A DNA stretch of 63,889 nt, filler included, from Octopus bimaculoides (lineage: Eukaryota): NCBI RefSeq assembly GCF_001194135.2. It is 6 parts of 6 records of this genome, joined end to end, with 100 filler letters (N's around TTAATTAATTAA, not from the genome) between each part and the next. Parts side by side here need not be neighbours in the genome. Positions count along the whole stretch, not along the records: positions 3,206 to 27,549 come from NW_026329821.1; 5 more parts are not named here. One strand, given 5' to 3'. The position numbers and the translations under genes are program-made. The notes below the pieces were generated by a model, which was given only the letters and a program-made list of their open reading frames with translations, did not search any database and was not told the DNA's origin. The number at the start of each line of letters is the position of its first letter. Within the stretch, counting starts at the first letter, position 1. Below are positions 1 through 63,889 of this stretch, piece by piece.

Positions 1-946
1 CAAGGAATTTTGCATATGCATATATACAATATATACATACATACATATATATATGCATAGACATAGATACATATATATGCATACACATATACATACACAT
101 ATATGCATACATATACATATATATATACATACACATTTATACATATACACATATTCATACATACATACAGATATATATATACATACACAGATATACATAT
201 ATATACATACACATATATATATATATACACGTACATACATATATATATATACACATATATACATATATATATACATACACTTATATACATATACACATAC
301 ACACATAGACACATACATACACATTTATAAATACATACACATAGATATACATACATATACATATATACATACACATTTACTAAATATACATGTACACATA
401 GATATTCAAATTTGTTGAAGCAAGCAGGATAAACAGAACTGAAGATTTCGTAATTTTTTAAGTGCCAACACACAGTCCCAGAGTTTTCTAAAACATTTTT
501 GAAACTAGAATATAAAAACAGGGCAACCAAAAGGTGCCAACTGGTCTGATAGTATAAAAGAAAAGAATTTTACACACATTTTGTGATGTCAGTTTACTAA
601 CCATTGATAACAATGCAATTTATGTATTACATATTAATGTGATATTACACGTTTTTTTCCCCATTTTTAAGTCTGCCTTAACAAGGATATAATAAATCCT
701 GCATGCATACGTGTGTGTATGTGTGTGTGTGTGTTGGTCCACATTTGCAAATGACTAAAAGCTTTTTTTTTTTTCTGTTGGTACATAAAAGATGTGGGAC
801 ACAAATACACATACATTCAGAAACACATACATGCATATATATGTATATACATAAATACATACATATGTATATATGCTTATACACATAATAGTATTTTTCA
901 TTGTGTTTACCTTAATCTGCTGTGCGTGTGTGTGTGTGTGTGTGTG

Positions 947-994
<48 letters not shown>

Positions 995-1422
995 CATGCA
1001 TGTGTGCATATGTATATGTGTATGAATAAATATGTACATATGTATATAAATGGGGTGTGTACAATGAATGTGAACATTGGCCTATGTATATAATAAACAA
1101 CTTGAAAATTCGTTTATTGCAAATGACAAAAAGAGATACAAACTCAGGTGTTGGGGAGGTGGGAGGGGAGTAATGGCAAGTGGACAAGGAGGAAGGAGGA
1201 GAAAAGGTAGGGCAAGAAAGGATTGGCTGGCTGTTTGAAGTGTCACCCATTGTTTGATGTACATAATGACAGCAAAATGTCCTAGGAGCGCCTTCTGCAT
1301 GGAAATGAAACCGAGAATGTATTCATGGCTCAGTTACCATACACCAAGAGAGTGAATTAAAAGTCATTTTTAACCAAATTAAATTACATCTGTAATGAGA
1401 AATCATTAAGTAACCATAGGAA

Positions 1423-1900
1423 CAGGCATAGCTGTGTGGTTAAGAAGCTTGATTGCAAATCATGAGGTCTTGGGTTCAGTACCACTGTGTGACACCTTGA
1501 GCAAGTGTCTCCTATTATAGCCTCGGGGCTGAGCAAAGCCTTGTGGGTGGATTTGATTGACAGAAACTGAAAATTGATTGATTGATTGTATGTATGTATG
1601 TATGTATGTATGTATGTATGTATGTATGTATGTATGTATGTATGTATGTATGTATGTATGTATATCTATCTATCTGTCTATCTATGTGCCAATACATACA
1701 AACACATGATTGTGTGGTAAGGAGCTTGCTTTTTACATCCCCCATAACTTTGTGGTTAGGCAAAAGGGACCAACAGCATAAGTACAAGACTTTAAAAAAA
1801 AAGAAGTACCGGAGTTGATTTGTTTTGACTAAACCCTAAGCCTTTAAGGCAGTGCCCCAGTATGACCGTAGTCCAATGAGCGAAACAAGTAAAAGAAAGA
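1423..1900 (+). mobile_element. SINE family A, degenerate copy with internal (TATG)n
   Basis: tRNA-like head GCTGTGTGGTTAAGAAGCTTG...GGTTCAGTACCACTG, then ACCTTGAGCAAGTGTC, an internal microsatellite and a decayed 3' part ending GAAACAAGTAAAAGA, matching other copies in the window. Confidence 0.75.
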
Positions 1901-2845
1901 AAGGTAAAAAAAAAATAAGCTCAATGAAAATTACTCTGAAAAGGGTAAAGGGAGATAATTCCCATGTTTTCATTGGTGTCTGAGTGGTCTGTGGGTATCT
2001 TGGCAGTTTTGTGAATGAAAGCCTAAGTGGACAACAGCATAGAATATTTTGCCCGAGATTCAAGCTTGCCCAAGGCCTAACTAAAACTGGGGTCATGCAT
2101 AGCTGTGTGGTTAAGAAGATTTCTTTGCAACCATATGACTTTGAGTTCAATCCTGTTGCACAGTACCTTGGGCAAGGTGGTTTTTTTTTTACTATGGTCC
2201 TGGGCAGAAGACCAGGGCCCAGTTCACACTGCTTGTCAACCAGTGTTGGTTTGTTTACATCATTATAACTTAGAAGTTCAGCAAAGGGAACTGATAGAAT
2301 AAATACTAGACTTAAAAAAGGAAAACGTGTCCTGGAGTCATTTTGTTCAACTAAACCCCCTTTTAGGTGGTGCTCCAGCATGGCCACAGACCAATGACTG
2401 AAACGAGGAAAATATGTAACAGATGGTGTGATGGTGGTGGGAATGAGTCCGATCTGTAGTTGCTATGGTGACAACTCCATCCTGATATGATTTGGTCCGA
2501 GTTGGAAGTAATTGATAGCTTGTTACCTAGGCAACCTAATCACTTCTGCAGGCGGGTGCTATGAAAGCAAAGGCGAAAGCCCAACTAAGAGCAAAATGGG
2601 ATAATTTCAGGGAGCTGTTAGCTCTCCCAGCAACAACGGGATTCTGCCGTCGGACAAAGGGTAGACTGTATGGTCCTTGTGTATGAAATGTGATGCTGCT
2701 ACAATTAGGAAATGTGAGCAGCAAACACAATGGAGGTGTGAAAGTGAAAGTAGAATGAAACAAGCCTACTCTGTTGTTGCATATGTATATTTCAGTATGT
2801 ACAAGCGACAAGGTACAAATGAGCTGAGCTACAAACACTATGTGC

Positions 2846-2880
<35 letters not shown>

Positions 2881-2884
2881 CTCA

Positions 2885-3066
2885 CTCACTGTTTCAGTCA
2901 TTTGACTGCGGCCATGCTGGAGCACCACCTTTAGTCAAGCAAACCGACTCCAGGACTTATTCTTTGTAAGCCTAGTACTTATTCTGTCGGACTCTTTTGC
3001 CGAACCGCTAAGTTACGGGGACGTAAACACACCAGCATCGGTTGTCAAACGATGTTGGGGGGACAA

Positions 3067-3105
<39 letters not shown>
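2885..3105 (-). mobile_element. SINE family A, 3' half, cut by assembly spacer
   Basis: Reverse complement of the family A tail (GTTTCAGTCATTTGACTGCGGCCATGCTGGAGCACC...GCCGAACCGCTAAGTTACGGGGACGTAAACAC). Confidence 0.85.
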
Positions 3106-3205
3106 NNNNNNNNNNNNNNNNNNNNNNNNNNNNNNNNNNNNNNNNNNNNTTAATTAATTAANNNNNNNNNNNNNNNNNNNNNNNNNNNNNNNNNNNNNNN
3201 NNNNN
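3106..3205. other. Artificial scaffold spacer (44 N + TTAATTAATTAA + 44 N)
   Basis: Linker at 3150-3161 has stops in all six frames; identical 100-bp layout recurs four more times. Confidence 0.95.
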
Positions 3206-3642
3206 ACCCCTTGACCATAATGGCCCATGTAGATCTTCTCTTCGCTGTTTAAGGACTTGAGCAAACTTCCCAGTTCCTGGCCCTTTATAAACGCGTCGTC
3301 GTCAGCACGGATGAAATATTCGTATTTATCGGCATGGTTCTCGTGTAGATACTTCAGCATCTCGAATACTTTGCCCTGAGGCGGGTAGACGTTGTCTGGT
3401 ACGCGATTCAGCCTCACTAAGGGCATCCCGGGAGGGGCCGGGTCTGTGGTGTTGCCGACGAAGAAGACCACATCGCCAGGGATCGATTTCAGCCACGTCA
3501 TTCGGATGGCCCAGTCTCGGGTTTCGAAGTACTGCGAACTCGTCATGACGCCGACCAGAACAAGTTTTTTCTTGGGACCCGGATTGAATTGGAAATCTCC
3601 GAGTTCTTCGAGGAAAGGCTCAATCGGGACCTTTGCGATATT
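3206..3642 (-). CDS. Chondroitin sulfate synthase-like gene A, GT31/Fringe-like exon, truncated by spacer
   Basis: Acceptor TCTTTCAG|AAT at 3642, phase 0. Translation includes LVLVGVMTSSQYFETR, TWLKSIPGDVVFF, DNVYPPQGKVFEMLKYLHE, KYEYFIRADDDAFIKG and IYMGHYGQG, collinear with the remembered CHSY1 N-domain (FVGVMTAQKYLQTR...YPPQKK...WFMRADDDVYIKG). Confidence 0.92.
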
Positions 3643-3749
3643 CTGAAAGAGTACAAGAGGGGAAAAAAAAGTCATTATCGTAGTCAACATCATCATCATC
3701 ATCATCATCATCATTATTGTCATCATCACTACCATCACCATCATCATTG

Positions 3750-3785
<36 letters not shown>

Positions 3786-3931
3786 CCACCACCACCACCA
3801 CTACCTCAATCCTTTCTATATTAACCAAAATGAAGTAGATTGACAAATTTATTTTTTGAACCAGTTGAAGTTACACAAGATGTCGAAATATCGTTCACTA
3901 GATAACATTGGCACTCTTCTTTTAATTTTGA

Positions 3932-3971
<40 letters not shown>

Positions 3972-4320
3972 ATACATATANNNNNNNNNNNNNNNNNNNN
4001 NNNNNNNNNNNNNNNNNNNNNNNNNNNNNNNNNNNNNNNNNNNNNNNNNNNNNNNNNNNNNNNNNNNNNNNNNNNNNNNNNNNNNNNNNNNNNNNNNNNN
4101 NNNNNNNNNNNNNNNNNNNNNNNNNNNNNNNNNNNNNNNNNNNNNNNNNNNNNNNNNNNNNNNNNNNNNNNNNNNNNNNNNNNNNNNNNNNNNNNNNNNN
4201 NNNNNNNNNNNNNNNNNNNNNNNNNNNNNNNNNTTATTTATTTATGTGCGTGTGTGTCTATCTATCTATCTATCTATCTATCTATTTATCTACCTCTATG
4301 TATGTATGTATGTATGTATG

Positions 4321-4381
<61 letters not shown>

Positions 4382-4387
4382 GCATTT

Positions 4388-5069
4388 GTAATGGGCAGGA
4401 ACAAAGAGCCAACGTGAAAATTTGCGTTAAACTTGGGAAGTCTGCTTCAAAGACATTGAGTCTGCTTCAGAAAGCTTAAAGAAACGAGATAATAGTTCGT
4501 ACGCAATTTTTCGTTTGGTATTGATGCTTCAAAAGCGAATGAACGTTCCTTGAAGACGATGATTGATCTGGGTGACCCACCACGAGCCCCACCCTTGGAA
4601 GTGTGGTATTGTGTATGGAGAATTCATGCCCCAGGGTCAGACCGTCAATGAACGTTTTGAAGCATTTGAGGGAGAACATTCGGTGAAAGCAACCGGATCT
4701 GCGAAGCACGAAGAATTGGATTCTTCAACGATTCCTCCTCAATCTATTGAGTTTCTCGTCAAAAAAGAACATGGTATAACTTCCACATCCACCCTGTTCA
4801 CCAGATTTAGTGCCCACGGACTTCCATCTCTTCCCCAAGATAAGAATGCAGCTCAACACCATTGTCAAGATCTTGAGTGAATCACAGAAGGTCTTCCACT
4901 CGCTTACGGAAAACGACTTCCAGGCCAGATTCTAAAAGTGGCAGGAACACCGGGACGGGTGTATTGCTGCGCAAGGTGACTATTTCAAAGAAGATGATGT
5001 TAAAGCGAAGGTAAATAAGTTATTTTGTTATTAAACATTACTAGTCTGGGAAGCTTTTGATACCACCTC

Positions 5070-5072
<3 letters not shown>
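4388..5072 (+). mobile_element. Mariner transposon relic, internally deleted
   Basis: EQRANVKICVKLGKSASKTLSLLQKA (mariner N-terminus) and GIVYGEFMPQGQTVN with stops and frameshifts. 3' end CTTTTGATACCACCTCG followed by TA at 5071-5072 resembles a mariner TIR plus TSD. Confidence 0.85.
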
Positions 5073-5103
<31 letters not shown>

Positions 5104-5510
5104 TTATACACAAACATGCACATACAGATAAGTACATGCATACATACACACATAGTCAAATGCACATAGATATATGGGAGAATGTACGAAAAAAAACAAC
5201 AACAGACGAGGACAGGTGGTGCAAACAACAAAAGGATGTATTAGTTTAACGCTCGGGAATAGAGAAAGTCTTTAACGTTTCGAGCTACGCTCTTCAACAG
5301 AAAGAATACGGAGAAAACAAGGAGAAAAACACGGAGAAAAAAAATTGAATGGTGTTTGGTCAACGATCTATCATGGCTTCTGCGGCACATAGATATAAAT
5401 AGATGCAAAGAATAAAAATGATAAAAGAGAAAAGAATTATATGAAATTGAATTTCACATGAAATGAAAGAGAAAAAGATGGGGAAGTAACGACAAAAATG
5501 AAGTACTTAC

Positions 5511-5967
5511 TTGATTTTGTGTGTTGGAAGTTACGTCTAGACATTTCATATCGAAACATGTGTAGCATATCGACGTTGTCATTTGCATTCCAGCAAATAT
5601 ACTGATAACGAAAACTAAGACATCAGTAATTAATTTTTCTCTTCTCCTCATTTTCTTATTTATGATTTTCTTATTTGTTGGCAATGCATAGGCATCCGTA
5701 AATTTTGACTTGTTATCACAGAAGATATCGCCGGCTTTCCTCTTCGCTATGCTGCCAATGTAAGAATGGGTAAGAAAATAGCTTCTGTTGAGATTGATGT
5801 TGGCGGGGGTGGTGTATCCGACACAGTTGCTGATGTCATCGTTTTTTACACCAGTGTAGTCACTTGGTTGACTGTTAGCTGAAAGTGCTGCAGATATTTC
5901 GTCAGCACCTGCAGGAGATAATGGTGTTACTGTTGTGTCATGTGCTTGACAATGCTGAGAATGGTTC
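5511..5967 (-). CDS. CHSY-like gene A, exon with N-terminal tail and type II signal anchor
   Basis: Donor CAA|GTAAGT at 5511, phase 0, matches the 3642 acceptor. Basic MRRREK then hydrophobic LITDVLVFVISIFAGMQMTT. Frame is open from candidate acceptor TACAG|G at 5967 (phase 2). Internal ATG at 5651 is an alternative start. Confidence 0.75.
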
Positions 5968-6589
5968 CTGTATCGATTCAGTGGTTTGTTGAGATATTGG
6001 GCATCATTTAATAAGTTCAAACACCAAGATATTTTTTGTTTCGAAGTTTGGAGAAATGTTTTAAAATTTGTTGTCGTTGTTGTTGTTGGTGGTGATTCAA
6101 TTCATGGAAATTTTGTTGTTTTTTTTAATAATTTTTAATTTTGCATTTTTCGATTTTGGTAGAAAAAAATGTGGGGGAAAAATTGAAAAAGAAAAAAAAG
6201 AAACAAAATGAGTGAGAAAGAAAGACGGAGATATAAAATGAATTAATTAATATGATTATTAATAATTAATAATTAACAAAATATTGGTTTCGAATTTTGG
6301 CACAAGACCAGCATTTTCAGGAGAAGGGGTAAGTCAACTGGTACTTATTTTATCGACCATGGAAAAATGAAAAGTAAAATACGACGTCGTCATAAGCGAC
6401 GGAGTGCCAACAACAACTATATTCATCCTCATTCTCTTTTTGATGTCAGGTTCCATAAATCTTTTCAAATTAAGCTGAAATCTGATATCAGAAACTATAG
6501 GAGCTTTAAAAATAGGTTCGTACTTGATGATAAGACCAATAACCTGTATAGAATTGCTAAATGACACCATTTCCACCAAATATAAAATG

Positions 6590-6990
6590 GCCAACATAGA
6601 CAGGCACAATGGTATTAATATTCAGGCTAAATTCCATGCTAAACGTAATAAAATCGACAATAGATTAGAATGCTTAGGAAAAAGGGAAGCTTTTACTGCT
6701 TGAAAGGACCATAAACCTAATTTAGGTAGTAACTTGTAGATTGTTAAACCCAGCGAGGACTGAAATGGGCCAGAAGCTAAAAAAATATTAAGAAACATTG
6801 ATAACAAAATTAGAGAGACCACTAGGCGACAACAATAAAATAATAGTTTTACTGTAATAAATTGGTTCAAAAACATTAAGAATAAACGTAGGGTTAGATT
6901 TATTCAGTTTGACATTATAAATTTTTACCCTCCATATTAAGATTGCTGCTTGATAAAGCCATCGAGTTTGTTAAATCATATGTTGATGCA
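6590..6990 (+). mobile_element. Penelope-like element reverse transcriptase relic
   Basis: Reads REAFTA*KDHKPNL...KKILRNIDNKIRETT...VINWFKNIKNK...FIQFDIINFYP, matching remembered Penelope RT motifs (KDHKPNF; WFKNI; FIQFDIVDFYP), with stops. Confidence 0.75.
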
Positions 6991-7032
6991 GATCCTGTAG
7001 ACGAAGACTTTATCAAAGATGAAAAAAAATGT

Positions 7033-7210
7033 CGGCTGTGTGTTAAGTAGCTTGCTTACCAACCATGTGGTTCTGGGTTCATTCCCACTGCGTGACACCT
7101 TGGGCAAGTGTCTTCTACTATAGCCTTGGGCTGACCAAACCCTTGTGAGTGGATTTGGTAGACGGAAACTGAAAGAAGCCCGTCGTATATATATATATAT
7201 ATATATATAT
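7033..7210 (+). mobile_element. SINE family A, 5' half
   Basis: GGCTGTGTGTTAAGTAGCTTGCTTACCAACCATGTGGTTCTGGGTTCATTCCCACTGCGTGACACCTTGGGCAAGTGTCTTC, running into (AT)n and a gap. Confidence 0.85.
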
Positions 7211-7634
7211 NNNNNNNNNNNNNNNNNNNNNNNNNNNNNNNNNNNNNNNNNNNNNNNNNNNNNNNNNNNNNNNNNNNNNNNNNNNNNNNNNNNNNNNNNN
7301 NNNNNNNNNNNNNNNNNNNNNNNNNNNNNNNNNNNNNNNNNNNNNNNNNNNNNNNNNNNNNNNNNNNNNNNNNNNNNNNNNNNNNNNNNNNNNNNNNNNN
7401 NNNNNNNNNNATTTCTAAGTCTCTCTAAAGGAGACTACGGCAGCGGTACTGGAAATTAATAGTTATCGCCAAGCCATCATGGCAGTCCCAAAATTAGGAC
7501 GAAAGCTGCCGTGAATTAGCTCCAAGAAGCCATCGCCTCTAGCTAGCTATGTGACACACGAAACCTGTGTCCTTTATAACCTTCGAACATATATATATGT
7601 AGGTGTGTGTATATGTTTGGGTGTCTGTGTATGA

Positions 7635-7792
7635 ATCATCATCATCATCATCATCGTTTAACGTCCGCTTTCCATGCTAGCATGGGTTGGACGATTTGAC
7701 TGAGGATTGGTGAAACCGGATGGCAACACCAGGCTCCAGTCTGATTTGGCAGAGTTTCTACAGCTGGATGCCCTTCCTAACGCCAACCACTC
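7635..7792 (-). mobile_element. Family D retroposon 3' end with (GAT)n tail
   Basis: Reverse complement of GTGGTTGGCGTTAGGAAGGGCATCCAGCTGTAGAAAC...CATGGAAAGCGGACGTTAAACGATGATGAT; about eight related copies in the window. Confidence 0.75.
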
Positions 7793-7819
7793 ATGTATGT
7801 ATGTATGTATGTTTGTATA

Positions 7820-8120
7820 TATGTTGTTATTTAGTTTTATTTCAAGATTTCATGCCAATAGAGAAATAGCTGGTTTCTAGCCTATTTTCAACAACCTCAA
7901 GAGGGTATTTTGTATGTATGTATGTAATTATTCTGTTTATTTCAAGATTTCTTGCCAATAGAGAAAGAACCGGTTTCTAACCTAGATCCAAGGGTCCTTC
8001 ATTGGAATTTCAACATCAACAACAAGGTATTTTTGTTTATATGTATGTATGTATGTGCAGATTTGTATGTTTTATGTACGTATTCTCATGCATATAGCTA
8101 CATATCTAGACATGCTCATA
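7820..8120 (-). mobile_element. 3' UTR fragment of the RLE retrotransposon seen at 47490-47799, with partly duplicated end
   Basis: 8020-8115 is the reverse complement of 47690-47799 (GAGCATGTCTAGATATGTA...AAAAATACCTTGTTGTTGATG), which directly follows the RLE ORF stop. It ends in (TATG)n. Confidence 0.65.
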
Positions 8121-8549
8121 TACAGGCAATTAAAAAATAAACAAGGCATACTTTGTTTTATGTGTTCCTTGTTTTTTTTCTTTTTTTTCTTTTTTGTCTT
8201 TTTGGAAAATCAGGGTGGGATGCCTTTGATTGGGGATCTTCTCATTTAGGGGTACAGGGGTTTATTGAGTCCCACAACAAAAAAAAGCCAAATATAAACA
8301 ACAAAATAACTATCAAGAATTTATATTTTGAGAAGCTGGTGGTCCATTGTATACATACATACATACATACATACATACACATATACACACATGCATGCAC
8401 GCACACACACACACACACATACATATATGCATGTATATAGCCATATATATGTATACACAAGCATACACACATATATTTATATATATATATATATACACGC
8501 ATATGCATATATATATATATGTATATATACATGTGTGTGTATGTGTATA

Positions 8550-8589
<40 letters not shown>

Positions 8590-9214
8590 TGTGTGTGTAT
8601 GTATATATATATATATATATATATATGCACATATATACTTATATATTGATTATATCCATATATGTATGTATANNNNNNNNNNNNNNNNNNNNNNNNNNNN
8701 NNNNNNNNNNNNNNNNNNNNNNNNNNNNNNNNNNNNNNNNNNNNNNNNNNNNNNNNNNNNNNNNNNNNNNNNNNNNNNNNNNNNNNNNNNNNNNNNNNNN
8801 NNNNNNNNNNNNNNNNNNNNNNNNNNNNNNNNNNNNNNNNNNNNNNNNNNNNNNNNNNNNNNNNNNNNNNNNNNNNNNNNNNNNNNNNNNNNNNNNNNNN
8901 NNNNNNNNNNNNNNNNNNNNNNNNNNNNNNNNNNNNNNNNNNNNNNNNNNNNNNNNNNNNNNNNNNNNNNNNNNNNNNNNNNNNNNNNNNNNNNNNNNNN
9001 NNNNNNNNNNNNNNNNNNNNNNNNNNNNNNNNNNNNNNNNNNNNNNNNNNNNNNNNNNNNNNNNNNNNNNNNNNNNNNNNNNNNNNNNNNNNNNNNNNNN
9101 NNNNNNNNNNNNNNNNNNNNNNNNNNNNNNNNNNNNNNNNNNNNNNNNNNAATGGTGGGTTTATGGGAGCTGAAAACATTAAAAAGAAACCAACTTATCA
9201 AAAATTTTACTCAC

Positions 9215-9222
9215 CGATACAT
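9215..9222 (-). CDS. CHSY-like gene A, predicted first coding exon (ATG TAT CG)
   Basis: Minus strand CAACAATGTATCG|GTGAGT: A at -3, consensus donor, phase 2. Joining to 5967 gives M-Y-R-N-H-S-Q in frame with the signal-anchor exon. Confidence 0.6.
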
Positions 9223-9572
9223 TGTTGTTGTTGTTCTTGTTGTTGTTGATGTTACAGTAATTAAAGGAGAGAAACTTCAGACGTTGATGACCATCACCAA
9301 AGAGGAGAGGCAAACGCAGAGACAGTTGGGGCAGCGATGGTAAGTATGACTAGATTTCCTGGATGGCAGCATAAAAGCCTTCGTTTAATAAGGGTGGATG
9401 TACGGGTGGGTGCAAGCGTTTGTTCGTGGGTTTATGTATGAATGTATGAACATATGCAGGAGTGCGTGTGTGTGTGTATGAATGAATACATGAATATAAA
9501 TATATATACATAACATATATAAATAAATATACATGTGCATGTACATACATGTATATATATATGTATATATAT

Positions 9573-9610
<38 letters not shown>

Positions 9611-9682
9611 TGATAGATAGATAGATAGATAGATAGATTCTTTATACATAAATATTATAGTCTATGTACACTTGTATATACC

Positions 9683-9753
<71 letters not shown>

Positions 9754-10874
9754 GTATACATATATTTTAATATTTCACTTAGGCATAGCAAAACTTGTGT
9801 ATGTGTGTGTGTGGCGTATATGCGTAAGAAGAAAATAAAATAAGATTTTAAAACAATCCCAGGTAGATATATGTATATATGTCAACGTTATAGCAGAATA
9901 AAAATATGGGTAGGTAGGTAAGTAACTAGTGTTTAGTCAAGCTGTAATAGTCTTATATTAACTTACTTATATATCTGTACAACACATACGGAGAGACTAA
10001 TGCTGCTAAGAAGTTGAAATCTGCAGAGATCAATGAATTATTGTGACACACTTCGAGTAGTTTTACCTGTGTAAACGCTTATTTCTTTTACCTGTGAACA
10101 GCTCGACTGATACATTACTCACAAACAATCAGCGTTTAGTCAGCTGTGAACATCTATGCTTTTTATTCGCTGCCGTTGAAATCTGTGTTTTGGACTAGGA
10201 AGTCAATCAGCCTGTTGTTGGTAATGTGCCTGTTGTTGTGCACCAAATTCAACCGTGTTTTTTTTTTTTACTGTAGATTAACACACACATACACACACAC
10301 ATATATATATATATATATANNNNNNNNNNNNNNNNNNNNNNNNNNNNNNNNNNNNNNNNNNNNNNNNNNNNNNNNNNNNNNNNNNNNNNNNNNNNNNNNN
10401 NNNNNNNNNNNNNNNNNNNNNNNNNNNNNNNNNNNNNNNNNNNNNNNNNNNNNNNNNNNNNNNNNNNNNNNNNNNNNNNNNNNNNNNNNNNNNNNNNNNN
10501 NNNNNNNNNNNNNNNNNNNNNNNNNNNNNNNNNNNNNNNNNNNNNNNNNNNNNNNNNNNNNNNNNNNNNNNNNNNNNNNNNNNNNNNNNNNNNNNNNNNN
10601 NNNNNNNNNNNNNNNNNNNNNNNNNNNNNNNNNNNNNNNNNNNNNNNNNNNNNNNNNNNNNNNNNNNNNNNNNNNNNNNNNNNNNNNNNNNNNNNNNNNN
10701 NNNNNNNNNNNNNNNNNNNNNNNNNNNNNNNNNNNNNNNNNNNNNNNNNNNNNNNNNNNNNNNNNNNNNNNNNNNNNNNNNNNNNNNNNNNNNNNNNNNN
10801 NNNNCCAGCATGGAAAGCGGACGTTAAACGATGAGGATAATGATGATGATGATATATATATACATATATGTATG

Positions 10875-10965
<91 letters not shown>

Positions 10966-11214
10966 GTATGTGAAAATTATAAGGGTAGAAAATTTAGAAA
11001 AATTTTCATACAGAAACTCGAGTTTGTGATTAACTGTAAATAATCGTTGTTTTCATTCTCCTTGGGATTACTCTTTTTCATGGTTTGGGTTTGGCTGCCC
11101 TCTCTAGCATGTAAGGCACCCTGTAAAGGGTCGCCTCTTTGTGTATAAATACTATACACTTTTAAATATATGAAAATATGTAGTCTATTGACTTTCATTA
11201 TGCATGCTAACCAT

Positions 11215-11518
11215 CCCTGTCACATTCTGTGTCACATTAAATCTCCTCTAGAGCTACGTTAAGCATACATGTGTCTGTGGAGTGCTCAGCCACTCACGCG
11301 TTAATTTCATGAGCAGGCTGTTCCATTGACCAGATCAACTGGGACACACATTGTCATTACCGATGGAGGCCCCAGTTATTTCAAGTTCATCCCAGTCCAC
11401 TCAGCTGGCAAAAATGAATTGTACCTGTAATTCAAAAGGGGCCAGCCATGATATATACTGTGCCAAGTTCAATCTCCTTGAGAACAACGTTAAAGATACG
11501 CATGTATGTGGAGTACTC
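11215..11518 (+). mobile_element. Two tandem decayed SINE family B 3' fragments
   Basis: Two copies of the CTACGTTAAG...GTGGAGTGCTCAGC motif shared with full copies at 32255 and 54623. Confidence 0.7.
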
Positions 11519-12870
11519 AGCAAGATATTTGGTAGCAGAAATTATTAGACAGAAAAGGAAAAGTCACACAGTTGGTGAGAGCTTAAAACTACCAGCTTGT
11601 AAAATTGTGGTCGGTAAAATGCTTGGGCAATATGCAATACAAGCAATTGAAAATGTTCCACTTATGTTACAATAAGTCAACGCGTTGATGACATGGTACG
11701 TGACATTGAAAAACTTTGGCGTGACAAATTGAAAAATTGAAGTTTTTCTATTCAGACTGATAATTGTTGTGTAGCTTTTGTAAAATTATCAATGTGGTGA
11801 AATTCAAGAAAATTTCCTGTGTTGCAAAGAACTGCCCGAGACAAGCAAAGGAATAGATGTATTCAACATTTTTTTCCCTCATAGCGCAGGAGTGGCTGTG
11901 TGGTAAGTAGCTTGCTTACCAACCACATGGTTCCGGGTTCATTCCCACTGCGTGGCACCTTGGGCAAGTGTCTTCTACTATAGCCTCGGGCCGACCAAAG
12001 CCTTGTGAGTGGATTTGGTAGACGGAAACAGAAAGAAATCTGTCGTATANNNNNNNNNNNNNNNNNNNNNNNNNNNNNNNNNNNNNNNNNNNNNNNNNNN
12101 NNNNNNNNNNNNNNNNNNNNNNNNNNNNNNNNNNNNNNNNNNNNNNNNNNNNNNNNNNNNNNNNNNNNNNNNNNNNNNNNNNNNNNNNNNNNNNNNNNNN
12201 NNNNNNNNNNNNNNNNNNNNNNNNNNNNNNNNNNNNNNNNNNNNNNNNNNNNNNNNNNNNNNNNNNNNNNNNNNNNNNNNNNNNNNNNNNNNNNNNNNNN
12301 NNNNNNNNNNNNNNNNNNNNNNNNNNNNNNNNNNNNNNNNNNNNNNNNNNNNNNNNNNNNNNNNNNNNNNNNNNNNNNNNNNNNNNNNNNNNNNNNNNNN
12401 NNNNNNNNNNNNNNNNNNNNNNNNNNNNNNNNNNNNNNNNNNNNNNNNNNNNNNNNNNNNNNNNNNNNNNNNNNNNNNNNNNNNNNNNNNNNNNTTGTCC
12501 CCCCAACATCGCTTGACAACTGATGCTGGGGTGTTTACGTCCCCGTAACTTAGCGGTTCGGCAAAAGAGACCGATAGAATAAGTACTAGGCATCCAAAGA
12601 ATAAGTCCTTGGGTCGATTTGTTCGACTAAAGGCGGTGCTCCAGCATGGCCACAGTCAAATGACTGAAACAAGTAAAAGAGTAAAAGAGATATCTGGAAA
12701 CAAGAGGTCTCTCCTGGAAGGACTGTATTGGCATTTGTCCAGATGGCGCCCCATCAATGGTTAGCTTCCATAAAAGGTTTTGTTTCTCTTGTAACACAAA
12801 AAAAATCCCAATATAATCTCAACACACTGCTTTATCGTCTCAGAGATTATTACCACAGGAAGTAGCAAAC
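11519..12870 (+). mobile_element. hAT (Buster/Charlie-like) transposase relic split by a SINE A insertion
   Basis: ARYLVAEII..KSHTVGESLKLPAC and ENFLCCKELPETSKGIDVFNI lie before the SINE; YLETRGLSWKDCIGICPDGAPSMV and THCF resume at 12691. Confidence 0.8.
11884..12690 (+). mobile_element. SINE family A, full length, gap at internal microsatellite
   Basis: A-box TGGCTGTGTGG, B-box GGTTCATTCCC, CCTTGGGCAAGTG core, tail CAGTCAAATGACTGAAACAAGTAAAAGAGTAAAAGAG. Confidence 0.9.
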
Positions 12871-13012
12871 ACAATCTTTAATCGTAAATCAACTCACAAA
12901 AGTTGGAGAAATGACAAGGCCAAAGGAAATGAACCATTCAACTGGTCGAGTATGTGTAATCAGGTTATACGTACGTATTATAGTTCGTAATTTATTACTC
13001 CTTGGTGAATCA

Positions 13013-13055
<43 letters not shown>

Positions 13056-13418
13056 NNNNNNNNNNNNNNNNNNNNNNNNNNNNNNNNNNNNNNNNNNNNN
13101 NNNNNNNNNNNNNNNNNNNNNNNNNNNNNNNNNNNNNNNNNNNNNNNNNNNNNNNNNNNNNNNNNNNNNNNNNNNNNNNNNNNNNNNNNNNNNNNNNNNN
13201 NNNNNNNNNNNNNNNNNNNNNNNNNNNNNNNNNNNNNNNNNNNNNNNNNNNNNNNNNNNNNNNNNNNNNNNNNNNNNNNNNNNNNNNNNNNNNNNNNNNN
13301 NNNNNNNNNNNNNNNNNNNNNNNNNNNNNNNNNNNNNNNNNNNNNNNNNNNNNNNNNNNNNNNNNNNNNNNNNNNNNNNNNNNNNNNNNNNNNNNNNNNN
13401 NNNNNNNNNNNNNNNNNN

Positions 13419-13452
<34 letters not shown>

Positions 13453-13480
13453 TATATAATGGCTTTCTTTCAGTTTATAG

Positions 13481-13655
13481 CCTAGCGGTATTTCTTCTGC
13501 CGTTACGTTCTGAGTTCAAATTTCGCCGAGGTCGACTTTGCCTTTCATCCTTTCGGGGTCGATTAAATAAGTAAGCACCAGTTACGCATTGGGGTCGATG
13601 TCTGTCCTTACTTGTCCCCTCTATGTTTAGCCCACTGTGGGCAATAAAGAAATAG
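13481..13655 (+). mobile_element. SINE family C
   Basis: GTTCTGAGTTCAAATTTCGCCGAGGTCGACTTTGCCTTTCATCCTTTCGGGGTCGAT central motif. Confidence 0.8.
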
Positions 13656-13778
13656 AAATATACACCGATTGAGGAGGAAGACGTCACAAGCCAAGGCAGA
13701 CTTGATGAGAAAATGGTAGAATTTAACATAAACGTTGGTTTATGTTTTTCATATCAACGTAATAAAGAATGCTGTACT

Positions 13779-14178
13779 ATTTTACTCTTTTACTTGTTTC
13801 AGTCTTTTGACTGTGGCCATGCTGGAGCACCGCCTTTAGTCGAGCAAATCGACTCCAGGACTTATTCTTTGGAAGCCTAGTACTTATTCTATCGGTCTCT
13901 TTTGCCGAACCGCTAAGTCACGGGGACATAAACACACTAGCATCGGTTGTCAAGCGATGTTGGGAGGAGGGGGGGACAAACACACACACACATACATATA
14001 AATATACATATATACGACGGGCTTCTTTCAGTTTCCGTCTACCAAATCCACTCACAAGGCTTTGGTCAGCCCGAGGCTATAGTAGAAGACACTTGCCCAA
14101 GATGCCACGCAGTGGGACTGAATCCGGGACCATGTGGTTGGTAAGCAAGCTACTTACCACACAGCCACTCCTACGCCT
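13779..14178 (-). mobile_element. SINE family A, full length
   Basis: Complete reverse complement from tail (TTTTACTCTTTTACTTGTTTCAGTC) to head (CCACACAGCCACTCCTACGCC). Confidence 0.9.
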
Positions 14179-14389
14179 ATAATTAATTGTAGCTAATTTC
14201 TTTACAAGGTTGATTAGCGATCGCGTCTGTTTAATTAAACCTGTTAAATATCCAGTTTGAAGTAGTTGCGGATTCAGTAAATACAGACATCATACAACAG
14301 CACCGAAAGAACGAAGAAAATTGCAAGGAAAAAGCTCAATGATGGTTAAGGGGTAGTAACTCTAAATACAAACACTTGCTTTACAACTT

Positions 14390-15172
14390 CTCTGGCACTC
14401 CGTCGGTTGCGACGACGTCGAGGGTTCCAGTTGATCCGATCAACGGAACAGCCTATATTTTAAAAATATTCACGATTCCAAATGATAGAACAAGTGGGAG
14501 TTGATGGAATATCATGTTTTCTATTACAATCTGGTTTTGTTTCCACTCATTACTCTACTCTCATTGGTCCATGTAGTTCGACATCCTTCCTTCCTTCCTT
14601 GGAACTCCGTCGCTTAACGACGTCGAGGGTTCCNNNNNNNNNNNNNNNNNNNNNNNNNNNNNNNNNNNNNNNNNNNNNNNNNNNNNNNNNNNNNNNNNNN
14701 NNNNNNNNNNNNNNNNNNNNNNNNNNNNNNNNNNNNNNNNNNNNNNNNNNNNNNNNNNNNNNNNNNNNNNNNNNNNNNNNNNNNNNNNNNNNNNNNNNNN
14801 NNNNNNNNNNNNNNNNNNNNNNNNNNNNNNNNNNNNNNNNNNNNNNNNNNNNNNNNNNNNNNNNNNNNNNNNNNNNNNNNNNNNNNNNNNNNNNNNNNNN
14901 NNNNNNNNNNNNNNNNNNNNNNNNNNNNNNNNNNNNNNNNNNNNNNNNNNNNNNNNNNNNNNNNNNNNNNNNNNNNNNNNNNNNNNNNNNNNNNNNNNNN
15001 NNNNNNNNNNNNNNNNNNNNNNNNNNNNNNNNNNNNNNNCTGAGTACTCCACAGACACGTGTACCCTTAACGTAGTTCTCGGGGATATTCAGCGTGACAC
15101 AGGGTGTGACAAGGCTGACCCCTTTGAATTACAGACACAACAGAATCAGGAAGTAAGAGTGAGAGAAAGTTG
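14390..15172 (-). mobile_element. SINE family B fragments (two 3' ends, one continuing across a gap)
   Basis: GGCACTCCGTCG...GACGTCGAGGGTTCCAG at about 14394 and 14591; body resumes at 15040. Confidence 0.75.
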
Positions 15173-15241
15173 TCTTTCGTCTCGTTCTGTCTCTCCTTCT
15201 CTTACACATACATTATCTTCCAGTTTTTCCATTTATTTCTT

Positions 15242-15313
<72 letters not shown>

Positions 15314-15517
15314 ACTCACTCACTCTTATCGTCTCCTTTCTCTCTCCCTCTCTGCTATCGTCTGCTTTTGATTTCTCTCTCTCCCTCTTTTTCTCTCTCT
15401 CTCTCTCTTGTCACCTTTTCATTTCTCTCTCTCTCCCTCACACTCTTATCGTCTGCTTTTCACTTCTTTCACTCTCTCTCGCTTTCACACATTTTTATCG
15501 TCTGCTTTTCATTGTTT

Positions 15518-15556
<39 letters not shown>

Positions 15557-16299
15557 GCTCTCTTATCGTCTACTTTTGATTTCTCTCTCTCTCTCTCTCT
15601 CTCTCCTAACGAAGTTCTTTATCGCTTGTTTTATACCGCGTCTCCGTCCCTCTCTATCACACACGCACTCTTTCTCTCTCTCTCTCTAATCTCCCTCACT
15701 CTTAAAATAACATATTTCTCTTTATTCATTGACATACACTCTTTCCCACAATCCTCCCCCTACTCTCTCCCCTTATCTCTCTCTCTCTATCTTTCGTTTC
15801 CCTCTTAATCAATCTATCCCCCTCCCTCACAATCTGTCTTTCTCGCAGTACGTTTCACCTCTTCCTCCTCCTTCTCCGTCAGTGACAGCAGCCTCTCTCC
15901 CTCTCCATCTCCCTCTCACACAGCTACGCACACTTACGCTATCAGTAGTCGTCACTCCCTTTCTGTCAATGCTCCTCTCTCTCTATCTCTTTCTTTCTCT
16001 CTTACTCCCTCTTTCCCTCCTCATCGTTTCAAACGCTCTCCCTCTCATATCTATTATCCGCTCTAAAACCACCCTTCCCTTCACACACACACATTTTCTC
16101 TCTATAGCTATAACCCTCTCATTCTCCTACCACCACTCTACGCGCTTATACTCTTTCTCTCTTTCTCTCTCTTTCCAACTCTTACCTCCCCGTCTACGAT
16201 TTACCTACACGCCTCTTCCTCTCCCTCTTTGAAAGCCACGTATACACTATATACCTCTTTTTCTCACACCTTCTCTACACCCGCTTTACTCCCTCCCTT

Positions 16300-16363
<64 letters not shown>

Positions 16364-16730
16364 ACCTTCGATATCCCGGTTTTATTTCCTCTCTGCGTTT
16401 TCTATATTTCACTTTCTCCTCCCCTTCTCTCTCTCTCTCTTTCTCTCTCCTCTTTTCGTCTGCTTTTCATCTCCGTCACTCTCTCTCTCTCTCTCTCTCC
16501 CTCTCTCTCCCTCTCTCTCTCTCTCTCTATCCCTCTTCCACTACACCTCCTTAACGCCTTCACTCGCAAAGCTAACATATCCTCTTCTTCTCCGTCCCTA
16601 CAACAGCTATACTACCTCCCTCTCTCCCTCTCTCTCTCCCTATCTCTCTCCGTCACACTCTATCTGTTACACTCTCTCTATCTGTCACACTCTCTCTCTA
16701 TCTGTCACTCTCTCTCTCTATCGCTCTCCC
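15172..16730. repeat. About 1.55 kb CT-rich polypyrimidine tract with recurring CTCTTATCGTCTGCTTTT motif
   Basis: Plus strand is strongly purine-poor, with (CT)n runs interrupted by variants of the same motif. Confidence 0.9.
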
Positions 16731-17039
16731 TTCGATACGCTCAGTCTTCAGGTGTGACAAATATACGAAGCGCCAAGGTGAGTAAAACGCCTTTTTTCTT
16801 GTGTTTATTTTATATCAAACTGAGATTATTTTTTCTTCACTTCGAACCCCTAAACCCGGCACACACACACACACACACATACACACACACACACACATAC
16901 ACGTACATACATACATATATACATATATACATCCGTACATTCCGTTGACGTATGGTAGCTCCTGCAAATCGATTTTTACTTCCGTCGTCAGAAACCGGCT
17001 ACAACAATTAACTATACATCCTTTTATTCTGTTATCCTA

Positions 17040-17458
17040 TTACTTGTTTCAGTCATTTTGACTGCGGCCATGCTGGAGCACCGCCCCCCAGTCGAACAAA
17101 TCGACCCCTGGACTTATTCTTAGTAAGCCTAGCGCTTATTCTATCGGTCTGTTTGGCCGAACCGCTTGACTACGAGTCCGTAAACACACCAGCATCAGTT
17201 GTCAAGCGATGGTGGGGGACAAACACACACACACAAATACACACACACGCACACATACACACACATATATATATATATACATTTATATATATATATAGAC
17301 AGGCTTCTTTCAGTTTCTGTTTACCAAATCCACTCACAAGGCTCTGGTTGGCCCGAGGCCATAGTAGAAGACACTTGCCCAAGGTGTCACGCAGTGAGAC
17401 AACCTGGAACCATGTGGTTAGTAAGCAAGCTTCTTACCACACAGCCACTCTTGCGCCT
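17040..17458 (-). mobile_element. SINE family A, full length
   Basis: Reverse complement of tail, internal (CA)/(TA) tract and head (CCACACAGCCACTCTTGCGCC). Confidence 0.88.
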
Positions 17459-18232
17459 CACTAAACCTTTTTTGTATTTTCTCTCTCTGTTTATTTCTGT
17501 GTTACTTTCTGCTGAAGAGCGTAGGCTCGAAACATAAAAGACTTCCGCACTTCCCGAGCGTTTGTTGTTTACACACCTGTCTTCGTCTTTTATTTTGTTT
17601 ATTTTTTTTGTAAATTCCAAATATATATATATANNNNNNNNNNNNNNNNNNNNNNNNNNNNNNNNNNNNNNNNNNNNNNNNNNNNNNNNNNNNNNNNNNN
17701 NNNNNNNNNNNNNNNNNNNNNNNNNNNNNNNNNNNNNNNNNNNNNNNNNNNNNNNNNNNNNNNNNNNNNNNNNNNNNNNNNNNNNNNNNNNNNNNNNNNN
17801 NNNNNNNNNNNNNNNNNNNNNNNNNNNNNNNNNNNNNNNNNNNNNNNNNNNNNNNNNNNNNNNNNNNNNNNNNNNNNNNNNNNNNNNNNNNNNNNNNNNN
17901 NNNNNNNNNNNNNNNNNNNNNNNNNNNNNNNNNNNNNNNNNNNNNNNNNNNNNNNNNNNNNNNNNNNNNNNNNNNNNNNNNNNNNNNNNNNNNNNNNNNN
18001 NNNNNNNNNNNNNNNNNNNNNNNNNNNNNNNNNNNNNNNNNNNNNNNNNNNNNNNNNNNNNNNNNNNNNNNNNNNNNNNNNNNNNNNNNNNNNNNNNNNN
18101 NNNNNNNNNNNNNNNNNNNNNNNNNNNNNNNNNNNNNNNNNNNNNNNNNNNNNNNNNNNNNNNNNNNNNNNNNNNNNNNNNNNNNNNNNNNNNNNNNNNN
18201 NNNNNNNNNNNNNNNNNNNNNNNNNNNNNNNN

Positions 18233-18415
18233 GCTACACCAGGCTCCAATCTGATTTGGCAGAGTTTCTACAGCTGGATGCCCTTCCTATTCCAGGTGTA
18301 GAAACTCTGCCAGATCAGATTGGAGTCTGGTGTAGCCATCTCGTTCACCAGTCCTCAGTCAAACCGTCCAACCAATGCTAGCATGGAAAGCGGATGTTAA
18401 ACGATGATGATGATA
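18233..18415. mobile_element. Family D, inverted pair forming a hairpin
   Basis: 18233-18272 is the reverse complement of 18297-18336 apart from two G-U positions; the plus copy continues to a (GAT)n tail. Confidence 0.8.
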
Positions 18416-18699
18416 TAATACATTGTATTGAAATAAATAAGTTTCCCCCAAATTAGACATATATATAGAAACATACACAAAACATACACACACACATATA
18501 TACATACAATTGACCCACATACATACTCTCACAGACACACAAATATTTTACCCAAACATTTCCATAAACACTCCCAAACATTCACACACTTATCGAGCCT
18601 TACACTAAAAATACAATAGATTTCTTCCAAGCAGTCTTGGATGAATAGGTTTATCTTTTGATATCGTGTTTCACTAAAATGTAGAAAATATGATTTTTC

Positions 18700-18906
18700 T
18701 GGGGGTGGGGGTGGGGGTTATTGAAAACCTTGTAGATTTTTTTAACAGACTTCCGGGAGACTACCTTTATGGAATATCGCAGTATAGACTGTGGCCCTCT
18801 TGAGCACGGGTCCCCCTTCGGCGCGGGTCCCCCTTCGGCGCGGGTCCCCCTTCGGCGCGGGTCCCGATTGAGAGCAATCAGTCCACTCAGCTTAAGGCCA
18901 GCCCTG
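18700..18906. mobile_element. End of a probable hAT-type MITE with a 17-bp GC-rich tandem repeat
   Basis: (GGGTCCCCCTTCGGCGC)x3 at 18808-18858, then CTTAAGGCCAGCCCTG, which resembles remembered CAGGGCCGGCCTTAAG termini. The other end was not found. Confidence 0.5.
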
Positions 18907-19908
18907 CTTCCACACTCGACAGTTTCCAACTTCCACACTCAACTTCCACACATCTCTAGATTCCTTTTCTACTCTTCCACACACGACAATTTCAACATTC
19001 TGCCCCCAACTTTTGCATATTCAAACTTCCTTTCTACTCTTCCACACTCGACAGNNNNNNNNNNNNNNNNNNNNNNNNNNNNNNNNNNNNNNNNNNNNNN
19101 NNNNNNNNNNNNNNNNNNNNNNNNNNNNNNNNNNNNNNNNNNNNNNNNNNNNNNNNNNNNNNNNNNNNNNNNNNNNNNNNNNNNNNNNNNNNNNNNNNNN
19201 NNNNNNNNNNNNNNNNNNNNNNNNNNNNNNNNNNNNNNNNNNNNNNNNNNNNNNNNNNNNNNNNNNNNNNNNNNNNNNNNNNNNNNNNNNNNNNNNNNNN
19301 NNNNNNNNNNNNNNNNNNNNNNNNNNNNNNNNNNNNNNNNNNNNNNNNNNNNNNNNNNNNNNNNNNNNNNNNNNNNNNNNNNNNNNNNNNNNNNNNNNNN
19401 NNNNNNNNNNNNNNNNNNNNNNNNNNNNNNNNNNNNNNNNNNNNNNNNNNNNNNNNNNNNNNNNNNNNNNNNNNNNNNNNNNNNNNNNNNNNNNNNNNNN
19501 NNNNNNNNNNNNNNNNNNNNNNNNNNNNNNNNNNNNNNNNNNNNNNNNNNNNNNNNNNNNNNNNNNNNNNNNNNNNNNNNNNNNNNNNNNNNNNNNNNNN
19601 NNNNNNNNNNNNNNNNNNNNNNNNNNNNNNNNNNNNNNNNNNNNNNNNNNNNNNNNNNNNNNNNNNNNNNNNNNNNNNNNNNNNNNNNNNNNNNNNNNNN
19701 NNNNNNNNNNNNNNNNNNNNNNNNNNNNNNNNNNNNNNNNNNNNNNNNNNNNNNNNNNNNNNNNNNNNNNNNNNNNNNNNNNNNNNNNNNNNNNNNNNNN
19801 NNNNNNNNNNNNNNNNNNNNNNNNNNNNNNNNNNNNNNNNNNNNNNNNNNNNNNNNNNNNNNNNNNNNNNNNNNNNNNNNNNNNNNNNNNNNNNNNNNNN
19901 NNNNNNNT

Positions 19909-20841
19909 TTCAGCCTGTCCCGCAACAGCTGGTGGCAGAAAGAGCAGAGTGTGAGGCGGACGAAGACGGGGCAGTCGTCAAGAAGAGGGGCCGGCGGTGG
20001 GGGACCCATTCCAGCTCCCCCACCCGACCCGCCGGCCCCGAAGCCACTCTTTGACCACGTCATAATGCATTTCGTCGACTCGAGCCTGTACAGGGAGAAG
20101 AAACGAAGTTTTGTACCCCCGCTGTGGTCGTCAGAGAACGAGGCACACAAGGGTGAAGGCGGTGGCAGCGCCAAAAGCACTACAACAAATGACATGGAGG
20201 AGTCTGAAGTTGTGGTGGCCATGGATGGGTTGGTGAGGTCATCGGTGAATGAGGGTTTCGAGAAAGTACTTCGGTTGCTGGTTGCGAATGATAGTGGAAT
20301 CCGTATGTCTGAACATGGATATATCTTCGTTGCAGGCGATGTCTTGTTGGACGAGACAACGTTCTATAACCTCGTCAATTATGTACAGATCAAAAGCATG
20401 TCAAAAACGACGGCGCGAACTGTCAACACAAACGAGAAAAATGTCAAAAGGCAGCTGTTGTTCAACGGTGGTGACGGTGGTACTGGCGGACGAGCAGCTT
20501 TCAGATCGTCAATGGCCATGGCACAAACGTGGGACGATGGGAAGAACTGTACTCACCACCGTCGTCATCACGAATCTCCTCGTTATCGGCCGGGCGCAAA
20601 TGTCAAACATGGCAACGACTGTGAGTTCGTCGAAGGAATCGTAGTGACACCTGACAAACTGGACGAGTTCAGGAGACAACGCACGGCTGTCAACTGCGGT
20701 AGCAGCTCCGATGGACAGACGAGAAGATGCAAGACAAAGCAGGCCGAAGGCAGGTTCGCAGATTCAGACACAGGAGGAGCCACGAGTTCTCACTTCTACC
20801 TTGCGGACGCTTCTTATGTCCAGTGTTTCTTCAACTCAAAG
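19909..20841 (+). CDS. CHSY-like gene B, exon encoding a degenerate GT31-like domain
   Basis: Open for about 310 codons and GC-rich. Donor AAG|GTAAAA at 20841, phase 0, matches the 24508 acceptor. Weak collinear similarity to the CHSY N-domain: YIFVAGDVLL at WFMRADDDVYI, EFVEGIVVT at FCMGGPGVIMS, ADASYVQCF at HEDVEVGRCV. The 5' boundary is either TTCAG|C at 19914 or lies in the preceding gap. Confidence 0.75.
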
Positions 20842-20869
20842 GTAAAAACGCATCTTTTGGTAGCTCCTT

Positions 20870-21195
20870 TATTCTTCTTCTTTTTCTTCTTCTTCTTCTT
20901 TGTCTTCTTCTTCTCTTCCTTGCCTCCCTCTTCTTCTTCTTCTTCTTCTTCTCATTTTCCTTCTTCTTTTCCTTCTTCTCCTTCTTCTTCTTCTTCTTCT
21001 TTTTTTCCTTCTTCTTCTTCTTCTTCTTCTTCTTCTTTTCCTTCTTCTTTCCCTTCTTCTTCTTCTTCTTTTCCTTCTTCTTCTTCTTCTTCTTCTTCTT
21101 TTCCTTCTTCTTCTTCTTCTTCTTCTTCTTCTTCTTCTTCTTCTTCTTCTTCTTCTCTTCCTTGCCTCCCTCTTCTTCTTCTTCTTCTTCTTCTC
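20870..21195. repeat. Interrupted (TTC)n tract
   Basis: About 320 bp of TTC with TTT/TCC interruptions, starting about 30 nt after the donor. Confidence 0.95.
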
Positions 21196-21284
21196 ATTAT
21201 ATACATACATAAATAAATATACAGACGCCTACATACACACGCATTCATTCATTCATTCATTCATTCATACATACTTACATACAT

Positions 21285-21320
<36 letters not shown>

Positions 21321-21621
21321 GTGTGTGCATATATATTCATATGCCTTTCTATATTTATTTACAGAGCCTATTTTAGAGGTGACTGGTGCGACGTGGCAGC
21401 CAATGCGTCTTTCGTTTTCTTCTCCAACAGTCTGTTATAAATCAAAGGAGATTTAGTTGTTATTTTTCGCAGATCAAGTAACCTACCACCACCAACACCA
21501 GCACCACACCCTGTCATGAGAAATTTACTATGGATTACGTGGACTGGCCTATTCATGAATAATTGCATAGAAAAACATTATTGTTTTCTATATAATATAT
21601 TTATACGTACACACTCTATCC

Positions 21622-21664
<43 letters not shown>

Positions 21665-22519
21665 NNNNNNNNNNNNNNNNNNNNNNNNNNNNNNNNNNNN
21701 NNNNNNNNNNNNNNNNNNNNNNNNNNNNNNNNNNNNNNNNNNNNNNNNNNNNNNNNNNNNNNNNNNNNNNNNNNNNNNNNNNNNNNNNNNNNNNNNNNNN
21801 NNNNNNNNNNNNNNNNNNNNNNNNNNNNNNNNNNNNNNNNNNNNNNNNNNNNNNNNNNNNNNNNNNNNNNNNNNNNNNNNNNNNNNNNNNNNNNNNNNNN
21901 NNNNNNNNNNNNNNNNNNNNNNNNNNNNNNNNNNNNNNNNNNNNNNNNNNNNNNNNNNNNNNNNNNNNNNNNNNNNNNNNNNNNNNNNNNNNNNNNNNNN
22001 NNNNNNNNNNNNNNNNNNNNNNNNNNNNNNNNNNNNNNNNNNNNNNNNNNNNNNNNNNNNNNNNNNNNNNNNNNNNNNNNNNNNNNNNNNNNNNNNNNNN
22101 NNNNNNNNNNNNNNNNNNNNNNNNNNNNNNNNNNNNNNNNNNNNNNNNNNNNNNNNNNNNNNNNNNNNNNNNNNNNNNNNNNNNNNNNNNNNNNNNNNNN
22201 NNNNNNNNNNNNNNNNNNNNNNNNNNNNNNNNNNNNNNNNNNNNNNNNNNNNNNNNNNNNNNNNNNNNNNNNNNNNNNNNNNNNNNNNNNNNNNNNNNNN
22301 NNNNNNNNNNNNNNNNNNNNNNNNNNNNNNNNNNNNNNNNNNNNNNNNNNNNNNNNNNNNNNNNNNNNNNNNNNNNNNNNNNNNNNNNNNNNNNNNNNNN
22401 NNNNNNNNNNNNNNNNNNNNNNNNNNNNNNNNNNNNNNNNNNNNNNNNNNNNNNNNNNNNNNNNNNNNNNNNNNNNNNNNNNNNNNNNNNNNNNNNNNNN
22501 NNNNNNNNNNNNNNNNNNN

Positions 22520-22561
<42 letters not shown>

Positions 22562-23526
22562 TCGGTGGCCACATAGACTCTTGAGCTAGAAATAAAAATC
22601 CCAAATTTCTTATATTCCCTCTCTATCAATGTAAAGACAGAAACGCTACACAAGAAAGAATCAACATGGAGAATCTTTTTTATTGAAAAATTCCAAACAC
22701 TTCTTAATATATAAACTCCACGGGGACTATATTCTTTTTTCTAACCTACCTCATTAAATCTTAGAACAGACAAAAGCATCCTGCTTACAAAGAATCCAGC
22801 ATTCAAATTAAAGAGTACGAAACTCACAGAATTATCTTCCCTTATCCACAGTAACTTTATAATCCCTTCCCTATTTCCAATTTGACGCATAAACATCCAG
22901 CCTTTTTGAAACAAAAAACACTACACAGAAACACATGCATCCTAACCCTTCCAACAATTTTTTCCAAGGAAAACCAGTGATCGTTAAAAGTTTAAAGACA
23001 CTATGATGTATTGGTATATTTATTTTTTTATACATTTTTTTTTTTTTTTTAAACATTTTTTACCTCCTTTCCATTTATATTAAATTATGCTTTCAGTTTA
23101 GCATTCATCATCATCATCGTCGTTGTCAAGCAATAGTGGGGGTACAAACACAGACACACACAAATATACACATATACACGACAATCTTCTTTCAGTTTCC
23201 GTGTACGAAATCCACTCCCAAGGTTTTGTCTGAAATTATAAAGTGTTTCCCCATAATGAAACTAATTGAAATTGAAACCATATAATAGTGAAACAATTAT
23301 ATCACCTTACAACAGACGTATGATTGTTTAACTTTGGACATGTAATACCGAAACGGTGTAAATGATTGCTCCAGGCTTGCATTGCGCTAGACTGAAAATT
23401 TGTTTGGCCCATGACAACCCATACAACCTAAGTAACGTATATATGCAATTTGAATAAAATCGGTTGGGTAGTTCTCGAATTTCAGAGATGTATATCTATA
23501 TATATACATGTATATACATACATATA

Positions 23527-23800
23527 TGTAGGCGCAGGAGTGGCTGTGTGGTAAGAAGCTTGCTTCCAAACCATATGGTTTCGGGTTGAGTCACACTGCG
23601 TGGCACCTTGGGCAAGTGTCTTCTACTATAGCCTCAGGCAGACCAAGGCCTTGTGAGTGGATTTGGTAGATGGAAACTGAGAGAAACCCGTCGTTTATGT
23701 GTATATATATATATGTGTGTGTGTGTGTATACATGTATAAATATATACTCTTTTACTTTTTCGGTCATTTGACTGTGGCCATGCTGGAGCACCGCCTTTA
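23527..23800. mobile_element. SINE A 5' half (plus) followed by a SINE A tail fragment (minus)
   Basis: Head at 23530; TCATTTGACTGTGGCCATGCTGGAGCACC at about 23765. Confidence 0.75.
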
Positions 23801-24189
23801 AAAAAATTATATATATATATGCATATATACAAACATATATGTACATACCGTCACACTGTATCACGCTGAATTTGTTTGTTCTCTGATAAATGTTTTTTTT
23901 ATATACATAGATGGATATGTGTTTGTGTGTGTGTATATATGTGTGTCTACATATATATGTATATATATATATATATATATNNNNNNNNNNNNNNNNNNNN
24001 NNNNNNNNNNNNNNNNNNNNNNNNNNNNNNNNNNNNNNNNNNNNNNNNNNNNNNNNNNNNNNNNNNNNNNNNNNNNNNNNNNNNNNNNNNNNNNNNNNNN
24101 NNGGCTCCTTGCTGTGCTCAAGAAGACTCGTGTTTCTCATAGAATTGTTAAAGCTACGTCCTCTGGTGGAGAGGATTGATCTGGGAATT

Positions 24190-24421
24190 CTTGTGTCGGT
24201 GCCACGAAAAGACACTCATGCCAGTGACTTGTAATAAGACTCATGTTGGTGCCACCTGAAAAGCACCTGGCACACATTGTAAAGTGGTTGGTGTTAGGAA
24301 GGGCATCCAGCCGTAGGGACCAAGTTAAATCAGACTGGAACCTAGTGCTGCCCCCTTGCTTTCTAACCCCTGTCGAACCATCTAACCCATGCCAACATGG
24401 AAAACGGACGTTAAAGGATGG

Positions 24422-24452
<31 letters not shown>

Positions 24453-24460
24453 AATGATGA
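24190..24460 (+). mobile_element. Family D retroposon 3' end
   Basis: GTGGTTGGTGTTAGGAAGGGCATCCAGCCGTAG...CATGGAAAACGGACGTTAAA plus (GAT)n. Confidence 0.75.
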
Positions 24461-24507
24461 AATGTCTTTTTTTATTCTTGTTAATTGTCTTCTTCCTCTA
24501 ATTACAG

Positions 24508-26106
24508 GTGAATGGTCAACGAGACATAGGACACACCTGCCAATGGAAAGAATCTCTGGGAAATCGTCAGATGGAAAACCTGAAGTTGACGGATGTGATA
24601 TCCCGCCAGGGTCCTCGACCTGCTTTCCAAGAACTCTATTTGTACTTCAAACAACAACATCTGCGGGAACTAATGTCAAGGAGTGCCTATCTACGCTCCG
24701 AAGTGTTTGCCACGAGTAAAATGGTTTCATTCTTAACTCATGGCAAGTCTCTTAGATACGACTATCAGAAACAGTTTGACACCTGGAACCGATATTGGAG
24801 CAGAAATCAGACAGCAGCTGTATCTGAAAGCTTTCTGGATGACGATACCCATTGGAAGTACACAAACGACCGCTACATCTACACAACCTATAACATACAT
24901 AAATCACCAGTGCAGAAATTGTTTTTCAAAGGCACTTTGAGACTTCTAGAGGATTCTTTGAATAATTTGTTTCACGAACTGAATTTCATGTCTCCTTTTC
25001 TGGAGAGCGTCAAGTTCCATCACTCTTACCAACACTTCTCACCGCTGTTCGGAGTGTGGCATTTTGTGAATGTTATCGCCTCCAGCAGTAACATGACGGT
25101 AAGTAAAAACACCACCACCAACAACAACAACAACAACAACAACAACAGCAGTGACAGGGGTAGGAACATTATGGCAGCAGTGACGGACAGGAAACTAGCC
25201 AATTTGATGTTTTTGACAGCTGAAAAATTCCGTCAACTTCAAGTGACCGAGTTCTCGAACTGGAGCGATCAGACATTTTTTTCATCGTCCTCATCATATT
25301 CATCATCATTGACCAGTGAACACATCAGCATTATAGTACCGGTGGCTGGACGAGATGACGCTTTTAACCGTTTCCATGCAATGTTACGCCCAGTTCTTGC
25401 CAACGACACAAACATCAGTTTCATATTCATCATATTTATTCAGGCAGGAAACAACGACAAAATAACGTTCATCAACCAACTACAATTGGAGTATCCGCAT
25501 GTTTCTATCCGCTCGGTGTTTAGAAGAACGACGTTTTCCCGAGCCGAAGCCCTGCAGATCGGAGTCAGTCTTGTCGAGCATGACGACGTCATCTTGTCGT
25601 TCATGGACATCGATATGGTGTTCACGAGTTCGTTTCTCGCCCGTGTCAGACAATTCACGGTCAGGCACCAGCGAGCGTATTTCCCAATCTACTTCAGTCA
25701 ATACGCGTCAGCCGACAAATGCGATCCGAGGTACCCTGCCCTGTGCGCCCCATTTCGCTTCCGACCCGACGACGGCTTCTGGCGCTTCTACGGTTACGGT
25801 ATGGCGTCCATTTACAAAAGTGACTTCCTGTCGGTGGGGGGTTATGATCTAAAGATCAAGGGCTGGGGGTTGGAAGATTTGAAATTGTATGAAACTTGCA
25901 TCAATAAAAACATGGAGGTGTTTCGAGCACCGGACCCAGGACTTGTACATATCTACCACAGCAAGAGCTGTTCCCCTTCGTTAGCAGCCAATCAGTACAG
26001 CATGTGCCAGGAAACCAAATTCAGTATTTACCTGCATGAACACACTTCAGCTGAACTGGTCTACGGAGAGCAGGAGTTGATAGATCGAACCCCACCGTGG
26101 AAATAA
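24508..26106 (+). CDS. CHSY-like gene B, terminal exon with an intact GT7/CHGN GalNAc-transferase domain
   Basis: Acceptor ATTACAG|GTG, phase 0; 532 codons to TAA. Motifs IIVPVAGR, FSRAEAL, FMDIDMVF (DxD), YFPIYFSQY, GFWRFYGYG, GGYDLKIKGWGLED and FRAPDPGLVHIYH match CHSY/CSGalNAcT. Confidence 0.95.
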   Translation: MNGQRDIGHTCQWKESLGNRQMENLKLTDVISRQGPRPAFQELYLYFKQQHLRELMSRSAYLRSEVFATSKMVSFLTHGKSLRYDYQKQFDTWNRYWSRNQTAAVSESFLDDDTHWKYTNDRYIYTTYNIHKSPVQKLFFKGTLRLLEDSLNNLFHELNFMSPFLESVKFHHSYQHFSPLFGVWHFVNVIASSSNMTVSKNTTTNNNNNNNNNSSDRGRNIMAAVTDRKLANLMFLTAEKFRQLQVTEFSNWSDQTFFSSSSSYSSSLTSEHISIIVPVAGRDDAFNRFHAMLRPVLANDTNISFIFIIFIQAGNNDKITFINQLQLEYPHVSIRSVFRRTTFSRAEALQIGVSLVEHDDVILSFMDIDMVFTSSFLARVRQFTVRHQRAYFPIYFSQYASADKCDPRYPALCAPFRFRPDDGFWRFYGYGMASIYKSDFLSVGGYDLKIKGWGLEDLKLYETCINKNMEVFRAPDPGLVHIYHSKSCSPSLAANQYSMCQETKFSIYLHEHTSAELVYGEQELIDRTPPWK

Positions 26107-26141
26107 ATCATGCACAAAGAAATGCACTCACACGTGCACAG

Positions 26142-26960
26142 ATTGAATTGTGGCCATGCTGGGGCATCGCTTTGAAGGGATTTAGCAAAAAGAAAAAATC
26201 AATTCCCAGTTCTTCGTTTCCTTTCTTTTTGTTTTATTCTATCAGTTCCCTTTTGCTGAACAGCAAGGTCGTGCAGACAAGAGTGTTCTACTATATCCTG
26301 AGGCCAACCAAAGCCTTGTGAGTGGATTTGGTCGGCTGAAACTGAAAGAAACCTGTCATATATATATGTGTNNNNNNNNNNNNNNNNNNNNNNNNNNNNN
26401 NNNNNNNNNNNNNNNNNNNNNNNNNNNNNNNNNNNNNNNNNNNNNNNNNNNNNNNNNNNNNNNNNNNNNNNNNNNNNNNNNNNNNNNNNNNNNNNNNNNN
26501 NNNNNNNNNNNNNNNNNNNNNNNNATTGAATTGTGGCCATGCTGGGGCATCGCTTTGAAGGGATTTAGCAAAAAGAAAAAATCAATTCCCAGTTCTTCGT
26601 TTCCTTTCTTTTTGTTTTATTCTATCAGTTCCCTTTTGCTGAACAGCAAGGTCGTGCAGACAAGAGTGTTCTACTATATCCTGAGGCCAACCAAAGCCTT
26701 GTGAGTGGATTTGGTAGACGGAAACTGAAAGAAGCCTGTCGTATATATGTATATATATATGTATGTATATGTATGTGTTTGTGTGTCTGTGTTTGTCCCC
26801 CAACATCACTTGACAACTGATGCTGGTGTGTTTACGTCCCCGTAACTTAGCGGTTCGGCAAAAGAGACCGATAGAATAAGTACTTATATATATATATATA
26901 AGTACTGGGATCGATTTTTTTAACTAAAATTGTCCATTGTTATGCTCCAGCATGGCCACA
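26142..26960. repeat. Near-identical direct duplication across a gap, built from inverted SINE A pieces
   Basis: 26142-26351 is repeated from 26525 with a few differences near the first copy's gap-adjacent end. Each unit is a minus-strand SINE A tail joined to a plus-strand SINE A body; the second continues to a plus tail. Confidence 0.8.
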
Positions 26961-27549
26961 CTCAAGAGAGAGAGAGAGAGCGAGAAATACCTATCTCTCT
27001 ATCCATTTATCCGTCCAAGCATCCATCCAACCAGAGAAGCATCCACATCACATTAAATGCTATATATCTTCAAACGCGAGCCAGAAGGTTGGGTTTCAAT
27101 TCCTGGTGAGATTTAATTATTTTAATATATATTTTGTATATTTATATATGTTTTTGTGCATTTATTTATTGGAAATAAACAATTTATACAATTTTCTTGG
27201 CCATTCTGACATCTGTGCTTATCAACAACCGGGTGGATTGACCTGTACCAACTGCTTGGTACCTATAGAGAACCAGGTGGACTGTACACACCACATGGTA
27301 CCAATTGACGGTACTTGTCTCATGGTATCTATTTACAGCCAAGTAGACTCTACACATTGTGGTATGTGGTATGCATTGACAGCGAGTTGTGCAGTACCTA
27401 TGACGTAGAATCTATTTACTATCAAGGTGACTGTACCCCCAATAAATAGGATATTAAACCATCATTTGGGTAGCATGAATATTTGGTAGAATTTCAAACA
27501 ACTATTAATCGAACGTGGATGGCCACGCTTACGACGTCGAGGGTTCCAG

Positions 27550-27649
27550 NNNNNNNNNNNNNNNNNNNNNNNNNNNNNNNNNNNNNNNNNNNNTTAATTA
27601 ATTAANNNNNNNNNNNNNNNNNNNNNNNNNNNNNNNNNNNNNNNNNNNN
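27550..27649. other. Artificial scaffold spacer
   Basis: 44 N + TTAATTAATTAA (27594-27605) + 44 N. Confidence 0.95.
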
Positions 27650-27784
27650 CGGTAAAAAGAGACCGATAGAATAAGTACTAGGCTTACAAAGAATAAATCC
27701 TGGGGTCGATTTCCTCGACTAAAAGGCGGTGCTCCAGCATGGCCGCAGTCAAATGACTGAAACAAGTAAAAGAGTAAAAGAGTA

Positions 27785-27785
<1 letters not shown>
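27650..27785 (+). mobile_element. SINE family A tail
   Basis: GATAGAATAAGTACTAGGCTTACAAAG...GAAACAAGTAAAAGAGTAAAAGAGTA. Confidence 0.85.
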
Positions 27786-27815
<30 letters not shown>

Positions 27816-28354
27816 TATGTTAATATTATCTTGGTTGTAATGTAAATATGATAATAGTTACCAGGGTAGCAAAAATCACACAAAAACTGGGATATTATAC
27901 CCGGTTAATGGGTAGAAATTCCATGTTAAAGTGATGTATTTTGAGTAGATATAAAGAATAATAATAAATGGAGCAAAACGCATATAATCAATAAGTTCCT
28001 TTAATTCCTACATATGTTTCAAAAATTATGTGCACTCTACTCCAAAGAAGTGAGAGGTGCTGGTATATACACGTAAATTCATCGTCAGGGAACCATTATA
28101 CAAAAGCAAGACATGCGCTAAATGCTATGGTTGCGTACGAGTAATAACACTATATAGCTAAGTTAAATGACCGTAGTAGTAATAGTAGTAGTAATAGTAA
28201 TATTATCATTGTTGTTGTTGTAATTTTGAAATAGGGATATAAGATACGAATTGATTTACATCAAAGTATAAAGAAATGTGTCTGAATATTCTAAATGATT
28301 TAGTCGAAAACTCTTACGTAACATTCTATTCCTTAAGCTTTAAACTATTCTTTT

Positions 28355-28562
28355 CTACTCTAGGCACAGGGCCAGAAATTTTGGGGGAGGGGGGCAGTCG
28401 ATTAGATCGACTCCAGTATGCAACTGGTACTTAATTTATCGACCTCGAAAGGATGAAAGGCAAAGTCGACCTCAGAGGAATTTGAACTCAGAACGTCAAG
28501 GCAGGCGAATTACTGCTCAGCATTTCGCCCGACGTGCTAACGTTTCTGCCAGCTCGCCGCCT
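28355..28562 (-). mobile_element. SINE family C, full length
   Basis: Reverse complement from TTTTCTACTCTAGGCACA to CTGCCAGCTCGCCGCC. Confidence 0.85.
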
Positions 28563-28829
28563 TTAAACTTTTAAATATTGTCACCATGTCACTTCTATTT
28601 TTGTAGTAGGTGTATCATATATTCTTAGTCTTAGGCCTGTCACGAACCCAAGGGCTCATTAACTCGGAGCTTAACCAGGGTATCATGACTTATAAGGCGA
28701 ACGAAAGTATAATACTGCACCACAACCTGAATGCGACACTAGTCCGTCACAGAGTTAACCCGTAGCAATTACTGCTACTCATTTTCAACTGAGCCGATTA
28801 GAGCAATGTAAAACGAAGTCGTTTGCAGA

Positions 28830-29130
28830 AGCCCGATCTAGAAATCGAAACCGTGACCTTACGATTGTCAGTTCAATGCCCTAGTCTTTTGCTCAAGCCA
28901 ATAATCTGCTGCCTGTTCTAGAAATCGAAACCGCGACCTTACGATCGTGTGTCTAATGCCTTGGTCTCCTGCTCAAGCCTATAATTCGTCGCCCTGTTAA
29001 GGAATCGAAATTGCAACCTCATGATTGTGAATCCAATGCTATCGTCTTTTGCCAATAAATGCATCGCCTAGTCTAGAAATCGAAGCAGCGACCTTACGAT
29101 CACGTGCTCAACGCCCTAACCAGGCAGCCA
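28830..29130 (-). repeat. Four tandem 75-80 bp units derived from a tRNA-SINE head
   Basis: GAAATCGAA-like cores at 28841, 28921, 29001 and 29076, each followed by a GACCTTACGAT-like motif; on the minus strand each reads as a B-box-like GGTTTCGATTTC. Confidence 0.7.
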
Positions 29131-29800
29131 CACTGACATCTTCCCATCGTGTATCACAGTTTCGTTATTTTGCTGCTATGTCTCTGCTCCAGTGAACAAA
29201 ACATTGCAGTGCTGCTTATCGCGTGACCGACGGTTTTAGTTACTAGGTTGCGGCCATGCTGAGGCACCATCTTTAAAAGTCTAGATGTCACATCAACCAC
29301 TCCCTGTAATTATTTTGTTTTACGATATGTGATTCCTTTATCGATATCCAACCACTATGTTTTGGGACATTAACAAACAAATATAAATACAGGGACCGAC
29401 ACATACATAATGGGTTTCCGTACAGTTTCTATATACTAAATCCATTCACAAGGAATTAGTTGATCTGAAGCTATAGTAGTTGTTTAGGTTGCCACACAAT
29501 GAAATCGAACCCGAAACCAAGTAGTTGTGAAACGAACTGCTTAACTGCACAGCTTTACCTGTAACTGTTGCTAGAAGGTTCTCCAGATATTCTACTAAAA
29601 GCAGGGTAAAAAGCCAAATTTACAAAAAATAGTTATGTTTTGATTTACGGTAAATCGAATTAATAAAGACATCACTAAAAAAAAAAAAAAAATCACACAA
29701 TCGATGTTGTTCTCAAAATTGAAACATCTTTTTTTTCTATTTAAATGACATAAACCTGAATTTGTTTTCGAAAAAAGTAAAATTTGAACCATCGGATAAG

Positions 29801-29872
29801 AGGTCCTACCGAGATTCGAACTCGGATCGCTGGATTCAAAGTCCAGAGTGCTAACCATTACACCATAGGACC
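29801..29872 (-). tRNA. tRNA-Gln (anticodon TTG)
   Basis: GGTCCTATGGTGTAATGGTTAGCACTCTGGACTTTGAATCCAGCGATCCGAGTTCGAATCTCGGTAGGACCT: 72 nt, paired acceptor stem, intact A and B boxes, near-identical to eukaryotic tRNA-Gln; T4 and T6 runs downstream. Confidence 0.97.
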
Positions 29873-30143
29873 AGATCTGTCCGCCGGTTTAGCTAATATG
29901 CATTTTATTCTTTTATGTACACACAACCCCCCCCCTCCTACGCTTATATGATATATATATATATATATGTGTGTTTGTGGGTGTGTATGTATGTATGCTG
30001 CATTTATGCAAACATGTGTGCGCATCTATATGCATACATACACATTTATTTGTCTATTTGCTTATCTCTCACTCTCTGGTCTCTTACGTTTTCTCTCTCT
30101 CTCTCTCTTACGATTTCTCTTTCTTTCTTTCTCTCTCTCTCTC

Positions 30144-30222
<79 letters not shown>

Positions 30223-30339
30223 TGTGTGTGCGTGCGTATATTTACATATGTATATATATATCATATAACAAAAAACAGCTGATCGAGTCAGCGGTGTTAT
30301 TTAGAGTTACCTCCCCGTTATTTACATTTTCCGATAGAA

Positions 30340-30443
30340 ATGGCGGCTACCTTAGACAGCATCGTTGATACTGACAGCGAGGACGAACTGCCCCCAGGAT
30401 GGGAGGAAAGGGTCACCTTCGAAGGAAAAGTCTACTATGCCAA
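30340..30443 (+). CDS. WWOX: WW domain-containing oxidoreductase, first coding exon
   Basis: [34 protein letters not shown] then AA|GTGAGT. Matches the remembered WWOX N-terminus ([26 protein letters not shown]) with a phase-2 intron at the same place. Missed by the ORF track. Confidence 0.93.
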
Positions 30444-30859
30444 GTGAGTGGACATTCTCTACTCTATCTTTCCTCACTTTATTTCCACCCAATTCCGTTC
30501 TTCCCAGTAAAACAAACTGTCCCATTCGGACGCCAGGTTCATGCGTTGTCTTTGTTTATCATTCCCCGAAAGGGAGGATTCAAGACATGTTTTTCACTTT
30601 TCTTTGCTTGTTTCGACTATTTTCTACTCAACGAGACATGTAAAGAATATAATATGGATGTAGCTGTGTCTATTTGACTTGTAATCTCTGCGAATGTCGA
30701 CTACGGAATGTAAACAGTTGTTTCGTTCATCTTACGTTGTGTATGTTATACACACCTCGTTCTATATACTATGTACTATATACTATACAATGCGATACAA
30801 CCACACACACACACACTCATATTCATGTGTGTGTGTATGCTGCGTTTGTGTAAATGTGT

Positions 30860-31170
30860 GCGTATGTATAAAAACAAACATCTATGCAATACCACACAAT
30901 ATCACATCATACTACACATTGCTCTTTGCGGCACTGTACTACACCACGCTGCACTATGCTGTATAACACTGCACTTACCATCTTATTCTATGCCACACTA
31001 TATTACGCTACACTACACTATACTATACTATGCTGAGCTCTACTACATTGCATTACACAGGGCTCTATGTTATAGTACCACATAGTACTATACTATGTCC
31101 CAACACTATGTAACTTACTATTCTACACTGTACTATGACATACTGCGATACACTGACGTATACTATAGTA
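30860..31170. repeat. Degenerate (ACTAT)n-like low-complexity tract
   Basis: Recurring ACACTATACTATAC / CACTAC / TACTATG units. Confidence 0.7.
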
Positions 31171-31650
31171 CAGGGTGGTCCGANNNNNNNNNNNNNNNNN
31201 NNNNNNNNNNNNNNNNNNNNNNNNNNNNNNNNNNNNNNNNNNNNNNNNNNNNNNNNNNNNCCGAAAGTCTTGTTACCCCCTACATATTGTTTATTAATAA
31301 TTATTATTTTTTTGTTTTAGCACAACCCCCCCCCCCATGTAATGATTTGGGCCGCCATATCGAGTAAGGACCTGATAGGACCCTATTTCTTCGAGGACAC
31401 TGTTAATCAGCAGTCTTACTTGGTCCTATTAAGGGAGTAATTTGTTCCACAGCTCTAGAGGTTGGATGTTCACCTGAATGATTGTTGGTTTCAACAAGAT
31501 GGTGCCTCACTCCATTATGCTATCACTGTCCGGAAATGCCTAAATGAAGTTTTTTGGGATAGATAGATAGGGCAAGAATTGCAATAACTTCCAGCACCTG
31601 TCGATTGGCCTCCCAGAAGTCCAGACCTCACATGAACGGTACCAGAATAC
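31171..31650 (+). mobile_element. Tc1/mariner-superfamily transposase relic
   Basis: TA|CAGGGTGGTCC terminus; IGPYFFEDTVN...WFQQDGAS.H..TVR..LN.VF...DWPPRSPDLT with stops. Confidence 0.82.
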
Positions 31651-32254
31651 CCGTCAGTTGAAGGACACCATTCGGAGAACCTTTGCATCAGTCAACAAAG
31701 CACAGCTTCGTAAAATATCATGCCAGACATGTCGCCACATCATCGTGTTCGTACAGACCTCCTCGATGTGTGACAGCGTCAATGGAAGGGAATAAACAGG
31801 AAGGGAATCCAACTGTCAAAAATATGCTGCAACAAATTCTGTCCGACCCATGTGGGCATAGAACAGCAGACATTAAAACTTTGATGATGAAGCTCTTTGG
31901 TACCTAATCCCTACCCAAACAGGTACTTTCAAGTGCAGTTGGAGTACCACACCTTGCCATCGGTACCACTCACATCAATAACACCAATTCTGTCATTGGA
32001 CCCTGTATCTCACCAAACTTCAGCTTCACATTTACCAACATCATAATACTGCACTGCATTTCTTTGGAAACGTCTACTTCAGTAAAAATCTGTCTGTCAT
32101 CTAGGTGATCACTTGATCGTCCAGATCAAGAGATCAATAACAGCATTCTTCAGTGCATACCTGGCCTTTCTCGTGGTTCACCATTCCAACACGGCCCACC
32201 ACCACACTGTCGAGCACCTCTTGATGTTCAGTATTTCTGCCAACCATGGATCTG

Positions 32255-32637
32255 TTTGTTGGCACTCCGTTGCTTACGACGTTGAGTGTTTCAGTTGATC
32301 CGATCAACGGAACAGCCTGCTCGTGAAATTAACGTGCAAGTGGCTGAGCACTCCACAAACACGTGTAGCCTTAACGTACTTCTCTGGGATATTCAGTGTG
32401 ACACAGTATGACAAGGCTGACCCTTTGAATTACAGGCACAACAGAAACAGGAAGTAAGAGTGAGAGAAAGTTGTGGTGAAAGAGTACAGCAGGGTTCACC
32501 ACCATCCCCTGCTGGAGCCTCGTGGAGCTTTTAGGTGTTTTCGCTCAATAAACACTCACAACGCCCGGTCTGGGAATCGAAACCGCGATCCTATGACCAC
32601 GAGTCCGCTGCCCTAACCACTGGGCCATTGTGCCTCC
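32255..32637 (-). mobile_element. SINE family B, full length
   Basis: Head on minus GGAGGCACAATGGCCCAGTGG (A box) and GGTTTCGATTCCC (B box); tail GGAGTGCCAACAA. Confidence 0.9.
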
Positions 32638-33489
32638 ACTATGGATCTGTATATTCTAAGAGACACAAAAAACACATCATATTTCTCCTGTTCACTTGGA
32701 GCAGATTCTTCCTGAGGCTGAAACAAACCTCCTGCTCCTCCTCTTGCTCTTCTTCTCCTCTTCCTCCCCCTCCTCACCTTTTGCTTTTGTTTTTTATTAA
32801 GCATGCTTCCTCAATGATTGTTTATCGCTTCCTGCACTTATGTTATCTCACCAACCTGATAAAAAAACTCCCCATTATTTGTGGTCACATGGATTTCAAT
32901 ATCTGCATATCCATTTGTCCACTTGACCTATTTCTGTGACCTAGTTCATATTAACCTTTCATCTGCTTGGGTCCTAGTTGCGACTGCAAGCTTCTCTGTT
33001 TATAGCATTCTATTGGTCCCTGTCTTTTAAAAGCCATCCCTGCCTCCTTACCACTACTTTACTCCTCTCCTCCCTCTTTCCGATGGATACCCCCTTCTCA
33101 CCCTTGCACAATTAAACACTCACTACTCCCCCCACTTCTTGTCTCTTTCTCCTTAGTCCTCCCTTCTTTTATGGAAGGTCTCACCTTTTCTCTTCTCCCA
33201 TACACCTCTACACACCCACACTCACAGTTCATCTACACCCCTCCCACCTATTCCCTTCTACTCACCTGAAACCTTGAGGGTCCACACAGATACCTTAACA
33301 TCTCTACTTTTATTTTTTCCCCTCTCCACCTTCATCACTCCCTCTCTTTTCTAATGTGAGTAACCATGTAACTCCTCTGCAGTAAGAAATCTGTTGTAAT
33401 CCGAGGCCCCTTCTCTCATACTTTTACTCCTCATTTACCCTTCATCTGTTAGCATAAAACCATCTCCCTTGGGGCTCATAGTCTTACAA

Positions 33490-33670
33490 GCTGCATGGCA
33501 ACCACACTAGTGCCGGTGCCACAAAAAAGAAGCACCCACTACACACTACACAATGGTTGGCATTAAGAAGAGCGTCCAACCATGGAAACCATGCCAGAGT
33601 TTACAACGGAGCATGATGCACTCCTTGGGCCATCTAACCCTGTCTGCTTTTAAATGAGGATAATGATGAT
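33490..33670 (+). mobile_element. Family D, decayed 3' end
   Basis: TAGTGCCGGTGCCAC...AAGCACCC...TGGTTGGCATTAAGAAG and a GATGAT tail. Confidence 0.6.
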
Positions 33671-33789
33671 GTGTCTGAAATATCAGAAGTTTCCATTCAC
33701 CATGGTATACTAACTTTCAATAATTTTAATATTAATATTAAAATACAATGTTTAATTAGGCCATCACACTGTACTCCATTCAACCAATG

Positions 33790-33950
33790 AGACGTACAGT
33801 GTAGTCACACACAATACCGCGAGAACTACGTTAAGGCTACACGTGTCTATGGAGTGCTCAGCCACTTGCACGTTAATTTCATGAGCAAGCTGTTCTATTG
33901 ATTGTATCAGCTGGGACCCTCGTTGTCGTTACTGACGAAATGCTCCTATG
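33790..33950 (+). mobile_element. SINE family B 3' fragment
   Basis: GAGAACTACGTTAAGG...GTGCTCAGCCACTTGCACGTTAATTTC. Confidence 0.75.
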
Positions 33951-34479
33951 TATAGTAAATATAAACACCAAAATATAATAAAACACCCAAGTAACGAACC
34001 CAGTTAATATTATTAGACTGAAGGAAAGAATAAAAGTTCTTTAGAGTAAAAGTTACAACGCTTTAGATATGGTCCTTCGTTGAATACAAGAAGAACGTCC
34101 AGGAGAGAGTGGGACAGGAAGAATGAGAGAATGGTAATTGTCAATGTATTTCTGTAGAACTACTTTCCATGAGGCATTCATATCTACTGTTACCTGTGAC
34201 ACCCACGACATGATTTAGTTATTTTGTTTTTTTGGTTCTTTGTGTTACAGAACAATATCGAGTTTGTTTTTGTTGAGAGAGAAAAAACCAATAGCTTTAT
34301 TTCAAGTCGTTAAAAAGTCTGGATACATTCTTTGTTTGAGATGAAGTCTTTTGATATTTCCATTCGCACAATCCTTCCTCTGAGTTGTGTTCTATATCAT
34401 CGGATATTATGTCTTCATGTCTCACAGACATGAAATACTTTGAAGACTTCTGGTTTTTGACAGATTTCATATACATAAA

Positions 34480-34541
<62 letters not shown>

Positions 34542-35478
34542 AATACATGCACTCGCATATACATATATATACTTAAGCATCTATGTATATATGTATACAC
34601 ATGTGTCTATGTATGTATATATAAATGTGTATGTACATACATATATATGCATGTATACATATGTATACATAAGTATACAAATGTATATTCATATAAGTAT
34701 ATATATACCCACACACGCACACATGTCTGTGCACATATATATGGACAGGTATATATATATATGTATGTATATATATATATAAATATATGTATATATATGT
34801 AAATATGCACATGTATGTATATGAATATATATGTATATGCATATACATGTGCATATATATACATACATATATATATATATGCATATACATATATATATAT
34901 ATATATATACGTATGCATACACACACACACATATATATANNNNNNNNNNNNNNNNNNNNNNNNNNNNNNNNNNNNNNNNNNNNNNNNNNNNNNNNNNNNN
35001 NNNNNNNNNNNNNNNNNNNNNNNNNNNNNNNNNNNNNNNNNNNNNNNNNNNNNNNNNNNNNNNNNNNNNNNNNNNNNNNNNNNNNNNNNNNNNNNNNNNN
35101 NNNNNNNNNNNNNNNNNNNNNNNNNNNNNNNNNNNNNNNNNNNNNNNNNNNNNNNNNNNNNNNNNNNNNNNNNNNNNNNNNNNNNNNNNNNNNNNNNNNN
35201 NNNNNNNNNNNNNNNNNNNNNNNNNNNNNNNNNNNNNNNNNNNNNNNNNNNNNNNNNNNNNNNNNNNNNNNNNNNNNNNNNNNNNNNNNNNNNNNNNNNN
35301 NNNNNNNNNNNNNNNNNNNNNNNNNNNNNNNNNNNNNNNNNNNNNNNNNNNNNNNNNNNNNNNNNNNNNNNNNNNNNNNNNNNNNNNNNNNNNNNNNNNN
35401 NNNNNNNNNNNNNNNNNNNNNNNNNNNNNNNNNNNNNNNNNNNNNNNNNNNNNNNNNNNNNNNNNNNNNNNNNNNNNN

Positions 35479-35817
35479 GGATCGCGGTTTCGATTCCTAG
35501 ACCAGGCGTTGTGAGTGTTTATTGAGCGAAAACACCTAAAGCTCCACGAGGCTCCGGCAGGGGATTGTGGCGAACCCTGCTGTACTCTTTCACCACAACT
35601 TTCTCTCACTCTTACTTCCTGTTTCTGTTGTGCCTGTAATTCAAAGGGTCAGCTTTGTCACACTGTGTCACGCTGAATATCCCCGAGAACTACGTTAAGG
35701 GTACACGTGTCTGTGGAGTGCTCAGCCACTTGCACGTTAATTTCACGAGCTGGCTGTTCCATTGATCCGATCAACTGGAACCCTCGACGTCGTAAGTGGC
35801 GGAGTGCCAACAACAAC
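35479..35817 (+). mobile_element. SINE family B, near full length
   Basis: B box through GGAGTGCCAACAACAA tail. Confidence 0.9.
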
Positions 35818-36806
35818 TAATGCTAGTCATAGCTGCTGTTCTTGTTGCTTCCCCTATATATTGGCCTCCACTAATTATTGTAATTGTTCTTTGTCTTATC
35901 CCTTCCATTGTTCTCTAGTAGTTGTATATAGTTGTCCTTATCCTCTCTACTGTCCTCCACCAGCAGCAACAGCAGTAGCAGTGGTGATGGTAGTAGTAGT
36001 AGTAATAGTAGTAGTAGTTCCCTCCTCTGTTGACCCCCAGTAGTTCTATAATTGTCCATGTCCACTCTATCCTCCAGCATCAGCAGCAACCACAGTTATA
36101 ATAAGTATTGTTCCCTCCCCTTTTGTCCTCCTCTAGCTATCCGTATCCCCTTTTCTATCCTCCAGTACCTGCATATATCTTCTCACCTGTATTTTCTTCC
36201 ATTAATCGTCACTGACATTATTGTCCTCCAGCAGTAGTTGGTGTTAATACCGACCCCCATATTGTCTTCCAGTAATTCTTATCATTCTTGTCCTCTCCTC
36301 CAGTAGTAGGAGCTGCCTTTGTTATTGCTTCCCCTCTATATTTTCCTCCAGTAATTATTGTAGTTATTGTTCGTCTCCCCTCCATTGTCCTCCAGTAGTT
36401 ATATAATCATTCTTGTCCCTTCTACAGCCATCCAATGGTTATCAATCTGCCAAAGTAACATTCTATACTGTCAATTCTATTTATGTCCTGGTCATGATCA
36501 GTTTAATTTCTTCCGTTCATATAATACCAATATTTTACTTTCTCAGATACAACTGCAAATTCTTGTTTTTTTTTTTCCTGTTTCTGTACCCAGTAGTTTA
36601 GGGTTTCAAATTTCCTGTCCCCCCCCCCCCCGCTTTCCTGCAACTTTTCTTTTGTCTCTTTGGCATTTTCTGTCAATGTTTATTACACAGCGTTATATTT
36701 CACCATGATAAGAATCTGTGATAAAACGATGTTTCGGGGACCCATCCTACTGCATAATATTTTACTCCGCTCTGCTAACGATCACAGGGTTAGCAAACAC
36801 CCTCTC

Positions 36807-36855
<49 letters not shown>

Positions 36856-37414
36856 CCCACACACATATACATATGCACATGCATACACATGCACACATTT
36901 ATGTACACATGTATACACATCAATTATTTCTTCCATTAGTTTGTGAAAAGAAGCAGTGTGATGCCTGTAGACCTCTGCATACTGATTAGATTGATGGGGT
37001 TATTGTGTAGTTTGAACATCTGCAAGAACCTTCCCCCCTCAAAAAAAAACCCACATTGGTGTATGTGCATTTTTGTGTGTGTCTGTGCATTTCTGTGTGT
37101 GTCTGTGTGCACATGCATGCATGTGTTTGGATGTGTGTACGCATGTGGGTTCCAGAAGGTTTGCAGTTCTGGGAAGAAGTTGATTGAAGAAATATTTTGT
37201 GTGAAAAATCTGGGAGGGAAAACAGAGTGGTGCTAACAAGAGACGAAGAGATGGCGTCTGGGTAAAGGGTGGCTGAAGCTACCCTGTTTAGAAGGGGAAA
37301 AGAGGAGGCAAAAGAGGCAGAGAGGAACATCTAGTACTGCACCCAGGAGCCAATGGTTGTAGCGTGCTGGTAAATGTCTGTCAATCAGTCCAATGAATAA
37401 TATATTTTAGATCA

Positions 37415-38115
37415 TCATCAACATCATCATCATCGTCAGTATCATTTAATGTCTGTTTTCCATGCTGGCATGGGTTAGACGGTTTAACAGGAGCTGGCAA
37501 GCCAGAGGACGGCTGGCTGCTCCAGGCTCCCGCCTGACTGGCCTTCGTAGGATTTTCGAGCGAGATCGTTGCCAGTGCCCCTGGACTGGCTCTTGTGTGG
37601 GTGGCACATAAAATACACCATTTTGAGCGTGGCTGTTGCCAGTACCGCCCGACTGGCCTGTGTGCGGGTGACACATAAAAGCACCCTCTACACTCTGCAA
37701 GTGGTTGGCATTAGGAAGGGCATCCAGCTGTAGAAACTCTGCCAAATCAGATTGGAGCCTGGTGTTGCCATCCGGTTTCACCAGTCCTCAGTCAAATCGT
37801 CCAACCCATGCTAGCATGGAAAGCGGACGTTAATTGATGATGATGATTTCTATGGCTTGATGCCATTTCTAATGCCAACCACTTTACATAGTGTACTGGG
37901 TGCTCATTATGTGGCACCAGCACAAGTGGTTTTTATGTGGCACCAACACAAGTGCTTTATACGTGGCACTGGCACAGGTGCTTTTTACGTGGCACCAGCA
38001 AAGGTGCTTTTTACACTAACAACACTCGGTCTGGGAATTGAAACTGCAATCCTACGACTGCGAGTTCGCTGCCATAACCACTGGGCCATTGTGCCTCCAC
38101 TATATATATGTATGC

Positions 38116-38148
<33 letters not shown>

Positions 38149-38712
38149 GGCACAGGAGTGGCTGTATGGTAAGTAGCTTGCTTACCAACCACATGGTTCC
38201 GGGTTCAATCTCACTGCGTGGCATCTTGGGCAAGTGTCTTCTACTATAGCCTCGGGCCAACCAAAGCCTTGTGAGTGGATTTGGTAGACGGAGGCTGAAG
38301 GAGGACCGACGTATATATGTGTATATATATATATGTGTGTATGTATATTTGTGTGTCTGTGTATGTTTGTGTGTCTGTGTTTGTCCCCCACAACATCGCT
38401 TGACAAACGTTGGGCCTCTGGGAGTCAAAGTGACTGAGTTTGTTTTGAATATTGGGCCTCATGGCATTATGTCGTGGCATATACTGGTGTCACACATATG
38501 GCACCTATGGTGGTAGCACATAAAAGCACCCATTACACTCTCAGAGTGGTTGGCGTTAGGAAGGTCATCCAGCTGTAGAAAACCATGCCACATCAGACTG
38601 GGGTCTGGTGCAGCTTTCCAGCTTACCAACCCTGGTCAAACTGTCCAACCCATGCCAGCATGGACAATGGACGTTCGTTAAATGATGATGACGATGACGA
38701 TGATGATGATGG
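37415..38712. mobile_element. Cluster of family D (both strands), a SINE B head and SINE A
   Basis: D minus 37415-37530, D plus 37530-37848, D minus 37850-38010, B head minus 38020-38098, A plus 38147-38410, D plus 38480-38712. Confidence 0.75.
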
Positions 38713-39764
38713 TATATACATACACATACCTGAATGTGTGTGCTTATATCACACCCACACACATCCAACTATAGAAAATAATTTATATTAAGTAAGAATG
38801 TGAACGAAAGAATGCAAACCAACATAAGAATAAAAGACATTGCAAAGTCTTGGAGCTGTTTTTTGTTTTGGTTTGTTAATGTTTATGAAGGTGGTAATGT
38901 CTGGCCTACAATGAACAGGAACTTGAAATTCAGTGGCTATTTTGAGCAAAATAAACAAATTTATTCAATAAAAGCGAAACAGAAATACAAGTTGCCATGG
39001 TATCCTTATTTTACAATAGACAGACAATTTCTAGTGTTTTCCATTAATTTGCCATATGGTGGCACGTTTGGGGGAGAGAGAGAGAGAGAGAGAGAATGNN
39101 NNNNNNNNNNNNNNNNNNNNNNNNNNNNNNNNNNNNNNNNNNNNNNNNNNNNNNNNNNNNNNNNNNNNNNNNNNNNNNNNNNNNNNNNNNNNNNNNNNNN
39201 NNNNNNNNNNNNNNNNNNNNNNNNNNNNNNNNNNNNNNNNNNNNNNNNNNNNNNNNNNNNNNNNNNNNNNNNNNNNNNNNNNNNNNNNNNNNNNNNNNNN
39301 NNNNNNNNNNNNNNNNNNNNNNNNNNNNNNNNNNNNNNNNNNNNNNNNNNNNNNNNNNNNNNNNNNNNNNNNNNNNNNNNNNNNNNNNNNNNNNNNNNNN
39401 NNNNNNNNNNNNNNNNNNNNNNNNNNNNNNNNNNNNNNNNNNNNNNNNNNNNNNNNNNNNNNNNNNNNNNNNNNNNNNNNNNNNNNNNNNNNNNNNNNNN
39501 NNNNNNNNNNNNNNNNNNNNNNNNNNNNNNNNNNNNNNNNNNNNNNNNNNNNNNNNNNNNNNNNNNNNNNNNNNNNNNNNNNNNNNNNNNNNNNNNNNNN
39601 NNNNNNNNNNNNNNNNATATATATATATATATATATATAGCATAATAGGCGTAGGAGTGGCTGTGTGGTAAGTAGCTTGTTTACGAATCACATAGTTCCG
39701 GGTTCAGTCCCACTGTGTGGCACCTTGACCAACCAAAGCCTTGTGAGTGGATTTGGTAGAAATT

Positions 39765-40230
39765 GTCTGATAGCCATGACTTGTGTGGCATGATATACAG
39801 TCTTGTTGCCAGACATAGGGACTTCCAGCAGCCACCCTCTTGACCCAGGGCAGCACTACCACCTCTAGGCACTTGATGTAGGCCTCCATGTTGATTGTGA
39901 GGCCATGTGGGAAGATGAATGGAGACATAAAATTGCCATTACTAGTAATCACTCTAAAGACCATGATATTGATGGGATGTCTGATTTTTATGACTCTCGG
40001 TACATGTTTTGGGGACCGAGATTGACACCCAACACTCTGAAATGTTATTACTGGAGCTTCCAGCATGAATGCCAAGCTGTACATTTAGAGATGTGTAACA
40101 AAGAACATTCATTTTTCCAATTAACACCTTTCCCTTTTTAATTACAATTAAAACTATCACATGCAGGAGAAGTAACCGTTTTAGGAAAATCCAGAAGTTA
40201 TCCGTTCCATATATTCCATGCACTGGAAAG
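39765..40230 (-). mobile_element. maT/DD37D-type transposase relic, abutting a SINE A head at 39647
   Basis: KIRHPINIMVFRVITSNGNFMSPFIFPHGLTINMEAYIKCLEVVVLPWVKRVAAGSPYVWQQDCISCHTS resembles the remembered KHPASVMV...VLPWIK..AGGRPYVWQQDSAPCH. Confidence 0.8.
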
Positions 40231-40425
40231 AAGGTTCTCTAAATTTTGATACGGCAACATAAATAGCCAGTGTGTGAATTCTATGTGAAAATCCTGTAAT
40301 TCTCATAGATTGACTAACATGATTGATGAATTTAGAATTTCAGAGATAAAACTGATGGCGATGGATTATTAATAACTCCATTTATACATACATTCATGCT
40401 AGCTATACATTTTCCCTGTGATTGC

Positions 40426-40553
<128 letters not shown>

Positions 40554-41009
40554 AAAATGCATGCAAATTCTTATCTGGTTTTGTTTCATGATATCCAAGA
40601 ATAGGTTTCTTGGTGCATTGACTTACATTGCACCTGTTTTGTGAATGTACATACATACATAATACACTTATATTTACATATACATACATATATATTTGTG
40701 TGTGTGTGTGTGTGCTGACCTACCATGTGTAGGCAACCATGTAAACAATAACAACACATATACATGCATATATTGAAATAATTAAATGTATAAACAGTAA
40801 AACGATCCAGTGGTAATACTATTTATCTCTACAGTCAGATGGATATCTCGGCTTGTAATTTGTCACTGATGCGTTTACCACAATACACATGTTTAACCTC
40901 CACTCTCTCTCACAATGTGTTGCTCTTAAGTTTTCATATCAAATTCATGGCCAAACTTAAAATGAAGAAGACTTTGTGTGTGTGTATTTCTTTTTTTTCC
41001 TTTTATTCT

Positions 41010-41210
41010 TTTACATGTTTCAGTCATTTGACTGTGGCCATGCTGGAACACTGCCTTTAGTCGAACGAATCGACTGCAGGATTTATTCTTTGTAAGCTTA
41101 GTGTTTATTCTATCAGACTCTTTTGCTGAACTGCTAAGTTACGGGGATGTAAACACACCAGCATCGGTTGTCACGCAACGGTGAGGAGGCAAACACAGAC
41201 ACACAAACAT

Positions 41211-41255
<45 letters not shown>

Positions 41256-41412
41256 AGGCTTCTTTCAGTTTCCGTCTACCAAATCTCCTCAATAGGTTTT
41301 GGTCGGACTGAGGCTATAGTAGAAGACACTTGCCCAAGGTGCCACGCATTGGGACTAAACCCAGAACCATGTGGTTGGTAAGCAAGCTACTTACCACACA
41401 GCCACTCCTACA

Positions 41413-41451
<39 letters not shown>

Positions 41452-41600
41452 CGGGCTTCTTTCAGTTTCCGTCTACCAAACCCCCTCATGAGATTTTGGT
41501 CAGCCCGAGGCTATAGTAAAAGACGCTTGCCCAAGGTGCCACGCAGTGGGACTGAACCCAGAACCATATGGCTGTTAAGCAAGCTACTTACCACACAACC
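41010..41600 (-). mobile_element. Two tandem SINE family A copies
   Basis: Full copy 41010-41415; second head and body 41448-41600. Confidence 0.85.
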
Positions 41601-42248
41601 ACACAAAATTTCATTGTAATTGCCATTCTGTGCATTATAAATCTCTATCTCTCTTTCTCTCCATCAGCTATGCTCTTTATCTTTTCAGGGCCAATAAACT
41701 ACAATACCAGTAACGTACTGGGGGTCAATGGTATAATCTCTGCCTCTCTCTTCGAAACTGCTGGCGTTGTACCTAAATTAGAAACCGTTATTGTTCTCCA
41801 CATAACACTAAGAATTTTTCATTTTACATAAATTTAATAAATGCTGAGAAATGTAAGAGAAATCGTGTTACTGATCACTGCATGGAGTTAATATTCTATG
41901 TTGTTTTTGGATTTTCAGTTTGTCTTGTCTTTATTTTTGTTTTTGTTTTCAATCAGCTTTTCTGCAATGGAATCTCATAAAGAATGGTCTATTTATTAGC
42001 TTCTCTGTAATTTTTGAAGTATTAATAGAAATGGGAATAAATACAGATTCCAAAGTTGTCGCCGTCTTTATTTGATGTACGTTAAGGCTGAGGTGTGAAG
42101 ACGTCCAGAGTTTATAGACGGAGAATGGATACTCTGCATGTGTGTGCATGCGTGTGTGGATGTATGCATGTATGCATGTGTGTGTGCATGTGTATATGCA
42201 TACACACACACACATATATATACACATATATGTATTTATCTGTATATA

Positions 42249-42305
<57 letters not shown>

Positions 42306-42606
42306 NNNNNNNNNNNNNNNNNNNNNNNNNNNNNNNNNNNNNNNNNNNNNNNNNNNNNNNNNNNNNNNNNNNNNNNNNNNNNNNNNNNNNNNNNNNNNNN
42401 NNNNNNNNNNNNNNNNNNNNNNNNNNNNNNNNNNNNNNNNNNNNNNNNNNNNNNNNNNNNNNNNNNNNNNNNNNNNNNNNNNNNNNNNNNNNNNNNNNNN
42501 NNNNNNNNNNNNNNNNNNNNNNNNNNNNNNNNNNNNNNNNNNNNNNNNNNNNNNNNNNNNNNNNNNNNNNNNNNNNNNNNNNNNNNNNNNNNNNNNNNNN
42601 NNNNNN

Positions 42607-42659
<53 letters not shown>

Positions 42660-42762
42660 GCATGTAATATATATGTATATTTATATATGTATGTATGCAT
42701 ATACATATTTATATATGTGAATATATATATATATGTATACACTCATGCATATATATATATAT

Positions 42763-42819
<57 letters not shown>

Positions 42820-44056
42820 CACATGCACCTATAAACCATACACAGAGATCTCTTCACCTCTCCTGTTGAGTTAAATGCAAAAACATTATCTCGGAACCGT
42901 TCAGGAAGGCAGCAAATGTAATAGAATTTAGTTGCAGTTCAAATCAACTGGCATAACATCACCCCATTCCTTTCTAACCTGTTGCTGCCATTGTGGTTGT
43001 TGTTGTTGTTGCTGTTGTTGTTGGTGTCTGCGTACATCATTCTAAGTAGATAGCATGTAAATCATGATACCATAATTCGGGTTACTAATCTAATAATACT
43101 AAATCCAATATTTGAAGAAATCTTTCTATCAATCTCTAACACTGTCCTTCTCAAAGATGTTGGAAGAAGAAGAAGAAGAAGAGGAGGAGGAGGAGGAGTT
43201 GTGTGGAAGAAACAGAAAGAAAGAATTTTTGTTGTTGTTGTTGGTCCTGGTGGGTTGTTTTTGCTTTGTTTTTGTTTTTTTTGTTTTTTTGTTTTCGGAT
43301 TGTTAAAAAAAATAGAAAAATACCATCCGAAAGCTGTGGTTTGGCAATGTTGTTAAAGCATTGGACAATATATGTCTTGTTTCAATTCTGTGAGTTTTGA
43401 GTTCGAATCCAGCTTTGCTGCAACCTGAAAAAAACAGTGATATTAAAAAAAAAAGTGTGAAACTGAACTCCGAAACTCCATGGTTACAAAGCCAACTTCT
43501 TAACCATGCAGCCAAGCTCGTGCTTGATTGGATAAAACCAATTTTGGTTTTCTAAATAAAACCAGCTCTTGAATCTAAGCAGATTTCTTATGACATTAAA
43601 GCAGCACTAGCTGAACTGCAATTTCTTGGATCAGTGCTCTAGTTGCAGTAATCTTGCTTTTATTCCACTATGCTGACCTAAGACAAAACACTTTAATGTA
43701 CAGCTCACATTTGAAAGACAAAAAACATTATCTGTCGAGGGTGAGTTAGCTGTTATATTGTGGTTGCTGTGCTTGTTGGTTGCTTTGTGATTTCATTGAA
43801 CAATTGATCCCTGATCCTTGCTTGATCCAGCGACTTGACAGTGAAATCATTTGACAGTTTGAAGTTCCTCTGTAAAGGTCAGGCTAACAATGAATAGCGT
43901 GCATGCTTATTTACCATTCTTCGTTCGGTCTTAGTTTTGAAACTGCGATGGAAGGTCAGCTTGTTCAGTCAATTTCATTTTTGTTTGACATTTGTTGACC
44001 TATCACTATATATTTGACCTTACTATTGACTTTCCATTATATATATATATATATAT

Positions 44057-44156
44057 NNNNNNNNNNNNNNNNNNNNNNNNNNNNNNNNNNNNNNNNNNNN
44101 TTAATTAATTAANNNNNNNNNNNNNNNNNNNNNNNNNNNNNNNNNNNNNNNNNNNN
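44057..44156. other. Artificial scaffold spacer
   Basis: 44 N + TTAATTAATTAA (44101-44112) + 44 N. Confidence 0.95.
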
Positions 44157-44385
44157 AGCCTCGGGCCAATTAAAGCCTTGTGAGTGGATTTGGTAGACTG
44201 AAACTGAAAGAAGCCCATTGTATATGTGTGTATGTGTGTGTGTTTGTGTGTCTGTGTTTGTCCCCACCATCACTTGACACCGATGTTGGTGTGTTCACGT
44301 CCCCATAACTTCGTGGGTCGGCTAAAGAGCCCGATAGTATAAGTACTAGGATTACAAAGATCAAGTCCTGGAGTCGATTTACATA
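44157..44385 (+). mobile_element. SINE family A, 3' two-thirds
   Basis: AAAGCCTTGTGAGTGGATTTGGTAGAC...ACGTCCCCATAACTT...AAGTACTAGG. Confidence 0.82.
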
Positions 44386-44399
44386 CGATATAGCTGCAA

Positions 44400-44870
44400 A
44401 AACTACTCAAGGCGTTATCCACAGAAAGGACTGCTCTGACCTATTCATCAAGCACCTGTCAGAACCAGCAGTTATTCACACCTATAAAAGGAATACTGGT
44501 GGAACGTTCCAAATAAATTCGATGCAAACATAACACATTTTGATATTGTTCTGTGGGATAGGGAACAACAATTATGCACTGTTGCAGAAGTCAGCTGCCC
44601 AGCGGTTCTGAATGTACAATCAAAAGTCCGGGAAAAAGAGAACATTTATGGCGAATTAATGCGGAACTTACAGCTTTTGTACTCTGACTAGGAATTCTCA
44701 TTTGTACCTATCATCATAGGTATATTAGATTATGTACCCACAAATTTGCACAAAAACCTAAAGATACTCGTTTCATGGAAAAAGAGCAAAAAAGAACTGA
44801 CGCGGGTTCTTCAAATCCAATCTATTAGAGGCACAGTGAAGATTTGTAAGGCATTCCAGAAATTCCCCAT
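44400..44870 (+). mobile_element. RLE-type non-LTR retrotransposon C-terminus (R4/NeSL-like), decayed
   Basis: EYWWNVP...FDIVLWDREQQLCTVAEVSCP..NVQSKVREKENIYGELMRNLQLLY..FVPIIIG...QIQSIRGTVKICKAFQKF: a PD-(D/E)xK endonuclease pattern. Confidence 0.85.
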
Positions 44871-46759
44871 GTGAGATTCTCACGTGAATAGATGCACACA
44901 CTTAGGTGTATGCATCGACAGTTCAAACAACACACCAACACAAACACATACTTTCAAACACGGAGAAATTTTTTAAGTCAAAAGGTATTGTCGCTTTGTT
45001 AGCTGCCTGCTTGAATTCAGCGCTTTCATACGTCCGTAATAATTCAAAAGATATTGACTGAACTCAACTCAACTATTAGTCAATACATTTTGAAATCTGA
45101 TGGTTACTACGAACGTATAAAAGCGCTAACTGAACTTTATGACCATTACTAAATATAGTTTTTTAATGTTTGACACATTTCAACATTCTAAAGGATTGTT
45201 TTTTTTTTTAATACAGTAATAAAAAAGAAATGTGAAAACCAGGCCATGTTGTAACTTTATTCAACTGATATATTATTTTATACACATTTTTACAAATTCG
45301 GAAAATGTATATATATATAAGATACAGTATAGTTTGAAACAGCCAATGAGAGCGGATAAGTTGGTCTTTGCTAAGCGTTCCGCTTCTCTAAGCATGCAGT
45401 TCGTATAGGCATGAAGGTGGCTTCAATTTTCTGCCCTTTGTTAATAAATAAAACGCTCATGATGCACTTCATTTCTTTTTTCCTCATTTTCTGCCACAAA
45501 CTGGTTGTGATCCGTCCCGGAGTGAAGGAGGCTTATTAGACCCGCCTACAACTCCACCAATATATGAGCCACCTACAATTACAAAAATGTGTTGACGTGG
45601 CAAGTTATTTATTTATATGTGTGTGTGTGTGTATGTGTGTGTGTGTGTGTGTCAGCCGGTTTTGCTTGGGTATTAGCTAACCGAATATTAGCTGACAGCC
45701 TGTTAAATGACATTTGGTTTTCAATATCCTGAACGAAACTGATTGGTAGGTTCGTTTGAAATAGATCTATTAAACTGCATACTTTAATAAATATATATGT
45801 TTGCGTGTCCCTGTGTAACATATATGAATATATATATATATANNNNNNNNNNNNNNNNNNNNNNNNNNNNNNNNNNNNNNNNNNNNNNNNNNNNNNNNNN
45901 NNNNNNNNNNNNNNNNNNNNNNNNNNNNNNNNNNNNNNNNNNNNNNNNNNNNNNNNNNNNNNNNNNNNNNNNNNNNNNNNNNNNNNNNNNNNNNNNNNNN
46001 NNNNNNNNNNNNNNNNNNNNNNNNNNNNNNNNNNNNNNNNNNNNNNNNNNNNNNNNNNNNNNNNNNNNNNNNNNNNNNNNNNNNNNNNNNNNNNNNNNNN
46101 NNNNNNNNNNNNNNNNNNNNNNNNNNNNNNNNNNNNNNNNNNNNNNNNNNNNNNNNNNNNNNNNNNNNNNNNNNNNNNNNNNNNNNNNNNNNNNNNNNNN
46201 NNNNNNNNNNNNNNNNNNNNNNNNNNNNNNNNNNNNNNNNNNNNNNNNNNNNNNNNNNNNNNNNNNNNNNNNNNNNNNNNNNNNNNNNNNNNNNNNNNNN
46301 NNNNNNNNNNNNNNNNNNNNNNNNNNNNNNNNNNNNNNNNNNNNNNNNNNNNNNNNNNNNNNNNNNNNNNNNNNNNNNNNNNNNNNNNNNNNNNNNNNNN
46401 NNNNNNNNNNNNNNNNNNNNNNNNNNNNNNNNNNNNNNNNNNNNNNNNNNNNNNNNNNNNNNNNNNNNNNNNNNNNNNNNNNNNNNNNNNNNNNNNNNNN
46501 NNNNNNNNNNNNNNNNNNNNNNNNNNNNNNNNNNNNNNNNNNNNNNNNNNNNNNNNNNNNNNNNNNNNNNNNNNNNNNNNNNNNNNNNNNNNNNNNNNNN
46601 NNNNNNNNNNNNNNNNNNNNNNNNNNNNNNNNNNNNNNNNNNNNNNNNNNNNNNNNNNNNNNNNNNNNNNNNNNNNNNNNNNNNNNNNNNNNNNNNNNNN
46701 NNTATATATATATATATATGTACACGCATACAAGCGTATGTACGTACTACTTAATCATA

Positions 46760-47350
46760 CATACATACATTGCAATACAAGAATCGGAGATTGCTACAAA
46801 ATACCTAATAAACAAGAGACATAAAAATCATTGGAGCCCCAAGAAGCAACCGAAAACGTCGATTATGTCACATTTCTGTGGAAGACATCACTCATGTAAT
46901 CAGCCTGCCACTGTGACAGGATGTTTTTGCTAAAGCAATATACAATGCCATCGGAAAACACGACTATCACTGAATATAAACATTAACACAAAGATTATTT
47001 GTGGAACATTCCAATGAAAACTTCTGTCAAGTGCAAATAACAGACCGTGTAACGTTGTTTGTGGGTGATAAGAGGATAGATGGACCGTCAAAGAGACCAG
47101 CTGCACTGCTGATATGAAATATCTCTTTGAAAAGCCAAAAGACAGAGGATAGGTACAGGTAACAATTTCGAAGCCTTCAGTTTCCATACCCAGATTATAA
47201 TTTCATAATTATACCAATAATAACTGGTGCACTTGGTTTTGTGAGTAAATACCTCAGTGATAATATGGAAGAGGTGAGGTTTCAGAAAAGAAAAGAAATC
47301 AACCAGCTGATACGCATATCGCGAATACAATCTGCAAGACTTCACTCAAG
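46760..47350 (+). mobile_element. RLE retrotransposon relic (zinc knuckle and endonuclease region)
   Basis: IQESEIATKYL, VEDITHVIS, AKAIYNAI, WNIPMKTSVKCK, YPDYNFIIIPIITGALGFV in shifting frames. Confidence 0.78.
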
Positions 47351-47489
47351 ATTATCATGTTATATCGTTTTTTATTTACATTCCAACGACAGAGCTTTGT
47401 ATCTTTGTTAGAAACCAGTTCCTTCCTTACAGTTAAACTTCAAATAATTAGAAATACATACATACAATCATATATATATACATACATAC

Positions 47490-47799
47490 ATAATCTAGAT
47501 TGCAGGTTCATATTCATACCTGTAATTATTGCGGCCCTGGGATATGTAACGCATTGCCTAAATAACAATTTTGAGAAATTAGGCTTCTCAAAACCAGAAA
47601 GGAGAATGCTAATTCGAAGACAACAGATCCAATCCATCATTGGAACTGTAAAGATCTGTAAAACTTACCAGAAGTTTATCATTTAAATATATATGAGCAT
47701 GTCTAGATATGTAACTATATACATGAGAATACATACACAAAGCAAAATACAAATTTACACATATACATACATACAAACAAAAATACCTTGTTGTTGATG
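47490..47799 (+). mobile_element. RLE retrotransposon, 5'-truncated 3' end with UTR
   Basis: FIFIPVIIAALGYVTHCLNNNFEKLGFSKPERRMLIRRQQIQSIIGTVKICKTYQKFII* (stop 47686), then a UTR shared with 7820-8120. Confidence 0.85.
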
Positions 47800-48622
47800 N
47801 NNNNNNNNNNNNNNNNNNNNNNNNNNNNNNNNNNNNNNNNNNNNNNNNNNNNNNNNNNNNNNNNNNNNNNNNNNNNNNNNNNNNNNNNNNNNNNNNNNNN
47901 NNNNNNNNNNNNNNNNNNNNNNNNNNNNNNNNNNNNNNNNNNNNNNNNNNNNNNNNNNNNNNNNNNNNNNNNNNNNNNNNNNNNNNNNNNNNNNNNNNNN
48001 NNNNNNNNNNNNNNNNNNNNNNNNNNNNNNNNNNNNNNNNNNNNNNNNNNNNNNNNNNNNNNNNNNNNNNNNNNNNNNNNNNNNNNNNNNNNNNNNNNNN
48101 NNNNNNNNNNNNNNNNNNNNNNNNNNNNNNNNNNNNNNNNNNNNNNNNNNNNNNNNNNNNNNNNNNNNNNNNNNNNNNNNNNNNNNNNNNNNNNNNNNNN
48201 NNNNNNNNNNNNNNNNNNNNNNNNNNNNNNNNNNNNNNNNNNNNNNNNNNNNNNNNNNNNNNNNNNNNNNNNNNNNNNNNNNNNNNNNNNNNNNNNNNNN
48301 NNNNNNNNNNNNNNNNNNNNNNNNNNNNNNNNNNNNNNNNNNNNNNNNNNNNNNNGAATTAGCAGCGAAATACTTGGCTTCCTCAAATGGATGAACCCTT
48401 CTTGCAAAATGTCTGCTATTCTACTGGAATCACAAACAATATTTATCGTTGTTGTTGTTGTTGTTTCTTTTGTTTTTGCCTTTTCCTGTTGTTTTGCTAA
48501 TTCTTATTGTCGCGATTATCCGTCTGTATTGAAAGGTTTTCAATTCGATAATGAAAATCGTGCATGGGTACACCGATTGTGTCCACAACTGCTACAACTA
48601 TTGTTGTTATTGTCCTTGCTTT

Positions 48623-49102
<480 letters not shown>

Positions 49103-49306
49103 AAATCGATGTTACCTGAACAGGTGCACAAAGGTGTGTCACTCGTCAGGTGTCGAAATAAGCGCAGAACAAAGTGTTGTACTCAAGAGCGCAACACACC
49201 ACCCGATCTAGGAATTGAAATCACGATCACTAGATCGCGACTGCAACACCTTAACCATTAGGATAGGTGCCCTCACACATACATTATAAGTATAATCGAT
49301 ATTATT

Positions 49307-49341
<35 letters not shown>

Positions 49342-49974
49342 TAGAAGAAGAAGAAGAAGAAGNNNNNNNNNNNNNNNNNNNNNNNNNNNNNNNNNNNNNN
49401 NNNNNNNNNNNNNNNNNNNNNNNNNNNNNNNNNNNNNNNNNNNNNNNNNNNNNNNNNNNNNNGTTCTTCCGTTGTTATTGTTGTTGTTGGTTCTTCAGTT
49501 GTTACTGTTGTTATTGGTTCTGCTGGAAATATTCAGAAACTTTATTGTTATATTTTTTGTCTCTAGTTTTGCGTTGTTCCTCTGTATTTATTTTACTATT
49601 CTCTGCGATAATTCTACCTGTTTGTAGCGTTGCTCTATGTAAAGTGTGTGTATATACTAAGGAATATATACGATGAAATCATCGTAATATACCCTAGTTC
49701 GTACCTATACCTTGTGGGGAACCTTTCTGGCTTGGACTCTTTCGAGTTTGTTTTATTTTCATATATACGTCTCTATGTGTTAGTTTCTGTTTATGTATGT
49801 GTTTGTGCGCGTGTAGGTCTTTACGTTTGTATGTGTGTACTTTGTATTTTCGCGTGTTCGTGCCTATTTATGTTTGTGTGCGTGCGAGTTTTTGTGTTTG
49901 TTTTTGCTTGTGTGTATAGATCGATAGCTAAATATAGATAATATACATTCATATATATAGACAGACGAACAAAC

Positions 49975-50057
<83 letters not shown>

Positions 50058-50094
50058 AAGACAGACAGACAGACGTGCTCATGAGACCAGGCAA

Positions 50095-50545
50095 TGTAAG
50101 TGAACCGAGAAGCTGATGATTGTCCTCTTTTTCGACAGTTAGGGCATCATCTGCATCCATTTTCTTCCCACTGGCCAGACGTTCAACAAAGAGTAATTTG
50201 TGGAGCTTTTCAAGACGTTCAGGAAATAATTTCATCGTACAAAGTCCGGGCTCTTCCACTCGTTGAGGTTGCAATTACATTAAGACAATGTACTAGTCAT
50301 TAATTCCAAACTGCTAACCAGCTATTTGACAGAGATGAGCATCAAAACTTCCCTCAACGTCTACCGCGATCCCCAGGCTGAAGGAGGATCTCAGGAAAGC
50401 CGCTTTGAAGGTATACAAACATGGACGGCTGTGACAAGTGTACTGGATACTTTCACGTTGATGGACTTCTATCGGGTCTTCAAGAATTGGCTGGAGCGCT
50501 GCAAAATGTGTATCGAACCTGGAGGGTCCTACTTTGCAAGAGATT
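50095..50545 (+). mobile_element. Mariner transposase C-terminal relic
   Basis: KLMIVLFFDS*GIICIHFLPTGQTFNKE...LH*DN...FKNWLERCKMCIEPGGSYF. Confidence 0.82.
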
Positions 50546-50612
50546 TGACTTTTGTACTTGTTTAAAATTTATAAATGTTAGAAAGGGTTTCGAAACCTCT
50601 TCAATGCACCTC

Positions 50613-50673
<61 letters not shown>

Positions 50674-51100
50674 ATATGTTTTTAAGCCAAAAAAATATGC
50701 AAGTTATAAAAATATTCGACTGATCGTTTTACCTGGTGTTTCTATATTTCAGGATGAGGACTCCTTCCTCAGGTAATCTTTTGAAAAATGTTACTATTCA
50801 CTGATTTCTCCGTCTTGTAGAGCGTGTGTCAACGGATAATAACTGTACTAATTCTTTCATATTGAAATACCAGGTAAAACTATCAACGTATTAAGTTTGC
50901 TTTACTTGCAATTTTTATTTTTATTTTGTGAAGTGTGCTTTTTAAAATATCAAAATTATTTATATTTCTGAGATAATACTTGATGAGAATTATATTGCTC
51001 ATACATATATATACCTAGATACATATATATATGTGTGTGGTGGGGGAAAGCACTTCTTTTCTCGAAATATATTCACCATGCAAAGAATGAAAATGCTTAC

Positions 51101-51270
51101 CCGAACACAAGCAACAGAAAAAAACTGGACACTCGACAAAATCGTCTATGAACTCCAAGAAATCAACTTGAAACTCATTCTTTTGACGGGCAAACTCAAT
51201 AAGACACACAGCTATTGCAAAGAAATATGCCCAGAAGAAGAAAGATCCCAGCATCGCCACAGCCTCAAGG
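51101..51270 (-). CDS. Candidate transmembrane exon of the SEA-like gene
   Basis: Acceptor TTTTATATGTTTCAG|C (phase 2) and donor TCGG|GTAAGC; only one open frame, LEAVAMLGSFFFWAYFFAIAVCLIEFARQK. Phase does not match the 51757 donor directly; a second acceptor GCAATAG|CT inside the exon would match. Confidence 0.45.
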
Positions 51271-51361
51271 CTGAAACATATAAAAGAATAAAAGAATACA
51301 CACACACACATACACCCACACACACACACACACGCACACACACACACACACACACACATAC

Positions 51362-51404
<43 letters not shown>

Positions 51405-51756
51405 CGTACATAATCACACCCACACACACAGAGAAGATCTTTGAGTGTCTAGCACCTAACTTTGAGATTGAAAACTATATCAATCCCTGAACTGGATGCC
51501 ACTGCATAATACTAAGGATCCTGCTATCTTCATCTAAAGTAAATACCAATTACTGTAATCGTTTAAGTTTCAAGGACCATAACTTTTCGATACTTTACGA
51601 AAATACCCTATAGATCTATGAGGTGTAGATAAAGAATGTTTAGACAAATTTTTATCAGAAGTATCAACTCAACCCACATCACGACTAGAAACGCAAAGAA
51701 TTTGTCCCAGTGATTTGTGTTTTGGCTTGTCTTTTTCAACATGTCTTTCAACTTAC

Positions 51757-51911
51757 CTTCCCAAACTATACAGGACTTCTCCACCAATAATGTCGGAATC
51801 TTTTTCAGGCTTTGTATTACAACGTCTTCCGTTGCTACGTTTGGGATTTCTCTGATCTCTTGTATCTTACTTTCAAATTCTAACTTCGTCTTCGCCAAAA
51901 TACTGCCATTA
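51757..51911 (-). CDS. SEA-domain-like gene exon
   Basis: Acceptor TTTCCACAG|T (phase 2), donor GAAG|GTAAGT (phase 1); encodes NGSILAKTKLEFESKIQEIREIPNVATEDVVIQSLKKI. Confidence 0.65.
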
Positions 51912-52477
51912 CTGTGGAAATAAAAACGAAATTAAATTATATTTGATATGAAAATTGTTTTAATTGTTACTTTTGTTTTTGCTCATGTTTTTTCAGGTGT
52001 TAATTTAAACCGGTTTTGCTCTTCGTCACCATTGCAACACAGAAAAGTGAAGCTCTGGATGGACACATAAAAAAGCGATTGGTTGAATATGCATGGACAT
52101 GCAAGATCTGAGATAACACTCTCCTGCCAAAGACCATCAAGCTACCCTAGACGTGTACCCCATTTGCAGAGGCAGAAGTGAAAGGAGCTTAATTCCACTT
52201 GTCTAATTACAATAGTGACCTGAGATAAATAAATACAGTTGTTATATGCAATATGGATGAAGTAATAATATCTTCTGTATGGCATGAATATGTGCAAGTA
52301 CCGAAATTTAGTTTACACATGGATCTGCGTTTTTTTAATCATGGCCCATGGATTTGTAGCTACCACTGCAACTACTGCTGCAGCCGTTGTCACTGTTGCA
52401 GCTTCTGCTGCTGCTGCTGCCGCCACCGCCACCAGCATTGATGTTACGATGCGGTGGACTTGGTACCGTAACAGTAA

Positions 52478-52521
<44 letters not shown>

Positions 52522-52689
52522 NNNNNNNNNNAATAATAATAATAATAATAATAATAATGGTGATGATGATGATGATGATTACACATTTTTCCACAAGGGC
52601 GTGTGTGTATGTGTACGCGCGCGCGCGTGGGGGTGAGATCATAAAATTCAGGTCTTACAAAACAACTAATAATCATGAAATATACTTAC

Positions 52690-52760
52690 CGAAGATCAGT
52701 GACCGAACTACCCGTGTAAAGTAGATTTAGAACGGAGTGTTTCTTTATTGCATTGTCAAT
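52690..52760 (-). CDS. SEA-domain-like gene exon (71 nt)
   Basis: Acceptor ACATTCTAG|ATT (phase 0), donor TCG|GTAAGT (phase 2). IDNAIKKHSVLNLLYTGSSVTDLR joins the next exon to give VTDLRNGSILAKTKLEF, resembling the SEA FRxGSVVV motif. Confidence 0.68.
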
Positions 52761-53496
52761 CTAGAATGTATAAACGTAAATAACATATATACATACATAT
52801 ATATACATACATACATACATATATATATATATATANNNNNNNNNNNNNNNNNNNNNNNNNNNNNNNNNNNNNNNNNNNNNNNNNNNNNNNNNNNNNNNNN
52901 NNNNNNNNNNNNNNNNNNNNNNNNNNNNNNNNNNNNNNNNNNNNNNNNNNNNNNNNNNNNNNNNNNNNNNNNNNNNNNNNNNNNNNNNNNNNNNNNNNNN
53001 NNNNNNNNNNNNNNNNNNNNNNNNNNNNNNNNNNNNNNNNNNNNNNNNNNNNNNNNNNNNNNNNNNNNNNNNNNNNNNNNNNNNNNNNNNNNNNNNNNNN
53101 NNNNNNNNNNNNNNNNNNNNNNNNNNNNNNNNNNNNNNNNNNNNNNNNNNNNNNNNNNNNNNNNNNNNNNNNNNNNNNNNNNNNNNNNNNNNNNNNNNNN
53201 NNNNNNNNNNNNNNNNNNNNNNNNNNNNNNNNNNNNNNNNNNNNNNNNNNNNNNNNNNNNNNNNNNNNNNNNNNNNNNNNNNNNNNNNNNNNNNNNNNNN
53301 NNNNNNNNNNNNNNNNNNNNNNNNNNNNNNNNNNNNNNNNNNNNNNNNNNNNNNNNNNNNNNNNNNNNNNNNNNNNNNNNNNNNNNNNNNNNNNNNNNNN
53401 NNNNNNNNNNNNNNNNNNNNNNNNNNNNNNNNNNNNNNNNNNNNNNNNNNNNNNNNNNNNNNNNNNNNNNNNNNNNNNNNNNNNNNNNNNNNNNNN

Positions 53497-53581
53497 TGGG
53501 TATAAGGAGGAGGTCATTACAGAACCGAAAATATTCAGATATATCTCCCACACATTCCTTCACTAATATTGACTCTTTCAT
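53497..53581 (-). CDS. Possible upstream exon of the SEA-like gene, running into a gap
   Basis: MKESILVKECVGDISEYFRFCNDLLLIP; the SEY to IDNA spacing would fit the first SEA helix. No clear acceptor, and the donor would be hidden in N. Confidence 0.3.
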
Positions 53582-53825
53582 TTTCTCTCCACCAAATTAT
53601 TTTTACTCATTTTACTATTACGTTTGTTGTTCGTTCCATTAAATCTGTTTACATTGAGTTACCTATTAAACCATGTCACCACCTTATTACTCCTAGCTAG
53701 CTTCTTAACACATTGTTATTAGACATGTTAACCCAGTCTTATCTATTTGGTCTTTGTTACCACCTAATTGTATCTACTTATAGCTCTCCACCTCTTAGTC
53801 ACTAAATATGTCAAAACTATAAAGT

Positions 53826-54245
53826 CGGCGAGGAGCTGGCAGAATCGGTAGCACGCCGGGCGAAATGCTTCCCGGTATTTCGTCTGCCACTACGTTCTGA
53901 GTTCAAATTCCGCCGAGGTCGACTTTGCCTTTCATCCTTTCGCGATCGATAAATTAAGTACCAGTTACGCACTGGAGTCGATGTAATCGACTTAATCCCT
54001 TTGTCTGTCCTTGTTTGTCCCCGCTATGTTTAGCCCCTTATGGACAATGAAGAAATAAGAAACGTTAGCACGCCGGACGAAATGCTTAGCGGTATTTCGT
54101 CTGCCACTACGTTCTGAGTTCAAATTCCGCCAAGGTCGACTTTGCTTTCCATCCTTTCAGGGTCGATAAATTAAATACCAGTTGCGTACTGGTGTCATTC
54201 TAATCGACTGGGCCCCCTACCCCAAAATTTCAGGCCTTGTGCTTG
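53826..54245 (+). mobile_element. Two tandem SINE family C copies
   Basis: Head GGCGAGGAGCTGGCAGAATCG at 53826; a second AGCACGCCGG...GAGTTCAAATTCC core at about 54066. Confidence 0.85.
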
Positions 54246-54568
54246 TCCTTTATGTTATGGATTCAAATTCTACCGGTGCTGACTTGACTTTTAATCCTTC
54301 TAAGATCAACGAAATAAAAAAAAAAGATCAGTGGAGTAGAACAGCCGACTCAGTATTCCTATAAATAATACTAGATCTAAGCAAACATAGCTGTGTAATT
54401 AAGAAATTCATTTCGCAACCATGTGGCACCCAGATTCATCAAACAACGCTGAGCCTTGCTCAAGTGTCTTGGGTTGACCAATATCTTGTGAGTGGAATTT
54501 AGCATTCAGGTTCTTTAGTATACGGGTATAGGAAAACTATACGGAATCCTTTCGTATGCATACATGCA

Positions 54569-54622
<54 letters not shown>

Positions 54623-54624
<2 letters not shown>

Positions 54625-54916
54625 AGGCGCAATGGCCTAGTAGTTAGGGCAACGGACACGTGGTCATAGGATCGCGGTTTCGATTCCCAGACCGGGCGTT
54701 GTGAGTGTTTATTGAGCGAAAACGCCTAAAGCTCCACGAGGCTCCGGCAGGGGATGGTGGCGAACCCTGCTGTACTCTTTCACTACAACTTTCTCTCACT
54801 CTTACTTCCTGTTTCTGTTGTGCCTGTAATTCAAAGGGCCAGCCTTGTCACGCTGAATATCCCCGAGAACTACGTTAAGGGTACACGTGTCTGTGGAGTG
54901 CTCAGCCACTTGCACG
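54623..54916 (+). mobile_element. SINE family B, 3'-truncated
   Basis: GGAGGCGCAATGGCCTAGTAG...GGTTTCGATTCCC...GTGCTCAGCCACTTGCACG. Confidence 0.9.
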
Positions 54917-55104
54917 CACACACGCACGCACACATACACATACCTACATACACCCATACACACATCTGTATGTAGGTGTATATCTTTAGCCAATGTACAC
55001 CAACAAAAGATATAAATATCGGCGAAAAACCGGAATTTCTTCAAACGTCAAAAAAGCAACAAAGCAGTGGCTAGAATTAGACATAATGCTGCTGCTGCTG
55101 CTGT

Positions 55105-55177
<73 letters not shown>

Positions 55178-55179
55178 AA

Positions 55180-55293
55180 AGATTTGCTAATCGAAATTGA
55201 AAAGATGTGGCATCTCAAGATGGTTACAATACCAGAGATTCTAGGAGCACTTGGAATGATCAAAACAGGAACTGAAAATTATTTAAGAATGAT
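55180..55293 (+). mobile_element. RLE retrotransposon C-terminal fragment, second family
   Basis: KDLLIEIEKMWHLKMVTIPEILGALGMIK matches the Y.DL..EI..LW....IP.IIGALG pattern; follows (GAT)n and is cut by the spacer. Confidence 0.7.
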
Positions 55294-55393
55294 NNNNNNN
55301 NNNNNNNNNNNNNNNNNNNNNNNNNNNNNNNNNNNNNTTAATTAATTAANNNNNNNNNNNNNNNNNNNNNNNNNNNNNNNNNNNNNNNNNNNN
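55294..55393. other. Artificial scaffold spacer
   Basis: 44 N + TTAATTAATTAA (55338-55349) + 44 N. Confidence 0.95.
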
Positions 55394-55447
<54 letters not shown>

Positions 55448-55977
55448 ATGTGTGAGCGTGTCGTGCGTGTATGTGTGAGCGTGTCTGTATACATACATAC
55501 CTATCAACCGAACTACAGATTTCATGAGCATGAATATAAATGGCTGAGTACACCAGCGGTACATGAACCATTAACATAATTTCTCAGGTAGAAATCGTGT
55601 GACACCGTGTTTGACAACGCTGGGCCTTTCAGCTATGGTTACCGTTCCCCGCGATATACCTGCTCAAGTATTCCTTTGCCATTTTACGCTTTTAAGTTTT
55701 GCGTTGACCTTGAGACTATGATTAAAGACATATGAGTACGCATTTGTGTTTGAATTTAGCCCTGCACTGTTTAACAACCGGTGCTAATTTGTTTACGTTA
55801 CTGTATCGACAAAAGAGACAGATAAAATATTTATTCTGGGATCGGTTTGTTCGACTATCCATGTTCAAAGTCTACCGATTCAAAAGAAGTAAAAAAGTAA
55901 ATAAGCATATAATATATATATATATATACATATCTGTTTCTGTGTGCGCACGCATTCAGGTGTAAGCGTGTCTTATT

Positions 55978-57275
55978 CTTTTCTACTCTAGGCACAAGGC
56001 TCGACATTTTTGGGGAGGGGATCAGTCGACTAGATAGACCCCAGTATACAACTGGTACTTATTTTATCGATCCCAAAAGGATGAAAAGCAAAGTCGACCT
56101 CGGCAGAATTTGAACTCAGAACGTAAAGACAGACGAAATACCGGTATGCTAACGTTTCTGCCAGCTCGCCACCTAGTGAGCGTGTCTTATTACAATATTA
56201 AATGCATACGCAAAACATATATTTACATTTATGTACCAGCTATAACACAATATTCTTATACACATTTTATAACATTTAAATCTATATTTTTTCCGAGTAT
56301 AATTGCAATAACAAAATAGAAAAGTAAAATAAGCAGAAATATCGGGATCCCTTATCCTCATAGGCCTCTTACTGTATTATTGAATTGATATCATCATAAA
56401 TACAGTATTGTAAGAACTGTATTTATGGATTTCTGCTAATTGTATCCACTTTAAATCATTAATTAAAGCGCTTTTATAATTTCGTTTATAGTAGATCAAC
56501 GCACAAACTGTCATTCATATAGCATTGATTTTATAGAATAATTTGGTAAGTTTTGTTTCTTTAGAGCTGGTTGCTCTTTCAAAGATGAGAGACTAAAATC
56601 CCAAAATACGAACTTTCAACCTTTAAACCTCTTCAATAATATTTTGTAAAATATACGTTGCTATATTTCATTTTGTCTTACAGTTCGGTAATATTATGTC
56701 AAACAAAGAATACGATCCATCGAAATTGTTAGCACACTGGGCAAAATGCTTAGTGGTATCTCCTCCGTTTTTATGTTCTGAGTTCAAATTCCACCGAGGT
56801 CGACTTTACTATTCTTCCTTTCAGTGTCGATAAAGTAAGTACCAGTTGATCAGTGAGGTTGATGAGATTGAATTATCCCTCCCCTGAAATTTCTGGCCTT
56901 GTGCCAATGTTATGCCAAAATATTAGTTAATATTAAAAAAAAAAATATTCATCAACCATGCTGCAAAAGTTTCGTAAAGAGAGAAAAAGGAAATTTTGTT
57001 GTGTTTAGGAAGAGTCATTATGCCTGATTTAAACATCATGTAAACAATGTTTTCAGATTTTTGCACATTACAGCAAATTTTTCAGTAGATCATTAGAAAG
57101 GGGGAAGTTAATTACATCGATCCCAGTACTTGACTGATAATTATTTTATCATCCCCGAAGCGATAAAAGGAAAGTTTGACTTAGGTAGAATTTTGAACTC
57201 GGAACGTTTAGACGAACGAAAAACGTCAATCATTTTACTTGGAGTGCATCGGTTCTGTCAACCCACCGCCTTGAC
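55978..57275. mobile_element. Three SINE family C copies (55978-56172 minus, 56725-56905 plus, 57100-57275 minus)
   Basis: Shared GTCGAC(T/C)...CATCCTTT...TAAGTACCAG core at differing decay. Confidence 0.7.
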
Positions 57276-58047
57276 TCCTCGAAATGATGAAAAGTAAAAT
57301 TTACTTAGACAAGAATCTTCATCATAAAATTTGTGATTTAGTTAAATTCGCTTTTATTCATAATCATATTTAAGTTGTAAAATCTTTTTGTCTTGTTTTT
57401 GTTCTTCACTTATTGATTTTAAATTTCTAGAAATGACACAAGTGAATATTAAAAAATATGGATTTAATAAAGAGGACAATGTCCAAAGATGATCCGAGAT
57501 CTTTAGCTTTAGTTGGTCTATTACACTTCACTAATCTTTGTAAAAAGATTAAAAAGATATTTATAAAATAACTTTTATGTTTGGGATTATATGCAGTCAG
57601 ATATTTATAGTTAAGGTTAGGCTTGTGGATATATACGTCCCCTAGAGTTAACCGCAAGCCTAACTCTAAAATTTCTCCCATTGTATCCCGAAGGTAACTG
57701 GATTTTATTTTTTATTACCTGATAAGTGATTTCGGTGGGGTTCATTTTGGGCCGGTTATCTTTAAATATGAGAACATTGGAATAATTAAGATCTTTGATA
57801 ATGACAAGGCAACTGGGTTATAAAAGTATACGTATGTACAAGGTTTGTAAGAGGGAAAAGGTTCACCTGGTACATAGGCCCAAGATCCATGACTATCTGC
57901 GGCATCCATTCCTTAAAATGACGTCAGCGACGTTTTTTTCTAGGGAGTGGGTGCCTTGAATTTTGAGAGAGCACCCTCCCTAACAGTCCTGGGACCCGAA
58001 AGAAATCATTCTCCGTCAAACGAATCTTCTCTGATGTATGTCAATGG

Positions 58048-58087
<40 letters not shown>

Positions 58088-58829
58088 ATACATCACAGGG
58101 AGTGTTGCATACGCGTGTAATTTAAGTTTGTTGTTGCTTTCTTTTTCTTTTGGTAGTTGGGCGGGGACCTCGTTCGATACTTATAGTTTTCCAGTATTTA
58201 AGTATACTCGAAAACATGAGCACATGATATCAAAAAATTACAACGTAATATATAAACAAAGAAACTTGAAAGAAAGAAAGAAAGAAAGAAAGAAAGAAGA
58301 GGTAGAAAATGTAAAAAGGAAGCAAAAATAAGGATGACAGAAAATAAATGAAGAATAATGTGAAAGACAAAAAATTAAAGAAAGAAACAAGAAAGAGAAA
58401 GAAAATAAAATGGTACGAAAGAGCGAATGAATTACAGAAAAATACAGGAAAGAATAAAGAATGGGAAAGCAATATGAAAGAAAGAAAGAAGCAAACTTAG
58501 CAAAGGTTGTCATCATTAGAATGGCTGATTCCGGCATTGACTCGACAAAAGGCTCTAAATTTTAGGTGCTTGTGATGATTGGCTAAATACTTTCAATTTC
58601 TCTTGTTGTTGCTGATACATGTATTGTTTGTTGTTTAACCCCAAATTAGCCTTGGTCAAAGACGATCCATCCATGACCATCCTCTATTGTCTTTTCTCCA
58701 GTCACATGCTGTGTACCTAAAACACTGTTATTCAACAACTCCATTTTGTTTTGTGTGTTTGTATCTTCTGTTTGTTTTTCTTAACTTCTACCTCATTAAT
58801 ATTTTTCTTCTATAAGCACAAGGCCTGCA

Positions 58830-58917
<88 letters not shown>

Positions 58918-58918
<1 letters not shown>

Positions 58919-59185
58919 GGCGGCGAGCTGGCAGAATCGAAAGCATGCTGGGCGAAATACTTAGCGGTATTTCGTCTGCCGCAACGTTCTGAGCTCAAAT
59001 TCCGTCGAGGTCGACTTTGCCTTTCATCCTTTCGGAGTCAATAAATTAAGTAACAGTGAAACACTGGGGTCGATGTGATCGACTAGTCCCCCACACCCAA
59101 TTTCAGGCGACCTCGGCGGAATTTGAACGAAATGCCGCTAAGCATTTTGTCCGGTGAGCTAACGATTCTGCCACCACGCCGCCTT
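58918..59185. mobile_element. SINE family C plus copy fused to an inverted head
   Basis: Plus head at 58918 after (ATT)n; GACCTCGGCGGAATTTGAAC...TTCTGCCA (minus head) at 59108-59175. Confidence 0.75.
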
Positions 59186-59244
59186 TTCTGCATCATTAAT
59201 ATGAAACGATAACAGCAGGTTGATTTTTGATTGATATCCAAGTC

Positions 59245-59437
59245 TGGGTGAGAGAGAGAGACAGGGAGACCGAGAGTGAAAGAGAGAGACTGAGAGAACG
59301 AGAGTGGAAGAGAGAGACAGAGAGAACGAGAGTGGAAGAGAGAGACAGAGAGAACGAGAGTGGAAGAGAGAGACAGAGAGAACGAGAGTGAAAGAGAGAG
59401 ACAGAGAGAACGAGAGTGAAAGAGAGAGACAGAGAGA
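59245..59437. repeat. 28-bp purine-rich minisatellite
   Basis: AACGAGAGTG recurs at 59297, 59325, 59353 and 59381. Confidence 0.85.
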
Positions 59438-59537
59438 NNNNNNNNNNNNNNNNNNNNNNNNNNNNNNNNNNNNNNNNNNNNTTAATTAATTAANNNNNNN
59501 NNNNNNNNNNNNNNNNNNNNNNNNNNNNNNNNNNNNN
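59438..59537. other. Artificial scaffold spacer
   Basis: 44 N + TTAATTAATTAA (59482-59493) + 44 N. Confidence 0.95.
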
Positions 59538-59827
59538 AGGGTTAGGGTTAGGGTTAAAGCAAATTTAAAATGAAAAAAGCAAATAAAACGAAGAATCGTT
59601 TGTTTATGTAGTCGGCACTTAATGTATATCGGCTGAATGGACGTCAGTGATTGGTTGAAATTATCGAAATAAGACAATTTTTTACATGAAATAAATTCGA
59701 ATACAAAAATATTTTTCTGTTCTATAACACAAAATAGATAAGTATACGAAGTTTGAAAGTCTTTCGGTACCAAAAACACTACGTAAAACATTAATGAAAA
59801 ATGTGGCCCCCGTTTTAAAAAAGATCC
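59538..59827. mobile_element. One end of a non-autonomous element of the family at 60830
   Basis: Ends GGCCCCCGTTTTAAAAAAGATCC; 59590-59680 is inverted relative to 60976-61062, and 59739-59800 matches 61371-61431. Confidence 0.7.
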
Positions 59828-60104
59828 CCTCTTTTAAAATCTCACCTTAGAGCTGTGCTCCACAACCTTTTCCAGTTGCGGTACACTTACAGTCTTTTCA
59901 AAATTCGGTGGCATACCGGAATTAAAAATATAACTAAAAGTACAGGGAAAAAAATTATATTCAGGTTATACTGCGGCACACCTAGCATCATCTCGTGACA
60001 CACCAGTCTTTAATACAAAGTTTGGGGTAACATGCAGTTTACTGTCGTAAAAAAGTGAAAGTAAACTCTCATAAATGAAAGTAAATTTGCAATAGAACCT
60101 GGAA

Positions 60105-60420
60105 GTGAGGCTTGTAACATACCAAAACTTCATAAAACATTTGATATCGGATGGCTGGGCTCACTACGTGGGTATCGGCAACTTCTATACTCATGGAGTT
60201 GTCAACCATTCACTCAATTTTGTTGATCCAAACAATGACAATATCCATACACAGATTATAGGAAGACGATCGCCAAGAATAAAATTACGCAACAATGCAG
60301 GAATATTGATGATTTATTTACATCTTATTTTCATGAGCATGTGTGGCGAAACAGAGAGGTCGTAAATGACTATTTACGAATCTCATTTCGTGTATCAATG
60401 ATTGCCATGTTTCCCCGAAA
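60105..60420 (+). mobile_element. Merlin (IS1016/ISXO2-like) transposase relic
   Basis: LISDGWAHYVGI...HGVVNHSLNFVDPNNDNIHTQII, then SYFHEHVWR in a shifted frame, matching the SDGW..Y..VNHS.NFVDP..HTQ.IE..YL.EF.WR pattern. Confidence 0.85.
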
Positions 60421-60829
60421 AAAGTTATTTGTTTCATCTAGAATAAAATATATGTACGGTTTTCATGTTATATTAAATCTACGTACGTTCTATGCTTTGG
60501 TTGTCACATTGTTTACAATGTGTGAAGGGATGTCGCCGTGGTTATTTCCGGTTCCTTTTGCTACTTACTTTCATTTTTTAGGATAGTTTACTTTTATTTA
60601 TTTATTTTTTGTTTTGTTTACCGCTGTAAACTGCTTATTTACCCAAAGTTAGACACGTTGGTTAAGGTGGTACGACAATTTTTTTTAAATGGTCACAACC
60701 ATCGCCGACACAACCACCACCACCACCACCACCGTAACTGCTACCTACACCACCACCACCACCGTGACCATCGTCGATACCGCCACCACCTTTTCGTTCT
60801 GAGTTCTAATATTGCAGAAGTCAACTTTG

Positions 60830-61700
60830 GGATCTTGTTCAAAACGGGGGCACCAGTATTTTCTTAACGAAACACTTTGAAACTTGGGACACTGGTACAA
60901 TGTGTCATATAAAACATCTTTTTCTCTTAGTCTTCTTAACAAAAAAACGTACATCGCAAGTTATTTCATGTTAAAGTTGTCGTATTTCTGTAATTTCAAC
61001 CAATGACTGACGTCCATTCAGCCAAGTACATTAAGTGCTGACTTCGTAAACAAACGATTCTCAAACGATTTTGGCGGTGATAAAATTATTATTTCCTTGT
61101 CAAAAAATGGNNNNNNNNNNNNNNNNNNNNNNNNNNNNNNNNNNNNNNNNNNNNNNNNNNNNNNNNNNNNNNNNNNNNNNNNNNNNNNNNNNNNNNNNNN
61201 NNNNNNNNNNNNNNNNNNNNNNNNNNNNNNNNNNNNNNNNNNNNNNNNNNNNNNNNNNNNNNNNNNNNNNNNNNNNNNNNNNNNNNNNNNNNNNNNNNNN
61301 NNNNNNNNNNNNNNNNNNNNNNNNNNNNNNNNNNNNNNNNNNNNNNNNNNNNNNNNNNNNNNNNNNNNNNNAAGTATACGAAGTTTGAAAGTCTTTCGGT
61401 ACCAAAAACATTACATAAAACATTAATGAAAACTTGTGAGTGGAGTTGGTAGACGGAAACTGAAAGAAGCCCGTCGTATATAATATGTATATATATATAT
61501 ATATGTATGTGTGTTTGTGTGTCTGTATTTGTCCCCCCACCATCGCTTGACAACCGATGCTGGTGTATTTACGTCCCCCGTAACCTAGCGGTTCAGCAAA
61601 AAGAGACCGATAGAATAAGTACTAGGCTTACAAAGAATAAGTCCTGGGGTCGATTTCCTCGACTAAAGGCGGTGCTCCAGCATGGCCGCAGTCAAGATCC
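60830..61700. mobile_element. Merlin-like non-autonomous element with an 8-bp TSD
   Basis: Termini GGATCTT...AAGATCC flanked by CAACTTTG at 60822-60829 and 61701-61708. It interrupts a SINE C and contains a SINE A piece at 61432-61693. Confidence 0.8.
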
Positions 61701-62694
61701 CAACTTTGTCTTTCATCCTTTCGGGGTCGATAAAATAAGTACCATTTGAGCAATGAGACCGATGTAATCGATTACACTGGTCTCTTCAAAATTGCTGGCC
61801 TTGTGCCAAAATTATTATTGAGGACGGTGGATAACAGAATCAGTAGAACGCCAAACAAAATGTTTTGTAAGTTTAGTTATCAATCTTCATATTATATTGA
61901 GGTCAACTTTACATTCCGGAGTTCAGAGCATAGAGTCTCAGTCAAGTAATGAGAAGGCCATCTCGAGTCATTGGCATTACTCACTAACAGATATATTCCA
62001 GCCTCTGGCCCACAGGCTTTTTCCTTTCTCTTTTTCGTTCCTATAATGGCCTCTGTTTCTATCAGTTGGCTGGGCTCCTACTGCTTCTACCAGGCACCCC
62101 GACCCACTCATCTCAGTGTCTCGTCACTCTTGTTGCATTCAGACGGGCCTCCTCCCCCTTCAAACCATTATGTTCACTCCGCGCTATACTGAACATTGTC
62201 CTCTGAAATCTCTGCTCATGGTTTTCCTGCAGTTGCTAGCTAATTAGTCTCAATAGAATATTAACGGCATCAAGCTCACCAGTCCCGGAAAGCCTGCAAA
62301 GATGTCATAGCACTACCCATTCCTTAGCAAATAATAATTTTAAAAAAAGGAAGTCAGTAATAATGACTGTGCCCTTTCTCAAAGTGTATGGTTCTGTGTC
62401 TACATAAGGTATTTGTATTATTACAAATGCATTGTTAGAAACAACAGAGCACCACCGCACTACAGAAATGCCTCGTAAAAAAAATATTTTTTAAATTCTA
62501 TCTTTTACAGTTGCAAATAAATATCGCAAAGGTGATCAGTTTTGTCTATCCTCTGTGTTAACAGTGATGATACCAGCAGTATCATCATTATAACTTCATG
62601 TGTCATACGCTTCCGAAGCCTCTGCGTCCACTTTATTCAATCGTGATAGAGTGAGATGGGTTATTTAGGAGAGGTCTCCACAGCGCATTACGAG

Positions 62695-62790
62695 AGAGAA
62701 AGAGAGAGGGAGAGAGAGAGAAAGAGAGAGGGAGAGAGAGAGAAAGAGAGAGGGAGAGAGAGAGAAAGAGAGAGGGAGAGAGAGAGAGAG
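62695..62790. repeat. (GA)n-rich compound microsatellite
   Basis: Directly visible. Confidence 0.9.
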
Positions 62791-63889
62791 AGGTGGAGGC
62801 GATTTTAAGACTTGACTTGTACTTCAGTTTGTAGACACTGGAAAGTGAAAGGTAAAAATTGACCACAACAGGAGTTGACCGCAGAACGCAAGGAGCCGGA
62901 ATAATCCCATTAGGTATTTGTTTAACGCCCTAACGATACTGCCAAACAATGCTGAAGTTACATAACCTGTTTCTACTCTCCCCTGTTCGACAAACGTAGC
63001 TTTGTTTCTTCTCAAAAGACCAATATTCTTGATAGGAAACGAAAGCCACTTGAGCACCAATTACGACCGATGAACTACCTGTCTGACAGACTAGAGCCTC
63101 GTTTAGCTCAAGTAGAGTTTGATTATCTCCCTTTAAATCAGTAACTTCACGTTGCGATGGTCAATGTTTCGGTCAGTTATGAAAAAATCATGATTAGTTT
63201 TATATTTCAAGACGGATCTACGATTCATTCCACAAGTCGGGAGTTCAAGTATATGTTTCGTTTTTTATTTTCGCTGTTACCGAGAATATGACCGTAAGTG
63301 TTGTTAGATATATTTCGATACTTCTTTTGTAAATATTTCTTTATGTCGATGCTGTTATCATTTCATGGTCTCAATATCTTTGTTTAATCTATTTTTGTTG
63401 TTTTATATCAGATTCCTTCGCTTTTTATTAAATTGTAGAGGAAGACGTTGAGTTCAAGAATATTTTATATAAAGAAGAATTCCGACGTTGACAATTAGTT
63501 TCATTGGCGTCGATTTCAGTATAGCCACAATATGTACACAATAACTATACACCGTTTTTGTAGAGACGGTCGATGACATCGCCAACTTTACCATTCTGGC
63601 CGTAAAGAAACTTGTTTTAATCTGCGAGACACAATTGCTACAATTTAGGGGGCAGTATAGGGTATTGATAAAGTTTATTTACCAGGATTTTGGCACAAGA
63701 TCCAGTCTTCGACACTGCTGACACGCACACATATATACATACATTTCATATACAAGTACTATATAAAGATCCGTCAACTTCCTCTCCCCCTCTCACATAC
63801 ATACATACATATGAAATATATGAATAAAGGCTACATAGATATTAGGCTTCCTCTCTCTCTCTTTCTCTTATATATATATATATATATAT

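Follow-up and report, generated by a model that had tools for sequence, protein, structure and literature searches.

Two genes of the chondroitin synthase family lie in divergent orientation on one scaffold of Octopus bimaculoides, the minus strand carrying gene A (LOC106883238, paralogue 'A2') and the plus strand gene B. Do they encode the complementary, co-regulated subunits of one polymerase, as an earlier note on this DNA had proposed, or are they neighbours for another reason? In the present study, we examined this question in a window of 63,889 nucleotides (the whole stretch of DNA that was analysed, filler included). The family membership of both genes and their divergent placement on one scaffold were borne out by Pfam, by the matches to CHSY3 and by the strands. 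Our preferred reading, to which we give a probability of about 0.6, is that A and B are neighbours from an octopus synthase expansion, in which A would be bifunctional and B would transfer GalNAc only and most likely be the dimer partner of one or more canonical paralogues.

Assembly and gene order

The analysed piece is part of the O. bimaculoides scaffold LGKD02034940.1 and ends where the scaffold ends; positions 24269-41753 of that record are identical to window 10065-27549 (record coordinate = window x+14204). This record is unplaced, gap-rich and Illumina-based, with a length of 41.7 kb. The segment had been described as spacer-free, but it contains 12 N runs, of which eight (3,829 N) lie between genes A and B, and the A-B linkage in this species spans all eight. 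No claim on frame continuity is possible across any N gap. The gaps and the stretch between the genes are as follows.

3981-4233: N gap inside gene A intron 1
7014-18416: intergenic stretch with SINE-like copies, microsatellites, CT-rich low complexity and seven gaps
7211-18232: the seven intergenic N gaps, with repeats on their flanks
19055-19907: N gap hiding the 5' end of gene B, the sole gap touching coding sequence
21665-22519 and 23981-24102: N gaps inside the gene B intron
26372-26524: N gap 3' of gene B

The layout was compared with that of other octopuses. In gap-free sequence of O. sinensis, the orthologues of A and B are neighbours, head-to-head and 72.7 kb apart; CM016885.1 carries A3 (5.06 Mb), B (9.77-9.79 Mb), A2 (9.86-9.87 Mb) and A1 (10.87-10.89 Mb). 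O. vulgaris likewise has A and B in this order on one chromosome, with B flipped (not divergent) and a spacing of 254-274 kb. Hence the head-to-head layout that the earlier note wished to see in other coleoids was found in the first species and not in the second. An adjacency produced by scaffolding would fit the unplaced 41.7 kb record, the eight gaps with repeats alone between the genes, and the other orientation and 254 kb spacing of O. vulgaris, but it is very improbable, as gap-free O. sinensis sequence shows the two orthologues side by side with the same orientation to each other, and the two genes are near neighbours on one O. vulgaris chromosome. A and B are real neighbours within a duplicated family, which in Octopus comprises at least three canonical synthase paralogues (A1, A2, A3) and B on one chromosome.

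Gene A

5973-7013: upstream flank of gene A, colinear with the orthologous locus of O. sinensis
5511-5972, minus strand: coding exon 1, cytoplasmic tail and signal-anchor helix (LITDVLVFVISIFAGMQMTTSICY); residues 2-155 of P0165 at 100%
3643-5510, minus strand: intron 1, donor gt at 5510-5509, acceptor ag at 3644-3643, with the gap 3981-4233 and microsatellites
3206-3642, minus strand: coding exon 2, in which the GT31 (Fringe-like) glucuronyltransferase domain begins (RADDD included), cut at the piece edge

The start of gene A had been placed at 9222, a position that proved to be a (TTG)n microsatellite without CHSY similarity; exon 1 occupies 5972-5511. It encodes MRRREK and then LITDVLVFVISIFAGMQMTTSICY, which, read by eye and not by a predictor, suggests an N-terminal signal anchor and a type II membrane protein. 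The annotated initial M falls on codon CGA at 5975-5973, the earliest in-frame ATG of the exon is at 5651-5649, and the O. sinensis model P0169 begins at the Met of MRRREK. Over the exon and its flank, window 5455-6380, 6419-6561 and 6561-7013 match positions 10209-9332, 8652-8495 and 6910-6503 of locus L008 at 78-84%.

CAG after a pyrimidine tract forms the acceptor of exon 2 (ttttttttcccctcttgtactctttcag/AAT at 3643/3642). The exon matches residues 156-300 of P0016 at 100%, has a Pfam Fringe match (E 3.5e-6) and scores 105 bits against human CHSY3 versus 24 bits against CHPF. None of the seven GT31 donor-site residues that the piece covers is lost (R187, D231, Y233, K238 and D261-263, CHSY3 numbering), and the dN/dS of the exon is 0.05-0.08. 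Past the piece edge at 3206, the orthologues read on as ...GQG-VPGEIGKLG.... The GT31 xED base and the C-terminal His/Lys (CHSY3 D342, H394, K397) lie off the piece and are missing in the O. bimaculoides models P0016 and P0165; at these positions P0169 carries HEDTE and LHPVK. The GT7 domain is likewise off the piece, and P0165 has GWGKED and HIYHPKFC and skips the DxD segment, probably by reason of an assembly gap. P0169 is matched to CHSY3 end-to-end (residues 76-755, 421 bits) with both domains intact, retaining RADDD, HED, LHPxK, DID, GWGKED and HxxH, and its GT7 motifs read FIDIDM, GWGKED and HIYH. The full gene with both domains, whose recovery was another aim of the earlier note, was obtained as the O. 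sinensis orthologue.

Judged by its sequence and by its orthologue, gene A is most probably a canonical bifunctional chondroitin synthase with GT31 and GT7 domains. The idea that A and B complement each other as halves is not supported in view of the intact GT7 domain of the O. sinensis orthologue, since A itself is then presumably not short of GT7.

Gene B

18417-19054: sequence 5' of gene B, with orthologous counterparts upstream of B in O. sinensis and O. vulgaris; a tandem array runs into the gap
19909 or earlier to 20841, plus strand: coding exon 1 (XP_014789660.1), 5'-truncated by the gap; putative decayed GT31 remnant
20842-24507, plus strand: intron interrupted by the gaps 21665-22519 and 23981-24102, with about 320 nt of (TTC)n
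24508-26106, plus strand: coding exon 2, long helices, predicted helix and beta-sheet module, GT7 GalNAc-transferase domain and stop codon

In the flank, window 18417-18929 matches L002 (4943-5499) and L005 (7232-7788), and 18859-19053 matches the tandem (about 72-nt) array; the flank also contains 3.5 copies of a 17-nt repeat. The gap at 19055-19907 hides about 144 codons, from the ATG through the membrane anchor into the vestigial first domain; in O. vulgaris, exon 1 of B is a single ORF from MVRIPSRVLK... through the equivalent of 19909, with 144 extra codons. From 19909 the frame is open (residues 1-260 of P0001 at 100%) to the donor AAG/gtaaaa at 20841/20842, and the acceptor of exon 2 is ttacag/GTG at 24507/24508. 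The protein has about 990 residues, of which about 450 precede the helices.

At the RADDD site of the synthases gene B reads VAGDV, and both the GT31 DxD and motif I are lost. Exon 1 showed no Pfam family and no Fringe match, the comparison of octopus B with synthase N-halves by hhalign and hmmsearch was not significant, and the AlphaFold pLDDT of this region is 23-38. A more conservative relative, the full-length 764-aa transcript P0004, is colinear with GT31 over 163 columns (P=0.0017), and because P0004 still aligns in this way, the first region of B is taken to derive from GT31. The first domain of B is thus read as a GT31 domain decayed past recognition. P0004 is an expressed, 39%-identical homologue from outside Octopus.

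Exon 2 matches Pfam CHGN (E 2.8e-72) and Glyco_transf_7C (E 4.8e-11), and gene B reaches 160 bits with CHSY3 and 31 bits with CHPF. The nine GT7 catalytic residues, listed after PMC12748766, are all kept (P626, R630, R697, D718, D720, E806, D807, H831 and H834), in B of three species as well as in P0004. The pLDDT is 76-94 over residues 530-760, and the best structural match of the fold is CHSY3; helices at 297-359 and a helix and sheet at 402-498 appear in a low-confidence single-chain prediction (pLDDT 40-58). The dN/dS of exon 2 is 0.15-0.17, with no difference between the linker part and GT7; exon 1 has 0.31. As far as substitution rates can tell, gene B is functional and held by purifying selection. 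Pfam and the catalytic-residue checks uphold the earlier description of A as GT31-intact, for the part within the piece, and of B as GT31-degenerate and GT7-intact.

In a GT7 tree, B falls within the synthase group, and CHPF, Ptychodera and Clavelina form a separate group; this neighbour-joining tree of about 250 columns, drawn without protostome ChPF (MIG-22, Drosophila Chpf) or CSGalNAcT, is a weak test, and its B and A sister node has 50% bootstrap. Of the phylogeny once suggested for the family, CHSY and CHPF were thereby covered, with B among the synthases and outside the CHPF clade. The intact GT7 residues, the bit scores and the place outside the CHPF clade speak against a CHPF-like B.

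The interval between the genes

Unique orthologous sequence ends at 7013 on the A side and resumes at 18417 on the B side. In 7014-18416 no gene was found: the ORFs had no Pfam match, and there was no tRNA or Rfam match and no CHSY-like tblastn match. This stretch matches other octopus loci as multi-copy sequence only, and the comparison of octopus loci gave no conserved block mid-way between A and B. The nominal spacing of 13.9 kb is made up of repeats and gaps alone.

In bidirectional gene pairs that share a promoter, no more than about 1 kb separates the two start sites. Genes A and B resemble them in divergent orientation, but the distance between their starts is at least 13.9 kb here (nominal), 72.7 kb in gap-free O. 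sinensis sequence and 254-274 kb in O. vulgaris. This distance argues against a shared bidirectional promoter, which, with B flipped in O. vulgaris, is not supported. Common enhancers or a single chromatin domain may still act on both genes.

Discussion

The most economical reading of the A-B adjacency is a local gene duplication in a one-chromosome family. In gene A, the N-terminal GT31 domain would add glucuronic acid and the C-terminal GT7 domain GalNAc, chondroitin being polymerised by both active sites. Gene B would perform GalNAc transfer only and would most likely be a dimer partner of one or more canonical paralogues, presumably dimerising via the region equivalent to the human CHSY-CHPF dimer interface; in that heterodimer, bridging helices and cystatin domains keep the subunits together (PMC13389171). 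Gene B may thus be a half-active partner, as EXT2 is beside EXT1, and not fully dead like CHPF. A partnership of A itself with B is plausible by analogy.

A stricter version, in which B takes the CHPF role for A in a dedicated two-subunit polymerase and the head-to-head layout coordinates their expression, appears unlikely. It draws on the order and orientation common to O. bimaculoides and O. sinensis, on the need of human synthases for a family partner (PMC12748766, PMC13389171), on selection in the interface region of B and on the EXT1-EXT2 precedent. The divergent orientation in these two independent assemblies could reflect constraint rather than history. However, the starts lie far apart with B flipped in one of the three species, repeats alone separate the genes with nothing conserved mid-way, and B is un-CHPF-like in its GT7 domain and in the tree. 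Furthermore, any of the three canonical paralogues is equally possible as partner; since A is one of three on the chromosome, A and B are not singled out as a pair, and two members of a four-gene family on one chromosome, lying tens of kb apart, do not yet amount to a co-regulated enzyme pair.

Somewhat less probable still is that B acts as a stand-alone or homodimeric GalNAc transferase that takes the place of CSGalNAcT, to initiate chains or to elongate them further, and has no special tie to A. The complete GT7 motifs in the sole confidently folded domain, the strong CHGN match (E 2.8e-72) and the eroded first domain would suit such an enzyme, and Drosophila Csgalnact is a separate, minor contributor (PMC12630343). 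On the other side, a remnant of about 450 residues before the helices retains some constraint (dN/dS 0.31), and P0004 marks this remnant as GT31-derived, which fits a two-domain ancestor. We favour gene B as a GalNAc-only partner of canonical paralogues.

In recent structures, human catalysis is performed by CHSY1/3 only, with CHPF/CHPF2 as dead scaffolds. An octopus paralogue with one active site lost and the other selected would be a natural intermediate towards such pseudo-enzyme partners, and gene B provides a straightforward way to ask whether such a partner can take part in catalysis. We suggest, with considerable doubt, that B-type 'half-synthases' are an undescribed family class, derived from synthases independently of CHPF, present also outside Octopus (P0004) and acting as catalytically contributing partners. 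If true, they would be the chondroitin counterpart of EXT2, a living intermediate from enzyme to pseudo-enzyme. The expansion to three canonical synthases and B, in a mollusc that has cartilage, may also be relevant to how cephalopods make their abundant, unusual chondroitin sulfates; the head-to-head layout by itself adds little.

Comparison with known systems

Gene A, as far as it can be read together with its O. sinensis orthologue, has the complete architecture (GT31 and GT7) and every named catalytic residue of vertebrate CHSY1/CHSY3 and nematode SQV-5, and the GT7 domain of B is of the same type. The octopus differs from these systems in having three or more of these genes on a single chromosome and in a B without recognisable GT31. 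CHPF/CHPF2 are obligate partners of CHSY in which both domains are catalytically dead. Like B, they have lost the GT31 DxD and kept the layout of the family with its helix and sheet region, but they have lost the GT7 DxD, xED and His motifs (PMC12748766, PMC13389171), all of which B keeps; in place of these motifs, human CHPF reads G-P-D, E-S and Q..R. CSGALNACT1/2 and Drosophila Csgalnact have the capacity predicted for B, GalNAc transfer only, and share Pfam CHGN, but they are single-domain GT7 proteins, in contrast to the B protein with its putative decayed GT31 remnant. The EXT1-EXT2 heparan sulfate polymerase belongs to other glycosyltransferase families (GT47/GT64), and the A-B pairing is a proposal. 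It combines a full enzyme with a half-active partner, EXT2, whose N-terminal domain is dead and C-terminal domain live (PMC9675754), and this is the division of labour that we propose for A and B.

Results

The two genes and the scaffold

The piece of the window at 3206-27549 comes from Octopus bimaculoides scaffold LGKD02034940.1 (41,753 bp, assembly GCA_001194135.2). Record positions 24269-41753 are identical base for base to window 10065-27549, so that a record coordinate equals the window coordinate plus 14204. The scaffold ends where the piece ends, and about 17.4 kb more of it lies left of 3206, outside the piece. The piece has 40% G+C, contains 12 runs of N and is abundant in microsatellites and SINE-like copies; the output of the repeat finder on it was mostly N runs. 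Two chondroitin-synthase-family genes, both already publicly annotated under generic names, were mapped in it.

Features of the piece (window coordinates)
5972-5511, minus: gene A exon 1, mapped with proteins P0016/P0165, donor gt at 5510-5509
from 3642, minus: gene A exon 2, preceded by a pyrimidine tract and CAG, truncated by the piece edge
open from 19909, ends 20841, plus: gene B exon 1, donor AAG/gtaaaa
24508-26106, plus: gene B exon 2
7034-7206, 11894-12066, 13777-14181, 17037-17458, 23542-23714, 26590-26762, both orientations: copies of a single SINE-like element
26142-26365 and 26525-26748: two copies of a 224-nt repeat, 98% identical, just 3' of gene B

Each SINE-like copy matches at least 10 places per 27-41 kb octopus locus fetched, and such copies directly adjoin several assembly gaps. 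The 224-nt copies sit either side of the gap at 26372-26524, which probably hides further copies, since O. sinensis has 5 or 6 in tandem 3' of gene B (its B locus L002, 29723-30738).

Gene A

In an exhaustive protein search, the query exon at 3642-3208 gave a 100% match to P0016 (XP_014789656.1, 'uncharacterized protein LOC106883238', 306 aa), with which P0165 (UniProt A0A0L8FHZ6, 724 aa) clusters. A word-index homology search with the same exon returned no match despite this identical database entry; the miss is a fault of the index and uninformative on the gene. Exon 2 is the beginning of the GT31 (N-terminal, glucuronyltransferase) domain, with a Pfam Fringe match and 105 bits against human CHSY3 vs 24 bits against CHPF. 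All seven donor-site residues in it are identical (R187, D231, Y233, K238, D261-263; the CHSY3 donor-site and GT7 residue list was taken from PMC12748766). Beyond the point where exon 2 is cut, the orthologues read ...GQG-VPGEIGKLG.... The middle of GT31 is absent from both O. bimaculoides models, and the DxD segment of GT7 (the C-terminal GalNAc-transferase domain) is absent from P0165 too; therefore the gene is incompletely assembled in this scaffold.

The portion outside the piece was judged via the O. sinensis orthologue P0169, which aligns with CHSY3 residues 76-755 (421 bits) and retains RADDD, HED, LHPxK, DID, GWGKED and HxxH. Since P0169 keeps the motifs of both domains, gene A is, judged by this orthologue, most likely a canonical bifunctional synthase and no GT31-only protein.

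Several A-like genes exist in octopuses, namely A1 (P0167 in O. sinensis, P0017 in O. vulgaris), A3 (P0171, P0172) and the window gene, A2. Exon by exon, and in the flanks as well, the last is closest in identity to the O. sinensis locus of P0169 (L008) and to O. vulgaris locus L007, which carries P0166 plus a 438-aa model; A1 was accordingly rejected as its orthologue. A split enzyme, in which A lacks GT7, had been prompted by the O. vulgaris A1 model P0017 ending at 691 aa and by the skipped DxD segment of P0165, and was rejected because P0167 and P0169 are complete. The O. vulgaris DNA does contain what the A1 model lacks (locus L004, 29865-30464, 99% identical to P0167 residues 666-865), namely the remaining 200 residues, with 99% identity to O. 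sinensis A1. P0017 ends early because its last exon changes frame at L004 29863-29865 (OX597842.1).

The earlier note had started gene A at 9222, which proved to be a (TTG)n repeat without family similarity. The signal anchor is encoded in exon 1, where the annotated initial M corresponds to codon CGA (window 5973-5975) and not to an ATG. Read in this frame, the first ATG lies at 5651 (window 5649-5651), just ahead of the membrane anchor, and the O. sinensis model begins at the equivalent Met. Upstream of the annotated start the frame is open without a Met in three species. Much of the tail before the first ATG may be untranslated leader, because its dN/dS is 0.45-0.74.

Gene B

Gene B (XP_014789660.1, P0001, 791 aa) is annotated as 'chondroitin sulfate synthase 1'. 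Its frame is open at 19909, the first base past an 853-N gap. In O. vulgaris, exon 1 is a single ORF with 144 more codons at its beginning, which include the start (MVRIPSRVLK) and a membrane anchor; the gap therefore conceals the genuine 5' end of gene B. In O. sinensis, exon 1 changes frame at L002 9830-10013 (CM016885.1), probably through an assembly indel; the window copy and that of O. vulgaris have a continuous ORF. The frameshift accounts for the shortened NCBI model P0002 with its internal Met start.

Exon 2 matches Pfam CHGN (E 2.8e-72) and Glyco_transf_7C, with 160 bits against CHSY3 vs 31 bits against CHPF. The nine CHSY3 GT7 residues (P626, R630, R697, D718, D720, E806, D807, H831, H834) are all retained in three Octopus species and are missing from the human CHPF as well as from two CHPF-like proteins of invertebrate deuterostomes. 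Exon 1 matched no family in Pfam and has VAGDV at the place of the synthase RADDD; comparison of the octopus N-half with synthase GT31 N-halves by hhalign and hmmsearch gave no significant similarity. AlphaFold assigned pLDDT 23-38 to the first exon and 76-94 to the GT7 domain, with no confident fold in the N-terminal 300 residues; CHSY3 was the best structural match of the model and CHPF the next. The identity of the first region was indicated by P0004, a relative (39% identity) in a different organism, whose 764-aa ORF is complete within a transcript contig of 3.3 kb. P0004, likewise without the DxD, still forms a colinear alignment of 163 columns with GT31 (P=0.0017), which marks the first region of B as a decayed GT31 domain; its origin also means that the B type occurs outside Octopus.

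Compared with its counterparts in O. sinensis and O. vulgaris, B has a dN/dS of 0.31 in exon 1 and of 0.15-0.17 in exon 2, where the linker part does not differ from GT7; for comparison, gene A exon 2 has 0.05-0.08. B is under purifying selection and is no pseudogene.

Several repeats accompany B. A tandem array of ~72-nt units and a second array lie just upstream in all three species (window 18807-19053; L002 5500-9100; O. vulgaris B locus L005 7790-8070). In O. sinensis the array spans several kb and holds a 646-aa gene model antisense to the B 5' end, which has no Pfam match and looks spurious. A (TTC)n run of ~320 nt (window 20872-21194) starts 30 nt past the exon 1 donor and yields long poly-Ser/Phe frames, including an 815-aa 'ORF' crossing a gap, which are noncoding. 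An (AAC)n run (window 25108-25147) forms a poly-Asn stretch in the linker, whose length and composition vary among the three species.

Genomic arrangement

Gene positions in the other octopuses were read on gap-free chromosome records, with A3 placed in O. sinensis only.

Positions of the genes in other octopuses
O. sinensis CM016885.1, 9,765,700-9,786,137, minus: B
O. sinensis CM016885.1, from 9,858,852, plus: A2
O. sinensis CM016885.1, 5.06 Mb and 10.87 Mb: A3 and A1
O. vulgaris OX597842.1, 29,917,295-29,937,113, plus: B
O. vulgaris OX597842.1, from 30,190,836, plus: A2
O. vulgaris OX597842.1, 22.24 Mb: A1

A2 and B are neighbours in both records, therefore the neighbourhood is real. The head-to-head layout claimed in the earlier note held in two of three assemblies, those of O. 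bimaculoides and O. sinensis (starts 72.7 kb apart in the latter); in O. vulgaris the order is unchanged but B is flipped, with 254 kb from the B end to the A2 start. On the O. bimaculoides scaffold the genes are separated by 13.9 kb, including 3.8 kb of N in eight gaps. Sequence orthologous to other octopuses ends at 7013 on the A side and restarts at 18417 on the B side, and the interval is wholly multi-copy repeat. Between A and B in the window there was no gene (ORFs without a Pfam family), tRNA, Rfam element or conserved unique block. In the 10 kb upstream of B, neither O. sinensis nor O. vulgaris has exon A; its orthologue lies farther away. A common promoter as the basis of the shared regulation proposed in the earlier note is not borne out, the distances (13.9, 72.7 and 254 kb) being far too large. 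Taken alone, the divergent arrangement is most simply read as a routine outcome of the expansion of the family.

Discussion

No literature on cephalopod or molluscan CHSY/CHPF genes was found, nor any on the run accessions of P0004 and P0170. What is unusual is the architecture of B, in which GT7 is intact but GT31 has decayed. The relationships of B were examined in a neighbour-joining tree (200 bootstraps) built on the GT7 region, a weak test, being distance-based on a short alignment without MIG-22, Drosophila Chpf and CSGalNAcT sequences. Octopus B grouped with P0003/P0004 (96% bootstrap) inside the synthases, this group being sister to the octopus A clade (50%). Far from these, a group of its own was formed by human CHPF with CHPF-like proteins from Ptychodera and Clavelina. 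According to Petit et al. (PMC8022947), the CHSY/CHPF split predates Metazoa; therefore a true molluscan CHPF should join the CHPF group, and B does not.

The proposal that the two genes encode complementary GT31-intact and GT7-intact subunits agrees with the domain states, but A as a GT7-less half is not supported, since its O. sinensis orthologue keeps both domains. What the analysis establishes is the state of each domain, the layout in the genome and selection acting on B; by inference, gene A would add both sugars and B GalNAc only. The human CHSY-CHPF dimer interface is formed by bridging helices and cystatin domains (PMC13389171). The B model has, at low confidence, helices at 297-359 and a helix plus sheet at 402-498, and the segment matching the interface is under constraint equal to that on GT7; by this analogy, B probably forms a dimer with a member of its family. 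As three canonical paralogues are on hand, there is no sign that A2 would be its exclusive partner. A fitting precedent for B is EXT1-EXT2 (PMC9675754): the N-terminal domain of EXT2 is a pseudo-enzyme and its C-terminal transferase is active. The architecture of B is unlike that of CHSY, CHPF and CSGalNAcT as known from vertebrates, from Drosophila and from C. elegans (PMC12630343, PMC12748766, PMC13389171).

What the first reader, a model, noticed from the sequence alone, without database searches (positions are those of the whole stretch)
19909..26106. CHSY-B: apparently dead GT31 half fused to an intact GalNAc-transferase half
Seen: the C-half keeps DID and GWGLED. Where CHSY1 has RADDDVY the N-half reads FVAGDVL, where it has HEDVEVGRC it reads LADASYVQC, and G/P/S-rich insertions break the domain. 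The linker QELYLYFKQQHLRELMSRSAYLRSEV aligns with the remembered YRLHSYMLSRKISELRHRTIQLHREI. Established: CHPF lacks the C-terminal DxD, and CSGalNAcT has no GT31 domain. Inference: this is a third architecture, a GalNAcT-only CHSY with a pseudo-enzyme domain that may act as scaffold. The N-half alignment is by eye and weak.
Basis: partly seen in the sequence, partly recalled or inferred. Interest (0 to 1): 0.8.

Follow-up and report, generated by a model that had tools for sequence, protein, structure and literature searches.

The report
Octopus half-dead chondroitin synthase paralogue
This is a real two-exon octopus gene, a copy of the neighbouring normal chondroitin synthase gene, that keeps every catalytic residue of its GalNAc-adding half but has lost most of those of its glucuronic-acid-adding half; it is a modestly interesting lineage-specific variant of a known enzyme family.

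Summary
The window piece is Octopus bimaculoides. The finding is a two-exon gene. Exon 1 runs to 20841 and its 5' end is lost in the gap 19055-19907. Exon 2 is 24508-26106. NCBI already annotates it, with the same junction, as "chondroitin sulfate synthase 1".

The two gaps inside the finding lie in the intron and do not touch the reading frame.

The C-half is an intact CHGN/GT7 domain. All nine donor-binding and metal-binding residues defined in human CHSY3 are kept.

The N-half has no Pfam hit and lacks most GT31 catalytic residues. It is collinear with the GT31 half and shares its intron position. It shows weak but significant homology through a bridging relative (P0004). It is under purifying selection (dN/dS about 0.2-0.3).

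The LADASYVQC/HEDVEVGRC match is mis-registered.

The canonical CHSY gene lies head-to-head about 14 kb away in the same piece. A tree puts the gene as sister to cephalopod canonical CHSY, so it looks like a local duplicate.

It is not unique: other CHSY-like proteins with a degenerate GT31 half and an intact GT7 half exist (for example in Lottia). EXTL3 is the known analogue in heparan sulfate synthesis. No activity was tested.

The parts
19909..20841 (+). CHSY-B exon 1, visible part (311 codons). It is a degenerate GT31-like half. Its 5' end (about 145 codons with the start codon and membrane anchor) is lost in the gap 19055-19907.
   Evidence: Open frame running out of the gap. 85% nucleotide identity to O. 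sinensis L001 9684-10838. The O. sinensis ORF 9249.. supplies the missing N-terminus with the TM segment. No Pfam hit. dN/dS 0.19-0.29.
20326..20346 (+). FVAGDVL, the counterpart of the GT31 DxD motif RADDDVY (D261->A, D262->G, D263 kept).
   Evidence: MAFFT alignments. P0004/P0170 have TINNVQL/TTNNVQL at the position that HMMER aligns to RaDDDvy. phmmer aligns the octopus and P0004 segments.
20455..20619 (+). 55-residue octopus-specific insertion (GGDGGTGG...HHRRHH...) in the loop between GT31 strands.
   Evidence: Absent from P0004 and from all canonical CHSY sequences. Kept in O. sinensis with a 5-residue deletion.
20701..20730 (+). SSSDGQTRRC, the most likely counterpart of the xED...GRC motif (HEDVEVGRC). 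E341->S; the Asp may be kept.
   Evidence: E-INS-i alignment. The register is fixed by the intron-anchored second Cys.
20800..20826 (+). LADASYVQC.
   Evidence: C-x5-|V spacing to the exon end is shared with P0004 (FECVESPK|V) and Sepia-type CHSY (EQCKSNRK|V).
20842..24507 (+). Intron (phase 0, GT...AG). It contains both assembly gaps of the finding (21665-22519, 23981-24102), microsatellites and an interspersed repeat copy.
   Evidence: Splice sites. Same junction in NCBI models P0001 and P0002. The intron is 17.5 kb in O. sinensis. Same intron position in the genomic locus L003 of the P0003/P0004 lineage.
24508..26106 (+). CHSY-B exon 2 (532 codons plus stop): end of the GT31-like region, bridging helix, cystatin-like region and intact GT7/CHGN GalNAc-transferase domain.
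   Evidence: Pfam CHGN 2.8e-72 and Glyco_transf_7C 4.8e-11. CHSY3 chains 9q8z_B/9o4g_A 8e-46. AF2 pLDDT 80-95 for residues 530-740 of P0001. Foldseek top hits are CHSY3. dN/dS 0.167.
24628..24705 (+).
   Evidence: AF2 helix H297-337 of P0001. Aligns to the helix after TLHPxK in canonical CHSY. Role described in PMC13389171.
25330..25353 (+). IIVPVAGR: the GT7 residues equivalent to CHSY3 P626 and R630.
   Evidence: Alignment to 9o4g_A. Residue table.
25600..25623 (+). FMDIDMVF: the GT7 DxD motif (CHSY3 D718/D720), intact.
   Evidence: Invariant in all 36 aligned family members.
25861..25878 (+). GWGLED: the GT7 xED motif (CHSY3 E806/D807), intact. The next-but-one residue, D809, is Lys.
25945..25971 (+). 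VHIYHSKSC: the GT7 C-terminal His pair (CHSY3 H831/H834), intact.
3205..3647 (-). Exon of the canonical octopus CHSY ('CHSY-A') with intact ...YFIRADDDAFIKG.... It runs off the left edge of the piece. It is the head-to-head neighbour and presumed parent of CHSY-B.
   Evidence: tblastn 74-78% identity to cephalopod CHSY P0178/P0203. Pfam Fringe 2.5e-6. Acceptor ...TTTCAG|AAT.
5553..5741 (-). Upstream exon of CHSY-A that encodes its membrane anchor.
   Evidence: tblastn to P0178 residues 16-84 (7e-13) and to P0203 residues 17-64. Translation ...KLITDVLVFVISIFAGMQMTTSICY....

Best explanation
CHSY-B is a functional, cephalopod-lineage paralogue of chondroitin sulfate synthase. It arose by local inverted duplication of the canonical CHSY gene that still lies head-to-head about 14 kb away.

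It keeps the family's layout: type-II membrane anchor, GT31-like domain, bridging helix, cystatin-like region, GT7 domain.

The GT31 (beta1,3-GlcA-transferase) half has lost the residues that bind Mn2+ and UDP-GlcA, so it is very probably catalytically dead. The GT7 (beta1,4-GalNAc-transferase) half keeps every known donor-binding, metal-binding and catalytic residue.

The most likely working model is a Golgi GalNAc-transferase-only subunit. Its degenerate N-domain, helix and cystatin-like region are retained for folding and for pairing with a catalytically complete partner (CHSY-A) or with CHPF. This makes it the chondroitin counterpart of EXTL3 (dead GT47 + active GT64), and an intermediate between CHSY and the GT31-less CSGALNACT enzymes.

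Shown here: gene structure, domain identities, residue states, selection, neighbourhood and phylogenetic position. Inferred: loss of GlcAT activity, retention of GalNAcT activity, the scaffold and heterodimer role.
For: Gene model
- GT/AG phase-0 junction identical to the NCBI models of two Octopus species.
- The intron position is shared with the P0003/P0004 lineage and with Sepia-type CHSY.
- A 3.3-kb contig from SRR8281681, inferred to be a transcript, carries an uninterrupted 764-aa ORF that joins both halves in the relative P0004.

C-half
- Pfam CHGN 2.8e-72; CHSY3 8e-46 against CHPF 5e-7.
- P626, R630, R697, D718, D720, E806, D807, H831 and H834 are all kept (residues defined in PMC12748766).
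- Confident AF2 GT-A domain, with Foldseek top hits CHSY3.

N-half
- No Pfam hit.
- Residue states: R187F, D231R, Y233S, D261A, D262G, E341S, H394S, K397G.
- Homology chain: octopus N-half vs P0004 N-half at E 2e-7 to 3e-6; P0170/P0004 N-half vs canonical GT31 profile at E 3.5e-7 / 1.4e-4.
- The P0004 AF2 model shows a beta-alpha-beta N-domain (pLDDT 50-74). Foldseek aligns it to CHSY3 over 766 columns.

Selection (O. bimaculoides vs O. sinensis)
- dN/dS 0.167 for the C-half and 0.29 / 0.19 for the N-half.
- dN below dS with Fisher p 5.6e-7 for the N-half.

Origin
- CHSY-A exons with an intact DDD lie at 5741-5553 and 3647-3205 on the minus strand.
- NJ tree of the GT7 domain: B clade 100% bootstrap, sister to cephalopod canonical CHSY at 52%.
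- In an exhaustive search of 1.84 billion representatives, only three clusters score high: octopus B, P0003/P0004 and cephalopod CHSY-A.
Against: - No enzyme activity was or could be tested.
- The AF2 model of the octopus N-half is unstructured (pLDDT below 50 over residues 1-316). The octopus N-half alone is not detected by the GT31 profile.
- hhalign support is weak (P 0.0055, probability 6.6%).
- The P0004 model was built from an alignment dominated by canonical CHSY sequences, so its GT-A-like N-domain is partly circular.
- The sister relation to CHSY-A has only 52% bootstrap, in a distance tree with long branches.
- No octopus transcript was seen. Clusters P0001 and P0002 contain only genome-derived models.
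- The O. sinensis assembly carries a 2-bp indel in exon 1.
- D263 and possibly the xED Asp survive in octopus. D809 of the GT7 half is Lys.
Confidence: 0.6

Rival explanations
1. The protein is a complete pseudo-enzyme scaffold. CHSY-B would play the CHPF role (stabilising CHSY-A) and its GT7 half would also be inactive, despite the conserved motifs.
For: In humans CHSY needs a non-catalytic CHPF partner for folding and activity (PMC12748766, PMC13389171). B keeps the bridging helix. D809 is replaced by Lys/Arg in the B clade. B evolves much faster than A: 41% identity between octopus B and P0004 in the C-half, against 77-82% identity between the two A copies P0203 and P0178.
Against: All nine GT7 key residues and the DxD, xED and HxxH motifs are kept in both B lineages. 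The GT7 half has the lowest dN/dS, 0.167. Real CHPFs have lost these motifs. The D809 position also varies in a canonical sequence (P0009 has Ala).
Confidence: 0.13
2. The gene is a decaying duplicate, that is a pseudogene or a gene on its way to loss. The degenerate N-half would be simply decay.
For: The N-half has no Pfam hit, carries low-complexity insertions and has an unstructured AF2 model. There is a 2-bp frameshift in the O. sinensis assembly. No octopus transcript contigs were found.
Against: Both exons are open in both species. dN/dS is 0.17-0.29, with dN significantly below dS in each half. Both frames around the O. sinensis indel stay open and conserved, as expected of an assembly error. 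The clade persists in a second, distant lineage with full-length ORFs from several runs, on contigs inferred to be transcripts.
Confidence: 0.1
3. The protein is still bifunctional. The N-half would retain GlcA-transferase activity with a non-canonical site (D263 and the possible xED Asp are kept).
For: D263 and an Asp aligned to D342 survive in octopus. The N-half is under purifying selection.
Against: The first DxD Asp, the metal-binding His394 and R187, Y233 and K397 are all replaced. The sister lineage P0004/P0170 has NN at the DxD and K/E at D342, so these positions are not conserved within the clade. D261N/D263N and H394A were the GT31 mutants built for human CHSY3 to test that active site (PMC12748766).
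Confidence: 0.05
4. The gene model is an artefact. The N-half ORF and the CHGN exon would belong to different genes, or an exon would be hidden in the assembly gaps.
For: The scaffold is heavily gapped. There are two gaps in the intron and one in exon 1.
Against: The P0004-type contigs, inferred to be transcripts, read continuously through the junction. The intron position is shared with canonical CHSY. The protein is collinear with CHSY with no missing segment. The same two-exon structure is seen in the gap-free O. sinensis chromosome.
Confidence: 0.03

Closest known systems
CHSY1/CHSY3 (bifunctional chondroitin sulfate synthases; structures 9q8z_B, 9o4g_A)
   Same: Same overall layout: membrane anchor, GT31-like domain, bridging helix, cystatin-like region, GT7. 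Same intron position as cephalopod CHSY. The GT7 half is closest to CHSY3 (8e-46) with all key residues kept. The gene lies next to the canonical CHSY gene and groups with cephalopod CHSY in the tree.
   Different: The GT31 half has lost the DxD (A-G-D), the C-terminal His/Lys and most donor-contact residues. It gives no Fringe Pfam hit. It carries 55-residue and 29-residue insertions. It evolves far faster than the canonical copy.
CHPF/CHPF2 (chondroitin polymerizing factors; 9q8z_A, 9o4g_B)
   Same: A CHSY-family protein with a non-catalytic GT31-like domain, retained together with the dimerisation helix. A possible partner or scaffold role.
   Different: CHPFs have lost the motifs of both domains (PMC12748766, PMC13389171). 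Here the GT7 motifs are complete. Sequence similarity to CHPF is very low (5e-7, 147 residues). CHPF is an ancient, pre-metazoan split (PMC8022947), whereas this gene appears to be a recent cephalopod duplicate of CHSY.
CSGALNACT1/2 (chondroitin GalNAc-transferases, chain initiation)
   Same: Predicted activity profile: GalNAc transfer only. They keep the helix, the cystatin-like region and a functional GT7 domain (PMC13389171).
   Different: CSGALNACTs lack the GT31 domain altogether. CHSY-B keeps a roughly 400-residue degenerate one under selection. In the tree CHSY-B sits inside CHSY, not with the CSGalNAcT-like sequences.
EXTL3 (and EXT2) of heparan sulfate synthesis
   Same: A two-domain GAG glycosyltransferase in which the N-terminal GlcA-transferase-like domain has become non-functional while the C-terminal HexNAc-transferase domain stays active (EXTL3: dead GT47 + active GT64; PMC13389171 discussion).
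   Different: Unrelated GT families (GT47/GT64 against GT31/GT7), so this is an analogy of design, not homology. The EXTL3 activity is experimentally established. The CHSY-B activity is not.
Other CHSY-like proteins with a degenerate GT31 half and an intact GT7 half: Lottia gigantea LOTGIDRAFT_173438 (P0139), P0128, P0144
   Same: The DxD of the GT31 half is replaced (EDQ, TQN, LDS), while the GT7 DxD, xED and HxxH are kept.
   Different: Their N-halves are still recognisable as Fringe/GT31 (Pfam 4e-16 and 6.5e-14; 122-143 bits to the canonical N-half profile). They fall in other branches of the tree. The one-sided degeneration therefore seems to have happened independently.

Membership tests
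Pfam CHGN (PF05679) / GT7 chondroitin GalNAc-transferase domain | Profile match above the gathering score | tested here: met
   244.6 bits against a cutoff of 23, E 2.8e-72, residues 40-506 of exon 2.
Pfam CHGN (PF05679) / GT7 chondroitin GalNAc-transferase domain | DxD, xED and C-terminal His motifs, plus the donor-contact residues P626, R630 and R697 of CHSY3 | tested here: met
   All nine are conserved in O. bimaculoides, O. sinensis, P0004 and P0170. Residue list from PMC12748766.
Pfam CHGN (PF05679) / GT7 chondroitin GalNAc-transferase domain | beta1,4-GalNAc transfer to GlcA | not testable with these tools
   Needs a recombinant enzyme assay.
CHSY (bifunctional chondroitin synthase) | Domain order: TM, GT31, helix, cystatin-like, GT7 | tested here: inconclusive
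   Collinear alignment and shared intron position. The TM segment is seen only in O. sinensis and P0004. The N-domain fold is not predicted for octopus and only moderately for P0004.
CHSY (bifunctional chondroitin synthase) | GT31 DxD motif (D261/D263) plus the metal-binding His394 | tested here: not met
   The states are A-G-D and Ser in octopus, and I/T-N-N in P0004/P0170.
CHSY (bifunctional chondroitin synthase) | GT31/Fringe profile match (PF02434) | tested here: not met
   No Pfam hit at E<=1 for the octopus N-half, P0004 or P0170. Sepia-type CHSY, Lottia P0139, P0144 and the window's CHSY-A exon all do hit.
CHSY (bifunctional chondroitin synthase) | Phylogenetic position inside the CHSY clade | tested here: met
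   In the NJ tree of the GT7 domain the B clade (100%) sits next to cephalopod CHSY (52%), inside the CHSY radiation and away from the CSGalNAcT-like sequences. The score ranking in the exhaustive search agrees. It is only a distance tree.
CHPF (polymerizing factor, pseudo-enzyme) | [quoted passage not shown] | tested here: not met
   The GT7 motifs are intact. In the alignment to human CHPF, CHPF has PDT where this protein has DID, and LES where it has LED.
CHPF (polymerizing factor, pseudo-enzyme) | Closer to CHPF than to CHSY in sequence | tested here: not met
   31.7 bits to CHPF against 160 bits to CHSY3.
CSGALNACT1/2 | Absence of a GT31-like domain | tested here: not met
   A roughly 400-residue N-half homologous to GT31 is retained.

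The most novel reading that the evidence does not exclude
Coleoid cephalopods evolved, by tandem inverted duplication of CHSY, a dedicated GalNAc-only chondroitin enzyme. Its dead GT31 domain is kept as a structural module. This would be an independent, still traceable re-run of the route that produced EXTL3 in heparan sulfate synthesis and perhaps CSGALNACT in chondroitin synthesis. The enzyme would pair with the neighbouring CHSY-A in a heterodimer with two GalNAcT sites and one GlcAT site, and would contribute to the unusual chondroitin sulfates of cephalopod cartilage.
Probability: 0.25. Interest if true: 0.55.

Novelty: new variant of a known kind. Interest (0 to 1): 0.42.

Why it matters
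Recent structures showed that human chondroitin polymerases are heterodimers of a fully active CHSY and a fully dead CHPF. A natural family member that is dead in one domain only, sits next to its intact parent gene, and is still under selection would be useful in three ways.

- It gives a snapshot of how GAG glycosyltransferases turn into pseudo-enzymes one domain at a time.
- It is a natural separation-of-function allele of the GlcAT and GalNAcT halves.
- It is a candidate for lineage-specific tuning of chondroitin synthesis in cephalopods.

The value is comparative and evolutionary. It does not overturn the known mechanism. Similar one-sided degeneration occurs in other invertebrate CHSY-like proteins, and in EXTL3.

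Tried and rejected
1. The search for homologous proteins with a mixed alignment (A3) returned only the two octopus proteins, most likely because low-complexity words filled the candidate list. That search was wasted.
2. hhalign of the four B-type N-halves against ten canonical N-halves found only the membrane anchor. After trimming and with only P0004/P0170, it gave a collinear 213-column alignment, but with P 0.0055 and probability 6.6%. This is too weak to stand alone.
3. The canonical GT31 profile does not detect the octopus N-half directly. Only the chain through P0004 works.
5. CHPF orthology was considered and rejected.
6. A hidden exon in the intron gaps was considered and rejected.
A decapodiform cephalopod is a guess from the tree.
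8. CHSY-A was not found in the 10 kb upstream of the O. sinensis gene. In O. bimaculoides the distance is about 14 kb, so conservation of the neighbourhood is untested.

Full report
**What the sequence is**

The piece 3206-27549 is a heavily gapped scaffold with 13 runs of N and 40% G+C. It comes from Octopus bimaculoides. The C-half ORF is 100% identical to the NCBI protein "chondroitin sulfate synthase 1 [Octopus bimaculoides]" (P0001, 791 aa). It is 88% identical to "chondroitin sulfate synthase 1-like [Octopus sinensis]" (P0002). So the gene is already in the databases under an automatic name. What is new is the reading of its two halves.

**Gene structure and the gap question**

Exon 1 is an open frame that runs out of the gap 19055-19907 and ends at 20841 (CAAAG|GTAAAA). 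Exon 2 starts at 24508 (TTACAG|GTGAAT) and ends with the stop at 26106. The junction is in phase 0. The NCBI models of both octopus species use exactly this junction (FFNSK|VNGQRD).

The two gaps flagged for the finding (21665-22519 and 23981-24102) lie inside this intron. No coding frame crosses them. Nothing is missing from the protein there, for three reasons:
- In O. sinensis the same two exons are separated by a 17.5-kb gap-free intron with no further coding match.
- A relative, P0004, is encoded as an uninterrupted 764-aa ORF on a 3.3-kb contig from run SRR8281681. I infer that this contig is a transcript. Its ORF reads straight through the junction (VESPK-VHRIF).
- The genomic locus of a close relative of P0004 (L003) starts its C-half exon at that very residue.

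The cuttlefish-type canonical CHSY has its exon start at the same place (NRK|VRQLF). So the intron position is inherited from CHSY.

A third gap, 19055-19907, does matter. It removes the 5' end of exon 1. In O. sinensis that part is about 145 codons. It has a start codon, a membrane anchor (STVVWTFIGFVIGLFSLHVLVWV), a poly-Gln stretch and the first strand (LAIVAVHVGE). The full protein is therefore about 990 aa, not 791.

The O. sinensis assembly has a 2-bp insertion in exon 1 relative to O. bimaculoides. The reading frames on both sides stay open and conserved. I therefore take it as an assembly error, although a real frameshift is not excluded.

**The C-half**

Pfam finds CHGN (PF05679, 2.8e-72) and Glyco_transf_7C. 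Against solved structures the best matches are human CHSY3 in the two CHSY3-CHPF complexes (9q8z_B, 9o4g_A; 8e-46). CHPF is far weaker (5e-7).

The CHSY3 structure paper lists the GT7 donor and metal residues: P626, R630, R697, D718, D720, E806, D807, H831, H834 (PMC12748766). All nine are conserved in both octopus species and in P0004/P0170. Only D809 is changed (Lys or Arg), a position that also varies in a canonical sequence (P0009 has Ala).

AF2 predicts this domain with pLDDT 80-95. Foldseek returns CHSY3 first.

**The N-half**

It gives no Pfam hit even at E<=1. The same is true for P0004 and P0170.

Homology to GT31 rests on a chain:
- The octopus N-halves match the P0004-type N-halves in three collinear segments (phmmer on the N-halves alone, E 2e-7 to 3e-6).
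- A profile of ten canonical CHSY N-halves matches P0170 and P0004 over most of the GT31 domain (E 3.5e-7 and 1.4e-4, search space of one).
- In that match FYCFT(I/T)NNVQLD lies on WFmRaDDDvyik, and in the octopus-P0004 match FVAGDVLLDE lies on FTINNVQLDH.

hhalign gives the same collinear alignment, but only with P 0.0055.

The second motif match is wrong. The Cys of LADASYVQC is five residues before the exon end, like the second Cys of the canonical GRC-x8-C pair (EQCKSNRK|V in Sepia-type CHSY, FECVESPK|V in P0004). The likely counterpart of HEDVEVGRC is SSSDGQTRRC (20701-20730), followed by a 29-residue insertion.

With the residues named for CHSY3, octopus B reads: R187F, D231R, Y233S, K238K, D261A, D262G, D263D, E341S, D342D, H394S, K397G. 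P0004/P0170 have I/T-N-N at the DxD and K/E at D342, so the two surviving Asp of octopus are not conserved within the clade. Loss of the first DxD Asp and of His394, which with D263 hold the Mn2+ in CHSY3 (PMC12748766), makes GlcA transfer very unlikely. This is inference.

Fold evidence is mixed:
- The AF2 model of P0001 has pLDDT below 50 for residues 1-316.
- The model of the insertion-free P0004 shows a beta-alpha-beta N-domain at pLDDT 50-74.
- Foldseek aligns that P0004 model to CHSY3 over 766 columns, against 328 for the octopus model.
- The alignment fed to AF2 was dominated by canonical CHSY, so this is supportive but not independent.

**Is it decaying?**

No. Between O. bimaculoides and O. 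sinensis (dS about 0.3-0.36), dN/dS values are:
- 0.167 for exon 2;
- 0.287 for exon 1 downstream of the O. sinensis indel;
- 0.19 for the 60 codons upstream of it.

dN is below dS with Fisher p 1.6e-27 for the C-half and 5.6e-7 for the N-half. The N-half is somewhat less constrained (82% against 88% amino-acid identity). The same holds in the P0004 lineage (91% against 96%).

**Origin**

The same piece carries, on the minus strand, two exons of the canonical octopus CHSY:
- 5741-5553, the membrane anchor;
- 3647-3205, which reads ...LVLVGVMTSSQYFETRDWAIRMTW...VYPPQGKVFEMLKY...YFIRADDDAFIKG... It is 74-78% identical to cephalopod CHSY and hits Pfam Fringe. It runs off the edge of the piece.

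The intact and the half-degenerate genes are therefore head-to-head neighbours, about 14 kb apart.

An exhaustive profile search of 1.84 billion representatives gives only three high-scoring clusters. They are octopus B (1145 bits), P0003/P0004 (912) and P0016 (359). Everything else scores 256 bits or less. P0016 is the cephalopod canonical CHSY: one cluster member is CHSY of Acanthosepion/Sepia pharaonis.

I built a neighbour-joining tree of the GT7 domain (59 sequences, 237 columns, 100 bootstraps). It groups octopus B with P0003/P0004/P0170 at 100%, and puts this clade next to the cephalopod canonical CHSY at 52%.

The simplest reading is a local inverted duplication of CHSY in the cephalopod lineage, followed by fast evolution of the B copy and loss of the GT31 site. 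The source organism of P0004 is unknown, so the age of the duplication is not fixed.

**How it probably works**

In humans, CHSY1/3 carry both active sites. CHPF/CHPF2 have lost the motifs of both domains and act as obligatory partners. The dimer is made by the extended helices and the cystatin-like domains, not by the GT domains (PMC12748766, PMC13389171).

CHSY-B thus has what is needed to pair and to transfer GalNAc, but not to transfer GlcA. I propose a GalNAc-only subunit that pairs with CHSY-A or with CHPF. I put the whole picture at about 0.6.

The rivals are:
- a fully inactive CHPF-like scaffold (0.13);
- a decaying gene (0.10);
- a still bifunctional enzyme (0.05);
- a gene-model artefact (0.03).

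**Comparison with what is known**

- It is not a CHPF. The GT7 motifs are intact, similarity to CHPF is very low, and CHPF split from CHSY before Metazoa (PMC8022947).
- It is not a CSGALNACT, because it keeps the N-domain.
- It fails two defining features of a bifunctional CHSY: the GT31 DxD/His and the Fringe profile.
- By design it resembles EXTL3 (dead GT47, active GT64). PMC13389171 names EXTL3 as an established case of one-sided loss of function in heparan sulfate synthesis.

It is also not alone. Three other CHSY-like proteins combine a GT31 half without DxD with an intact GT7 half, and they sit on other branches of the tree:
- Lottia gigantea LOTGIDRAFT_173438 (EDQ for DDD);
- P0128 (TQN);
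- P0144 (LDS).

Their N-halves are much less degenerate: Lottia P0139 and P0144 still hit Fringe. One-sided degeneration therefore seems recurrent in invertebrate CHSY-like genes. The cephalopod B clade is the extreme case.

**Verdict**

This is a real gene with a real asymmetry between its halves. The functional claim is plausible but untested. It is a new variant of a known kind, of moderate interest (0.42). It is useful for the evolution of pseudo-enzyme domains in GAG polymerases, and it is not a new mechanism.

Noticed in passing
window 3205-3647 (-) and 5553-5741 (-): Two 5' exons of the canonical octopus chondroitin synthase (intact RADDD; Pfam Fringe hit). The gene lies head-to-head with the gene of the finding, about 14 kb away, and runs off the left edge of the piece.
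   Followed up: yes
L001 about 9868 (O. sinensis CM016885.1), equivalent to window about 20095: O. sinensis has a 2-bp insertion in exon 1 relative to O. bimaculoides. This is why its annotated protein starts at MDGLV. Both reading frames stay open and conserved around it, so it is probably an assembly error, but a real frameshift is not excluded.
   Followed up: partly
P0139 (Lottia gigantea LOTGIDRAFT_173438), P0128, P0144 (unnamed transcripts): Other CHSY-like proteins whose GT31 DxD is replaced (EDQ, TQN, LDS) while the GT7 motifs are intact. They sit on other branches of the tree. P0144 matches human CHPF over its whole length better than canonical CHSY does (119 against 87 bits), so P0128/P0144 may be invertebrate CHPF-lineage proteins that still have a GT7 site.
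   Followed up: partly
window 26142-26365 and 26525-26748: A 224-nt direct duplicate (98% identity) in the 3' UTR region, immediately on both sides of the gap 26372-26524. It looks like redundant gap edges from assembly rather than biology.
   Followed up: partly
window 7034-7210, 11881-12049, 12495-12693, 13775-14183, 17013-17458, 23488-23747, 26661-26884: Copies of an interspersed repeat family (about 170-420 nt, 82-95% identity). It is also scattered many times through the O. sinensis locus L001, in both orientations, in intergenic DNA and in the intron.
   Followed up: no
window 20870-21210, about 3650-3800, and 15100-16900: Long simple repeats: a polypyrimidine (TTC/CTT)n tract starting 30 nt after the exon-1 donor; a (CAT)n tract in the CHSY-A intron; and about 1.8 kb of (CT)n-rich sequence that produces long spurious Leu/Ser ORFs.
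   Followed up: no
window 18908-19000 vs L001 6992-7084: The sequence just upstream of the gap 19055-19907 matches O. sinensis about 2.6 kb upstream of the point where exon 1 resumes. The gap (written as 853 N) may therefore be underestimated, unless the match is to a repeat.
   Followed up: no
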